DNA from: Schmidtea polychroa
Taxonomy: Eukaryota
Assembly: GCA_044892525.1 (NCBI GenBank)
Contig: CM097885.1
Coordinates: 183,272,001-183,336,000, forward strand
Reading direction: 5' to 3'
Length of the DNA: 64,000 nucleotides
The position numbers were made by a program, and so were the translations under genes. The notes beneath the pieces are model-generated. The model saw only the letters and a list, made by a program, of their open reading frames with translations. It was not told the origin of the DNA and made no database searches. Positions 1-64,000 of this stretch are shown in pieces. Numbering within the stretch: the first letter of the stretch is position 1; the number at the start of each line of letters is the position of its first letter.

Positions 1-2749
1 AATAATTATTGTTGGAGCTTAAAAACTACTTTTCAAAATTCAACCAGATCTGAATAGCACTATCAGTAATTATTCTGTTTTTATTTTTAATTATGGTCGC
101 TATGTATATTTTGTAAGCCTATTTCCATATTAAATTAAATATTAAAAATTTTAAAAATTCGTTGTTATTAACTATATTTTATTTTCAGGATCTTGTTTTT
201 ATGTTATTTTTATTGTCATGAATGACACAAGTCCTTAACTCTATATTGGTATTATTATAAATCTAGTGGATCAGTAATCTTTTCCTGTCATCAAGCCAGG
301 GAACATTCGTGTATTCCTTGCTGTCGTGAAAAAGTTTCGATTCACCAGCAGATGGTCATACCGTAGTTCTCCTAGTGGAGATTGCGGGACAACCATTCTC
401 TGACATTTTTATTAAAATGACTGTGACTTTTCACAACTGAAAAACTAGCAATAAGAATCCTCACAATAACTGAGATATAGACTAGACAGTGCGGAACCAA
501 TATTTAACAGAATTTCCACACATTAGGAATTAATCATCTTGATTTCATAGTGATATTAAAATATGAACAATTATTATAACTATTAGTACAACTTATAACT
601 AGAAAGTTAAGAAAATTCGACTGAACTAGTTTTTGAATTTTATGTGAAATGTGCTCGGAAGTTAATTCCTGGTTTATTTTATTAAATATGATGTTAAGAT
701 CAACTCAAACTCCCAGTATTCATTATATCTAATCGACATAGAGACGAGAGCCCTAAAAATAAAATACATGAGTGATCGATAGCCCAGATTAGATTTATTA
801 GATTTATGAACTATTTAGAATAGCGCTAAATAGTTCAAAAAAAAGTGATTAAGAAATTGATTAATATAAATTGTTGATAAAGATCAGGATGGATATTTTA
901 CACCTGTATTAGCTAATAACTGCCCCACCCTCCAAATTAGACGGCGTTTCCACCCCATTATTATTATTAATATTATGATGATTATTAATATTACCGGGGA
1001 GTTGAACATAGACGAAATGTTTACAGAGGATGAAAATGACATTTTTGGGAGAGAATCCCAATGTGATTTCAAACATTTTAATCTAATTTTAATTTTTGTT
1101 AATGTAGTTTTTTCCTTTTCTCCACATGGTAATGTTTGAATTTAATAATGCTTAAATACTTGTAGTAATGTTTTATTAAACGATAATACAATTGTTTCAC
1201 GTATGTCTTAACTTTTATCAATATAACATTTTGTACGTTACAATATTTTTTGTAGCTTATTTAATGTCAGCAAGGTGAGACCAGATTGAACGGCTGTTCA
1301 TAAACCGTTGGCACTCGTGCAGATGGACAGCGGATGGCTTGACAGTTTGGCACATCATGAGTAGAAGAGTTAGTACAAATGACGAAATTGAGGTAGGATT
1401 ACCGTCTCAATATGGAAATGATAAGAACGATGGCTTGCAAGACTAAATGAGTTCGAGTACTGAGGCAGTAATGAAGTTTGCAAAATCAATCGCCGAGATA
1501 GGAAACCCAGATATTAGATCATCGAGAGGTGAACATACGAACCAATGAATCGAAAACTTCTACTAGTTAGGCAGTATGATTGATACAAGTAGGACTTTTA
1601 GTCGCAGGATGACGTCGAACCAGTGAACTCTTTCTGATACACCTTCTTGGAAAATCCACGACATATGGGATACATCGAATTAAAGGAGAACCGGAAATTT
1701 GCGTCGTTCACCAACTTTAGAGATAAATTCATTTTTTCCCGCGAATATAGTAATATCTAGAACGGAATAATACAGTTATCACAATAAACCGTTTGTTTAT
1801 GAGATAGCGTATCGCTGTAGACCTTGATTCGTATTAATTATATAAACAGAGCATGATGATAATGGAATTCGAATGTCATTCTCGAAACCGGAAGTAGCCC
1901 TTGTCCATTTCGGCATGAAATAAGCACGGATACCCTGCGTATAATCATTCATTATTCTCCATAAGGTAGGACGAGCGTAGATAATTTGCTAACATAAATA
2001 AATCTCGCGATGAAGATAAGTGTAGACGACAAAATCACCTAACATCAACATCCGCCAATAATAGAACCGATTAGGGTTGAAGCTAGTTGTTTACCAATGC
2101 GACCACGAATATTCCATGGAAGAGATGATAAAACTCTAATAACAGTTCACGATGGTAGTCAATTTAATCCAACCTAAACATCCATAAATGATAAAATCAA
2201 TTTATTTATTTGTTCAACGGGCTAAACGTACGATTTCGAACATTCAGTGTAAATTATGATCAACGACGGAAAATAGTTCACAAGATTTAATTAATTTAAC
2301 ATCCAAATTAAATTTAGTTTAAAAATTTCGATTTTGTTTATTTATTTATGCTAATGATTAGTAAAATGAAAATTATCTTTCCTCTGTCCTGCACCGATCA
2401 AGTTAGTTGCCCACTATCTAAATTGTGAGTTCCAGCACGACGACCTAGAGTAAAGACAAAGAAGGGGTTCGGAGTTCGAAGTTGAATGGCTTTTTCACCA
2501 ACAATTTCTTGTGTGGGGGTTTACAAAACCAATTATGTTAGGAGACCTATATCGACGGGGTCAGGAACAAACCATCAATGTTTTCATATTTATTTTCTTT
2601 TTGGTTTGCGACCAATGCAATTATCAGGGTGAATGAAATGACAGTTCGCATGATTTAGATGCGTGTTTGATGGGTACAAGGCGCTCATAGTCAATTCGTA
2701 ACTCTTTGTGGTTCACTGGAATCGTCTTGAAATGCTTTTACTTATAGAC

Positions 2750-3945
2750 ATGTCGGAACCCAACTGACCCCCGGACAAGAACGCAGAATTGAAACAACTT
2801 CACACCGAAATTGGGGGGGGGGGGCTAAAGAAACGCATAAATCAAAAGGAAGGTACGTGGTTCTTCCAGCCACAAATGAAAGAAGCCAATCGAAAGATCC
2901 TACGTTTAGAACATTGTAGGGATAGTCTGTTAGAGGAAAATCGGAGTCAGGGACTGACGATCAAGGCACACTCGGACACCCTTCACTGGATCTACTTAGA
3001 AGCCGAACTGTGGAAACAAGTTTCAACGTATCCGATCGTCGATCGTGACATCATTTTCCCCATCCACCATTTGCCCGATGGCCCAAACACTTCCAGCACA
3101 GCTATCTGCTCGAGCCACGGAGTCAAGCTCAGTCATTCACCGACCCCTGACGTTATCTTCATCGGTACCACTACGAATCAGGCCAAGACACCGAATCCTG
3201 TAATCTCTACGGCCGTTCCCGCGACCTCGTCGTCGGTCCCAAAAGGAATGTCTCACGCGAGCTAAAAGGACTAAGTGAAAACAAGACGAACTACCGGCGA
3301 TCAAGGCCAATCTATCCTCAGTTCAGTCGACCACCAAGCCTCGATCAGATCCAGCCCCAGTAATACCTAATCCACAATCGTACCATGACAATACCAACTC
3401 CTACCACTCCTTGGGAGATCGACACGCATTTAGAAATCGATATACGGACTCTATTGCAAGAGACCGAGGGTAGCGAGTTCTAATGGGCTGAAGTGTGTCA
3501 GTGAAGTAAGTAAATCCGCAACAATCCTTAGTCATAACTTGAACATTTATGCCAGTCTAGTTTATTCCGTATTATGATTATGTCGACGCGTTCGGTAGTT
3601 TTTTGTTGTTGTCAAACTATGAGTAGCGTGCCTATGTTCCTGTTGGACAGATGTAACTTTAGAATGCAGCATTCAATGTGTAGTTTTGATATCCTAAATT
3701 TGAAGCAATATAACTTAATGACTTATTTTGTTCTGTAGTGTGGATGAATAACGAATGATGATGTAGACCTGGAAAAGACGCAACGTAGGCTCAACCTCAT
3801 TGGACCAGGAGTAATAACCGCTTATCAGACGCAATACATGTGGGAGTAAGACCTTCTATCGGCATCCATGAACCTGTGTAGAGAACACCACGAGTAGTAG
3901 TTATAACATAGGGGCTCACCTGCTCATGGATTCCCGACCATCATG
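2750..3945 (+). mobile_element. Unclassified repeat family, copy 1: coiled-coil ORF remnant plus conserved downstream block
   Basis: EGTWF.PQMKEAN…LEHCRDSLLEENR motif; GTAAGACCTTCTATCGGCA block at 3846. Confidence 0.75.
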
Positions 3946-6634
3946 TACAGCACTGTAATGTACAATTTTATTCTTTTTTATTCCTAAACAAGGATACGGG
4001 ACGTCTGTCCATTTCGTTGGGCGTAAGTCGCGTTATAAAATTAAATAAGGAAACTATATAGCGATAATTCACTATGGTAAATTATCGATATACTAAAATT
4101 GAAAGATCGAAAAAAAATCGAATAAAAATTTTTTTTAATAGAAACTCATTCAATCATCTTCAATCTAATTATTATTCAGATTAACTGTGATAAATTTTCA
4201 ATACTATTCTTCCCAATCCCTATCTGAAGGAAATAGAAACTTATTCAGATTAACTGTGATAAATCACCAATCTATTCTTTCCCGACCCTTGCCAGAAATA
4301 ATTAGAAAATTGTCCTCGACATCTTCAAGGTTCATATAATTTTTTTTAATAAAAGTTGGAATCGTTTGTTAGTTTGTTTAACTAATATTATTTTAATATC
4401 ATATTTTTTGTCATTTGGTTGTCACAAAATTTTTACACACACGCACCCCGATTGTCCAGCCACATTTTTTAACGGTGACCCTATCGGGCTCTTCAAACTT
4501 CTTATCACACACCATCACACTTCATACAAATACCTAACTACATTCCTTATATAGTTCACTTGTCCTTCACTTGTCTTGCTCTACATAAATCTTTATATAT
4601 AGGTTTTCCAATAGGCTATTTCCAATCATATTTCTTAAGTTACCTCACACGCTGGTTACGCGAGGCTGCAGGTGGCGAGGTAATTTCCCATGAAAGTCTC
4701 ATATCCTGAAGTTTGAGATCTGAGTTCTTCAAGGCTTTTAACTAACATTTATTATTAATTCATGTATATATAATTATATATTTATTTATTCATATTTTTA
4801 TTTATTTGAGTAGCTCCCTATAGGGTTCTTACTACAAACGTATTTGTATTGAAATTTTTATTATACTATATAATATTATATTTTATTGAATTTCCGATTT
4901 AAATTTTCCAAACTATATTAGCTGCTTATGAATTAATCAATTATTGATTTTGTTGACTTTAACGATTTGGTTTTAATTATTTTATTAAGCTTACATTTAT
5001 TATTTATTTATTACTTTACTAAAATTTTCAGGGTACACAAAACAAAATAATTGAGGATACTAGATTTTATTTATTTATCACAATTTTTATTCTTTTATTG
5101 TTGTTTCCTTTGTATACAGCCACTATTTTTTCGAGCTGGAATTCCTTCCCGCCAAATGAAGACTCAGTAACAAACAAATCGGAACTAATAATTTTCAAAA
5201 ATAATCCCAGAAGATGAAGTAGAATTATAATCTATTCAAGATTCGACTAATCCGAACTTTATTGGTGAACTTTATATTAACAATTGATTAATTAATTTTG
5301 TATTTATTTTGTTGATGGACAATTGATTAATTTTATTTTGATGTTATATTTTTTTGTTTTAATATTAAATTTAGAAATACTACAATATATTATTAATAAC
5401 TTTACAATTAATTAATTCACGCCCTCTAGGGCCTAATTAAATTATAGAAAAATATTATTTCTATTATTGATATACATCACTTAAAAAAAACAAATTATGA
5501 TTGACTGTAATCATCACCTACAGGTCTTGTGTACAAAGTTCCTGTTTGTTTTTTAATTTTGTTCGACAAAAGGAATATTTATTATTGGAAGTAAAAATAA
5601 ACTGCTATCAAAATCAATAATAATAATAATAATAATAACAATAATAATGATAATAATTATAATAAACTCAGATAAAAATTTATATACATATACATAGACG
5701 GTTTATATAATGGCGGTTGGTGTGTACATCAATTATTGGTGACTCACCATTAATCAAAATAATGAATTTCATTTTTGAGATATTTTATTTTAGCCATTTT
5801 AAAAAATGGCTTTCAAATAAGTTTTAGCATTTTAATTAATTTTCAAGGATTGAATTTTGATTTTATATAGACATTCAAGTTTTTAAATATTACTTTTATT
5901 CAGCATTTATAATATAATTTATTTGTAATTACTTTTCGGCTTTTATTAGGATTTTAGACATAAAATTTATTTTGGAATTATTTCAATTTAATGATAGTTA
6001 GATAAATTTTGAATTATAATTAATTAAATTAAGTAATCGGCAAAAAGATTTAATTTTCCAAAACATTCCGGGAAAATTTGCCAAATATGAATAATGTAAT
6101 TTTTCAGATTTTTGTAAACTTTTTTTTCTCAGCTCAATATCAAGGGTGTTAGGCAAAAACTCAAAAAAATCAATAAATTATTATATTTCAACGAAAAAAA
6201 ACCACCAGGAAAAATGCAAATTAGAAAAGAAAGTTGTTTACGAAAAACAAATATTTTTGACAATTGAGGACTCTTGCCACTTAAAGTTTTAGTAAATAAA
6301 CCACGTTTCCTTCAGTCAAACAACCCATAAATCATATTTTCTGAATAGTTGAAAATTCAGTAATTGATATTTCAACATAATTTCTAGCATACATAAACAT
6401 ATCCAAACTAAGGCTCTTACATATCAACACATAAATATTATAAATACGCATAACTAATAAGCATACATATCAACATATATCACTCTTATATTTACTAAAA
6501 TTTCTACATTGCAAGTTAATTTAATTATCTGATAACTTTCCTATTAGAAAGACATTAAAAAATTATTTTATAAAGTAACATGATAACAGATTAAATTATT
6601 GCGAACTATTTTACTGCTAATAATATATATTTAC

Positions 6635-6866
6635 CGGCATGTTCTGATTTTTTCTTTTTAACGGCATCACTTATAAGAATTGTTAAATCGTCATCACTTT
6701 TTCCAGATCTCATAGCATCTCTTAAACTTATTTCACTGATACCATGTAAGCAAACTTTCAAGTTCCCGTCCGCAGTTATGCGTAATCTGTTGCATGTTTT
6801 GCAAAAGTTCATCGTATTACTGGTTATAAATCCGACACGACCTAGCCAATTTGATACTTGATACAT
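6635..6866 (-). CDS. MOCS1: MOCS1A exon 7 (…GFIT…FCKTCNRLRITADGNLKVCL…KKKSEHA)
   Basis: C-terminal Fe-S motif CX2CX13C; ends at G|GTAAAT donor (phase 1); the terminal NRPMILIGG-type exon was not located. Confidence 0.95.
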
Positions 6867-6912
6867 CTAATTGACATATTATATTATAATTTTATATAGT
6901 GTTAGTTATTAC

Positions 6913-7065
6913 CTTAGAGGTGCTATTCATGTCATTTTGTTCTGGTTTTAATTCTATATTTGCATCTTCTATTCGAGAGAGCATTTCAGCGTAAGATACC
7001 ATTTTTTTCAAATCCCATTTATTTCCGCCAAAAGGCATATATTCAATAAACCGAATATCAATTGG
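6913..7065 (-). CDS. MOCS1: MOCS1A exon 6 (PIDIRFIEYMPFGGNKW…NSTSK)
   Basis: RFIEYMPF.GNKW motif; 153 nt, phase 0/0, AG/GT; followed by a 46-nt intron. Confidence 0.95.
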
Positions 7066-8833
7066 CTACATATTGTAGAGTGTAAACAAGTAAAAGAATA
7101 AACGGATAATATCTAATTTAATTTATAATAACCCAAGACCAATTATTAGTTTATTATTAACTTTTTTTGAAATTTTAATACTTTGTCTCTAATATTTATT
7201 AAATAATTTCTATTTTATTATGTGCTTGAGTCAAAAACTTTATAGTGTAATTGTTCTATTTTTAATAGAAATACAAATAGAATTTCTTTAATCATTTATA
7301 TAATAATGATCGCATTTAGACTAATGTAATTTTTTGAAAATATATGGAAATTTTATTTTAATTAATAAAAAATAAAAGTTCATTTTTTAAACAATTTTTG
7401 GCGTTTGTTCAGAATTTCGCTGACGTATTAATTGAAGTTTATTCGTAACGATATGCGAAAGTTGATTTATTAGAATTGGAAGAGTGGCCTGTCAACTTCT
7501 GAAATGATAAGTGAAATAAACAACACTCTTAGCAACAATACTCAAAGAATGTGGATTTGGAATTTCAACAATTTCGCTTTGGACCATTTGGAACGGTCAG
7601 ATCACCTTTTATTTATTATCGATGGGAATATAGTGTTTGGTTGCATACACGCAAGTCCATACCTATAAAAATCGCTGTCGAAATTAACCACAGAAGACCG
7701 TATAGAGACACATGGAGAAACGGAACCTGAAAAATGTCCGGGTAAACACAGGGATGCCGAAAAATTTAATTGAAACTGATTTGTTAACGGATGCTTCAAA
7801 TGTACCGGCAGAATAGCTTTTTGAGTTAGTTTATGATTTGCGATGAAATTTCTGAATATTGGAGAAACTCGAGAATTCCAAAATTCGTTCTTAAAAATAT
7901 AATTTCTAATTCCGAAATATTCATATCGAACTCCAAATTATTAATTTTTATTTTTTCGTGTTAATGTATTTTCGTTATTATGTTTACATTTATTCAGCAG
8001 TTATACTAATACTATGTAATAAATATGTAATCAATGTTTTCTATTTAACTATCAATATTTTTGAACTAAGTAAGTTATTTGAAAATTATTATTTTAATAT
8101 TTTTTTGTTTAATATTGTTGGGTTAAGAAAAATCTGCTGTTTTTTTCATTGTTTAAATTTTCTTGTTGAGATAAGTTTTGTTTTAATTAATAAAACCGAT
8201 AGGGATTAAAAGGTCGGCTGAGAGTGATAACATAGCAAATAAAAAGCACAAAATAAAATAAACTAATAATAAAACATCAAATAAAACAAAATAAAAACAT
8301 AACATATGAGAAATTAAATAAAAACAAAAGTAATAAAATGAAAAACCGCAAGAAGAAACATACGATAAGAGCATTAAAACAAAATAATAGAGTAAAAGAA
8401 ACAAAATGTAGAAAAAAGCCTCAAACAAAGATGGCGGACGAACGCGATTAACCAGGCGATCATGATTCGAAATTAAAAATATAATAACAATTAAAATTAG
8501 TTAATTAAAAGTAATACCAATAATAGTTCAGTAAGAATTCAGTGAAATGCTAAGTAGAGTCTCCTGAGTCTAAACGCTGACATTTTTATGAAAAAGGTTA
8601 GAGATAGGATGCAGTGTCAGTATTATGAGAAATTATTTTGTGTTTCGATAATAGTGAAAATGATACGAGTAAATCAAAGAGTGATGACGAGTTTCGACGA
8701 GAAGAGTGTATGAGGTAAGGCAGTTGAGATGGCCAACTATAGAGGCATGCTAGTATGAGCATCAATAAATTCGATAATCAATGATGATAATCTTTTGATG
8801 ACAACACGAGAAGTCAGCCTGATTCTTATGTAT

Positions 8834-9550
8834 TGTTAGGGATAGGCCCTTGGCCTTNNNNNNNNNNNNNNNNNNNNNNNNNNNNNNNNNNNNNNNNNNN
8901 NNNNNNNNNNNNNNNNNNNNNNNNNNNNNNNNNNNNNNNNNNNNNNNNNNNNNNNNNNNNNNNNNNNNNNNNNNNNNNNNNNNNNNNNNNNNNNNNNNNN
9001 NNNNNNNNNNNNNNNNNNNNNNNNNNNNNNNNNATGTAGTCTATTTTTGGTAATTATAGATGTAGCAGATACTATAAATAGTACTTATATTATTACTATT
9101 AATATATTTAATACATATAATTTTATATAAATACGGGTTCAAAATTAGAACCAAGGACGCAAAATTTAGAACGACAAAAAGAGTAGGACGAAAATATAAT
9201 AAAACAAAACGTGATTTATTAAAAAGTACAAAGTACTCGTGATTTGGGAAAACCAGAAAAACAAAATCAATCAATTGGGAAGACAGCTGTCAGGAAATTA
9301 TATTTATAAAGAGAAAGGGGAAAATTAATATTGGCAAAACAGCTGTTGGATTGACACGAGTTGATCAAAATATAAATAGTAAAACAATATCGAGGGAAAG
9401 AAGAAGAAAAATTCAGAAGCTATTCAAACTAAATAAAATCCAGGAGAAAATTTAGAAATATTTGTGGAGATCGCTGAACACGAAAATTGCTAAATTTTTC
9501 AAGGTAAAATGTATTTATTTTGGCGCCGTAACAAAAGCGTGCAAAGATAG
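8834..9550 (+). mobile_element. LTR-like segment starting TGTTAGGG, broken by an assembly gap; similar TGTTGGG starts with A-rich bodies at 16191 and 63583
   Basis: TGTT(A/G)GGG start followed by strongly A-rich sequence, as at 22269 and 31154. Confidence 0.4.
8858..9033. other. Assembly gap (N run)
   Basis: Ns. Confidence 1.
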
Positions 9551-9994
9551 AAATAACTTTCATTTGCAAGCCTAGTATGTTAATGTATTTTAATATTAAT
9601 AATTAACCAAACATAAAGGTGTTAGTTGTTGGCTTAAAATAGTTTGTCTCCACTTGTGTACGTGTATCCAGAAAAAAAAATTAATTATGGGATGGTATTA
9701 ATTTTGAAAAACCTATATTGATTCTTTTGTTTTGAAACAGAATAACATTTTAAATCATGTTCAAGTTAATTTAAATTAACTTTAATACAACTATTTATTT
9801 TTGTGGTAGGTCGGCAGAGTTTATATTCGAATTATATTTGAATGGGAAAACTAAATACAAACAAGAGATTACGAAGACAACATCTGTACAAAAAAGATAA
9901 GAATATGGATGCTAACAAGTTATTGAACTGTCGTTTGAATTTTAATCAATAGAGCGTATAATTTAGTATATAAAAATTAATTTAAAAAAAATTA

Positions 9995-11430
9995 AAAAAA
10001 CAAGGATAATCTTTTGTATAATGGATATAGGCTACGCAGAGACAGGGTCATGGCTGATGGAAGTACATCGTGGAGATGTTCACGGAAAGATTGTTTTGGG
10101 TGTGTGAAAGTAAGTCAACAGGATATTGTTGTTGTTGTCTCTGAACACAATCATGGGCCAGATCCCGATCGAAATGAAGCGGTCAAGGTCGTAGCAGAAA
10201 TTCGTCGACGAGTCGTGACGACCGTGGAGAAACCTCGACAGATCATTCAACAAACTGCAGCTGCAGTTCCTTTGGAGGTAGCCAGCCATCTTCCAGAATA
10301 TACAGCTTCTCGACGTACGATTCAACGACAGCGAAAACGACACGCTGTGCCTTATGGTCCAGTAAATTCACTCGTTGACATAGTCATTCCAGATTCTCTG
10401 AAACAAACAACAAGGAACGAAGATTTCTTGCTTTGGGATTCCGGTGACGACGACGAGAAAAGAATTCTGATGTTTGGCACTTTGGGGAATCTTGAACTTC
10501 TTCAACAGCATCATCACTGGTTCATTGATGAGACATTCAAAGTAGCGCCGACCATCTTCTACCAAGTATTTACAATTCACGCACTGATCGGTGCTTCTGC
10601 GACACCTCTTATCTATGTCTTGCTGCCAGACAAATCTGAAAACGACTACGTGAGAGTCTTGCGCAAGCTGAAGGAATTGAAACCAACGCTGAATCCGATC
10701 AGCATTATGTCGGACTTTGAGAAGGCCAGCCAGAATGCATGCTCAGTCTTCTTCCCTGGAGCACAGTTGGTTGTATGTCTATTCCATCTTGGACAGAATC
10801 TGTGGCGCAAAGTTCAACAGCTTAATCTCGCAATTGCTTATCGTGATGACGAGTATCTCCGTATGCACGTATAAATGGCGCTGGCGCTTAGCTTCGTCCC
10901 TGTAGCTAATGTTCCTTCTGCATTTGAGGATTTGGTGGATGATTTTCCACCTTTGATGGTTCCATTGACAGAATACTGGGAGGACACGTACATTGGGAGA
11001 CAAAGAAGGGGCCGACGCGCAAATCCAAGATTTGCTTTGCATATGTGGAATATTCGAGACCGTGTAATCGATAACCTTCCTCGCACAAACAACTCAGTAG
11101 AAGCTTTCCAACAGACTGTCGATTGCCATCATCCCTCCGTCTACAAACTGGTTGAGTACTTCCGTCAAGAACAAGATCACTACGAATTGAAGATCGAAAG
11201 GTTTCGTGCAGGAATCAGACAACCAGAGGCATCCAAGTCCAACTACGTGCGCCTAAATCGACGCCTGCAGGCTTTGGTGCCAACGTATGGAACAGTTCCA
11301 GTTAGAGATTATTGAGAGGAATAGCATATAACTTGAAAATATAAAATGACAGTTTTTTTTCTTATTATTTTAGTTTAAGTTTTTTAATTTGTTCTGGCGA
11401 TTTTGTCCTGCGCGCTTTTGTCGGGTTACC
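9995..11430 (+). mobile_element. MULE (Mutator-like) transposon with FLYWCH-type finger; one premature stop; left end missing
   Basis: WRC…C…HNH, WFIDETFK, MSDFE, CLFH and RTNNSVE motifs; in-frame TAA at 10872-10874; GC-rich terminal-like sequence ending …TCGGGTTACC at 11430 with no matching left copy. Confidence 0.88.
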
Positions 11431-13912
11431 ATTTATTTTGTGAAGGATATTATTATTATCCTTATAAATTAAGCGAATACAAAGTATTGGTGACTTACTT
11501 TCGTATTCTCTGGGTGCCCCAAAATCATCCCTCTTGCTTTACTTTCTTTTGGGTTTTGATTTGCGATCGTTGTGCTACACAAGAGCCATCGATCTCTTGC
11601 AGACTGTGGCAAACAGCAGGGATTAGTAAATCCGTATCTTATATTCTTTAGTCACATATTTTGTAAAATATAATTGTTGTAAATGATTATCAAAAGTTTT
11701 ATAAAAGGAAAAAGTTGTCTTTTGTTTTATTTAAAATACGCACAACCACAATAAATATTTATATTTATATTCTTATTAGTTATTATTTATTAATTGGAGT
11801 CTAGTGTTAAGATTAGTAACCTCATCTTTTCGATCTTAACAGTATTGTCAAAATTTAAAATGAAAATGATCAATATTATTATATTTCAATTACATATGAA
11901 ATAATGAATAAATCGAGAATTCTTTTAAAGTGTTAAAATCATAAAAATTATTCCTCATTATAGGCATCATAATAATCTTTAGGTAGGTTGGAGACGAACC
12001 GCCAGGTCGATAAGGATCGCCGGATAACAAGAGCAGAAATCATGAAACAATAAATATCGAAAATCTCGAATTTCAGTTCACAGGTCGATTTAGTCCAACG
12101 TTCCGCAGGAACAATCGATCCATAGTTATAAGATAACGTCGCAGCCGACAACATTAGGAATTCTGAGGAGCCAGTAGTAAAATTCCGAGTCCAACTAACA
12201 TACCATTTTCCGCAAACTTTCCGTAACAAGTTAGACATAAAATCAGAATTTTTCATTAGTTTCAATTTGTAGACCTATGTTAGATGATGAGGGCAGACCC
12301 ATCACTACATTCATCTTAGATAAATATTACAGAACAGGGCCAAAAAAGTACAGGGTCAATGTGTGCGCCGAGGAACGTAAATAAATAAAAATTCTCTCTC
12401 TAACAGCTCAACAATCCAACTTTCCAAATAAGAACAATAACTTTCAACATTTTCTGTGTTGTATATAATTTTAATTTGAACTTTATTAAATTTTATTTTT
12501 ATTGACATTTATTTATATCCGTATGACTTTCATCGACATTCATTTATATTGAATTGTATATAATTTTAATTTTATCGAATTTGTATTTTGTTGTGAATTT
12601 TATTTTATTTATGTACACTTATAATTTGAAAATACAGAAAAAATAAATGGTATTTAAGAAGAAATTATTTTTATGAACATAAATAAAAAATAACGGGTAT
12701 TTAAATTTATTAAAATTTTTTTTTAAGTAACATTAAATAATCTTTAAGTTCAACAATTTCCAAGTTTAATGGAGTTAAATAAATTAATTCAAATTTTGAT
12801 ACGCTAGTCTAGAATAAATTAATTAATTTGTATACCTTTCAAATATGATAGTCTCAAGAATAAAATAAATAAAATTAATTAATACATAAAAATTCAGAAT
12901 ATAAGCAACCCGCTAAATTAGTTTAATCGCCAAAAATTAGCGTTCTTGACTATTCGAAGGGTAATCCGGAGAATAACTCAACACCTACATCAATCACATA
13001 ACCCGCGCCTATAAAATAGATGCTAAATTTTTGGCCTACTAAAATCAGCACGAGGTTCCATCCATAAAAATAAAAATCGATGACCTACAACAATTGCGAC
13101 GGATGAGTAGTTAGTACCTAATTTCAGTTACAACATAATTCAAAGGTTAAATGTCAATATGATAATAGGTAAGGAAATTATACGTCTGAGAAATCTTCAA
13201 CATGATTTCACGAGGAAATTTTTCAATGAAATAATAACTATGGTACTGATAACTGGAGCAAACTTTGAGGACTTAGTTTACCATGCGAATTCTTAATAAA
13301 TGAACGACCCGAATAAGTATTAACTAGGAAACTTAAACTAATCAATAAATGTAAATAAAGTAATAATCTATAATTATAGGAATATCCTTGTTGGATGATG
13401 AGGGTAGGCCACCACATTCATCCTCAATAAATGCTACAGAACGGGGCCCAGAAAATATAGAATGAATGTATGTACCGAGGAAAGGCGATAGATTCAATCA
13501 ATCCAATACAATCCAGATAATATCCCTTGTGTATCATTTTAATCAACATTGACTATATCATATTTTGTGACTATCCTTTAAGACAATTGAATATCATTGT
13601 CCCTTAACTGTTTATGTGTATATTGTATTGATTAATTTTTACTCTTTAACGGTATTCTGTGTGTATTGTACTAGTTAACTTTCATTGATTACCCTTTGTG
13701 TAGACATGATTTTTGTAAATTTTTTATTAATTATATTTTATTACACACTTAACGTTATAATAAAAAGGGGATTAAATAAATAAAACGAATTATTTATTAA
13801 TATTAATTATTACAAAGTTCAAAATAAATCTGTATTATTAAAAATACAATGAATATTATATAAAAATATATCTAATTATTACAGATTAAAATATATTAAA
13901 AAAACACGTTTC

Positions 13913-14112
13913 NNNNNNNNNNNNNNNNNNNNNNNNNNNNNNNNNNNNNNNNNNNNNNNNNNNNNNNNNNNNNNNNNNNNNNNNNNNNNNNNNNNNNNNN
14001 NNNNNNNNNNNNNNNNNNNNNNNNNNNNNNNNNNNNNNNNNNNNNNNNNNNNNNNNNNNNNNNNNNNNNNNNNNNNNNNNNNNNNNNNNNNNNNNNNNNN
14101 NNNNNNNNNNNN
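13913..14112. other. Assembly gap (N run)
   Basis: Ns. Confidence 1.
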
Positions 14113-15369
14113 CATCCTGCGTACGTGCCTGACATCTGCTATAAGTTAATATTATACAAATATAAGAAAAAAGAACTGTTAGAATATTAAATTAATATTA
14201 TATAATAAGGAAAAAACACCTGTAATATATATTAAAAATTATATTCCGTGCATATAGGCCGGAAATAAATTATTTATTTATTAAATTTTAAAATGGTATA
14301 GATACCCCAGTAAAAATCAGTCCAATCGCCCAAAAATTTTGCGTTTTACAAATATCGGCGAATAACTTAAAACCAAGAGCAAACAGAAACGCTCTACATC
14401 TTTCAAAGAAATTGCAGTAAATAACACATAGCACGCATAATATAACAATTTAACAAAAAACATATAAATATAGGCATAGAATTATCTAACGAATTGAATT
14501 GGTCAACTAAACAAATACCTGAAGCATCTGTACATTTTTAATTGGTAAATTTTATTATTAAATAAACTTTTATAATTAGACTTATCTTCATTTATTTATA
14601 TAAGAACCAGTAAAGTTGAGCATCTCAAATATTGAGACCCCAACATCCTCATCATCCCGCCCAGTTCTTCATCTAAATGCCTGAATAATTGTGTACTCAC
14701 AATAGGTATATGAGAATGTGTCTACGAAGAGAACGTTTTTTTTAATAATCGAAATTCAATTTGACCGATCATGTATTTTTATTTATTTGGTTTATTTTTT
14801 ATGCTTATGTTAATTCATGTCATGTTAAACGATTATAATTAAATCTTAATTTTAAACCTAGTTTCTTTTCTTCTCAATTATAATAATTCAATGGTATTTC
14901 AAAACTCACAAGTAAACAATCTATTTAATCATTAACAACGTATTGTAATTTGTTTTTGCATGACGATGCCCTCCAGTTTGGGATACGCCTGTGAACTATT
15001 GGCCTGAGAGACTAATAGCCAGAAGACGGTTGACCAGCTCGGAACATCAATTTTTATGAAATTCTAGTATGATAATTTTGATAAAGCATTCATAATACGA
15101 AAAGAAACCTGTTATGACGAAAGCAATGATAATACTACCTGTATATACCAAATCAACCAACCCTGAAAATTTCGGGGATAGGGAAAAACTAAAGTAGGGG
15201 GACTGAAAGGGGTCAACTCATCGTCACTTCCCCGGTCGGGAACAGTATTGCTAATTTTCCGCCCAAAACTCGATGATTGAAAGAGTGTATGGGATTTTGA
15301 TTGATACATTTTTCCTCAGTAAAAGTTGTCATAAGAATATTTATAAATTAACTCATCTCTTTCTAGAAA

Positions 15370-15717
15370 ATGTCTGGACCAAGCATGCCCAAGTCCAATC
15401 TTAAACCGTGCTTCTCTTGCGCGGACAAAAACATCACGATCAAATAGGAATAGGCAGAGATAGGGTCTCTGAAAAAGCGGATAGATTTCTTAGAGGGTAC
15501 TTGGTTTACCCCCGCTCAAATGAAGGATGTCAATAAAAAACTTTTGAGGCTCGAAAACTGTAGGGACAGTATTCTAGAAGAAAATCGAAACCTGCGCATC
15601 ACCATCAAGGCGCAATCTGAGGCACTTCATCACATCTACACGGAGGTTGAACTCAAAAAGCGAATCCCCAAACGCCCAGTAGTCGACAAGGACTGGAGAA
15701 TAATTATCAAGATTTAG
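15370..15717 (+). mobile_element. Unclassified repeat family, copy 2 (CFSC + coiled-coil ORF, two stops)
   Basis: KPCFSCADKN…LEGTWFTPAQMK…LENCRDSILEENR. Confidence 0.75.
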
Positions 15718-17249
15718 AATATTTCAAATGGATAGTGAAATTTACTAAAAACTCGTCAACAAGCCGATCCTACTAGAAATATAGTCATAATAAGTGAGAA
15801 TCTTTATAGGCTAGTAGTTTGGGAGATAGACGATAGGATTATCTTAGACAATTTCAGAAAAATCATTGTTTAGAAATCATTTTAATTATAATTATTGTCT
15901 TTTATCATACATTATATTATTTTTGTTTATATGATATGAACCGGACCAGTTGGTGGAGATGATTTGGTACCGCTAACTTTCGGGTTGATGGCCTTTAGTT
16001 GTCTCTACCAATTGTCACGTTGAGGGTAGAAGAGTACAAATAGTGTATCGGTAGAGCGGAGGAATAGAGAATTTTCTTGAGTGGAAGTGACGGACTGTAG
16101 AATGCCTCAGATCGGTGACGAATCCATTATTTTTTTTGAATGACTTATCCAGTTCATTTTAACATCTGCTCGCTACGTCGTTCTTAAATATGTTGGGCTG
16201 AGTCGAAAGCATAGTTAGGAAATTAGGACAAGCAAGATGTTAAATAAAATAAAAATAAAACAAACAAATCTAAAAATAAACTAGAATCAAAATCCAAAGA
16301 AACAATAAATTAGGATATAAGAATTAAAACAAAAAAATAAAAATAAGAAAATATAATAACAAATAAAATGATGAAAAATTCAATAAATAATGAGGAAATT
16401 AAAGAAACAAATAAAAAATATAATAAAAATAAGGAAAATAAGGAAAAATAACCAAAAAACAGAGAAAGTAAATTAAATTAGAAAAACTAAGCGGTACGCA
16501 ATTCTGATTGGTCCGCACACATGAAAAATTAATATATAAGTAAGCACCAAAATCATTAAAATCACTGTTAACGCAAAAATTTTTATAGGTAAGGAAACTT
16601 CGAAATATCACTCACTGTTAACGCAAAAATTTTTATAGGTAAATCCAGGAACCAGCAGCGACTTACAGACAACCGAAATTAGCCAAAGAACAACTAGTAA
16701 GAGGAATCAACATTCAAGGAACAATCAGTATTTGAAATCAAGCAGACTGTTTGCAAAGACGTAACGATTCATTTCGACTCAGCCCTCATACCGATAAGCA
16801 ATAGTAAGGAGATTTTTTTATTTTTGAAATTAAAAGTAATCATGGATATTTGTTAAATAATTAAAATCTTCGTTTAAGGCGAATTTCTCTTCATTTGATC
16901 CTTTTCTTTTCTTTTAATAATTTTAACGAGGTTAATAATGTAAATGTTTAAATGTGATTGATAACAATAAATGAGTTATTTAGAAATTTTTATGATTTGT
17001 TTCATGATCTAATATTTTATGATTTTACATTTTATGAGGAACGTGGAGTTGAGACGTTTCATGTCATGGTGTGAGGGGCCTTCGGGTGCTCAGCCGGTGG
17101 ACATGAAACCTTTCAATCATGCAGTTGATTCGGGCCGTAATGTGGGGGCTTCCTCACGGGTCCGTCACTGAAGATCACCTAAATTTAGTTAGGGTAGTAG
17201 AACACAAGATGTATAGGAAATTTTAAATCATAAGAAAAGTAATGTTCAC

Positions 17250-18000
17250 GGGTCACAGTGATTGAGGGAGCTATCATCTTTATGCCTACCATGACTCTAC
17301 AAACTATAAGCATTATTCTTCGAAAAGTTCATGCGATCACCATCTGTAAACCTGAATCTCTAAATCTTGCATTAATAGCTCGAGTAACACTCATCTCCAA
17401 CGAAATTCTCCAACATCTTAAAGTTGAGCTCTCATTTTATTTTTCGGAGAATAAGCCTGATTCGAAATTTTCACCCTTACATCTTGACATTCAGACGATA
17501 GAATATAATGATAACATTTACGAAAAGATTAAATAACAAGACTATATGTATAACAATACTTTATTTAAATATATTTATTAACTAATTCTGAACTACCTGC
17601 CTAAACATTATCTATATGACTCATTCCGAATATTTGTCGCTGCAATGAAATTAATAGACATCTTCTAGACGGTTTAGAAAGATCCTTCATAGCTTAATAT
17701 ATCCAACTCTAGAGAAATTGCAAGTTATAACGACAAATTCCAACTTTTCAGATTAGATGCGAATTAACAGAAGGTGATATGACATCTGAAAATTTTTTCC
17801 AACTCAACATGTTATGGCAAGTAGAACTTCATCGAATGGAACACGTGCATGCACAGACTGTAACTGCTAGTGGCGATATCCATATGTGAGTATGCGTGAG
17901 AAATAACATAATTGATGAGCAACAATTAACAGTAGGGAATTTCACCATATGACACACCCGGCAGAATTTTCATCTTTGTGAATAGTAGCGGGTGAGCGTA
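17250..18000 (+). mobile_element. Probable LINE 3' remnant (similar pieces at about 13140-13320 and 40480-40900)
   Basis: Weak resemblance to the LINE RT C-terminal E..Q..FTR…Y..RL pattern; heavily decayed. Confidence 0.3.
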
Positions 18001-18608
18001 TTAGATAACAACTGCCATGAGGCACGTCACCCAAGCCGGTAATTCTCAGATATTTTTTGATAAAAATGTTGTGTCGCTAATCGAGATGATTCGAGTAATC
18101 AATAGACGACTACCGTAGGCGAATTAAAGTCCTTAAAGTCCAAATTTTAGAAATTTTAGATTAAGTATTATAATTAATAATTAAACTTAAATAGACCTAT
18201 CCATATAATTCCTTAGACCCTTAGGTACGAAAATCATCAAGCGGGAAGGGGACAGTTTTGGGGAAATAAACAGCTCTATATATTTTATTTTAATTCTTTT
18301 GATCTAAATTGTGATTTAGCAGTTTTTAGGGAAATTTAGAAGTTAATAAATTCACTCAATTACGGAATTTTATATTTTATTTGCATTCGTCAAGACAATA
18401 GTATAGGTTATTAATTAATATTTTGTTTTGTAAATAATACACAAAGTAGTAACGGTTAGTCGTCTGGGGTGGATTCCTTACCCGCCTAACCTGTTCTTCT
18501 CTTCTTGTCGAATATCCGAGGCAGTGAATGGGTAGTTGCGTCCAATTTATGACATTACAAATACCATATATTCTGGTTATCATAATCTCTTCTTTATAGC
18601 TATCCGAC

Positions 18609-18857
18609 ATGCTACCGAATACCAAACCTATACTACGCCCTTGTTTCTCCTGTTCCGACAAAAATTCCATCATCAAGGATTTGCAGGCCCAGATCGGTCG
18701 ATACAAAAGAAAAATCGACGAACTGGAAGGCACATGGTTCAGCCCAGTGCAAATGAAGGAGGTACAGAAGAAGCTGTACCGCAGTGAACACTGTCGCGAC
18801 GCTCTAATCTCTGAGAGCCGTTCTCAACGGAATCTAATAAAAGAGCAATTGGAATAA
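18609..18857 (+). mobile_element. Unclassified repeat family, copy 3 (open 82-aa ORF)
   Basis: RPCFSCSDKN…LEGTWFSPVQMK…SEHCRD. Confidence 0.75.
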
Positions 18858-19989
18858 CCGGGTTTCAGCTCAACAAGGAATTTCGAACAGGTTTATTTTA
18901 TTTTTAATATAGAGTATTAATTCATTTTTATTATGATGTTGATAATTAATAATAATTTAAATGCTGGTTCTCATTTCTTTTGGTTATAATTGGCGTTTAT
19001 TAAGTAATGATTATTTCGGTTATATTTATTTAAATAATAGTTATGCTTCTAGTTATGTGTATCATTTATTTAAATAATATTTATTCTTTGGTTATATTCA
19101 TTATTCATTCATTTTGTTATATTTATCATTTATTGAAATAATAATTTGCACATAGCGATTTGGTGAGTAGATCTTTCGAGGATGGCAATAGAAGAATGTA
19201 ATGCACAATGGAAGATCCATGCGACTATATGACTAGGATCTGGGTAGGGATAATGAAATTTTGGCAAGGGATCGTTGGATAACCCCCATGAGATTTGATG
19301 TTCAACCAGGTTCGAAATGGAAAGAAAATGATGTGTCCGTTTTGTCGAAGATTTATAAATCGAGAAATTCGAGGAAGCGGGAATAGCCGGAAAGTATCAA
19401 TGACAGGGATGCAGGGATGAGGTGGAAGCTGGGGGTGAGTTATGATCAATGAGAAAGATAGAACGAAGATGATCAATCCGTAGAATAGTTATGTAGTTAG
19501 ACTTATTGAATATGGATATGCAGGACCGGGAGGGGTAGGATGTGAAAAATTGAGCTTTATGGTAGAAATTATGGTTTGGCATTAATAGTTGTGGTAGAAT
19601 CATCCAGATATTGGTCGTGAGGTAGCAATGTCGGCCAAAACAGTGTTCCGCAATATCGCATTATACCAGCAGACGACAATGCAGTGATATCCCACAGTTA
19701 GAAAGAGATACTCAGGCGCTATTGAGAGAGCCGGAAGAATTTTAATCTGGGATCAACCCTTGAAATCGCTAGAAGTGTGTCTTCAAACCAATCTTATTTG
19801 TGTGCATCCACTGAGAAACCATTGGATTGCTATGAGTTTGGCCACCTGTAAATCGCGCGAATGTAGACACTTGAATATTGTCATACCTTGTTTTATGTAA
19901 TAGAATTTCGTGTTTTTGCTTTGTGCTTAATATTGGCATATACTAAAATCGTTAGCTTGTGTTGGTTTAACTTATATGAAGAGATGTGA

Positions 19990-20303
19990 TATGACCTCAC
20001 TTGGACCAGGGATGCATCAGAAAATGAAATGATTCGCATAAAAAGGATGTAAGACCTTCCATCGGCATTCAGGAACCCGAACCGAGAATATCTTGAGCAG
20101 TAGTCTTAAGATAGGGACTCACCTACTCACAAATTCCGACCCGCGTGTGCATTACCAACTAGAACGACTTCATGGATACACGTGAGGGAGATGAACATGC
20201 TAAAATCATCAATAGGGCGTTTAGGAAGGAGTTTCTTGTCGAGCCAATTAATCAGTTGCCCCTAACCACCATTTCTCTCTGACACACCCCTAAGATCCCA
20301 ACA
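19990..20303. mobile_element. Terminal block of the same repeat family, ending CCCAACA
   Basis: GTAAGACCTTCCATCGGCA at 20049; LTR-type end at 20303. Confidence 0.65.
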
Positions 20304-21357
20304 ATTACATTGCTCGGAATATTATTTATTTTTAGTTAAATTCTCCACAATATATGATATTGAAAAATTGTTTTTGTTTCAATAATATATTTTGGAAACG
20401 ACTTATGAATAAAGTAAATCTTCTAATATGGTGACCACGCCGATGCTGCAATTTATTCGACAACCTAGAACATTTGGAGTTGGTGATGAAGTTGGAAAAA
20501 TGTATAGAAAAAACGGACAAGTTTTTTGAACTTACCCAAACATCGGAAGATCTCAGAGGGCTATTTATCAAAGCGTTTTTATCAATGGAAGCAACTCGGA
20601 AATTTGATAAAACAGATGCTGAATCGCACTACAAAATGCGAATTCAAAATGCTTTAAAAAAACATCAAATTTGTCAAGTGATCTCAATGTTGATTTATCC
20701 TATCGAAGAGGAGATTATTTGATTATGGAATTTTTAAAGAAAATCGAAAAGTTAGCAAAAATTTAGTTCGACACAAGCTGACAGAAAATGATCTGAAAGT
20801 ATTTTTAATTCAAAATGTCATTGAAGATAATGAAACAAATAAAGATTTGAAGTTAGGCCTGAAAATCTTCGAAGAAATAAAAGTTCTGACAATCATTTTT
20901 TTTATCTCACGATCTAGACGTAACACATCATATTTCTTCTCTAAGTTAGGGATACCAACATTGGAGAATCAACTAATAAAAGGTAGATTAAAAATACTAC
21001 TGTAACAAAAATAGTAATAAATAAAAGTAGATTAATAATAAATAATTTAAAACAATAATAAATAAAAGTAGATTAAAAACAATAATTAAATTAAATAAAT
21101 GGAATTTGGATTAAAAATAATAATTAAAACAAAAATGGAATTATTAGATTAAAAATCAAAAATAAAACCAGAAAAGATACAGATAGAATACCAGTTAGGA
21201 ATAGGCAGATAAAATAAATTGAGAAAAACATAATTAATAATTAAATTAACAAAATAAAACAAATAAATTAAAAAAGAGAACATTAAAACAACAAATAAAT
21301 TAGAAAATATGCAATTTGCACCACTGCTTAATCCTGAGTGGACGAGACAATAGGAAA

Positions 21358-21359
<2 letters not shown>

Positions 21360-21443
<84 letters not shown>
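21360..21443. repeat. (TA)n microsatellite
   Basis: Direct inspection. Confidence 0.95.
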
Positions 21444-21446
<3 letters not shown>

Positions 21447-22268
21447 CATAACTTAGTTGATTCTTCTAATGTTATTTTTCTAACTTCTATAGGTAAACTG
21501 TGAATCCAGTTCGAGAATTTTTCCGGTTCAAGCATATTCAAATCAAGTCGTAGACAGAAACCAAGTGTCAATTTTATTATTTTATTCTTGAACATTTTCG
21601 TAGTATTATCTATTGGACTATAATAATTAAATTTTAATAGAAACGTTTTTCTTTCTTCTTCACGATATGCTTAAATTAAATTACTTAAAGTAAATCATTA
21701 CAGTAAAATTGAATTTTATGAGTACAATTTTTAATATTTTTTATATTTTACATTTTTTGATGAGATCAGATTGAACAAATGTTCGTGAACTGTTGGAACT
21801 CGTGCTGATGCTACAGCGGATGTTTCGACGTTTGGGCACATGGGGTTTAGGGAATGTCGAATTTGAGGTTATTACGAGATAATGAGATGATTCGGAACAA
21901 CCTTGAGTGTAGTTAGTCGGAGAGTTGAAGATAAAAACTATGATGAATAGTAGGAATGCAGATGTGTTTTGAAAGAATGAAAAATGTAATGCAGTGAGAA
22001 TTAGGCTGAGTATGGAGAGTTTTGTTCATTTAGAGCAGAGCTTTCCAACCGGTGTGTCGGCAGCGCTGCATAGGTGTGTCGGGTGAACATAATGAAAAGC
22101 CACAGAGTCCCTTAATTTTATAAACTTTTTAACGATTGTTAGACTGAAATACAATACACGTATATAGTCCGTCGTGTTTTAGCTGCAAGAACGCTTGTTT
22201 GCCCTATTTATTAGTTAATCGTTGGAATTCGATATTTATATTTAAATATGTTTCATTGTCTCTTGTAT

Positions 22269-22441
22269 TGTTGGGGTTCAGTAGGAACCTGAATCAAAAG
22301 TTTTGGAATTAAATAATAAGTAATTACTAAAATTAGGATTAAAATATAAATAGTATTTAAAAATTACTAAAATTGGAATTAAAATATCAAATTTCTCTTC
22401 ACACACATAAGGCTACTTCAACTTAACAACTGGTGTCAGAA
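22269..22441 (+). mobile_element. Internally deleted LTR of a second LTR element (TGTTGGGG…CTTAACA) plus PBS
   Basis: 22269-22387 is near-identical to 31154-31272; LTR end CTTAACA at 22428 followed by TGGTGTCAGAA (tRNA-Leu-type PBS). Confidence 0.75.
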
Positions 22442-22756
22442 AATTACCAAAGATACATGAAACAGAATAAACTAGAATCCAACGGAATAAACAAATAAAT
22501 TGTGAAGCAGGACTATATCTTATTCACGAAGGAGATTAAGGTTTTTACTTGACTTTTAATAAAAGCGTTATTATTATTCTTCGTTAATTTTATTTATACT
22601 TTTAATCAAATTGTAAATTTTATAATCATATTTTATAATCATATATATACAATATCTGCAAACATAACACGTACCCCGATTGTCCCGCCACATGTTTTAA
22701 CGGTGACTCTTTCGGGCTCTTCAAATTTCTCTTCACACACATAAGGCTACTTCAAC
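22438..22756 (+). repeat. ~320-bp LTR-distal segment, repeated at 27817-28139
   Basis: Near-identical direct repeat ending …AAGGCTACTTCAACTTAACA; a diverged relative lies at about 4400-4550. Confidence 0.9.
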
Positions 22757-22923
22757 NNNNNNNNNNNNNNNNNNNNNNNNNNNNNNNNNNNNNNNNNNNN
22801 NNNNNNNNNNNNNNNNNNNNNNNNNNNNNNNNNNNNNNNNNNNNNNNNNNNNNNNNNNNNNNNNNNNNNNNNNNNNNNNNNNNNNNNNNNNNNNNNNNNN
22901 NNNNNNNNNNNNNNNNNNNNNNN
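22757..22923. other. Assembly gap (N run)
   Basis: Ns. Confidence 1.
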
Positions 22924-23073
22924 GTTTTCTTTCAATCACGAAACCTTTCAGCATAGTTATTATAGAACTAGGCTAGTGACACTGTTGGCCGAACACAGTA
23001 GGCCATATCCTTCAAACAAACCACTATTTTTTTTCGCACAACAAGCAATAAAAAAACAGCAACAAAACAATTA

Positions 23074-24250
23074 ATGGCATCAAATCAAACAAATCCAACA
23101 AATATTCCACAAACACCCAACAACTACGATAACACTCAAACATCAGAAAGCACCAATTACTACTACAACCCAAACACCAACCCAGAAAACACACATACCA
23201 TTAATTCAATAATCAACCCAAAAACAAATATCCCCAACTATTTCACAGATGACAACGGAACACCGCAAAAATGGTTAGAATTCGCGAAACTAACCTTAAC
23301 GCTATCGGGAGTCAAGTCAACCAAATCCTTATGCTCCAACATAATAGCAGCACTACCAAGCAACAAATTAAACGAAATCGCCGACCAAATTGATGAAATA
23401 TCGAAAGACGATGATCCTTTTACAAAACTGTGTAACATATTGACCAACAAAAACAAAGTCAACAGAAGGCAAATGCTAGAGTCATGCCTCAACAATACAC
23501 AGTTAGGGGACAACAAGCCCACAGATTTCCTACGACAATTAAAACAAAAACTGGAGTATCTACAACCAAACATAAGAAACTCCGGATCCAACGAATTGGT
23601 GAAAGAATTCTTCATGCGCGCTATGCCACCGGAAATTAGACGAATCCTAGCCGCTAGCAGTAACGCTGACGTAGAAACACTCGCTGACATAGCGGATAAA
23701 ATAAACGAAGAAATCTACCCCACAATCTGCAGTACCCAAAAACTACAACAGAAATAAAACTAATCACAACACCCAATCAACCAACAAAAACACAGAACCA
23801 AATGAAACAACAAACCGATTAATAAACACTTTGATCAGCAAATTCGACGAAATAATTGTCGAAAACAGACAAATAAAAGCGGAACTAGCCGAAATAAAAG
23901 AGAAATACAACAGGCAAAATTTCAATCCAAACGAAAACAGAGACCTATTCAACAGAAACAATTTTAACACAGACCAACTATCATATAATCAAAACAGACA
24001 AAACTATGACCGACCATCTAACAGAAACAACAGACAGAACTACAGCCACAGACAATCCCCAAACGGCCACTACAGAAACCGGTCAAACTCCCCAAACCGA
24101 TACAACAATTACCGAAACAGCAGCCCAGAAAGGGATTCAAGAAATGATCTCCTAAACAAAAACCTCTGCTACTTTCACAACAAATTTGGCGACAAAGCAT
24201 ACAAATGCGTAAAACCCTGCGACTATCATAAAACAGAGCAGGAAAACTAA
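23074..24250 (+). pseudogene. gag: gag (frameshifted near 23730) with CHCC nucleocapsid motif
   Basis: ORFs 23074-23757 and 23831-24250 join by a frame change; C-X2-H-X9-C-X3-C (CYFHNKFGDKAYKCVKPC); ends GGAAAACTAA. Confidence 0.88.
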
Positions 24251-24261
24251 AAAAGTCACTA

Positions 24262-27200
24262 ATGATAGCACCCACATTAGGTGGCAAAAACAATACATTT
24301 TGGGTGCACACAAATAACACCGATTTTCTAATAGACACCGGTTCGGTGATCTCATTACTGCCACATTACATGTATAAAAATACAAAAACCGAAGATAAAC
24401 CGTTAACAGCAGCCAACGGAACAAGCATCAAAACATTCGGACAACAAACACTAAATCTGAATATAAACAAAAAAAATTACAAGTGGACATTCACAATAGC
24501 TGACGTTCAACAAGCAATAATAGGAGCAGATTTCCTAACAAAGTACAACCTCTTAGTGGATTGCAAAAACAAACAAATATTAGAAAATACCAATACAACA
24601 ACATCACGACACATCATGAGCAACCGAGAGAAACCAAAAATTGACATAGGCGTGGTAACTTTAAACACAAACAACAAAACTAACCTAGAAAAAATTACAC
24701 CAGAAATCAACAAAATCCTAGAACGATACAAAGAATTAATGGAACCAGACCAATTCGATGACAAATCAGAACAAACCACCGAACACGCAATTCTGACAAA
24801 TGGAAATCCAGTACATGCAAAAGTAAGACCACTGGATCCCAAAAAAATAGAAATTACAAGAAACATTTTCAACGAACTATTGGAAAACAACATAGTCAGA
24901 CATTCAAACTCTGAATGGTCATCAGCACTGATGCTAAAACAAAAAGCTAATGGCGATTGGAGAGCTTGCGGTGATTACAGACTTCTGAATAAAATAACAG
25001 AACCAGACAGCTACCCATTACCTATAATAAAAGACATAATAAACCGAATAAACGGCGTCAAATACTTCTCAAAAATAGATTTGCAAAAAGCATACCACCA
25101 GATACCTATTAGAAAAGAAGATGTAAAAAAGACAGCAATAACAACACCGATAGGAATGTTCGAGTACAACAGAATGCCTTTCGGTTTACGGAACGCCGCA
25201 GCAACTTTCCAAAGATTCATGGACCAAACAATGAAAAACAACAAAAACACAATAGCTTACCTGGACGACATTCTAATTACAAGCCCAGATAAAACAACCC
25301 ATTTAAAAGACGTAGAAAAAGTATTTGAAACACTGAACAAAGCAAAATTGAAAATAAATATACAAAAATGTGAATTTATAAAAACAGAAATAAACTTCCT
25401 TGGTCATACACTAAACGACAAAGGAACACAACCAATTGAAAACAAAATAAACAGCATAAAAAATTACAAACTGCCGACAAACACAAGAGAGTTGAGGAGA
25501 TTTCTAGGAATGGTAAACTTTTATCATTCTTATATCCCAAACTGCAGCAAACTACTAGCCCCACTAAATGACATTATCAAAACAAAACGAAATGTCATAA
25601 TAAACTGGACACAACAGACAACCGATATTTTCGAGAAAGCCAAAAAAAGTCTGTCAACGGCAACACTACTCGGTTACCCAGATCCAGAGCTAGACTACCA
25701 ACTAACAACAGACTGTTCAGGTTTTGCCATGGGCGCAACAATTTTTCAAGAAAACAAACACGGCAAACAACCACTAGGATTCTTCTCTAAAAAACTAAAG
25801 TCACACCAAACAAGATACTCAACATTCGACAGAGAACTCCTGGCAATACACGAGGCAATCAAACACTTCCAACATTTGCTTGAAGGACGAAACTTCAAAA
25901 TATTCACAGATCACAAACCGCTAACTAACGCGATCGAAATGAAGAATCCTTCACCAAGACAGATCAGACAAATCAATTTCATTTCACAATTCAACTGCAC
26001 AATAAACTACATAGCGGGAAAATCAAACATAGCAGCGGACGCTCTATCAAGAAACGAAAGTGACATAAACTCCCTGGAATTCGAAGAGATAATCGAATTG
26101 GATCAAATTAAATCCAAACAAAATGAAACAATTAATAAACTCCCCACTAAACACAGTTTGAAACTACAAGAACTCAACGGAGTATGGCACGACATCTCCA
26201 ACGAAAGCAATAAACGAATATTACTCCCGGAGGAATTCCGCCAAAACTGTATCGAAAAGATACACAAGATTAATCACCCGGGAAACAAAGTAACATTCGA
26301 GCTAATACATAACAACTATATATGGCCTAACATGCGGAAAGATATCAAAAACTATGTCAAGAGTTGTCACAGCTGCCAACTAAACAAAACAACAAAAAAA
26401 CTCAAAACACAAAAAGTAAACTTCCCAAGCAGCGAAACATTTGAAACAATACACACAGATGTGGTAGGACCATTACCACCAAACGACAACTACAAATACC
26501 TCCTAACAATTATAGACAGGAAATCCAACTGGTTCGAAGCAATCCCAATAAAAGAAATCAGCGCGAAAAATATCTGTGAAATGATCGAATTAAATTGGAT
26601 AGCTCGTTATGGCCAACCAAAAACAATCATAACTGACCAAGGCAGACAGTTCGAGTCAGAAATGTTCAAAATACTCTGTAACAAATACAACATCAAAAGG
26701 AACCGAACAACAGCTTACAACCCACAATCAAACGGGAAAATTGAACGGTTCCACAGAACATTAAAAGAAAGTATCAGAACAAAAGCCAACGATCAAAACT
26801 AGTTAAATAAACTACCCACTATACTAATCGGACTAAGAAACAGTCCAAACTCATTAGATAATGAAAGTCCAGCATACAAGGTTTTCGGAAAAGCAACAAA
26901 CTTGCCATCACTTAAATCAGATACAAACAAAAACACTGAAAACATCAAACAAACAACAAACAAAAATAGCGAAACCACCGAACAGAAACCAAAAGGAATT
27001 TTAAAGAGGAGACCGGACTCCGAATTGGACGGAAAAACAGTATTAACAACAGATTTCATCCTAATAAAAAAACAATTCACAAAAGGATTCGAATCCAAAT
27101 ACGAAGGTCCATTCAAACTCCTAGAAATCAACAAAAACGTCGCTACAATAATTAAAAATAACAACAAAATGAAAATAAACATAAGACGCATAAAACCCTA

Positions 27201-27378
27201 TCACCAGAACATAAACCCGCAAAACGATATACCAAAAAACAAAACACAAACACAAACGAAAACACAACCAATTCACAAAAACGTCACATTCAACAATAAA
27301 AACTCAATCAAACTATTCGAAAAAGACACAACAATCACTCCCCCACATAAAACATTATACAGCGAACGCCATAAATAA
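24262..27378 (+). pseudogene. pol: pol (protease-RT-RNase H-integrase) with one premature stop at 26800-26802
   Basis: DTG protease, YLDD RT, TDCS…TDHKPL RNase H, HHCC and D,D35E integrase core, GPF motif; TAG where Trp is expected (NDQN*LNKLP), same frame continues to 27378. Confidence 0.95.
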
Positions 27379-28139
27379 AAACCCACACAAGCAGAACACA
27401 AGCACAAACAAAATCAGTTGTACAGTTTTATTCATTTGCTTTTAATTATGTAATCGGTTGTAAATTTTTTGAATTTTTTTCCAGGTTGTAAAAAAAAATA
27501 AACAAAAAACAAACAAAACACATACAAAACACATAAAAAAAACATACAAAACATACAAAAAAAATGAAAAAAGTGTTGCGGAATGTTACCGTTCATGTAA
27601 TTTTTATTTTTTATAGTTCATGTTAACCTCCGGTTTTAAAGGGGGAAGTTATGTAATAGCATTTTATATTTTTTAATTGTCCGAAATAAAAAATATTTAA
27701 AAAAAATAAAAAACTATATAGTAAAAAAAAAATCAAAAAAAGAAATTGAAAATTAAAATTGAAATTAAAAATTGAATGAAAATTGGAAATTATAAAAAGA
27801 ATTCAACTATTATTCAAGAAAATTACCAAAGATACATGAAACAGAAGAAACTAGAATCCAACGGAATAAACAAATAAATTGTGAAGCAGGACTATATCTT
27901 ATTCACGAAGGAGATTAAGGTTTTTACTTGACTTTTAATAAAAGCGTTATTATTGTTCATCGTTAATTTTATTTATACTTTTAATCAAATTGTAAATTTT
28001 ATAATCATATTTTATAATCATATATATACAATATCTGCAAACATAACACGCACCCCGATTGTCCCGCCACATGTTTTAACGGTGACTCTTTCGGGCTCTT
28101 CAAATTTCTCTTCACACATAAGGCTACTTCAACTTAACA

Positions 28140-28534
28140 TATACTATAGTCCGAGGAAACGGCAGGACGATAGGTGGTTCGAGGTATTCGAGGAGATATT
28201 ACCTCTTAAACAGCCAGTTATAACGAAGATACCACCAAAAGTAGTCAGGGAGAACATGGTGATACATCCCGCGATATGGCAACATCTCAGACAGTTACCA
28301 CCTATCAAACAAATATCTTGCCAAACGACCCCAAATCTGACAAACTGTTGTGATTGTAATGCCATCACAAACTTTAATGCAGGATATATTCTGAAAATAC
28401 CCATAGGGGTATGGATTACGGTATCGGCCGTACTATCGCTAATAACCACACTGATAGCTATGGGTATTTGGACCAAGTTATATTTTAGACAAGCCATAAG
28501 GGCTTACGATGGAGTACTGATGTCGCAATTATGA
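28140..28534 (+). CDS. 5'-truncated membrane-protein ORF in LTR element (env-like position)
   Basis: Cys-rich segment (CCDC), hydrophobic helix IPIGVWITVSAVLSLITTLIAMGIW, short tail with YDGV; lies between an LTR segment and a second accessory gene. Confidence 0.55.
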
Positions 28535-28732
28535 CAATTACAGACTCCCCCGAGGGAAAAATCATATATAAATATTTATATATATCTTAAAATCTATATT
28601 TACGTAGAGCTCCAGGTAGCATTAAAATTCAGCATATGTAGATCTTTTATAATAAGACTCATGCATATCTTTTTAGCCTATTATGGCATATCAGTATATC
28701 TGATATTATGGTTAATGATTTTTATTTCAGGA

Positions 28733-30821
28733 ATGCAGAGCCATCCAATATCCCAATACTAAGGAAGACATAGCATTATACGTGCTACGACCTTATTAAA
28801 GGAAAAACTTATTTATAAAAACCTGGAGAAGCAGGTAATGGAGCAAAGCAGAAAAGGACAAAGGCACTGGTTTTACGGACATTGTTCAGGCATACCCAAT
28901 AATTTCAAATTTGACGAGGCCCCAAAGCGTCAAATGATTATTTCAAGAATCCCGGGCAAGCATAACGCTAGTATTAGGCTTACCGAGGTCATGCCTGAGT
29001 TTGGCAGACATAGTCTGACCAACCACCTGTGGATACACGCCATTAACAAACCATTTACGGTTTATGTTCCTGGCGCCACAAACCCTATTTTGCTGCAAAA
29101 GCATACAACCCTGGAAATTGAAAACAGAGATGGAAGGGAAAAGAACATCTCACTGTTATGTGAAGGAATAGATACCATCGTAGCAATGGAAATTCTGGAA
29201 TCTCACAGAGAAACACAAACGAGATGGGTTAATGACCCAAATTGGACATATAATGTCAATGATAACGACATCAAAAGTTTAAGTCTTTCGTAAGACAGCG
29301 CTTGGACCCTAGACAAGAGGATAACCTCACCATTTTCGTAGCAGCTCACTACGCTACACTACGACAATTCCTGAAACTGGCAATTGTGGCCATCTCAATC
29401 TCACATTTCAATGGCGATCTGATACTCAACACTAGAGTTACCCCCAGAGCACAGGTCAAACATTACCAATCGCATGCGCATGGTATGACCGAGAGAGAAA
29501 TAACCGGACAGTTCAACGGAGAAGACTGTGCCGAAAGAATTAGGAAAATCTGCGATGGGAAAATCATCGTGGGACTGTTAGTAAAGGACCTATTAGAAAT
29601 AATCAGATTCCCAATGCAGCGCGCACTCGGAATCCGTGAGTTAGGCGCAGCTAAATGCCTCGAAAATAGGGACTTAAAGAAATGCAACGGGTATTACCGT
29701 TTGGCATATTTGGCAAAAGCAGTCACCGGTTAAGAGGCACATCACTTCTCGGACCTTCAAACGGAGAATGATGTAACAACCATTAAGGAGATATACGACA
29801 ATTTACGAGATATCTGGGTTGATGACATTTCCCCAGACACCCGGAAAGAGGTGGTGTCTTCACAAATAAAGCAGATGGAACCCGGAACCTCAAGCATGCA
29901 GAAACCCTTAGCTATGGAGAGCTATATAAAAGAAGATATCCCAGGTCTAAGTTGTTGAAAATAGTGGAAGAAGATTCCTTGTCGCCGCCAGCCATCTCTA
30001 TTGCTGACGAAGACGAATATGCCACTTGCGAGAGCGCGGACGATAACTGCCTCCAAGTCACCCTTACCAATGACGGTAGAGTGGTGAATTCGGCTAAAAT
30101 GGAAACAGAAAAATCACCGCCAGCAGCAAAGCTAGTGGAACGGGTCACCAAGATCTTAAAGGCATTGACCCCGTTGAGTGAACCCAAACAAGGAGCAGAA
30201 GGAGGAACATTGCCCCAAGCTGTAGCACCACTACTTAGGCTACAAGATTTAAAGTTCAAAAAGAAAACAACGGAGGAACCCACCCAGAAAGAGGACAAGG
30301 AGAAAAATGTCCCTACCTCTACGAAAAGGAAAAGGGAGATTCCTAAGAGTATAAAAAAGAAAATGCCTAGGATATCCATCCAGGATGAGGATGACGATCT
30401 CTTAGAAACCCACTATCAGCCACCAGATCCTGCATTGACCAAGATATTGGCAACAAAGAGTGAACCCACGATTGCAGGAGAGCCTATTATCGTGAAGGAA
30501 GGCGAGTTCGTAGGAAGGGGCAACTCAATCAAAATACGGGAAGATCTCGACAGAGAAGATCCTAGTTGGTGGCAGAGACCCGACAGCGAATGGAAACCGC
30601 GTGTCAAGGAATACGACGGAGGCCCAATCCATGAAGTAGCCGTATCCAATTTCAGCGATTACGGAGTATTGGAGGCTAGTGAGGGCACATATATCATCTC
30701 CTCAATCGTGTACAAAGAAGTAAGTACACGGGAGACTTTGGTGGTCAGCTACAGACCAGACATAGTAGAACAAAGGATCCGTAACGAAATTGCCAAGGTC
30801 ATGAAACGGAGAAAATATTAG
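28733..30821 (+). pseudogene. Accessory gene containing a DEDDh (REXO4/ISG20-like) exonuclease-fold domain; two frameshifts and internal stops
   Basis: Acceptor TTTATTTCAG 2 nt before ATG; segments 28733-29293, 29302-29947 and 29952-30821; middle segment follows the REXO4 pattern (SISHFNGDLILNTRVTP…HYQSHAHGMT…KIIVG…KDL…LAYLAKAVTG…ENDV…IY). Confidence 0.65.
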
Positions 30822-31141
30822 CAATTCGGCTATGTATTCAATGGACCTAGCAATTTGCTATACGTCCTCAATCCCAGCACCTTCGACAATTCAATCCAAT
30901 CCAGTTATTCAAATTGACAAACATTTACTTTATGAACAATATTTGACTATTCTGATTTTGGTGTTGATTTTGTTTACATATTTTAACATTTCCTTGATGA
31001 ACAATCTTTGATTATTTTGATTTTGATTTTGCTTGCATTATATATATTTTAATCAGTTGTTTTATTTTTATTTTTATATTTATGTATCAGCTGCAATTGT
31101 CTTGTCTTTACCGCTTTAATTTTCGGGACGAAAATCTTGTT

Positions 31142-31272
31142 AGGGGGAAGACATGTTGGGGTTCAGTAGGAACCTGAATCAAAAGTTTTGTAATTAAATA
31201 ATAAGTAATTACTAAAATTAGGATTAAAATATAAATAGTATTTAAAAATTACTAAAATTGGAATTAAAATAT
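31142..31272 (+). mobile_element. PPT and start of 3' LTR of the accessory-gene-bearing element
   Basis: AGGGGGAAGACA directly before TGTTGGGGTTCAGTAGG (31154), matching the LTR start at 22269; right end not resolved. Confidence 0.8.
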
Positions 31273-32149
31273 AAATAGTAATAAATAATTACAAAAAATA
31301 AATTCGTAACAAAAATAGTAATTATTTAAAAATATATAATAAAAATAGTAATTAAATAATTACTATTAATAGATTTAAAATAAATAAATTTATATAAATA
31401 CCAGTAAAATTATATTGATAGGAGAGAAAAAAAGATCGTAGATCAGAAAAATCAAAAGGAGAAGTTAAAATTAGATTGGGAAAAATTTCTAGTTGTTATC
31501 TCATTGGACGAATTTCTGTTTTAGTGAACATTCCGTATTCATTTTATTGATCGGAAGAAAAAGAAATTTACAAATCTCTTGGAAATTTAATATCGCGACA
31601 CTGTAAATTAGCTCCAATATTCATTGGAGTAATTGAGAAGAGAACAAAAGAAGAAAACAATTAGGAATCGTTTCGACAACCCATCTGTGGTTTCGTCTAT
31701 CTACTTGAAGGAATTTAAACAAAGAAAATTAAATTAGTTAGTATTTATTGTTGTTCATATCTAAATAAATATAAATATATAAATTTATTCTGTCACATAA
31801 AACGATTTTAATAAGGGAAACAGTAACGTCAGCACGTATCTTTTTGTGTTGTCTCGTTACGAATATTATTTAAAAAAGAGTTAACCGATTTCTGGGTTGA
31901 CTCTATCGCGTTAAAATTAGGTAAACTCCCTTATCTCTTTTCCGCTCACCTATATCGGGCTGTTGGCGCATTTAGGGCCAGCCTTGATTCTTAGTAATAC
32001 TCTTTAGGGCGGTTTGTATAACCGTTTTCTGTTCTTTAGAAAGCAGCGTGATTAATTGTGTAATATAAACAATTGTGTAACTAACTATTTATTGTTAATA
32101 AATATTTAAATCATATTCGTTATTTTATTTACCTACACGCATTATAAAT

Positions 32150-33150
32150 TATTTGGAGTCAGTTAAACGTTTTTTTTTGTGTTAGTTCGAATACATACCC
32201 ATCGAACCTGACAGTATAACTGTTTACCATATGGTGTAAGTTGTATGACGTCTGGTTTTCTGATAAAACTGATTTGCTGTGTCGCGAAATGATGGAAGTC
32301 TAAAAAGTGTGTCACAAGCATGAAAAGTTTGGAAAGCACTGATTTAGAGGTATCAAAAATACTTCCAGAATAAACAACATGAATCAATTCGTTATTGAAA
32401 TCGCCGCAGAGGCAGGAGTCCTGAAGTAATTAGTAGTAAGGAATTCACTTTCAATCTGTTAGCAGGGTAATCAAACTATCAAGAGCAAATGCAAAATCCT
32501 CGTCTTATTGAGATAAATCTCTGTAGTATAGGGCATAGTCATCTTTTAGTAGAAATCATTGCAAACTCATCTTTCACAAATTTCGTTTTATCCACGCACT
32601 AAACAGCACCGGATCGATAGTAATAAGAGACCCATAACACATAATATCTCATTAGGAGTTTCGCTGTAAATTAGATTGCTTGATAGAAAAATTATATAGG
32701 CGCGTCAAAAATCTCAATTAGTTCAGTTGCATACGATTATACAGTTTAATCGTCGTTCAATTAAATGCAATTTGGCAGACCAACTCTTATAACACGCATC
32801 GCGATAGATCAGCGAACACCGTCGTCGTTCATCAGAGCTAGCAAGCGAGATATAAACAGGAAACGTCATCATCATAAATATCAATCTTGATTCACAACCA
32901 AGGTAGAGGAAGTGCGGTCGATTGTAGATACCGAGTAAATATAGACAAACCTGGAAGCATAACACCATTTACCCGCAATATAAACAATATTCGATTAGAG
33001 TGTATAATATTGATATCAACAATGAACTTGCTCCGGTGATCATCGCCGTACCAAATGAATATATAAATAAACAAAATATGGCACGTCAAGCTGAATATGA
33101 CGACCATGAATGCGAATTCAATTATTCTGTAGTACGTAAACATTAGTTTT
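32150..33150 (-). mobile_element. Degenerate non-LTR (LINE) reverse transcriptase
   Basis: Fragments resembling P.LF..W(I)N and DDYALY…LD.L patterns on the minus strand. Confidence 0.5.
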
Positions 33151-33812
33151 AAAGTTGTAATGCTATCTAAACATTAGTTGAATTATTCTGCAATTTATAA
33201 ATCTTTATTTTTTTGTCGTAATAATGCACAAATAGTAATTAAGTTTTTCGATAGTGCATAAACATTTAATTTTAAAGTAGTAAAAATGCAGAAATGTTAA
33301 GTACTAGTGGCACAACTTGAATGCAGACGTAGTGAGAAATGAACTCTTTTCGTATAATTAGAAATATCATTAACCGTACACTGCATATTGTATCACTGGT
33401 GATACACAATTATTTTATTAGAATAAAAACTGTCTCGCTCTTGTTCTCGGTAAATGTTCTCTCATATTACATTGTATTGGCTATATTTGCAATATAATAC
33501 AAAAAAACCGTAATGTAATTCTCAATAGTTTTGTATTACCAAATCAATTTTTAAAACGTCTTACAGTTTAAGTAAACATTTTTTCCTATCAAATATAAAA
33601 AGTCATGCAGTGTAGGGTTAAAAATAAAATAAAAGATTGCTGTCATCCCCCGATCAAATCTGCCCGAGTGTCAGCTTTTCTTTTATATTTGATGAATAAA
33701 TGAATATAGTATAACTTCGTTCTGATAAACATCTACACATAGTATTTTTTTGTCGACTGACTGAATATTCATATTATGGTGTAATCATTTTGTGAACTTT
33801 CCTTATGTAGCA

Positions 33813-35096
33813 ATGTCAGAAACCGAACTTACCCAAATCTGGTCCGAAATCGTGCTTCTTATGTGCGGATAAAAATGCGTCGATGGAGCAAATGAAATTA
33901 GAAATCGGGAGCTTGAAGAAACGTATCGACTTCATGAAGGGGCGTGCTTCGCCCGGCCTAAATGAAAGAGGCCAACAGGAAAATCTTAAGGCTAGAACAC
34001 TGAAGGGATAGCCTACTAGAGGAGAGCCGAAACCAGCGGCTTACCATTAAAGTTCAATCGAAAACCTTACATCATATATATTCTGAGTTCGAGCAACGTA
34101 AATGTATCACGGAGTGTCCAATCTCTGACTGGTATAACATCTTCCCCTTTCATCACTTACCAGGCGATTCCAAATCCCCCAAAAAGACTTCATGCCTCAA
34201 TCACGGGAGTGAATCTCTTCCTTCACCTACTCCAGACACTGTGTACATAGGAACTTATACGGTTTCTAACACGACACCCGTACCCTTCGTTGCTCCACCA
34301 GCTCCTACTGTCGCACCATCTATTTCAAATCTAACCATTCGCCCGAAATTCAAAAGACTTACATGCGCAGAGCGATCAAATCGCAAGAGAGATGAATTAG
34401 CCACCGTCGAAGCTGCGTTGTTTTCCATACTCCTTCCGACTCAGATTGGAGTAGTCTCGACTCAAACGATAACAGGACCACCTCCGTTCAGAATTGTACC
34501 AACAACGGATACCCCGTGGGTAGCAGACTTGCAACTGGAAATCGACAACCTACAACGGGAAGCCAAAGGCGGTGGTGTCTAGACAGCGGCCAAGGAAGTA
34601 ACTCTGTGATTAGTAATTCGTATCTGCATCGTCTCAATGAGTTAGTATGTCCATCGATCGATAAAAAATTCTCTGCTATATTTGATTTTCTGACGAATTA
34701 ATGTGCATTTGATTCAGTATATAACGTAGTATGTCCTAACATTTAATAAAGATTGATGATGTTTCGTTGACTTATCTCTGTAATGTAAAGTATTGGTCAA
34801 GTGGTTGTGTAGGTTTGCAAGGGAAAGAAATTGGGAATAAGCTCAATTGGACCAGAGGCGTCGAATGAATTGCATAGTATTTAGATGGTGGGGATGTAAG
34901 ACCTTCTATCAGCATTTCAGGACCCTAAATAAGAATATCATGAGGGGTAGTTCTAACAAAGGAGCTCACCCGCTTTTTTTCAGCCATTGTGTGCAGCACC
35001 AATATGGTCATCGCCATGGGCACACAGTTGGTTTAAAGACAATAATCATTGATGGCGTTTAAGAAGGAATCGGCTCGAGAATATGTAAGTACCCCT
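33813..35096 (+). mobile_element. Unclassified repeat family, copy 4 (interrupted by hATm; resumes 38262-38302, ending CCCAACA)
   Basis: Frameshifted CFLCADKN…LKKRID…EH*RDSLLEESR; conserved block at 34896. Confidence 0.75.
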
Positions 35097-38000
35097 TAGG
35101 GTGCCAATGAAATACATGGCAAAAATTTAAGTGTAATATTTTTCAGGTCTTACCCCCTAATTTTGTTCCTATTGATATGGTAATCAACTGGTATTTTTTT
35201 CTTCAACATTCAATTATATTTAGAGGTTTCTCACTGGCATCATAGTCCAACATATTGTACGTTATGGGTTTATTCCTAATAAAATACAACATTGAGTTGA
35301 ATGAGTTTACTTACTTATTAGTGTGAGTCATTGCAATTATATATTCTTTGGAGATTGTTGTTGTCTGCATTTTTATTGGATTTTAAATTTTGTTCTTTAT
35401 TGCGTGTGTGACTTGTGACTTTCTTATTTAATGCAAAGCTAACTCTGGGTAAGTGTATTGTTTCATAACACTTAATTTATGAATATTTAATTGGTGCAAT
35501 AGACTGATTTGTTGCAAATTGGCCAGTGGGTCTGTCAGTGTCTAGTTGTCTAGTCCTGCTACTTATTTTTTGTTGTTGTTGCAATGCAAGTATAACGTTG
35601 CTTATTATAATAGATCTGAGCTACTGACTACTGACTGACTTGTGAGCTTGTTTTATATTTTTCTGTGCATATACTTGCAGATATCCTGGTTCAATGGCAG
35701 CTGTGTGTATAAGTAAAGGCAAAGATCGAGGCATCTGGTTGATTGGTGGAACATTGAGTGAACTAACAGGCAGCAAACTACCATCAAATCGACAAGTACT
35801 TGCAAGATTTTTCCACTTTCATTTGAATGAAAAGCTGACTATTCAGGACAGTGCTGTATCAACAACAAGAGAACTATTACAATTTTGGATGAAAGCCAGA
35901 ATACCAACCCGACAGGACTATAATATTGTTGCCAAGTTGAAGGATTTACATGCAAAATGGCAAGCGCTTAAGAAAAATACGGCAAGGATGTCCAAAGTGC
36001 AAAAGAGTAAAGAGGATGCATTTTCGGAAAGTTTGGATGATTTATTCGATGTTGCACATGCAAATGCAATGAAACGCATCAAAATTGAAGAGGACAAGAA
36101 ATTCTTGGAAGCACAGCGAGAAAAGGGCAGGCGGGGATGCATGGGTGCAGTAGACACAAAGCTTACGAAGCAGGAGGAAAGACGCCGGCAGCGAGAACTT
36201 TTAGAGGAGCAAAGAAAGGTCAGAGAAGAGCAGAGACAGTGCGATGCTTCAGTCGTAAGAAGTTTGGGTGAAAGCAGTGAAAGTGAAGATGACAGCAGTA
36301 GTCTAACAGTGTCGGATCCCAGTATGTCTATGCCAGCGCCAAAACGTCACCGTCCAATGAACATACTTACTCCAGAGCTGGCATCTGCACTTGATCGGAC
36401 GAAAGTAAGTGACAGAAATGCCACGTACATTTTGGCTGCCGCTGCCAAGTCACTTGGCCACAATCCCAGTGAGCTAACTTTAAACAAAGAGTCAACCAGA
36501 CTAGCTCGAAGGCAACATCGTGCAGACATTGCTGCAGAAGTGCGAAACAGTTTTTCACCCGATACGCCATTGACAGTTCACTGGGATGGCAAGCTGCTTC
36601 CCGAGTTGACAGGAAAAGAGACTGTGGATAGACTTGCAATAATTGTGTCTGGGGATGGCGTAATGAAACTGTTGGCTGTTCCCAAGTTATCAAGTGGAAC
36701 TGGTGAAGCTCAGGCTACAGCAGTGCATGAAGTGTTACTGGACTGGAATTTAACCGATCGAATTATTGGCATGTCATTTGACACCACAGCAAGCAACTCC
36801 GGAAATAAAGCTGGCGCATGCGTTTTGTTGGAAAACAAGTTGAAGAAACAGCTGTTGAGTTTGGCATGCAGGCACCACATTCATGAACTTATTGTCGCTA
36901 AAGTCTTTGAAACAGTGATTGAAAAGGCATCAAGTGGTCCACAGATCAAATTGTTCCAGAGATTCTCAGCAGCATGGAGAACAATCAACAGACAAGCGTT
37001 TGAAAGTGGTATCGGTGATGATCAACTTGCCAGTGAACTAAATCCAATCAAAGAAGAAATGCTTGTCTTTCTGAAGCAGCAGCTTCTGACATTCCAGCCA
37101 AGAGACGACTATAAGGAGTTACTTCAGTTGAGCATTTTGTTTCTTGGTGATGCGTCTGATAATGTCACTGTGCATGCACCAGGAGCCTATCACAGAGCCA
37201 AGTGGATGGCCAAACTTATATACTGTCTCAAAATTTACTTGTACCGTTCACAGTTTCATCTTACACCTCGAGAACTTTCAGGACTTCGACAAATGAATGT
37301 TTTCGTCATCACCATCTACCTGAAGGTGTGGTTTACTTGTCCATCGGCACCTTCAGCTCCGCAACATGACTTGGAATTGTTGCAGCAACTAGTCCAGTAC
37401 AAAACAAGAAATGAAGCAGTTGCCAATGCAGCACTCATTATCTTTCTTCGCCATCTGTGGTACCTCGGTGAAACCCTGATCGGTTTGGCTTTCTTTGATG
37501 ACGAAGTGCCGGTCGAGAGTAAAGAGCTAATGGTTGCCGCACTATCGCGTGAAGGTGAAGAAGAGCCATGCAAACGTATACAACTGGATGAGAAGGACAT
37601 TTCTACAAAGAAACTCTCAGATTTCGTCACAACCAATACCAGGCAGTTCTTTGTCGCACTCGAAATTCCACAGGACTTCCTCCGACAGCATCCTTTAGGA
37701 TGGAAATCTAACTCTGACTACATTCGGGGTCTGAGTCGTGTCAAGGCTCTTAAAGTTGTCAATGATGCAGCTGAACGTGGCGTATCACTGATACAATCAT
37801 TTAATGTTGTCATTACAAACCAGGAGGAACAGAAACAGTTTTTACTTCAGGTGGTCGAGAAGCATCGCCACGACTACCCGGACCCCAAGAAGTCTACGCT
37901 TGCAGGCTGCTCCAGTGACAATTAAACTTGCACTTTTACTTAAGTAGATTCAGCTAAGCACAGTGTAATGTGTGTAATAGCACTAAACTTCACTTTGCAG

Positions 38001-38261
38001 AATGCAGAGTAACATTTATTTTCCAAATCATCATTCATTAACTATGTACTGTATAATATGTTTTATTAATATTGTTTTTTCTTAAGCATTACAATATTAG
38101 TCGTTGGCCGTACATACAGTAAACGGTCACATCCATTGAGCAAGTGGTAAACATAACCCAATTCAAATTATTTTTTGGCTAGATAAACAGGATGCCAATA
38201 TGAACAAATTGAGGGGGTAAGAACTGGCAAAATTAGCATTTCATTTTTCATTGGCACCCTA
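35097..38261 (+). mobile_element. Full-length hAT-superfamily (hATm-like) DNA transposon
   Basis: TIR TAGGGTGCCAATGAAA at both ends plus subterminal inverted repeats; perfect 8-bp TSD GTACCCCT (35089-35096 and 38262-38269). Confidence 0.93.
35694..37925 (+). CDS. Intact 743-aa hATm-like DDE transposase
   Basis: Uninterrupted ORF; VHWDGK (D), FDTTASNSG (D), CRHH (CxxH), NDAAERG (E). Confidence 0.9.
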   Translation: MAAVCISKGKDRGIWLIGGTLSELTGSKLPSNRQVLARFFHFHLNEKLTIQDSAVSTTRELLQFWMKARIPTRQDYNIVAKLKDLHAKWQALKKNTARMSKVQKSKEDAFSESLDDLFDVAHANAMKRIKIEEDKKFLEAQREKGRRGCMGAVDTKLTKQEERRRQRELLEEQRKVREEQRQCDASVVRSLGESSESEDDSSSLTVSDPSMSMPAPKRHRPMNILTPELASALDRTKVSDRNATYILAAAAKSLGHNPSELTLNKESTRLARRQHRADIAAEVRNSFSPDTPLTVHWDGKLLPELTGKETVDRLAIIVSGDGVMKLLAVPKLSSGTGEAQATAVHEVLLDWNLTDRIIGMSFDTTASNSGNKAGACVLLENKLKKQLLSLACRHHIHELIVAKVFETVIEKASSGPQIKLFQRFSAAWRTINRQAFESGIGDDQLASELNPIKEEMLVFLKQQLLTFQPRDDYKELLQLSILFLGDASDNVTVHAPGAYHRAKWMAKLIYCLKIYLYRSQFHLTPRELSGLRQMNVFVITIYLKVWFTCPSAPSAPQHDLELLQQLVQYKTRNEAVANAALIIFLRHLWYLGETLIGLAFFDDEVPVESKELMVAALSREGEEEPCKRIQLDEKDISTKKLSDFVTTNTRQFFVALEIPQDFLRQHPLGWKSNSDYIRGLSRVKALKVVNDAAERGVSLIQSFNVVITNQEEQKQFLLQVVEKHRHDYPDPKKSTLAGCSSDN

Positions 38262-38297
38262 GTACCCCTACTATCTCTAATATGGACTTAAGCGGCC

Positions 38298-38302
<5 letters not shown>

Positions 38303-38384
<82 letters not shown>
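38303..38384. repeat. (TA)n microsatellite, target of the second hATm element
   Basis: Direct inspection. Confidence 0.95.
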
Positions 38385-38387
<3 letters not shown>

Positions 38388-40207
38388 GGTGGCCCATGCA
38401 GTATAGCAAAAAAATAAAAGTTTTAAACTTCACCTTCTCACCCTTCCAACTTGTTCCAATGTTGAAAAGAAAATTTTCTGTGAAATATTTTCTGAAATTT
38501 CTCGACATTTAGAGGTGGCCCAACAATCTAGAAGTTTGAAGTACAAATATTTTAAAGTGGTTTTTATACGTTTTTGCTACTTGTACTGTGTTTGACGAAA
38601 TTATGAGCAGCAAAATTATTTCATTTTTATTACAACATTAACTGTAGTGAAAACAGAGACATATTTGACAATAAACACACCTAACAACCGAAGCAGTTTA
38701 CTAGTTTCGTTTATCACTGGGCCTATAGTCACTAGCCAGATTTCAGCTGTGATGCTGCAATTGTTCTAGCTTTACACCTGGCTCGGTGGATTGAGTTCCT
38801 GCTGATGTTGAGGGAATCAACATTGTGACTAAGGCTGGATGCTGTTTCACACAACACATAAACAGCATTTCTGGAGGATGTCTGTGTTCTGTCCAGAGCT
38901 GCCATTAGCCCAGGAGTCAATACATCAGTCTTAGCTTTCTTTGGCACTGGCTTTGTGATACAGTCAGCAGGATCTGTTGATGAGGATGCAACAGGTTTAT
39001 ATTCATCATCACACAAGACAATCTGCTCTTGGTCATGGTCACTGTCTTCACCAGATGATGATTCGAGAGTTGTCAAACAAGCACTGATATTCATTTCATC
39101 TACTGACCTTTGCCGCCGCCTTGCTTCAGCTTGTTTGCGTTCACCAGCTGCTCTAGCTTTACGTTCAGTAACTTTATCCCGGACACCAATGGATCCTGGA
39201 CGCCCTTTTTCTCTCTGGCGTAACAGGAATGCCCTGTCTTCTGGGTTGCTAATGATAGTTAGTGCATCCTGATGGGCTATGTCGAACAGATCTTCAAGAT
39301 GAGAAACAAATTCATGCTCCTGTTTTTTGTGAGCTTCACCAGACCTCGACTTGTGTTTTTGGAGACCCTTCCATTCATAAAAGACTGATTCAAGCTTCTG
39401 AATGCAGTGCTGTTCTGCTCTTGTTGGAATGCTTGCTTTTTTCCAGAACTCCATTATCACGTTGATTGTCAGTTTACTGGCTTCGCAAAGAGTCATTTTT
39501 TCTACTTTATGTAGGTGTAGAAAGTACCCAAATGTCTGATAATACGATGGCAGCTTTGCACTAAGAATTTCAGGAACATATGATTTAATCAAGTAAACAT
39601 TATCATTAGATCTTGTTTCCATTCTGTTAAATCTGAAACACAATAACATGGAGAGTGGAGACGATTAGGTTAAGCAAAACACTAGGCATAATTGAATGAA
39701 CAACTGAAAAATTTTAAATTTGCTGTATAGTACAAGAGTACATTTAACATTGTAAAATGCATTCAACAACGATGTGTTTTTGCATGTAATTCAGCAAAGT
39801 AAAATACTGACTATTAATACATGAAGAGAACAAAGATTGCATAATTACATCTCGACTGGTGAGTAATAGCTGACTTTTTGTCTCAAAAATGAAAAACAAA
39901 TATAAACATAAACAGAAGAGAATTAGCAAAGAATGTCTAATAAATTCAATAAAATACCAATAAATAAGTAACACTTAAATAGGTTAATCATCCATACTCT
40001 CTCAGTCACTGCTATATAACAAACCAATAACTCGCCCTGAATTACCGGCAAAAGAAACACCATGTCAAAACTTCATCACCAGTGGGCCACCTTTAAATAT
40101 TGTCAAATTGCAGAAATATTTTGCACTAATTATTTTTATAGCAATTGGAACAACTTGGAAGGGTGAGAGTTGTTAGTTTTTAACTTTCAATTTTTTGGGC
40201 CACCCTA
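38385..40207 (-). mobile_element. Internally deleted hATm-like element of a second family
   Basis: TIR TAGGGTGGCCCA, subterminal inverted repeats, TSD ATATATAT; ORF 38732-39649 is homologous to the N-terminal ~280 aa of the neighbouring transposase and lacks the DDE core. Confidence 0.9.
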
Positions 40208-41290
40208 ATATATATATGTATCCAATCAATAATATAAAAATAACACAAAAATTAGTAGAAAAATCACCAGAACACAAAATAAGAATATACGATACTACGA
40301 AAGCCATAATCTTTCAGAAGAAAGCTCGGACTCTATAAATGAACATACACAAATAGTAATAACGGAAATACTTAACCCTCAAAAGAAACAATACAGTTCG
40401 ATTTATAAAAGAATTACTTTATAGAAGAATCTCTACGAAAATCTCAATTCAATCCAACTGAAAAACTACAATTTATAAAGAAAAATTTCTGAATTTCAAC
40501 GGCACCCAAATTCGAATATAACATTAAGATTTACTACTTCCAAAGACGAGAAATCAGGTTGATCATCACTGCTATCGATAGAACTTCCAAATTTAACTGA
40601 TACTATCACAGTAATAAACCAGCGTACTTAGATGAATGCCGAACAAATATACGTTACATTAGTATTAGTATCGCCTTTGAGGTGAAGACCCAGCTACGGC
40701 CTTCTGAATTATTCAATAAATTGATGAAGCGAGGGACGTAATCGATAATACTACACAAATTGGACGTCAATATCTTGTATACACTGATTTAATTATTAAA
40801 AACCAATCGAACCACCCATCAGAGGTGAAAGATTATCGTGGCAATTGTTTGAGGTTAATAAATTCTGCTCATAAATAATAAAATACGATTAGAATAGATT
40901 CGTAATGGATGAGTTAAATTAAAATTTTCGTTTTCTTTTATGATTGATAGTATTATAAAAGTTAAATGTGGTTATCAGCAATGAGGATTTTATAATTCAT
41001 CTAATTTAGAATTAATGGATTAAATATAATTTTTCTATTATTATTGATAATGTTCTAAAAATCATCCCCTGGTCGAGTCATCTTGTATGCGCTGTCTAAT
41101 CCATCTTCTTTGCGTTTACCACCTAAATGGTTACCGTCTGCTTGAGAAGTCGATCTTACCTGCATAAATGTGAGTGAAGTGAAATCCCTGCAGCTGACAT
41201 CCGGCGAGGTTTTCTTGAATTGAACAATTGAATGTTGATCTGTATTGATATTATGATATTATCTTAACCTATCACTCACAATTGTAGATT

Positions 41291-42492
41291 ATGAACAATC
41301 ATACCAATAATGCGGCACCATTACTCCCTTGTTTTTCATGGGCCAATAAAAATGTCCACATTCGGAAATTCCAAGAGGCAAATCAAATATTGAAAGAAAA
41401 GATCAGACGCCTGGAAGGAACTTGGTTCACCCCCGTCCATATGGAAGAAGCGAATAAAAGGTTGCTACGCGCGTAACACTGTAGAGACAGCCTACTAGAC
41501 GAAAATCGGGTACAGAGAATCTTAATAAAGGAACAGCAGCGAACTGAAAATCCGAATCAAAGGCCTGCCTGCGTCCGAACAATGCAATATCTTCCCCGCT
41601 CACCATCTAACAGAGCATCCAAGTTCATCAAGTCGCCTGTCTTGTACGAGTTGTGTCAATACACGTTCCTCTCCTAGTGTAACCGACGTTATCTTCACGA
41701 GCACTAGAGTGGTTTCAAAGATTGCCTTTAAGTCCGCGGAAAAATCCATTGTCCCCGCGTTTCCGATCAAATCAAAACGGAAGCAATTGTGTCGAGAAGA
41801 GAGGACAAAGAGACGAAAATTGAAAAAGGCTGAAGCTGAATCTCGTTCAGCAGAGTTAAGCGCCCAAGTGGCCGGCAAACCGAATACTTTCCGAGTAATC
41901 CCGCCTGCAAGTACTCCGTCGGACGAACAAATAACGGAATAGTTCGAATTAGACCCCTTCTGGCAGAAGCGGAAGATCCAAACTTTTGGGAAGGATATGT
42001 TTCACAAACGATCTGATAATGAAAACTGCGTGATCAATTATGTCCTGTGGAAAATACATTAATGTAGTTAATGTTTTCTTTTGCTCATTCGACTTGTATA
42101 ACTGGGTATGCTTCTATATTGGAATGATGATGAATAGATAAATAATTTGATTGCGTGGGATAGATTTAACTGTTGAGGACCAAGGAATGAAAAGGATAAA
42201 ATGACGTAAGACCTTCTATCGGCAGTCAAGGATCCGTTAAGAATCGCTATAGGAGAGTAGTCCTAAGTAGGGGCTCACTTGTCTTATGGGATTCGCAGAA
42301 TTGACACATTACCAACATGGGTGTCCTGTTGTAAAGAAACAATCATGCCGTAGTGTTCCGATAAGTCATACTGAACGTAAACAGTTTGTGAATGACCCTG
42401 TTTGCATGAGCCTGATCTCCTTAGATCGAAATAGTTGTCTAGCATGTCTGAGAATCATATGTTCCTTTTGACCTACGGAGGACTACCCAACA
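41291..42492 (+). mobile_element. Unclassified repeat family, copy 5, ending CCCAACA
   Basis: LPCFSWANKN…LEGTWFTPVHMEEAN…HCRDSLLDENR; conserved block at 42206. Confidence 0.75.
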
Positions 42493-42654
42493 ATACCATG
42501 TTATATTTACAAATATAGAATAATGGAATCAAATAAATAAATAACTTAAAATCAAAATCTATTAATTTACTACAAATATTCAATCGAATTATAATTAAGT
42601 TTTAATTAATTCTTAATTATTATTCAATAATAATAAATATAAATATAATCTAAC

Positions 42655-42726
42655 CATATCTTTAGTAAGCCGAACAAATTCACAAATTTCGTCATCATTT
42701 ATTCCTCTCACAATAACACAATTTAT
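42655..42726 (-). CDS. MOCS1: MOCS1A exon 5 (INCVIVRGINDDEICEFVRLTKDM)
   Basis: Matches MoaA/MOCS1A KvNCVvmRG.NdDE motif; 72 nt, phase 0/0, AG/GT. Confidence 0.93.
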
Positions 42727-43296
42727 CTAAAATGAAAATGGAATAAATAACACGTTTTGGCATTATAAAATGAATTCATTTTTCTTAAAATTTTCACCCT
42801 GTAATTATTTTTTTATAATTGATTAAAATATTTCTAAAAAAATTCTTAAGGATAACAACAACAATGACAATATAACAAGAAGTTTTGAATATTGTGAATA
42901 ATTTATGTTTATTTATATAAATTTTTAAAATCTAAAATGATTATATAAAATATAATTAAACTAAAATATAATTTTATTCCCATATTTAATAATTAATATA
43001 TAATTGGTTAAATAATATTTTATAAAGGCTGATCCAAAACTTTGTGCTTACATTTTATTTATTGACCAACTGTTATCAAACGACAATACAAAACAATCAA
43101 TAATTAAAAATAAATAAATGTGCCGAGTTATCTATATAGTCCCATCAATATGACTCATATCAATCAAAATACCAATTCTTTAAGTGATCTGTTAAAAATA
43201 GTTTTGATTTTATAATAAAATTTTATAATTTTAGGATTTTATAATAAATTATTTAATTTAAAATCCTTTTAATATGAGAATTATATTGAATTTAAC

Positions 43297-43529
43297 CTTG
43301 ATATTTTCCAATTGTTTTTCTAGGCAATCTGTTATAGATCTCCAAACTTTTTCAAAGCCCTTTCTGCGCGTTATTAGTTCATATTTGTCCGGTATCAAAG
43401 TATCCAATGATATATTAACTCCGTTTAAACCAGCTTTTATCAACCTCTCAATTTTCGAGCTAAGAGTTATTCCATTTGTTGTCATTCGAATTTTTTCTAA
43501 TCCATGAGTTTTTAAACTATTGATCCTTT
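43297..43529 (-). CDS. MOCS1: MOCS1A exon 4 (…MTTNGITL…NISLDTL…RRKGFEKV…)
   Basis: TTNG and NISLDTL MoaA motifs; TTTTAG acceptor, AAG|GTTAAA donor. Confidence 0.95.
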
Positions 43530-44132
43530 CTAAAAATATATTATCTAATTCGGTTGTTCTCAGCCCGTGTTCCGCGGAACATCAGTGATCTGCGATTATG
43601 CTTCCAGTGTTCCGTGAAAAAAATGATATTTTATCTTTAAATTTGCATTTAAGATTCATATCATCAAAAACCTCAATTAATTTTTTCATAAGATGATTCA
43701 ATAAGAAAGCCTACACAACTAATGTGGTAAAGTGTCTTAATGTTTTTTTTTAAATATGCGTGGCATGATTCATGTTAAATCAACAATATTAACAGCCAAT
43801 TTTTCAGTTCAAGTTTCAATTTTATGAATTACAATTTCTATTATATAATATAACTTTTTGTAAAAAACTTAAAATAATAAACGCCTAAAAACCTATTAAA
43901 CAAGGCCACGTATATTATCATCAAGATTCATAAATTGAAAAAAAATGAATTCATTTTTAGTTAGTGTACTTTCTGTAACGGTATAATATTTACGGTATAA
44001 TATAATATATATTGAAATTGTAAAAATTCAAGTTTGCGAATAAGTCAGATAATTATCTGAAATTCTATTTTCCTTCATAAGTAAAATTATTCATTCCATT
44101 ATTATTTAAACCTATTGAAACAAATAAATTAC

Positions 44133-44300
44133 CAATTATATCAATAACATCTTTACGGACGAGTGGTTCACCACCCGTAAATCTGATGTGACGAACACCT
44201 AGCTTTACAAAATGAGATGAAAGCTTGAAAATTTCATCAATCGTCAAAATATTTGACTTTGGCGTGAGAATTACTCCTTCTTCTGGCATACAATAAAGAC
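44133..44300 (-). CDS. MOCS1: MOCS1A exon 3 (CLYCMPEEG…IRFTGGEPLVRKD)
   Basis: Completes the radical-SAM CX3CX2C motif (CNLRCLYC) and carries GGEP; canonical AG/GT; phases match. Confidence 0.95.
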
Positions 44301-46186
44301 CTTTAAAGTAAACAGAATTTGTATTTTTGCCGAGCACAATGCATTATATAGAATTATTGAAGTGATGTAACAAAAGTTTGTTAAAGCAATCAACATAATC
44401 TCAATAAGTTTTTATCAAATGATTACATCGATTTCACTCAATTTCACCGAATTCCAGATTTGACTCATTATATCAATCCATTCGAACTTTATCCCTATCT
44501 TTAATCTTTGATGAAACATGTGTAAAATTACTAAAATTTTTATTTAATTTCGACAATTTTACCAAAATTATTAGTAGATTTTTATCCTATTAATCATATA
44601 ACCTCCTATTTATGTCAAATGAAAAACTACCTGCTTGTTCAATATTACCATAGATATTTTCAATCTCAAGAACTAAAGTCAAACTTGGGTATGTGAAAAA
44701 ATATAAAGTATATGATAAAAAAAATCAATTATCATGTGAAAACTTGATTCATTATTTATAAAATACAAATTTTGCACTTTTATGAAAATTACATTTCGTA
44801 GCACGTGATTCTATATTTTATTTTATTTTACTGTTGGACTAGATAGGAAATTGTGTCAAACTTCTCGGTAAAACAGCACGCATTGCAAGCAAAATATTTA
44901 AATTAACGGAAAACATAAAATAAATACGTATTAAAGGAATAAGTCATTTAACAAATATGCTGAGTTATTTTATATAGCTCGATATGATATTTGAGAATCT
45001 AACTTGATCAGAGGAATAATTCAATACAAGTAACTTATTAATATTACCCTTACAATCTTTCGTATTATGTCAACACAATTCAGGTGAATTTACTCGATCA
45101 AAGAACATGTAACCCTATTACTAAACAAATATGATACAGCCAGTGATAGGATTCAATTTCTTAGGAACTAGTACGCTTTCCAAGTTTTTATTGATTTGTA
45201 AAATGAAAAATACGCATTAGAACTTATTAAGAACCAGTACGGAACCATCACTGGATACAACTCAAAACAAAAAATTGTCTTTCTTTCTTTTTTACTCTAA
45301 TCACTGTTTCCTCGATTCTTTCACTTTACTTTTTGTCTTCAACCAGAATGGTAATTTGCCTGAGTCCAAAACTCGTTTGAAAGGAAACTCTCACCTCGTC
45401 AAAATTTTTATTAAAATATCTCCTTACAAGGAGCTAATACCAATTTGATTTTTAATGTATTTTCTTGTCAAGCTTAGAGTTTTCTCGTAAATTAATTAAT
45501 TATTTTTTACCTCACCTTTCCGTCCAATCATATCCGTTTCCCGTGAAAAATATTAATTTTTGGATTTTTTTTAATTTTTTAATTAATTTTCCCACTTCAG
45601 TTATTAGTTTTTTGAATTTTGTTATGTTTAAAATGTCTATTATTTTGCGCACATATTTCTGTACATTAAAGCTTTGTTTTACATTAATCATGATAACCCC
45701 AACAAATATTGAACAGTTATAATAAATTCAATAATCACGAGCAGCAACAAAATGAAACATATTTCAAAAGTCGGAAAGGCAAATGGAATGGCCTAGTTAG
45801 ATTAAACTTCAATAGTGAATTTGTAGTGAAAATGTAGCGTTACGGTTGATGGGTATATCTTACAGATAATTGTTAGGAAAACAATGTCTAAATTTTCTTA
45901 CGGAAAATCAGAGTAAATGCAACAAAAACTCAGTGTGAAATATAATAGTTAATGATATTTATCCTACCATCAAAACATCGAAAGGTTTCCTCGTTTCCTA
46001 TAAATTGAACCTTAGATCACTAAATATTTCAGAAATAGGTTCTTTTTGGTTCACAAATGTCTCTTTTCTTTATTTATTATTATTCATTTTCAAAAATTTG
46101 CTTTTAATTTAAATATTAAAATGTAGAATTATATTTGTATAAATACTTATACAATAACAAATTATATATAAAAACAATAATATTAC

Positions 46187-46289
46187 ATCTCAAATTACAG
46201 CGCTCTGTTAGAGATATTCTCAAATAATCATGAAATCTATTATGCTTGTCAAAAAGAGCTTGTTTGGTAAACTCTGATGTTACGAAGTT
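46187..46289 (-). CDS. MOCS1: MOCS1A exon 2 (…LFDKHNRFHDYLRISLTERCNLR)
   Basis: Manual translation matches the MoaA N-terminal motif D..GR.H.YLRISLTE.CNLRC; AG acceptor and GTAATA donor; phase 1 end completes Cys with exon 3. Confidence 0.93.
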
Positions 46290-46356
46290 CTAAAAATTAA
46301 TTTGTAAATATTTATTCATTATAACAATTTAAATTATATAAAAAATAATTCCATAC

Positions 46357-46422
46357 TTTTTTATTTAAAGACAAATTGAAAATTAAATATTTTGATAATT
46401 TAATGTTTTTTACAGACCACAT
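46357..46422 (-). CDS. MOCS1: MOCS1A putative exon 1 (MWSVKNIKLSKYLIFNLSLNKK; possible mitochondrial targeting peptide)
   Basis: ATG at 46422, 22 open codons, GTATGG donor, 67-nt intron ending TTTTAG, phase 0 matches exon 2; basic peptide with no acidic residues. No homology support for this exon. Confidence 0.6.
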
Positions 46423-47119
46423 GATGTTGTTATCATATCAAATTGAAATAACAAGCTAAACTATTTGAGAAGATTAATTGACTTAAACAAAGTTTCTTCT
46501 CTATCTCAACATGTTTATTGTGTTAAATATTTTATTTATGATATATTTTTTCGATATATATGAAAATTATTTGGAAAGTATTCATTTTTTCTTATATTAA
46601 TATTTTTATTAATTATATGCACATCACAAAGGAATTTTTGATTTACTTATGTGAGAATTTTTGCTGATGGCTTGGTTGACTACCTTTTCGGTTTCATCCG
46701 AAGATATCCGTTTTTTCAACATATCTCCGGCCTCCGGTCACGTCAAGCCATTTCTCCGGTTTTTTATATTAGTTCGTTAATTATTGAGTAGTAGGTGGGG
46801 TACCAATTTGCTTCCGTAAGCTTATATATAAGTTTGCGTAAATTAGTAAAAAAGAGTAATAAGAATTACAGATAATAAATAATAAATAATAATTTAAATT
46901 TAAACCTAAATAAATTAAATTAAATAACAAAATGAAAAAATAAATAAAGAAATAATTAATTTATTAAATAAAAATAATAAAATAAAAAAAATAATTAATG
47001 AAAATATTCGTTACCTTCTGACTAATTATTGATTAGTAAAGGGGGAGGGGTACCAAAATCCGTCAGGAAGCTCATATATACCAACTCACGAATTTTTTCT
47101 ACTCTATGCGATAAATGGA

Positions 47120-48018
47120 TTCTGACTATAAGAACTTTTTGTTTCACACAGACGTTCGCTGGCTTTCAAAAAGAAAGGTCCTACAACGTTTGTGTTCTTT
47201 GAAGGTGGAAATCATCACTTTCCTGGAAACTGGAGAAATTTCGCTTCTATTCGATATTCGCAGCGAATTATGATGGCTCGAAGTAGCGTTTTTGTCAGAT
47301 TTATTCGAAAAGCTCAAAATTCTCAACAACTCCCTCCAAGGTCTGAATAAAAATCTGGTAACCACAACAGGAAAATTGAAATCAATTGAGAAAAAACTTA
47401 CGCTCTGGAAAAACAAGCTGATTGCCGGAAGCTTCGAAACATTTTCTTTAACAGACTAATTTGACAACAAAATGTGATCGTTGGCGATGTTAAGTTGACA
47501 TTGAGCAATATGCAAAAATCGATAAAAACATATTTTCCATCTCTGGATGTCGAATAATATGTTTGGATTTTGAATCCGTTTGGAAATTGTTTTGCTATAG
47601 ATTTTTTGACCTCTGAGGAAGAGCAGTTGATTGATTTGAAAGAAGATTTGCTGCGAAAAAACACTTATTGGACAAGTTGAGATTTTAGAATTTTGGATCA
47701 GTCTTCGCAGTACTTATCCAGAATTGTGCTTGAAAACCCTGAAAATTTTGCTGCCGTTTGCAACTTTCTATTTGCGTGAGTTATGATTCTTAACACTGAC
47801 TGAAATCAAGTCCAAGAAGCGAGAAAGATTGCTGATGGTTTACCAAGAAATGAGAGACTGCTTGTCAACGATCGAACCAAGAATTGAAAAAATTTGTTGT
47901 GAAAGTCAATGTCTTGCCGCTCATTAAAACTACTAAAACAAAATTATATTTTAAATTTTAATTTTTGACTTTTTTAACTGCTGGAGTTCTGCCGACAAAA
48001 AAGGATTAGGGATAACTG
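47120..48018 (+). mobile_element. 5'-truncated Buster/Charlie-type hAT remnant
   Basis: LFHTDVRWLSK…, LQG…, ILLPFATFYL…IKSKKRERL…LSTIEPRIEK remnants; 3' end …GGGATAACTG followed by ATCTAGAT (nTCTAGAn-type target). Confidence 0.8.
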
Positions 48019-48026
48019 ATCTAGAT

Positions 48027-48380
48027 GAACATTTGGTAAATGAATGCATTCATTTAAAATCCTTCTTACAGACTAAGTCAGACTCATACAACACGTGCGG
48101 TGATATATTCAAGCTAATTTTTGAAAAGAATCTTGTCAATGTATTTCCAAATTGCTATACAATTTAAAAAAATTTCTTGGTATTGACAATCATCAGCTGT
48201 GAAGCAGAACGATCCTTCTCCAGGATGTCCTTTATAAAAGCAAATATAGGACAACAATGGCGAATGAAAGATAAAATTATTTATCAATTCTCTTTGTAAA
48301 CTGTGAAATAATCAAAGAATTGAATGTGATGATCAAATAAAAGAATTTGCAGCATAAAAATGCAGAAGAGTTACTCTTTG
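48027..48380 (+). mobile_element. hAT C-terminal dimerisation-domain remnant (ZMYM1-like type)
   Basis: VFPNCYTI…SCEAERSFS…IK…LSIL…EFA pattern with stops and frameshifts. Confidence 0.7.
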
Positions 48381-49673
48381 ATGCATGTACTATATTAAAA
48401 AAACTTACACTGTTTAACTCATAAAACCTTTTACGTATTTTATTTTTAAGAAATCTTTTTGGTTTACTTCGTTTTCTTGTATGTTACAATTTTATTTTTG
48501 ATTTAAATTTGATGTTTATTGATCATAGGTTTACAGCAGGGTGGGCAAATACTTTTAAGCGCGAGCCAAAATGAAATTTTCAAAATGTCTTCTGAGCCGG
48601 AGAACTATACCGCGTACACTGTGAACACGCGAATGTTTTGGATGGAGTTTTTTTCCTGCCCAAGAAATTATCTTGCTTGGGTGTACATGCGAACAATTTG
48701 TGCCCAGTAAAATATGTCACTTAATTTTTAAAGAAATATGATGCATTATATTAAATTAATGATCATTAAATAAAACAGTTAATGACATATTTTATTTTGT
48801 TATTTATTTATATCTTAATGATACAAAATATTTAATATTGATACATGGTTATTACATTTTTATGTTTATATTGCATTTTTTAATTATAGTAAATAGAATT
48901 TTTATTTTTTTTTATTTTTTTTATTTAGTTGGTAAAATTACAAATATTTTCCAAATTGTTTTTATCAAATTGTAAATAAATTTTTCTTTATTTTATAATT
49001 GATTTTATTGAATCCTTGAACTGTTTAATTATTCTCAGCGGCATTTGCATGGTGTTCTCTACAACACTTTGAAAAGTACTAATTTTTATATATTTTGTAT
49101 TTTTCATCTAATTTCTCATTTAAACCTTTAAATAATTTTATATTTAAATTTTATTTCTGTACTCTCTTTTAAAAACCCATCATCTTTTTCAACAATAGCG
49201 GACTCAAAACATCACAGAGACAAAACGCTAAGATATTCCAATAATTTGTTTTAATTGTCCGATCAATTTAACAGAAAATATCTTTGCGAGTATTTTTTGT
49301 TCTACTTTGTATGATATTCGAGAGAATATGTATATTAATTTATGTTTAAATTATGTTTTAATTAATACTATTGAATTTTGATTGTTATTTTATTACATTT
49401 TACTGCTCATATCAATTATTCATGAATAAATATATACAAAATGAGAAATGTTACAGTATCAAATGTGCAATCTGCAGCTAATACCTACCCTCCACAATGT
49501 GATGAATTTAAGACTGCAATTAAAAATTTGAAATTTAAATTATTTAATTGTGCTATTCATTTGTTTTAATTTCAATAACCTAAAATGGAGTCAGTTGTTT
49601 TCTCTAAACTTCAAGTGGTGAATAATTTATTACGAATCTCTAAAAGATATTGATTAAAATGCAAAAGAATGAT

Positions 49674-49911
49674 CAGTGGCGGAACTTCAAAATTTGGGCC
49701 CCCCGCGCAATGTAAAATATTTCCACTTAAAATTTTCGGTTAAAGTTTAATACATAGTTATTCACAGCAGCCGCTATTCAATGATAGTTTTATGTTTGTA
49801 GGCAAATATAACTGTGAGAGAAAAGATTCAGAAAATGATTGTAAATAATTTTTTAGTAATAATTTTGGGCCCCCGCAACGCAGGGTCCAGCGTCCACTAG
49901 TTACGCCACTG
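49674..49911. mobile_element. hAT MITE (238 bp)
   Basis: TIR CAGTGGCG(G/T)AAC; perfect TSD AGAATGAT. Confidence 0.9.
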
Positions 49912-50966
49912 AGAATGATGTCTAGTCCTAAAAATTTGCTTTAAATAATTAAAATACTATTTTAAAAAACAAATAAGTAAAAAGGATTAATGCAATTTTC
50001 TTATATGTTTTAATAATAATTAATCTATTTAATCTACAAACACGTGATTATTGAAAACGAAATCGAGATTTTCTTCGATATGAATTTTAGTGATTTCTTT
50101 AATATAGAAACGAGCAAATCTGAGCCAATAGGATGATTGCAAATGAAATATGCATGCATTCGGTTTGCAACAAACTTGAACATCTTATTGATTTGATACG
50201 CAGTTTCAAATGAAACTTACACATGAACATGGTTATCATATTACACAGTTTAAATTATTTGACTTTCTCAATTTATGAATACTTCAAATTCGTTGATTGT
50301 TAATCCGTGTTACAGTTCAATTATTTCTGTTGGATAAGAGTTTTACTCTCAAATTATTTAAAGAAGAATATTTACAAAGAAAAGGTAATTATATTTGATA
50401 AGTATTCTGCATTTTTTTTTATTTATTTAAACTTTAAATTTATTCCAAAGTTATTTATAATGTTTTATTTATAAAAATCTTTTGTCGGATGACTTAAATA
50501 TCAAAAGTAAACTGGTTTCGAGCTTTTGGCTCTCATCAGTACTATGCAATAAATGCGACGATTTCCCTTCGCGCCATGTAAATATACAACATTGTTGATT
50601 CAACTTTATTGTATATTTTCCTTGTTACACTGAATAATCACATCACTTGCTTTATTTAGGTTGGTCACAGAAAATTTGTAGATTTACAAACATAATTTAA
50701 TCTGACAATATTTGTTTATTTCATTTTTTAGTCTTTGTATTCTACACTGTAATTTCTTGATTTATTGTTTGATATAGCATTTATGTTTTAAAAGTCTTTT
50801 AATTAAATAGAATAAAAATATCATATTTCTTTCAATTAATACTTTTATTTGAAATAAATATAAATACAACATTTAAGCATTCATTTAACAAAACCATTTG
50901 TTGGATATGAATACTTTAAAATTTTTGTATTGAGAAACTATTTAATTGATTATTAGTTAACAAATC

Positions 50967-51669
50967 CAGAGCCGTAGCTAAGGAAAATAGCGCCCGGGGC
51001 GAGATTGAAATTTGGCTCCCTGGTACTAAAAGAATCCACCACTCCCATTAATTATGCAGTTACAGGAATGGAATTGGTCTTGAAGAGTCAAATTAAGATG
51101 CAAAGCTATACAATGCTTAACCAAATTTATATTATAACGAAAACCAATTAATTATAAATATTTATTATACATGTGTATATACATTAATATTGAAAATTTA
51201 TTTACTCCGTATTTATTAAACCTAAGTTCAGAGTTTTGATCGTTAAGTTCCTATTAAGGCTACTATTATAATATAATTGAAAAGATCAAGTGCTCAACTT
51301 TAACATTTAACATTGAATTCTAAATTTAAGAAATTAAATTAAAGATTATCATCAATTGTCCTTCTTTCAAACGATTTTCAAGATCTTTCCAATCTAAGTA
51401 GCATTTTCTATGCTCAAAACTGTTTTCATGATCAGCCACCTTCGGATTTAGTCGCCCGTTTGCAAAAACCTTTAGATAGACCAGCAAAACAGTTTTGTTT
51501 TAGTTTAACTTTTGAAAACAGTAAACATGGAAAGCAGAATATAAAAATTTTATATGAAAAAAAGAAAGGAAATTAAAAAAAATTTAAATGATCATTTCAC
51601 AGTTCTGACGCCCTTCGACTCGGCTGCCGGGGCGGTCGCCCCATTCGCCACCCCCTAGCTACGGCTCTT
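50967..51669. mobile_element. Non-autonomous hAT element (~700 bp)
   Basis: TIR CAGAGCCGTAGCT / AGCTACGGCTCT; flanks AACAAATC and AACAAACA (6/8 TSD match). Confidence 0.8.
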
Positions 51670-52156
51670 AACAAACAATTCTTACGGTAAAATAAAAAAT
51701 TATATAAAGATTGTTTTTTTAAATAATAAGCTAATTAAAAAATTAACAAAATATATTTATATTAACAATCAACAAATATAAAATGTGCTTAAAGCATGTT
51801 GTAAGATACATTTAAAATATTATATATTCATATGTTTGTGGTAAGTTGAAATTGTATAATTACATTGCTCGGAATATTATATACATTTAGTTAAATTCTC
51901 CACGTGTATGATTATTAGGATTCTCATCCGTTACAACATTAATATTTGGTTCCAAATCACTAAATAATTCCATAAATTTTATTCAATAAATTTTACACTC
52001 AAAAACTTGTCTTTCTTATTTTTGTTATTTAAACAAATTTCAATTTTTCTTTTAAAATATTTTTCAATAAAAATATTTTTTAAATTTAACAAAAATCTTT
52101 AAGAATCTTTCAACTTCCTCATAATGATATTGAAAAATTGTTTTTGTTTGAATATT

Positions 52157-54137
52157 GTAGGGACATCCCAGAGAATTTTATAGTCTATTTTAGTACTGTT
52201 CGGTCATAGGGTCGTAAACGAGTCCAAACCTGTCTGCTTTGTTGCTGTTTGCTGTCTGCTTTTTTTCTTTTCTATAAAATTTTGTCAGTCTAGATGTTGC
52301 TAACAAACAATAGACACGTGTGCTGTAAATATTACATGAATTATTAAAATAAAAAAATCATATTGAAAGGATTAAATTCTCCACATAAATGATATTGGAA
52401 AATTGTTTTTGTTATAATAATATATTTCGGAAACGACTTATGAATAAAGTAAAATCTTCTAATATGGCGACCACGCCGATGCTGCGATTTATTCAACCGC
52501 CTAGAACATTTGGAGTTGGTGATGACTTAGAAAAATTTATAGAAGAAACGGACAAAAATCACAGAGGGCTATTCATTTCAACAGAAGGAACTCGGAAATT
52601 TGACCAAACAGATGATGAATTGCACTACAAAATGCGAATTCAAAATGCTTTTATAAAAACATCAAATTTGGCAAGTGATCTCAATACTGCTTTAGCTTAT
52701 CGAAGAGGAGATTATTTGATTATGGAATTTTTTAATGAAAATCAAAAAGTTAGCAAAATGTAGTTCGACACAAGCTGACAGAAGATGATCTTAAATTATT
52801 TTTTATTCAAAATTCCATTGAAGATAATGAAACAAAGAAAGATTTGAAATTAAAAAACCTTGTCCCATTAAATATAATCATGTGGAAGGTCGATCGAGTG
52901 TTGAAATTGAAATTGATGTACATGCTTGATTAGAAAAGAAAACTGCATTTAAAAAAAAACGAACAATATTGCTTCAATCGGATGTCGTTTGGAATTGCTA
53001 CCGTTTCCGCGCCTTTTTAGAAATTTATGAATAAAGTGCTAAGACCACTAAATTGGAAACAAGCTGGAGTTTACTCCGATGATATTTTATTATTTTCAAC
53101 TACTAAAGAAGAAAATATGCAAAGATTTAAAAATGTATAGAAAAGAATCAAAGATTCGGGATTAAATTTGAGTAGAGAAAAATGTCATTTTCTTAAAAGA
53201 GAGACAACATTTTTAGGTCATATTATTAATACGAAAATTGATGCTATTAAACTATCGTTAGAACAAAGTGCTTAAAAAGACTGAGGAGTTTTTTTGGAAC
53301 TCACAAATTACTATCGACGACTTATTGAAAATTTTAAAAAAATATAAAGGAGTTAGAAAGGTCATGTGGCAGCAATCAAACCAAATTAGTGTGGACAGAT
53401 GAATGTCAAACAGCATTTCAAGATATGAAAGAACAACTGATTGGTTTTTCTAGATTTTTGAAAGGAATTTAAACTGGATACAGATGTCTGACAGAATTGG
53501 AGCTGTACTTTCACAACTAGATTCTAATGGAAATGAAAGAGTAATAGCTAATGGATCGAATGCAATAAACGCATTCGAGCTAGGATATTGCATCACCAGA
53601 AAAGAAATGCTTGTAATTTACTATTTTACATTACATTTCAAACACTATTTATACGGAAACCTCTTTACACAACAACTTTACAACATTTACACTCGAAACC
53701 AAAAAGCCAATTACACCACAATATCAGACGCGGATTAATTGTTAACTCTAGATATGAAATTAGGGTACCAGAAAGGTGAATAAGGTAAAGAAAGACACGA
53801 GTTTTAACTTAGATGCCAGGAGATTATGGATCAGAGTGGGCCAAAAAGGTTCTTTAGAAAAATATGGCATAAGAGGAAAGATACAAAAAAGAGAAAAGAC
53901 TAAGTTTGAAATTTATAAAAATGTTGTAAAAACAATCAAAAATAAAATATGATACCAAAGGAAAAGTTAAGACAATTTAGAGAGCGTAACTATCAAACAT
54001 TGATCCAGTCTCTCCAAGATTTCATTGGAGATGACAATGCAGATTTAATCTTTGCTGGAAAACATGAGAAAATCTTGAAGTTCAGTTAGAGAAATTCAGA
54101 ATTCCCGTGGGAATCACAGGAAAATAATCGAATAGAC
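52157..54137 (+). mobile_element. Degenerate Ty3/gypsy element (gag, RT, RNase H remnants)
   Basis: ATGGCGACCACGCCG PBS/gag start, YSDD, LSREKCHFLK…FLGH, IGAVLSQ…RKEML remnants; a second copy of the LTR-end/gag lies at about 20310-20900. Confidence 0.8.
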
Positions 54138-55197
54138 ATGTTGAGGTCTGTAAATTAAAATAAAAAATTTAAATAAAATTTAGGATAATAATTCAAATGG
54201 AAAGTAAGCGAGGAAAAATGGCAAATAAAAGCGGGATCGTGCACAGAATTAATAGTAAAGGAAAGTGCGATGGAAACAGTATTAGAAAATGCAAAAAGCA
54301 ATTACGAAAGGCGAGAATCCGGAAATCCGAGAAAAATTAATAAATGGAAAAATCATCGAAATCGAATGGGAAAAACGGGACAGGTATAGATTAGCTAATG
54401 GTCAACAAGATGATGGTTAGGGATTTATCAGAAAAGGGTTAGGAAGGGTCGAAAAACATTCAAACGTATGAAAACAGAAAACGTTAATTAATTAATTAAT
54501 TGGCTAATGAAAAACCCGAGCTAATGGGAAACCCGAGCCAATGGAGAACCCGAGAGATAAAGGAAACCCGAGCTGGGTAAACAAGAAGAAAGGCAAACAA
54601 AAGGAAGATTTGGGCCCATTAGCTTGACACAATGATTAATGGGAAAAGAGTAAGGAGAAGATAGCGCGCGTAGGAAGACCGGTAGGGCCATTAATTATCT
54701 GGATTCGTTGGACCATTATGGATGACAGCCGAAGCAAACACGTAGGAGAAAATGTCAAACGAAAGATTGGCTCGGCAATAACCATTTGTCATCCTGATTT
54801 CGAGGAGTATATAAGCAAAGGGAAAATCAGAGAAAATCGGCATTTTGCCTCAGGTAGGGTAAGAAGAATCGAGAATAATCGAGAGGTAAAAACGAATTTA
54901 AGGAAGTAGGGAAAAGAAGAAATAGAATTAAGAATACGGAAAGGCAGAAAGGGATCAAACCAAAGAGAAACCGAGGAAAAAGAGAGTCGAGAGAACTAAA
55001 GGAACAAAAGGTGAATATTGTTTGTTGGCAAAGCATCAACGCCGAGCGGAGAATCGTATAAAACTTTGATTAGTAATTGTAGCGTGATAATAAATTGTGA
55101 ACCTGTTGTTTCAATATACGTTGGGTCGTTCATTGTTTTAATTTAAAGAACACCAGGAGTCAGAGAGAACCGACTTGAAATAATCCAAAACCCAACA
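54138..55197 (+). mobile_element. Probable LTR (~1.06 kb, TGTTGAGG…CCCAACA); related LTR end at about 57600-57984
   Basis: TG…CA termini, A-rich body, internal AACCCGAG tandem motifs; GGAGTCAGAG…AAAACCCAACA shared with 57936-57984. Confidence 0.55.
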
Positions 55198-55339
55198 GAC
55201 AGTATCGTTTATTTTATGTAAACAACCTTGCAGATGTCTTAATAGCTTCTGTTCACGAGAACCCATGCACTTTTGATTCCTCTTCCGCAGTTGATAAAAA
55301 GAACAAAAACGTTTTTGAAACTTATGGATGAAATAAATC

Positions 55340-55800
55340 TAACTCTGAATACGTTGCTCATGGAAACCTAGTTAAATGCTACAAGTGTGGCGAGGATCAC
55401 GACGTGCGATCTCAATGAAAACTATTTGTCTACTATTTTGTCTACTATTTGTCAAACTGCAAAACAAATTTGATGGGAAGAGTGTAGGAACATTTTTAGA
55501 TACTGAGTGTTCGCAAAATCTGATGGAAGATAGCTACAGGCTCGAAATTAAACAATACTGTTATTGGTTGGAGGCAATAATTTAACTTACTGTCAAAAAG
55601 TCGTGGAAATAAATGTTAGTGATTAGAAAATTAAATATTTTGATTACTATAACTGGATATGGATTACTAGAAATGGATATCGTTGGATTTCTGAGAGTAT
55701 GGGAGGTATCAATGTTAGAGTTTCCATTTGTCCAAGATTCTATGGGGCAGTGCCAGATTCTATCTTCATGTCCTGTATGAATATAAGTCCGGAATTAGAG
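55340..55800 (+). mobile_element. Gypsy zinc knuckle/protease remnant
   Basis: VKCYKCGEDH and TFLDTECSQNLM fragments. Confidence 0.55.
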
Positions 55801-55879
55801 ATTCGTAAATTATCAAAATTAATTTAGTTTATGTTATATTTCCACATATAACTCAAATGGTTTTCAGAGCTTTATATTG

Positions 55880-56302
55880 ACAACATTGTAAATCAACACT
55901 ATTATAAACATTTCTGTGAAAATCATATTCCTTGTAGTAATTTAATAAAAATATAGAATTTACATTGTTTGTCAGGCACAAATGCTATCACAGAAAGAGT
56001 TTTTACAATTATTAATAATATATTGAAAGCAGATAAATCACAATTGAATATTGATATTTTGATGGCAATGGTTATAATAAAGCTTAATTTCGAATCCAAT
56101 ACTTGAGAGAACTTCATACAGCAAATAGTCCTTAAAAATTCATTTTCTCACAAAATGCACATAAAACCAATTAAATTACTGATATGTTATTAAATAAATT
56201 TTTATTGTATTAGTATTTGTTTCATTAAGAATAATTTTTAAAACTATTTTTATAAAATTACCCCCCCGGACAGATTGTACTCAAGAAAAAATGGTCACCC
56301 TA
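55880..56302 (+). mobile_element. hAT 3' remnant
   Basis: GTNAITERVF…LNIDILMAM…KLNF dimerisation-domain pattern; terminal ATGGTCACCCTA. Confidence 0.65.
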
Positions 56303-56599
56303 ATCAATGTGGATCCTGAAAATAAATTTCTTCAATATCAAATGAATCAATATTTTACTGATTAATTAAAAATGAAGGCAAAATAGTTTTAAAAAAATGA
56401 TGGTGTCAGTAAGGATACCGAAATTCAACAACTAAATATAGAACGAAGATTTCACTTGTCATGAGTAGGTAGATAGTAGCGCACGGGAACAATTACCCCC
56501 CCCGGGGGGAGGGGTTTGTTCCCAAATTTTTATTACGCAATTGTTCCCAACTCATTTTTTTGCTTTCAGGGATTTTTGGTCCAAATTTTTTTTTATCAC

Positions 56600-56925
56600 A
56601 CTATAGTGAGGGGGTCTCGATGGTCCTGGGATTTTCAATACAAATAAAATTTTTTCAATACAAAAAGGCGGTCTCACTAAAAAAGCATGGAATTTTCAGA
56701 CTATAGTGAGGGGGTCTCGATGGTCCTGGGATTTTCAATACAAAAAATTTTTTTCTATACAAAAATCCTACTATCAATAAAAAAGCATGGTAATTTAAGG
56801 TCTCAGGATATTTTCAATACAAATAGGCGGTCTACACTAAAAAGCCAAGGATTTTTCAGACTATAGTGAGGTGAGTCTCCTTGGACCTGAGAAAAAGGTG
56901 GTCTACACTAAAAAACGTGGTAAAT
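56600..56925. repeat. Three copies of an ACTATAGTGAG…-containing 100-160 bp unit
   Basis: Motif at 56600, 56700 and 56860 with shared downstream sequence. Confidence 0.85.
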
Positions 56926-56926
56926 T

Positions 56927-57530
56927 TTTCAATTAAAGTAAATAATGGTTCTAAAAAATTAAATTACAGTAAATAATGGCTCAAAAATTTAAATTAAAGT
57001 AAATTATGGTCCAAATTTTTCAATTAAAGTAAATTATGGTTCTAAAAAATTAAATTACAGTAAATTATGGTCCAAATTTTTCAATTAAAGTAAATAATGG
57101 TTCTAAAAAATTAAATTAAAGTAAATTTAAGTTCTTAAAAATTAAATTACAGTAAATAATGGTTCTAAAAAATTAAATTAAAGTAAATTATGGTCCAAAT
57201 TTTTAAATTAAAGTAAATAATGGTTCTAAAAAATTAAATTAAAGTAAATTAAGGTTCTAAAAATTAAATTACAGTAAATAATGGTTCTAAAAAATTAAAT
57301 TAAAGTAAATTATGGTCCAAATTTTTAAATTAAAGTAAATAATGGTTCTAAAAAATTAAATTAAAGTAAATTAAGGTTCTAAAAATTAAATTACAGTAAA
57401 TTATGGTTCTAAATTTTAAATTAAAGTTAATTAAGGTCCAAATTTTTAAATTAAGTAATCAATGGTAAAAAATTTTAAATAAGTAATAATTTTTAAATAA
57501 GTAAATTAAAGTAATGTAATAAGTAAATTA
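56927..57530. repeat. AT-rich minisatellite (~27-bp unit AAATTA(A/C)AGTAAAT(A/T)ATGGT…)
   Basis: About 20 visible tandem units with periodic variants. Confidence 0.9.
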
Positions 57531-58182
57531 AAGTAAGATTTTAAAATTTATTAACAAAAAGTTGAAGGTGTTTGAGAATTGAAATTTTTTAATGGAAATT
57601 TTTATGAAATAATTTTTTAAGATAACTTTTAATGTAGGGAAGAAGAAATCGACAATAGGAATTTGAGGAACAAAGTCAAGAAAAAATGAAATTATAAGAG
57701 GAATTAAAGAGTTAGAAAAGAATTATTAAAAGAGTTCGGATCAGAGAGTGGAATCAAATAAAAAGGTGAAACTTATTTTTAAATCGCACAAGGTCGAGAC
57801 TTTCCAGAGCGAAGTTCGATCGAAAATTGGGAGCAAAATCGTGGTTAACTAAAAGTTGTAATTATTTGTTGAGCATTGTAAATTTGCTATAAAACAAATA
57901 TACTTTTGGAGTTTGTGCTTATTAATTTAACACGTGGAGTCAGAGTAACCAACGGTCGACTTTTTAGTATCATAAAACCCAACAATTGTGATCAAAGTAG
58001 GTATATAAATATTGAGGTTTTAGTTATATTTACTTAAGAACTATACATGCACTGATTCCAATATAAATAATAATATTTTTAGCTTCACTTATTAAATTTA
58101 AAAATATATTTCAATACAATTAAAGAATATTCTAAAAAAATTAAATATTTATATAAATGCAAATATCGTTACTCTCCACTTT

Positions 58183-59090
58183 TTAAGAACAGCGATACCC
58201 CTTCAGACATTCAATTCTTCTGCATTTCTTTCCATCTGGATTTTCAAGCTCGACTTGGTGTTCTGTTGGAAAACCAATGCTCTTTACAGGTCCCTCGAAC
58301 AAATTAATATTCCTTAACCTTTTTTGTGGATCAATTTTTACTAGAGCTTCTCGACGCACCTCAAAATGTCGATGTACCTTCTTATCAGCATCACTTGATC
58401 TCATTTTATTTGTAGCTATCATAAGATTATTTTGTGCCTTCAGTACTACTTGTTCTTGATTCAAGTCTATGAATTAATTCTTCCAATGTATATTAACCTT
58501 TCTTCCAAATAGTATGTCCATTGGCGAAAATTCCATAGAATTTTGCGCTGTCGAGTTTAATAAATATTCAATTTTCGGCATAATATCCATCCATCATCCT
58601 CCACTTCACTCATAGTTCGAAAATGTCACGATCATATCACGATGCGTTCGTATAACTCGTTCTGCCAAACCGCTAGACTTGTGATCATACGGTGAAGCAA
58701 ATATCCATTCGATATTATTAGTATTCACTAATTCCCTGATCTAACTTCCCCCAAGGACCTTACCTCTATCTGAAACTATGCAACTTGTCCTACCTAACTT
58801 GTATATTCAGTTGTGTAATAGCACGCGATATATGATCTTCTCATCTCACATTTGAGTCGGTCTTAAACAAGCCATCTTGCTGTTGTTGATTAATTATTAC
58901 GAACAAATAGCAGTTGAGATTCCTGATGCCCTTCATATGAGCTATATGGATTATAATTTGTTCCATCGAATTCATTATTACTTTGGAAATAAAATACTTT
59001 GATGTTTTTTTGTTATAACTTTCCTTTTCATAAACAAATCACATTTCTAAATAATATCTCGTATATCGGTCACCATGTGTATCCATAAAA
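58183..59090 (-). mobile_element. Gypsy integrase remnant
   Basis: IFASPYDHKSSGLAERVIRT core and EGP C-terminal motif on the minus strand. Confidence 0.65.
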
Positions 59091-59790
59091 AATGATAGGT
59101 CATATAACTTGTTATTTTCTCAACTCCCAGATGACAAAGTTATTTTCTATATTTATAAAAAATTCTTCTGTAATTTTTTTTATCTATATTGGTTCTTTAT
59201 GCTATGTTAATATTTATATATATATATATATATATAGATATCATTTGATTAAATTTGCGAGTCTTGTGTATGTGCGTGAAACAGGTTTGTGAATCACTGA
59301 TAAATATCAAGTTTTAAGATTTTCCTTTGTCCTTATTTGTTTCTAAGCTATCCATCAATATTTAACAAAATTAATGCTTATAAAAACCATCTTATAAAAA
59401 CAGTTTTTAGTATAAATTCTCATGATTTCAAATCATTTTCAAATAAATAATTTTTTTCCAAAATTCAAAATGCCGTTAAGATTTCAAGTTTTAGCGCTAT
59501 CAAGTTGACAGTATCAACACAACTTTTATTTATTAGTGGGTTTGTGTGTGTGGCACCAAAACTTCTCATTAACAATGAGTCTATTCACCAAGTATTAGCT
59601 CGATCGCATGACTGGAAGTGGGTTAATTAGTCCTCGCAAGATTTGCGTGCCACATACATTCAACGCTAGTGAATTTAATATAAATGATTTTTAAAAAATT
59701 ATTATTTACCATTTAAAAACAAAAGCTTTTTTCAAATAATGGTAAAAATTAAAAACAGGCAAATAATTTTAATAATTTTCGTATTTACAG

Positions 59791-60690
59791 ATGTCTCTAT
59801 TCCGATCAGAAATCCAAGTTCCTATTAATAAAGGAAATATTGAAGCAAGAAATAGTATAGACTCATCCGACAATTTTAATTTTGGTAATTTTTCAGCGCC
59901 GTCTTTTGATCAGTGGTGTAATAAATTCAAAACCCAATTTAGGCTTGATGAAAAAGCTTTACCAGGTTATAATTTAGAGAAACTTTATCCTGATCATGAT
60001 CTAGTAAATGAAACGGATAGTGGATTTTCGTCTCTTAATTTGGAAAATATATTTTGCCAGTTACAGACCCAAATAGCTAAAGGAAGTGATGACAATATGC
60101 ATTTCAAGGCTAAATTTGACATAAAAGATGTTGTTGATCCCGACAAAATCAAGGTGTTTGTTAGAGAAACGTCACTTATATTGAGTATTGAATATAAGGA
60201 AACAGTAGATTTAAAGTGTTCCATTACTAGAGAATATATTAAAAAGTTCAATTTGCCTTCAAATATAGTATCTGACTCGATTACATGCACTATTTCAACT
60301 GACAACATCCTTATATTGGACGGCATTCTTGATTCGAGTCTTGATCAGAGAAAACATTCGACAATCTCTTTATCCAATTCATTTCCTTATAGAAGCCAAA
60401 GTTTAGTTAGCTCGTCATCAAGTAATTCTCTCCTTCACAGTCCAACGACAAATGACAAATATAGTATTTGTGTCAATATTGGAAGTCATTACAACCCTCA
60501 AGATATTTCTATAAAGACGAAAGACGATAAGATTTTCATTAAAGCCCGACATGAAGAAAAATCAGATTCCAGAATAAATTATAGAGAATTTTCTAAAGAA
60601 ATTTTATTACCTGATCGAGTAGACCCTCTTTCTTTGAGTGCTATTTTCACAAACGGTTACTTGTCTATTGAAGCCCCTTATATTAGTTAA
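59791..60690 (+). CDS. Small heat-shock protein with two alpha-crystallin domains (p40/major egg antigen-like)
   Basis: Intact 299-aa ORF; two ACD-like repeats (DNMHFKAKFDI…REYIKKFNLP…LILDG; DKYSICVNIGSHYNPQDISIK…REFSKEILLPDRVDP…LSIEAP); preceded directly by a TTTACAG acceptor. Confidence 0.9.
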   Translation: MSLFRSEIQVPINKGNIEARNSIDSSDNFNFGNFSAPSFDQWCNKFKTQFRLDEKALPGYNLEKLYPDHDLVNETDSGFSSLNLENIFCQLQTQIAKGSDDNMHFKAKFDIKDVVDPDKIKVFVRETSLILSIEYKETVDLKCSITREYIKKFNLPSNIVSDSITCTISTDNILILDGILDSSLDQRKHSTISLSNSFPYRSQSLVSSSSSNSLLHSPTTNDKYSICVNIGSHYNPQDISIKTKDDKIFIKARHEEKSDSRINYREFSKEILLPDRVDPLSLSAIFTNGYLSIEAPYIS

Positions 60691-60699
60691 TGAAAATAA

Positions 60700-61063
60700 T
60701 TAGTATATTTGTATTTATACAACTTGATTTTTATCATTTGTATTCTAAGCCTTAATAAATGTTTTTTATGCGTTTTAATAATTTGAAGTTCTTTTTGAAA
60801 GGAATTCGTCGATATATTTGTCTCTGTATTATACCATTTGTATTGGGGTGGTACAGACTTGAAAATATCAATTCCATTTCGGATGTTTCCGTTAATGATT
60901 TCATTCTTTTGCATTTGAAATTCAACGCGCCAAACTTCAAGGTCCATTTATTTAGCTAGATTCTTCCAATTGCCGTTTCTTCTTGTCTATTTATTGCTGT
61001 AGTTATCGATTATCCTGCACATATACTTCCTTGCTCTCCATGAACCACATCCATATATACTTT
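60700..61063 (-). mobile_element. Gypsy integrase remnant interrupted by the hAT at 61072
   Basis: SSLYHPNTNGII.R fragment. Confidence 0.55.
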
Positions 61064-61071
61064 CTCGAATG

Positions 61072-63253
61072 TAGGGGATCTGAGCCGACCCAACTCGAGC
61101 CCGAACTCGGCGGGTTTTTGCCTTTTTTAAAATCCGAAACCCGAGCATAAAAACTTTCCGGGTTTGGGTTTTAATTATTGAAAAAATAAAAATTAAAAGG
61201 TTAACATGAATCAGACTTTGAGTTTATTAATTTACTCAAAATGTTTATATTTTTTCAATGTTTATATTTTAACAACTGATAATGAAAAGATTGCTTGAAA
61301 TCGGTTATAAAGATAATTAAAAAACCTTTTGCTTAACTAGCAAATTATATCTCAATCGGGCGCTTATTTCGGCATCTTAATGATCTCAAAATTACTGAAT
61401 TAAAACTATGAGTCGTTTGTTTAAATTAAGATATAGATACAAATATTTTTTGAATTTATTTGTGTTTGCTTTTATATAAATAATTGAATATAAACCAATC
61501 AAGTATTGTTTTTATTTGATTTTGACTTTTTAGAAAAATTCTACAAGCACAATGTTAAACAAGAAACAATCTGGAGTTTGGAAACACTTTAAATCTGGCA
61601 GTTATAAAGATACAGCAATTTGCGATTTTTGTTCATTACTAATGAGCTGCAAACAAAGCACAACGTCTGCAATGAAAAGATATTTAATCACTCAGCATCA
61701 CATCACCGAATCAACCAAGGAAGATCAACAACTAAAGAAAATTAAAAACATTGAATCATTTATTAAAAGGATAACGTTGGAAGAAATCGTAGCGAAGTTG
61801 GCAGCAAAGGATGGAATTTCGACCAGAGCAATTACAAGATCTGAGGGAATTAGAAAAGAAATATCTTCCTGATACTTCAATCTGTCCAAAAGTGAGTCCT
61901 GCGTGATGCAACTTATCCATAATTTCGCTGAAAGCAAAAAAGAGAAATTATTGAAGAAAGCGAGTGGGAAATCGTCAAAGGATATAAATTTCCAATCACT
62001 CTTGATGAATGGACCAGCTTTGCAACTCGTCATTATTTAAAATCAACCTGTACAAGACCGACTCAAGTGTGATCAATCTCGGTCTTGTGAGAATTCTGCG
62101 CAGTTGTAAGGCCAAAGAAATGGTTAATATAGTAGAAGCCCATTTGAAATATTTTTAAATATCATACAAACATGACATTGTTGCAACGACTGATGATGGT
62201 GCAAGCGTTATGATTGCTTTTGGAGAGAGAAGTCCAACACTATCAAATTTGCCTTGCTTATGGTCTCCAGCTCGGTATTTTTCACACTCTGTATAAAATT
62301 CACGATAATGCAAGCGATAATATTGCAGAAGACTCTGATATTCAAAAAGATGACGATTTTGAAATTGTAAACGAAGTGGAAGATCATATTTCCAATTTTA
62401 GTAATGAACAAATCTCACAGAACATGAATAAAGTGAGGAAAATTGTCAAATTTTTTTAATTCTCTGCTTCTCGGGGAGATCTTTTTGCAATTAAAGTAAA
62501 AGAAAGATTCAACTCCAACGTGCAACTTTCACTTGACTGTAAAACTTGTTGGAGCTCGATGCTGTTCATGCTGGAAAAGTTTTTGAAACTATATGAAGCG
62601 GTCGTAGAAGCGCTTGAAGAACTAGGTGCAGAAAATTTGTTTCATAATATTAATGTTCTGATGAAATTAGAGGGTCAGTTAAATGATATCGGAATAAAAT
62701 TTCTTATAAATCTTATGAAATACGTGGATCTACGATTGGTCCCGAATCTCATTGAACTTCAGAAAGCGTTCTACCAACAAGATGACTATTGATTTTGGAA
62801 TCAATTTATTTGAAGTGACTATTCCCACAAATTGAAATTCTTAGCGAACAAGAAATTTCAATGGAAACTCAAATAATAATTCCTCTAACCCCCGACGAAG
62901 AACTTAGACAATTACTCGAAGCAGATAAACCATCAGATAAATTAGAGCCAGAAGAATTCGACAATTTGAAATAGGAGTTTACTTTACACAAAAATACAGT
63001 CAAGTTAACAAAACACTTTTACTGTCTTTTCAGTGCGAATTAAAACGATAAAACTGACTTCAACTGAAGCTCCACAAGAATTCGTTCTAGTCTTTCTGAT
63101 AAATCCATAAGACACCTTGTATTTTTGAAATTCTATTTTGCTCGTGAAAATTCTTAATAAAACTTATTAAATCTCTAAATATTTTTCTTATATAAAACCC
63201 GAAAACCTCGGGTCGGGTTCGAGTTTTAAAATATCGGGTTTCCGGATCACATA
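61072..63253 (+). mobile_element. Degenerate hAT transposon with BED finger
   Basis: Perfect TSD CTCGAATG (61064-61071 and 63254-63261); imperfect TIRs; ACCCGA subterminal motifs; VWKHF…CDFC…H BED finger, TLDEWT, LDCKTCWSS remnants with stops and frameshifts. Confidence 0.88.
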
Positions 63254-64000
63254 CTCGAATGGTTCTGTAGTCATGATGGTCTTTGTCTTGTCTTTAACCT
63301 TTAAGGTAAATGTTCTCAATTTCATGATTGCTTGACATCTTCATACTACTGTCTTTAGTTCGTTCTTTTGGTTCTACATAATGAAATAGTTTTGAATGTA
63401 CTCACTTAAATTTTGACATCTGTGTTTCCTTTATTAGTTCTTATGTCTTGGATTTTAGTATCCAGATCTTAATATTAATATATATTGTATCATTCTCTAT
63501 TTTATTAATTTATCGCCTTTGTTTTCGTTAATTTTTAACTCTTATCTCTTTAATTTAATAGTTTTTTCTTGCCATTTATTTGTGTTGGGGTGGAACCGAA
63601 AAATTAAAATTTTATTTGAATGTGTCAAAAAACTATATAATAAAAACTTCACCAAGTTGAGTTAAAGTCTATGATTAAAAATCAAATAATACAAAGCTAA
63701 GTACACAACTCCATGAGGATAAATAAACACGTCTAATAAAAATGATAGACCAAGATATTACAATCACAAACATGGTTAAGAGAGAAACAACGCAATCGAA
63801 AAATTTGCCAACTCGAAAAGAAGAGGATAATGAATAAAAGAACGAATTAGTAAGATCGAAAATTAGAGCTGATTATTGGTCATTTTTACATACGAAAAAG
63901 CTATGAGAAAATGGGCAGAATTTAAAAGAGAGAATAAGAAAGAATAATTAAATATTTACTATGAAAAAATCCCCATGAAAATAACTAAAGAAATGGAGGA

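Follow-up and report, generated by a model that had tools for sequence, protein, structure and literature searches.

Where retroviruses have an ORF in the LTR, it is mostly located in U3, and the MMTV sag and HIV nef genes, which lie inside or overlap the LTR and are expressed by splicing, occupy U3 of the 3′ LTR. In foamy viruses, polyadenylation in the 5′ LTR is suppressed via U1 by a splice donor that sits in R ahead of the poly(A) signal (PMC3694450), whilst the Tas protein of these viruses is an element-encoded transactivator and the Rev-like proteins (Rev, Rex, Rem and Rej) are multimerising nuclear proteins that bind structured RNA (PMC3856414). The Burro/GYPSM1 elements of planarians are giant gypsy-like LTR retrotransposons (Jurka 2007 and Grohme 2018, via PMC6431247).

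The window analysed here is a 64,000-nt stretch of the Schmidtea polychroa genome, in which an initial annotation had placed five diverged gene copies on the + strand, starting at ATGs at 2750, 15370, 18609, 33813 and 41291. These coordinates were all borne out, as was a YAG ending 2, 3, 9, 2 and 3 nt before the respective ATGs (pyrimidine fractions 0.60-0.80); a YAG that near precedes 285 of the 1068 ATGs in the window, giving P ~0.001 for five of five. A profile of natural copies matched exactly these five places in the window, with E values of 1e-7 to 1e-66 per piece, together with a sixth directly to its left, on the + strand at L140:8654. None of the five is an intact gene: the frames from the five ATGs span 5, 25, 82, 19 and 61 aa owing to stops, frameshifts or truncation, and the full protein cannot be made from these decayed copies. 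They are broken remnants of the LTRs (~4 kb) of a Burro-type Ty3/gypsy retrotransposon. Our main reading, to which we assign a probability of roughly three in four, is that the copies are decayed pieces of such LTRs, that their ORF is likely a cis-spliced gene of the LTR, and that its product is probably a trans-acting nuclear activator. The features of the window are as follows.

2746-3385, + strand: copy 1, acceptor (AG 2746-2747) and decayed LTR ORF of an old lineage, with a stop at codon 6 and more later
3836-3969, + strand: copy 1, conserved and structured RNA element from the 3′ part of the LTR, with an invariant GTAAG at 3846
14825-15108, + strand: copy 2, upstream LTR remnant with 81% identity to locus L162
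15365-15717, + strand: copy 2, acceptor (AG 15365-15366) and 5′ part of the ORF, with stops at 15445 and 15451 and homology ending near 15700
16191-18857, + strand: copy 3, clade I LTR of which the 5′ 2.67 kb are present, beginning with TGTTGGG and reaching into the ORF
16507-16540, + strand: copy 3, CCAAT box (ATTGG at 16507) and TATA box (16533)
16564-16588, + strand: copy 3, predicted exon 1, its start placed 31 nt after the start of the TATA
16589-16638, + strand: copy 3, GT..AG micro-intron of 50 nt
16639-16803, + strand: copy 3, predicted leader exon 2, free of ATG, with donor 2 at 16804
16966-16971, + strand: copy 3, first conserved AATAAA, the predicted end of R
17031-17183, + strand: copy 3, RNA element 1, within the predicted large intron
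18598-18857, + strand: copy 3, acceptor (AG 18598-18599) and the first 82 codons of the ORF, then unrelated sequence
20040-20303, + strand: LTR 3′ part downstream of copy 3, with RNA element 2 and an LTR-type end (CAACA)
32214-33621, + strand: copy 4, upstream sequence in three pieces, 89-93% common to the related loci L162, L160 and L165
33809-34582, + strand: copy 4, acceptor (AG 33809-33810) and near-full-length, frameshifted ORF of an old lineage
34745-35033, + strand: copy 4, AATAAA 3′ of the ORF (34745) and RNA element 2 (34884-35033)
41286-41942, + strand: copy 5, acceptor (AG 41286-41287) and decayed ORF, with a stop at 41474 and a frame change near 41530
42196-42352, + strand: copy 5, RNA element 2
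near 46226, 44175, 43485, 42700, 7053 and 6806, − strand: MOCS1 exons, with further exons in L140

As had been proposed, the copies run antisense to MOCS1, copies 2-5 lying within one of its introns and copy 1 within a later one. Copy 3 retains the LTR start, donors, RNA element 1 and a promoter that the initial annotation had missed, and shares 83% identity with L043/L047 across its first 2 kb. The last 27 nt of its micro-intron repeat the sequence that ends at the donor (exon 1 plus 2 nt). No exact TSD was found at this copy, and since the 3′ part behind it resembles an old lineage, copy 3 is probably chimeric. Copies 1, 4 and 5 are tied to LTRs by RNA element 2, and copy 2 by its upstream match to L162, where an LTR start, promoter and donor are present further upstream of the matching stretch. 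Also missed was that a common non-coding element lies ~0.9-1.45 kb 3′ of four of the ATGs (at 3846, 20049, 34896 and 42206). The CxxC motif by which the gene had been described does not define the family, as it is lacking from copy 1, altered to CFSW in copy 5 and absent from remote homologues.

The parent element, which the initial annotation had left to be found, proved to be an LTR retrotransposon with the gene inside its LTR. The paired LTRs of five elements were 3.9-4.25 kb long and 99.1-99.98% identical, with TG..CA ends and the ORF in both. Elements B, I, P and Q had a TSD of 4 bp, whilst elements J and H lie within TAT repeats and were hence uninformative. A single 18-mer PBS, presumably matching tRNA-Pro, was located 7-9 nt 3′ of the 5′ LTRs only, with 1058 genome matches against none for the control; a check for a polypurine tract before the 3′ LTR found conserved sequence, yet no plain purine run. 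Elements B, I and A measured 29.9, 30.8 and 23.7 kb, respectively. Internal Pfam matches comprised Retrotrans_gag, zf-CCHC, Monjiviricetes_fusion, RVP, RVT_1, RNase H, rve, Ank and RING-TRAF-MATH, with the domain order gag, PR, RT, RH, IN, a fusion-type env between gag and protease (PF24664, E 1e-71), ankyrin, MATH/TRAF and RING cargo, and a RING ORF upstream of gag. No BIR or Bcl-2 domain was matched at E 0.001 in the 10 ORFs scanned with Pfam, where HMM sensitivity was possibly limiting. By comparison with the published description of Burro, the parent is a Burro-type Ty3/gypsy LTR retrotransposon: both are ~30 kb, with three CCHC knuckles in gag, an env fusion protein between gag and protease, PR-RT-RH-IN, ankyrin, TRAF-MATH and RING ORFs and very many copies (PMC6431247). 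In contrast to that description, TRAF-MATH here lies downstream of pol, and an LTR-internal ORF, its intron and the promoter anatomy go unmentioned in the excerpts of the Burro texts covered. Full-text literature searches found no published description of the LTR gene, though Grohme 2018 and Lee 2026 may describe it.

For the old lineages (copies 1, 2, 4 and 5), no full-length gag-pol parent was found in six candidate pairs checked; these repeat pairs proved to be segmental or tandem duplications or unrelated LTRs. These copies are linked to LTRs by the ORF, by RNA element 2 and by relatives in which an LTR start and a promoter are present. A Penelope-like origin was likewise rejected, Rfam giving no match up to E 5 on the LTR and thus no known ribozyme.

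The ORF is almost certainly a gene of the LTR. Intact versions encode 247-254 aa, and pN was 0.088 against a pS of 0.883 in the N-terminal part of 13 clade I ORFs and 0.057 against 0.72 in five clade II ORFs, pS being saturated and correction possible for only 12 of the 78 clade I pairs. As judged by these codon comparisons, the LTR ORF is under strong purifying selection, and comparison within clades gave no indication that the conserved blocks had been positively selected. Among the window copies, codon positions 1, 2 and 3 differed by 0.36, 0.28 and 0.66, respectively, over 454 codon pairs, which together with the selection within clades upholds the proposal of a selected mobile-element gene. 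The alternative of a gag/ORF1 fragment was excluded, as gag is a separate internal ORF and none of six ORF versions matched a Pfam family.

In intact LTRs, a conserved promoter with CCAAT and TATA boxes is followed in order by two predicted leader exons free of ATG, a predicted intron of ~2 kb, the ORF and its own AATAAA. The CCAAT-TATA-donor pattern matched 896 places in the genome against 15 for the control. Leader exons of 15 LTRs held one ATG in 2787 nt against 36.6 expected; with the micro-intron included, 14 LTRs held five against 17.4 in a dinucleotide control. The acceptor before the ATG, a claim of the initial annotation, is real by conservation, with the AG invariant in 27 of 27 copies and the next nine positions 44-89% conserved. 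A copy of the ~25-nt exon 1 ends the micro-intron and begins at the predicted transcription start; this duplicate was present in 26 of 30 promoters, in 23 of which it began 27-34 nt past the TATA, and was 98.9% identical within LTRs but only 54% between them. We read it as the fingerprint that reverse transcription of a truly cis-spliced RNA would leave. One LTR, L127, lacks the micro-intron, although a deletion between the repeats would yield an identical product. A search for processed LTRs with exon 2 joined to the ORF start gave five matches against two in the control, and the one inspected, L142, was rejected as a spliced junction, being an LTR start. No donor-acceptor joint was present in the contigs of four of 12 runs (three guessed to be RNA, one of unknown kind) compared with one LTR stretch, a comparison in which that stretch was without exon 1 and the micro-intron, one of the three guessed-RNA runs gave no match, and cover tracked the most conserved blocks, so that the result counts neither for nor against splicing.

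On this sequence evidence the LTR gene is probably cis-spliced as described. Spliced expression had been anticipated, and cis-splicing appears its most likely form, albeit from the leader exons of the LTR itself and not from a long subgenomic RNA. The same acceptor could instead take a flatworm spliced leader in trans, the many ORFs being resolved in the manner of an operon; trans-splicing is known from free-living flatworms (PMC12582326), in one element a YAG lies within 10 nt of six of seven separate ORF starts (P 0.003 against a background of 0.28), and gaps of just 55-220 nt separate the 3′ accessory ORFs. However, the conserved ATG-free leader exons and donors belong to the LTR, alternative cis-acceptors account for the same YAG pattern, and the AG-to-ATG distances (0, 2, 3, 5, 8, 9 and 10 nt) keep no frame, yet flatworm leaders end in ATG (PMC12582326). 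Trans-splicing, which the initial annotation had also offered, is therefore unneeded and improbable for the LTR ORF, and is more open for the 3′ accessory ORFs.

The first AATAAA occurs in 12 of 15 LTRs against 1.9 expected, a count for which the window was chosen after viewing the alignment and in which related LTRs are non-independent samples. The second conserved AATAAA implies that the ORF is probably in U5, a placement that we moderately favour over R. Transcription would start ~380-530 nt into the LTR, and a 25-nt exon and a 140-200-nt exon would be spliced to the acceptor before the ATG, skipping the first poly(A) signal and structured RNA, with the mRNA ending at the second AATAAA. Genomic RNA would start at the same promoter and end at the first AATAAA of the 3′ LTR, which would place the gene in a U5 of ~3.2 kb and make every intact solo LTR a complete cassette. 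Against this placement, strong-stop DNA of ~3.6 kb would be unusually long. Were the ORF instead in U3 and expressed only from the 3′ LTR by a long subgenomic splice, as in MMTV sag and HIV nef, it would lie where retroviral LTR ORFs are customarily found, and the invariant GTAAG of RNA element 2 could serve as the donor. This arrangement is very improbable: the conserved promoter is near the 5′ end of the LTR, and the exon-1 duplicate begins at the upstream start, which implies that the reverse-transcribed RNA starts there. Also rejected was a gene in U3 with a TATA close to the downstream AATAAA, as that TATA is not conserved. Unlike sag and nef, the ORF is downstream of the LTR promoter, such that any intact LTR, solo included, would express it. 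A splice donor in R upstream of a poly(A) signal is shared with foamy viruses, but here the gene is wholly within the LTR, probably in U5, with a second poly(A) signal of its own.

AlphaFold predicted helices at residues 18-39, 46-99, 175-191 and 236-242 (the last with low pLDDT) and disorder elsewhere (pTM 0.35). The basic segment (helix 175-191) has a net charge of +8/+9 in all eight proteins, whilst the last 24 residues carry −4 to −7 in seven of eight, one old-lineage protein being without the acidic tail; an acidic-hydrophobic C-terminal helix with a nuclear signal, a Tas-like trait, was found in seven of eight. The modelled coiled coil, basic helix and acidic tail, with predicted roles in oligomerisation, nuclear entry and recruitment of the transcription machinery, suggest a nuclear activator, for which Tas is a functional model by analogy (PMC3856414). 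In agreement with the initial annotation, no named protein family or fold could be assigned: Pfam and Foldseek (no match at E 0.001) revealed no known DNA-binding fold, the best PDB sequence match had E 0.34 with none for P0012, a protein atlas search gave only matches under 0.9, and in a 5.8-billion sequence set one sequence had no match and a wider profile four, all already seen.

RNA element 1, located 65-125 nt 3′ of the first AATAAA within the large intron, forms two stem-loops with a UUCG loop and covariation, its fold being the better one in the sense orientation (z −3.1 against −1.6); RNA element 2 lies in the LTR 3′ part and contains the invariant GTAAG. The covariation of both was reached in 0 of 500 shuffles. 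All five short-LTR elements sampled were without ORF and pol but kept the LTR ends and RNA element 2, and RNA element 1 was kept in three of four LTRs scanned. As this pol-less family keeps the cis-signals of the LTR without the ORF, the protein likely acts in trans, to judge from sequence. Short-LTR type Q has an alternative RNA element; among the 40 scored of 673 candidates for an autonomous partner of this element, only its own family was present.

That the protein is a transcriptional activator is nevertheless a tentative assignment. The main rival, a rather unlikely one, assigns the same gene a post-transcriptional role like that of Rev, Rex or Rem, whereby a protein from fully spliced RNA binds RNA element 1 or 2 through its Arg-rich helix, and unspliced genomic RNA reads through the LTR poly(A) sites or exits the nucleus. 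Genomic RNA must indeed retain an intron and be transcribed past both poly(A) signals, that intron contains RNA element 1, which folds better in sense, the ORF-less family retains the RNA elements, and the spliced-RNA product, basic helix, probable oligomer and structured RNA in a retained intron resemble the Rev/Rex/Rem/Rej systems (PMC3856414). Remote homologues have a strongly Arg-rich helix, one matching Pfam REV at E 0.0013 (19.1 bits, below the cut-off of 22), though this may be an effect of composition, and the RNA elements could be packaging or splicing signals. Rev-like proteins require an export signal (PMC3856414), whereas class 1/2 leucine-rich patterns occurred at a shared position in the C-terminal half of none of eight proteins; the sub-threshold REV match and the Ty3/gypsy host element are further differences.

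Between LTR clades the ORF is 39% identical in aa against 89-93% for the much slower gag-pol, and 4-fold sites differ by 0.81 against 0.41-0.53. Such rapid divergence would suit an anti-silencing or host-manipulation factor (directed at piRNA/heterochromatin or apoptosis) in place of a direct activator, as would the several host-directed Burro ORFs (RING, TRAF-MATH and ankyrin) and the targeting of Burro elements by PIWI in planarians (PMC8532177). We consider this unlikely, given purifying selection within clades and no similarity to a named host protein family.

In a wider view, which we advance with less than even confidence, a Ty3/gypsy element may be organised like a complex retrovirus, with its LTR a complete intron-containing gene in a 3-kb U5 that encodes a trans-acting regulator reading matching structured RNA or promoter signals. 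Protein could be supplied from hundreds to thousands of LTRs, the pol-less parasites would borrow the regulator, and at least seven alternative acceptors would be served by a single leader. The packaged genome would have a spliced 5′ end, and its lost micro-intron would be restored at each strand transfer, so that the copy of exon 1 left behind would renew itself.

Planarian genomes are rich in Burro elements, one of which is reported to support the survival of stem cells during regeneration (Lee et al. 2026, cited in PMC13465017). For the expression and regulation of a 30-kb element with many ORFs, the conserved LTR gene is a candidate regulator that can be tested by RNAi, and it explains why gene predictors join the ORF exon with host genes to which it is unrelated. 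Through the exon-1 duplication, the transcription start and the splicing of a retroelement would be recorded in a form readable from DNA, and solo LTRs, if this reading is true, would be protein-coding cassettes and not inert scars.

A sequence check of the window returned the five ATG codons, their + strand orientation and their AG distances as the initial annotation had them, and a profile search recovered the same five places together with a sixth copy in the left flank. Every window copy is broken; the frames read from each ATG are listed here:

ATG 2750, + strand: copy 1, AG 2 nt upstream, frame of 5 codons, older lineage
ATG 15370, + strand: copy 2, AG 3 nt upstream, frame of 25 codons, older lineage
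ATG 18609, + strand: copy 3, AG 9 nt upstream, frame of 82 codons, within the 5' 2.67 kb of a Burro-type LTR
ATG 33813, + strand: copy 4, AG 2 nt upstream, frame of 19 codons, older lineage
ATG 41291, + strand: copy 5, AG 3 nt upstream, frame of 61 codons, older lineage

All six copies are antisense to the host gene MOCS1 (2 x 0.5^6 = 0.03), the pattern that would be expected if sense insertions with splice and poly(A) signals had been lost. The 3' RNA element of the LTR is present in copies 1, 4 and 5, and copies 1 and 2 have close relatives with an LTR start and the promoter upstream; the gag-pol parent of copies 1, 2, 4 and 5 was not found among six candidates checked. Other features of the window, with the DNA-transposon types and the heat-shock resemblance judged by eye, are as follows:

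22269-31275: a different Ty3/gypsy element within a MOCS1 intron, with gag (23002-24250), pol (24232-26802), further ORFs to 30821 and repeated ends (22438-22756 = 27817-28133; 22269-22390 = 31154-31275)
9996-11315, 35646-37925, 38732-39664 and 61534-62792: long open frames of DNA transposons, MULE-like, hAT-like or other DDE types
56593-57514: tandem array of 30/61/122-nt units
59776-60690: open 304-aa frame resembling a small heat-shock (alpha-crystallin-type) protein

Copy 3 was utilized as a query against the 781-Mb genome of the window, and the best 150 of 5863 candidates were scored, all 150 being significant; an open frame of 241-249 aa was present in 14 of 29 other loci read. Many matches formed same-strand pairs ~20-26 kb apart, and the pairs fetched were direct repeats of 3.9-4.25 kb with identities of 99.1-99.98%, TG..CA ends, 4-bp target duplications and a common primer site, the ORF sitting 2.6-2.9 kb into each repeat. 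Between these LTRs were found gag with three CCHC knuckles, a fusion-type env, protease, RT, RNase H, integrase, ankyrin repeats and RING-TRAF-MATH, an anatomy that is that of the planarian Burro/GYPSM1 elements (PMC6431247) and suggests that the host is itself a planarian. Copy 3 corresponds to the 5' 2.67 kb of an LTR of this kind, and the mobile-element gene proposed in the initial annotation is an LTR-resident gene that is real, selected and part of a known element family. It is apparently undescribed so far, with no description in the literature searched, a scope outside which Grohme 2018 and Lee 2026 fall. Polinton-like ORFs (long polymerase-like and integrase-like frames, by eye) adjoin nested LTR copies at loci L044-L046.

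Selection on the gene had also been claimed, and a dN/dS near 1 is contradicted by low pN relative to pS and by an excess of third-position changes. Among 13 ORFs of LTR clade I, the N-terminal block gave pN 0.088 and pS 0.883, with omega ~0.03-0.05 from the 12 of 78 pairs that could be corrected; omega was ~0.1 in the basic and C-terminal blocks and 0.2-0.5 in linkers. Five clade II ORFs displayed a similar pattern, and the window copies differed at 0.36 of first, 0.28 of second and 0.66 of third codon positions (454 codon pairs).

A CCAAT box, a TATA box and, ~55 nt later, a splice donor are common to the LTRs of both clades and of the old-lineage relatives; this pattern has 896 matches in the genome vs 15 for a control. 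After the first donor come a GT..AG micro-intron of 42-53 nt, an exon of 134-197 nt and then the second donor. Over 15 LTRs, the predicted leader exons contain one ATG in 2787 nt, vs 36.6 expected, and the large intron 685 in 33534 nt; with the micro-intron included and dinucleotides shuffled (14 LTRs, L127 left out), five were found vs 17.4 expected, the lowest of 200 shuffles having 10. The acceptor AG is invariant in all 27 copies with 9-nt spacing to the ATG; in another copy the spacing is 8 nt, and yet another has lost its ATG. Clade I LTRs have an AATAAA at a common position 3' of the ORF, and another occurs ~150 nt 3' of the second donor in 12 of 15 (1.9 expected, the counting window having been chosen after inspection), in all four clade II LTRs located (five tried) and, as the last AATAAA, in 4/4 short LTRs. 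This signal behind the second donor is probably the end of R, which would place the LTR ORF in a ~3.2-kb U5. Foamy virus likewise has a donor ahead of its poly(A) signal, an arrangement that serves U1-mediated suppression (PMC3694450).

In one full element, a YAG lies within 10 nt of six of seven separate ORF starts (background 384/1369, P 0.003, leaving out three Met codons inside the frameshifted polyprotein), and therefore an acceptor before the ATG is a general design of the element. Use of the acceptor by trans-splicing is disfavoured, though less so for the 3' accessory ORFs. No splice junction turned up in the transcript contigs covered, which speak neither for nor against splicing. Six further separate ORFs (RING, TRAF-MATH and four of no recognised kind; L117:6263-6742, L159:5268-8362, L118:71-1463) nearly all start directly behind an AG, and the gag frame lacks an early Met, which hints at a splice or a non-AUG start.

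The 3' end of the micro-intron repeats the end of exon 1. Of 30 distinct promoters, 26 carry this repeat at a length of at least 12 nt, the other four being L127, which has no intron, and three decayed loci; in 23 of the 26 it starts 27-34 nt after the TATA box, at an initiator-like A. Its identity is 98.9% within one LTR vs 54% between LTRs. From sequence patterns, we infer a trace of reverse transcription from spliced RNA: strong-stop DNA would be copied from the spliced 5' end and would then pair, aligned at exon 2, with the unspliced 3' R, with the result that exon 1 would overwrite the micro-intron end anew each cycle. If true, the start site lies at the repeat start, cis-splicing occurs, and genomic RNA starts at the same promoter.

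AlphaFold, run on 28 sequences (mean pLDDT 64.5, pTM 0.35), predicted helices at 18-39 and 46-99, a basic helix at 175-191 and a short helix at the C-terminus, separated by disordered stretches. No named match to the protein was found in Pfam, PDB, Foldseek or the atlas, and searching 1.84 billion representatives with a profile yielded 17 matches, 14 of them fused to unrelated domains and resembling gene-prediction chimeras. Remote homologues keep the coiled coil and P..H motif, and the Arg-rich helix where present, but not the CxxC. Because the tail is acidic in seven of eight proteins and no common export signal was found in those eight, a nuclear activator of the element is the function we predict, at a probability of roughly 0.4; of its rivals, a Rev-like role is more doubtful and an anti-silencing role improbable. 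The public gene models P0002-P0018 fuse the LTR ORF exon to unrelated host genes, fusions that probably arose as annotation artefacts from the acceptor that precedes the ATG.

Between clades I and II (one element pair), the LTR ORF is 39% identical, against 89-93% for gag, env and pol; four-fold sites differ at 0.81 in the LTR ORF (36 sites) vs 0.41-0.53 in the other genes. On this one pair, LTRs therefore look like modules that evolve separately or are exchanged. Loci L031-L033 and L117-L118 are ~90% identical in gag-pol and 39% in the LTR ORF, possibly by LTR swapping.

Two structured RNAs, neither with an Rfam match, show compensatory changes: element 1, in the large intron, at 10 of 36 pairs, and element 2, which lies next to an invariant GTAAG close to the LTR end, at 15 of 22. 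Parts of the tandem array at 56593-57514 match the region around element 1 in antisense, with weak E-values. The element 2 core has 2477 exact matches in the genome. Loci L167-L176 (e.g. G000:C1:5728807-5744374) constitute a young, abundant, non-autonomous ~15-kb family with gag only or no ORF; in its type Q, another structured RNA takes the place that element 1 has in types P, R and T. Five such elements sampled, with LTRs of 1.55-1.66 kb, have LTR ends and element 2 as in the full element, a primer site read in all five, and gag or no ORF, lacking both pol and the LTR ORF; element 1 is kept in three of four short LTRs scanned. Their LTR pairs are >99.7% identical and they have therefore moved recently without the LTR ORF, which points to its product being supplied in trans.

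Follow-up and report, generated by a model that had tools for sequence, protein, structure and literature searches.

The window, a stretch of 64,000 nt from Schmidtea polychroa (contig CM097885.1, positions 183,272,001 to 183,336,000, forward strand), contains a broken copy of the second ORF (ORF2) of an envelope-bearing gypsy family of about 15 kb, here called family A. The host family-A insertion occupies 22269-32213 and is flanked by a GTAT duplication (4-bp TSD). Compared with a natural copy, it is without the remainder of the 5' LTR and without most of ORF1. The locus is composed as follows:

22265..22268, no strand: 5' TSD GTAT of the family-A host element; the same 4-mer is found at 32214-32217
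22269..22388, + strand: first 120 nt of the family-A 5' LTR, with 2 differences from 31154-31273
22389..28139, + strand: nested gypsy element B, unrelated to family A and not the carrier of the accessory gene
23002-24250, + strand: gag of element B, inside 22389..28139
24232-27378, + strand: pol of element B, inside 22389..28139, with its own PPT after it
27652-28139, + strand: 3' LTR of element B
28140..28534, + strand: 3' end of family-A ORF1, comprising the ectodomain tail that follows the integrase, a hydrophobic TM-like segment and the TGA stop (28532-28534); in natural copies it runs on from the integrase
28535..28732, + strand: spacer of 198 nt, conserved at the DNA level, which opens with CAATTA right behind the TGA, has no stop in the ORF2 frame and has an acceptor-like end (AG at 28729-28730)
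28733..29209, + strand: ORF2 N-terminal domain (aa 1-159), a predicted double-stranded beta-helix of the 2OG-Fe(II) dioxygenase type lacking the HxD..H and R..R motifs; the window copy has an in-frame stop at 28760
29266..29826, + strand: ORF2 putative pseudo-nuclease domain of the ISG20/REXO4-type DEDDh group (catalytic columns A204, H206, L287, L342, D347); the window copy has a frameshift near 29276 and a stop at 29731
29827..30455, + strand: ORF2 linker, charged and of low complexity; frameshift near 29938 in the window copy
30456..30821, + strand: ORF2 C-terminal domain of about 120 aa, assigned to no protein family and, among the sequences compared, only in families A, A' and F
about 31142-31151, + strand: polypurine tract (PPT)
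31154..32213, + strand: family-A 3' LTR, followed by the TSD GTAT at 32214-32217

The acceptor-like sequence TTTTTATTTCAG ends at 28730, the ATG follows at 28733 and the frame ends at 30821. The acceptor-like AG, the ATG, the PPT, the 3' LTR and the motifs quoted from 29266-29830 are present as described in an earlier note on this DNA. The two frameshifts reported there became four breaks when the window copy was compared with a natural unbroken copy, namely two deletions of a single nucleotide (near 29276 and 29938) and two in-frame stops (28760 and 29731). The gag-pol beside the gene (23002-27378) does not belong with it but to the nested element B, whose RT is 31-36% identical to every Burro-like family compared and 32-34% identical to that of family A. 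The 5' end of element B is rearranged (window 22387-22760) and reads as 42 nt of LTR end, a PBS-like stretch and 320 nt of LTR again, followed by an N run; another 85-90% copy of part of its LTR lies at 4439-4524. Farther downstream are a 759-aa ORF (35646-37925) and a related 310-aa ORF (38732-39664), which we take to resemble DNA-transposon transposases.

Copies, structure and selection of the carrier family

In the same genome (G000), the ORF2 region is multi-copy, with 48 DNA matches from 40 scored out of 210 candidates, and a search with the ORF2 protein gave 151 matches from 1084 candidates. By hand count, stop-free frames of 761-771 codons occur in about 29 of the 94 best other matches. 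LTR pairs that are 98.7-100% identical bound nine of the ten natural loci examined, delimiting an element of about 14-15.3 kb, and the linkage to an LTR proposed earlier, as opposed to a single-copy host sequence, is thereby upheld. Natural family-A copies possess an unbroken second ORF of 696 aa upstream of the PPT. Starting from the ATG behind the acceptor, unbroken frames of 695-696 aa were found in 18 of 39 family-A copies and of 690 aa in 11 of 12 copies of the related family F, counts that are not rates since many copies were picked for long frames; the continuity of the ORF in other copies, raised in the earlier note, is borne out by the former.

Selection among copies was evaluated as pooled pairwise pN/pS values, the pairs not being independent. 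The 18 unbroken family-A frames gave 0.08 for the N-terminal part (aa 1-175), 0.08 for the exonuclease part (aa 176-365), 0.19 for the linker and 0.15 for the C-terminal part, and the 11 family-F frames gave 0.12, 0.04, 0.21 and 0.14, respectively. ORF2 in family A is under strong purifying selection despite the loss of four of its five catalytic residues.

ORF1 of family F is a single frame of 3516 codons that encodes, in order, CCHC knuckles, a weak ubiquitin hit, a Monjiviricetes fusion glycoprotein, protease, RT, RNase H, integrase and a tail with a hydrophobic end. The env lies in frame between gag and protease (Pfam PF24664, E 6e-45 and 1e-29), and family A resembles family F at the DNA level across this region. 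In the family-F gag, Pfam detected three stretches of zf-CCHC and, weakly, ubiquitin (E 0.055). The polyprotein of this family may also contain BCL2-like and dUTPase-like motifs; Pfam matched neither BCL2 nor dUTPase in family-F ORF1. MATH, BIR and ankyrin had no Pfam match in the elements examined. The earlier link to the giant LTR elements of planarians with extra ORFs agrees with this Burro-type polyprotein with its env in frame.

In all these envelope-bearing families (window 28140-28534; L023:4700-5687; L116, L120 and L154), the post-integrase end of ORF1 comprises a signal-like segment, an ectodomain of 300-400 aa and a TM-like anchor. The ectodomain matched no Pfam family, and it carries what we take to be FN3-like motifs; from its sequence layout this tail is possibly a second surface protein. 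Several rearranged loci were also noticed. A long tandem array with a unit of about 2.88 kb of family-F ORF2 fragments occupies G000:C3:106.49-106.52 Mb and 107.05-107.22 Mb, family-F elements stand head to tail with common LTRs and a 14.2-kb period at G000:C2:100.87-100.90 Mb (L070), and internal deletions at L052 (G000:C2:116.10 Mb), L060 and L064 fuse earlier ORF1 to ORF2 or to the spacer, in one case creating a frame of 1478 codons.

The primer site occurs exactly 947 times in the genome (control, 0). Twenty evenly spaced sites among the first 100 listed, all on C1, were sampled, and 11 of these 20 loci had env, RT and integrase in order. Among these 11 elements, three carry the two-domain ORF2 (all intact) and eight are without it; a deleted copy in the 20-locus sample is a fourth carrier. 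By their ORF1 sequence the eight ORF2-less elements are one family, and because this abundant sister family lacks ORF2, ORF2 is accessory.

Domains of the ORF2 protein and its catalytic residues

The middle domain had been described earlier as a DEDDh exonuclease fold similar to REXO4/ISG20, and profile searches and structure prediction confirm a DnaQ-like DEDDh fold of the ISG20/REXO4 type. It was annotated in the atlas as RNase_T (0.95), and a 78-row ORF2 profile matched ISG20L2 (1.4e-31), ISG20 (1.4e-21) and SDN1 (6e-19). A first fold from 9 alignment rows only had a pLDDT of 45; the structure predicted from the 78-row alignment reached 93.6, and its exonuclease domain matched ISG20 with a Z of 17.9 and an rmsd of 2.8 over 161 residues. 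ISG20L2 was the top match in PDB searches, and the predicted model matched it with an E of 2.9e-9. Word-index searches with ORF2 returned no homologue, and in single-sequence searches Pfam RNase_T matched neither the window pieces nor the unbroken ORF2 of families A and F; because Pfam alone is blank on these, the link from family A to RNase_T came through sisters and profiles. The closest cellular relatives of the domain are ISG20, ISG20L2, REXO4 and SDN1. A full HMMER scan gave 145 clusters, 62 of them at E<=1e-10, and a quick tree of the exonuclease domain placed 69 element-type rows on their own branch versus 36 REXO4-like rows (SH-aLRT 99), these labels being assigned from motifs. One homologue of 1113 aa (P0022) has the two-domain module at its N-terminus and a remainder without a Pfam match.

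In family A, the catalytic columns read A204, H206, L287, L342 and D347, so that one of five residues is kept, the ExoIII Asp. The ExoI D-x-E is replaced, as the earlier note had observed, by A204/H206 in family A, and by S/G in family F. When aligned with intact sisters, the ExoII column contains L287, with an Asp (D286) one position early, and the ExoIII His column contains L342. The earlier statement that the Asp residues of ExoII and ExoIII are both retained thus holds for D347 and fails for ExoII, and since the ExoIII His is also gone, the catalytic loss is more complete than had been claimed. Family F has G at the position of H206 and E at that of D347.

The ExoI D/E, absent from the other family-A copies, is present in sister elements. 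An RNase_T search of the genome gave 39 places. Twenty of these loci were compared with the family-A profile: 19 matched it, with E values from 1e-11 to 3e-29, and the remaining one resembles a host ERI-type gene. The intact sister ORFs score above the Pfam RNase_T cut-off. Six RNase_T loci were examined: three are complete sister elements that share the PBS, the env inside the polyprotein and the ORF2 position, and a fourth has an integrase upstream. The exonuclease domain of the sister elements reads D-x-E, E, H, D, with the ExoIII H-x4-D of the DEDDh type. When 10 of the 78 homologue rows were dropped for gaps, the active site was intact in 39 of the 68 scorable rows and lost in 29, one of the latter looking truncated; retroelement context was established for homologues within G000, the others being known as sequences.

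A two-domain tree contains five changes between intact and lost, at least four of them forced, rejects a single dead clade (p-AU 0.001) and places families A and F inside a dead group of 12 rows. In the quick exonuclease-only tree, 23 dead rows form one group, with long-branch warnings, and the single origin of dead forms that it suggested is rejected by the two-domain tree. The catalytic site thus appears to have been lost at least four times across the homologues, a history to be read with caution, given the long branches of the dead rows and the disagreement of the two trees over how many losses occurred. The non-catalytic motifs P238-R239, G300-x-R302-D/E-L, D262 and G281 are kept in 14 dead and 39 intact rows alike. 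At the catalytic columns, dead rows show freely varying replacements. By analogy with the ISG20 family, the conserved non-catalytic residues would face RNA, and many of them may be structural. The RT and ORF2 trees of eight copies from this genome agree, and therefore the cargo is old and has for the most part been passed down together with the element. From the earlier proposal of a captured nuclease, accessory status remains, whereas a fresh capture by family A does not, because the two-domain ORF is common to sister families with intact active sites and because the two trees agree.

The N-terminal domain, formerly of unknown type, is predicted to have a likeness to the 2OG-Fe(II)-dioxygenase-type fold, a resemblance that does not amount to calling it an AlkB enzyme. 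Its predicted structure (residues 1-159) matched OsALKBH1 with a Z of 11.0 and an rmsd of 3.3 over 139 aligned residues, followed by P4H (10.7), ALKBH6 (10.7) and ALKBH3 (10.2), with ALKBH7 also tied. An independent, weaker model gave the same fold class at a Z of about 9 with cupins close behind, and the scores of about 9-11 are tied among P4H, ALKBH and cupins. The metal and 2OG motifs are nearly absent: of 68 rows, two have HxD/E and one has Rx5R, none of them in family A, strands having been assigned by analogy. Using hhalign, no profile match was obtained between this domain and host ALKBH/AlkB with a template of only three host sequences. The domain has a conserved polar set of its own, Y28, P55, N56, K59, H102 and E153, in intact and dead rows, with H102 in 61 of 68, E153 in 62 of 73 and N56 in 58 of 66 rows.

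Expression of ORF2

ORF2 is likely made from a spliced mRNA. The motif TTAAT..ATTTT..YAG with an ATG 2-4 nt on is kept in families A, A', F and F2b despite differences in its reading frame, and an AG lies 2-8 nt upstream of the ATG in 6 of 10 sister copies. The phase of the motif differs between families and therefore a non-coding first exon, with ORF2 having its own start, is suggested. The same data would be compatible with cis-splicing, trans-splicing or internal initiation alike. The part of the earlier description as spliced that stands is the conservation of the acceptor motif near the ATG. When contigs, and contigs only, were compared with the family-F tandem locus and one family-A copy, no junction was seen at the acceptor; among the loose contig ends listed, one lies near it, 17 nt off, and matches nothing among the sequences compared. 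The only GTRAG donor common to the LTR/leader of three families lies inside the PBS, which is constrained in any case, and it was discarded as a splice donor. Over the 100 nt upstream of the acceptor (L061, L063 and L065 versus L023), F and F2b have almost the same DNA in different frames, with small hairpins, and the family-F spacer folds at a z of about -3; judged from its sequence, this stretch is likely an RNA element.

In family A the spacer continues the ORF1 frame without a stop, an arrangement that splicing alone does not explain. A tentative alternative is that in A and A' ORF2 would also be produced as a C-terminal extension of the polyprotein by leaky UGA-CAA-UUA readthrough, tethered behind the terminal membrane anchor and loaded into particles. 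CARYYA is a readthrough context of the tobamovirus type. TGA-CAATTA stands at the end of ORF1 in 33 of 39 family-A copies, which were found by searching for this motif, and also in A', at about 55% protein identity. Of 32 family-A copies measured, 31 have a spacer of 198 or 195 nt and 29 have one without stops; 0.3-0.4% of shuffled spacers are open, and the p for staying open after 62 A/A' differences is about 0.03. However, spacer variants are without synonymous excess (8 synonymous, 20 nonsynonymous, 2 stop) and the A versus A' differences are distributed as 25/16/21 over the codon positions; the spacer data show a constraint at the DNA level and not at the codon level. Moreover, the spacer is closed in F2b and shifted in 4 of 11 family-F copies and a double stop follows ORF1 in 7 of 9 sister copies, and therefore readthrough cannot be the general route. 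A readthrough stimulator in family A is unsupported by its RNA fold (z about -1). Family F has G_GAA_AAU before the ORF1 stop, an open -1 frame and a hairpin at a z of about -2.5; -1 frameshifting was dropped in view of the closed F2b spacer and the shifted F copies. A hydrophobic leader as a TM segment was likewise set aside, as it may be an effect of T-rich DNA and has no codon-position signal.

Function and comparison with known systems

Four of the five catalytic residues are lost in family A, yet selection is strong, and therefore its ORF2 product is likely a non-cutting RNA-binding helper. The best explanation, with a probability of about 0.58, is an accessory factor of this kind in which an ISG20/REXO4-type domain with lost catalytic residues stands behind a predicted dioxygenase-type fold, likely expressed from a spliced mRNA. 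The ancestral ORF2 would have encoded an active 3'-5' RNA exonuclease with a degenerate beta-helix as partner domain, and several lineages, family A included, would have dropped catalysis and kept the surface facing nucleic acid. The protein might then occupy 3' ends or duplexes of the element's RNA and, instead of trimming it, shield it from host decay or small-RNA processing.

A wider version, which may be entertained with considerable reserve, makes ORF2 a virus-like RNA counter-defence gene of envelope-bearing planarian retroelements, composed of an ISG20-type exonuclease and a dioxygenase-derived reader fold, repeatedly turned into a pseudo-enzyme that would shield element RNA or jam the piRNA or decay machinery and be expressed in family A both from spliced mRNA and, through UGA-CAAUUA readthrough, as a membrane-tethered extension. 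The main rival, though a rather doubtful one, is that, by analogy with Maelstrom/EXD1, the dead domain would chiefly serve as a decoy or scaffold for proteins and jam a host complex of RNA silencing or decay, which would be bound through the beta-helix and the C-terminal domain. The catalytic sites of both folded domains are degenerate, the new C-terminal domain occurs, among the sequences compared, in A, A' and F only, and ORF2 diverges much faster than RT (39% versus 74% identity, A versus F), all of which would suit a decoy. Burro elements are PIWI targets (PMC8532177), and the parallel with the Maelstrom/EXD1 pseudo-nucleases of piRNA pathways is drawn in PMC5408684. However, selection within families is purifying and not diversifying, and self-silencing would be costly to the element.

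Compared with the non-cutting RNA-binding factor, a remodelled site appears improbable. The family-A domain would then still be a nuclease via D286, D347, N346 and H206, and/or the beta-helix would bind metal or ligand via Y28, N56, K59, H102 and E153. The retention of D347 and the shifted D286 in family A, and that of H102, E153 and N56 in most rows, would fit, but dead rows differ freely in what replaces the catalytic residues, and family F has substituted both H206 and D347. The reading of ORF2 as a decaying relic or as a single-copy host gene beside an LTR, for which the four breaks of the window copy would speak, is refuted by the open frames, the LTR linkage and the pN/pS of 0.08 and deserves practically no credence.

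Accessory genes of LTR elements are mostly uncharacterised, and for the few that have enzyme folds no role is known. Here, one genome contains natural sister families that are active-site-intact, pseudo-enzyme and ORF2-less on the same backbone, some copies were recently mobile (LTRs 100% identical), and the animal group has tractable RNAi and PIWI biology; therefore the role of the exonuclease cargo and its need for catalysis are directly testable. A further result is a two-domain protein family of 62 clusters (E<=1e-10) with dead members that escape Pfam, together with a degenerate dioxygenase-type fold with conserved polar residues of its own.

An ISG20-type or dioxygenase-fused ORF in planarian elements was not found in full-text literature searches; the original Burro paper, its supplement and Repbase lay outside that scope and may annotate this ORF. 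Exonuclease cargo in LTR elements is itself already known from the DEDDy ORF3 of bdelloid Juno/Vesta LTR retrotransposons and Terminons (PMC5408684), and the ISG20-type/dioxygenase-fold fusion is a variant not found in the literature searched. Both are DnaQ-superfamily 3'-5' exonucleases encoded by a family-specific 3' accessory ORF present in some branches only. The bdelloid ORF3, in that account, is RNase D-like DEDDy with intact residues, whereas the ORF described here is ISG20/REXO4-like DEDDh with a beta-helix, intact and dead, in envelope-bearing elements.

ISG20, ISG20L2, REXO4 and SDN1 give the best sequence and structure matches, and the sister ORFs keep their D-x-E, D/E, H and D; unlike them, the element proteins form their own 69-row branch and family A is without four catalytic residues. 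KolobokD (PMC9587614) also has a DEDDh nuclease as transposon cargo, but it is a DNA transposon with a TREX/ERI1/exuperantia-like DEDDh and not an ISG20-like one. The AlkB/2-ODD ORF of orchid Ty3/Gypsy elements (PMC9289625) is likewise a 2OG-dioxygenase-type fold carried by a retrotransposon; in orchids the domain is an m6A demethylase with HxD/E..H and RxxxxxR retained, whereas these motifs are absent here and the likeness is by predicted fold only. The giant gypsy-like Burro/GYPSM1 elements of planarians are described in PMC6431247. As described in section 7 there, they differ from the present elements in size (over 30 kb versus about 15 kb), the MATH/BIR/ankyrin domains have no match here, and the exonuclease/dioxygenase-fold ORF and the post-integrase membrane protein receive no mention. 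In both, one polyprotein runs from gag to integrase, contains CCHC knuckles and has a fusion glycoprotein of the mononegavirus type in frame ahead of the protease; a ubiquitin-like segment is matched weakly here. By the features described, size excepted, the predicted architecture of the carrier matches that of a Burro-like gypsy element.
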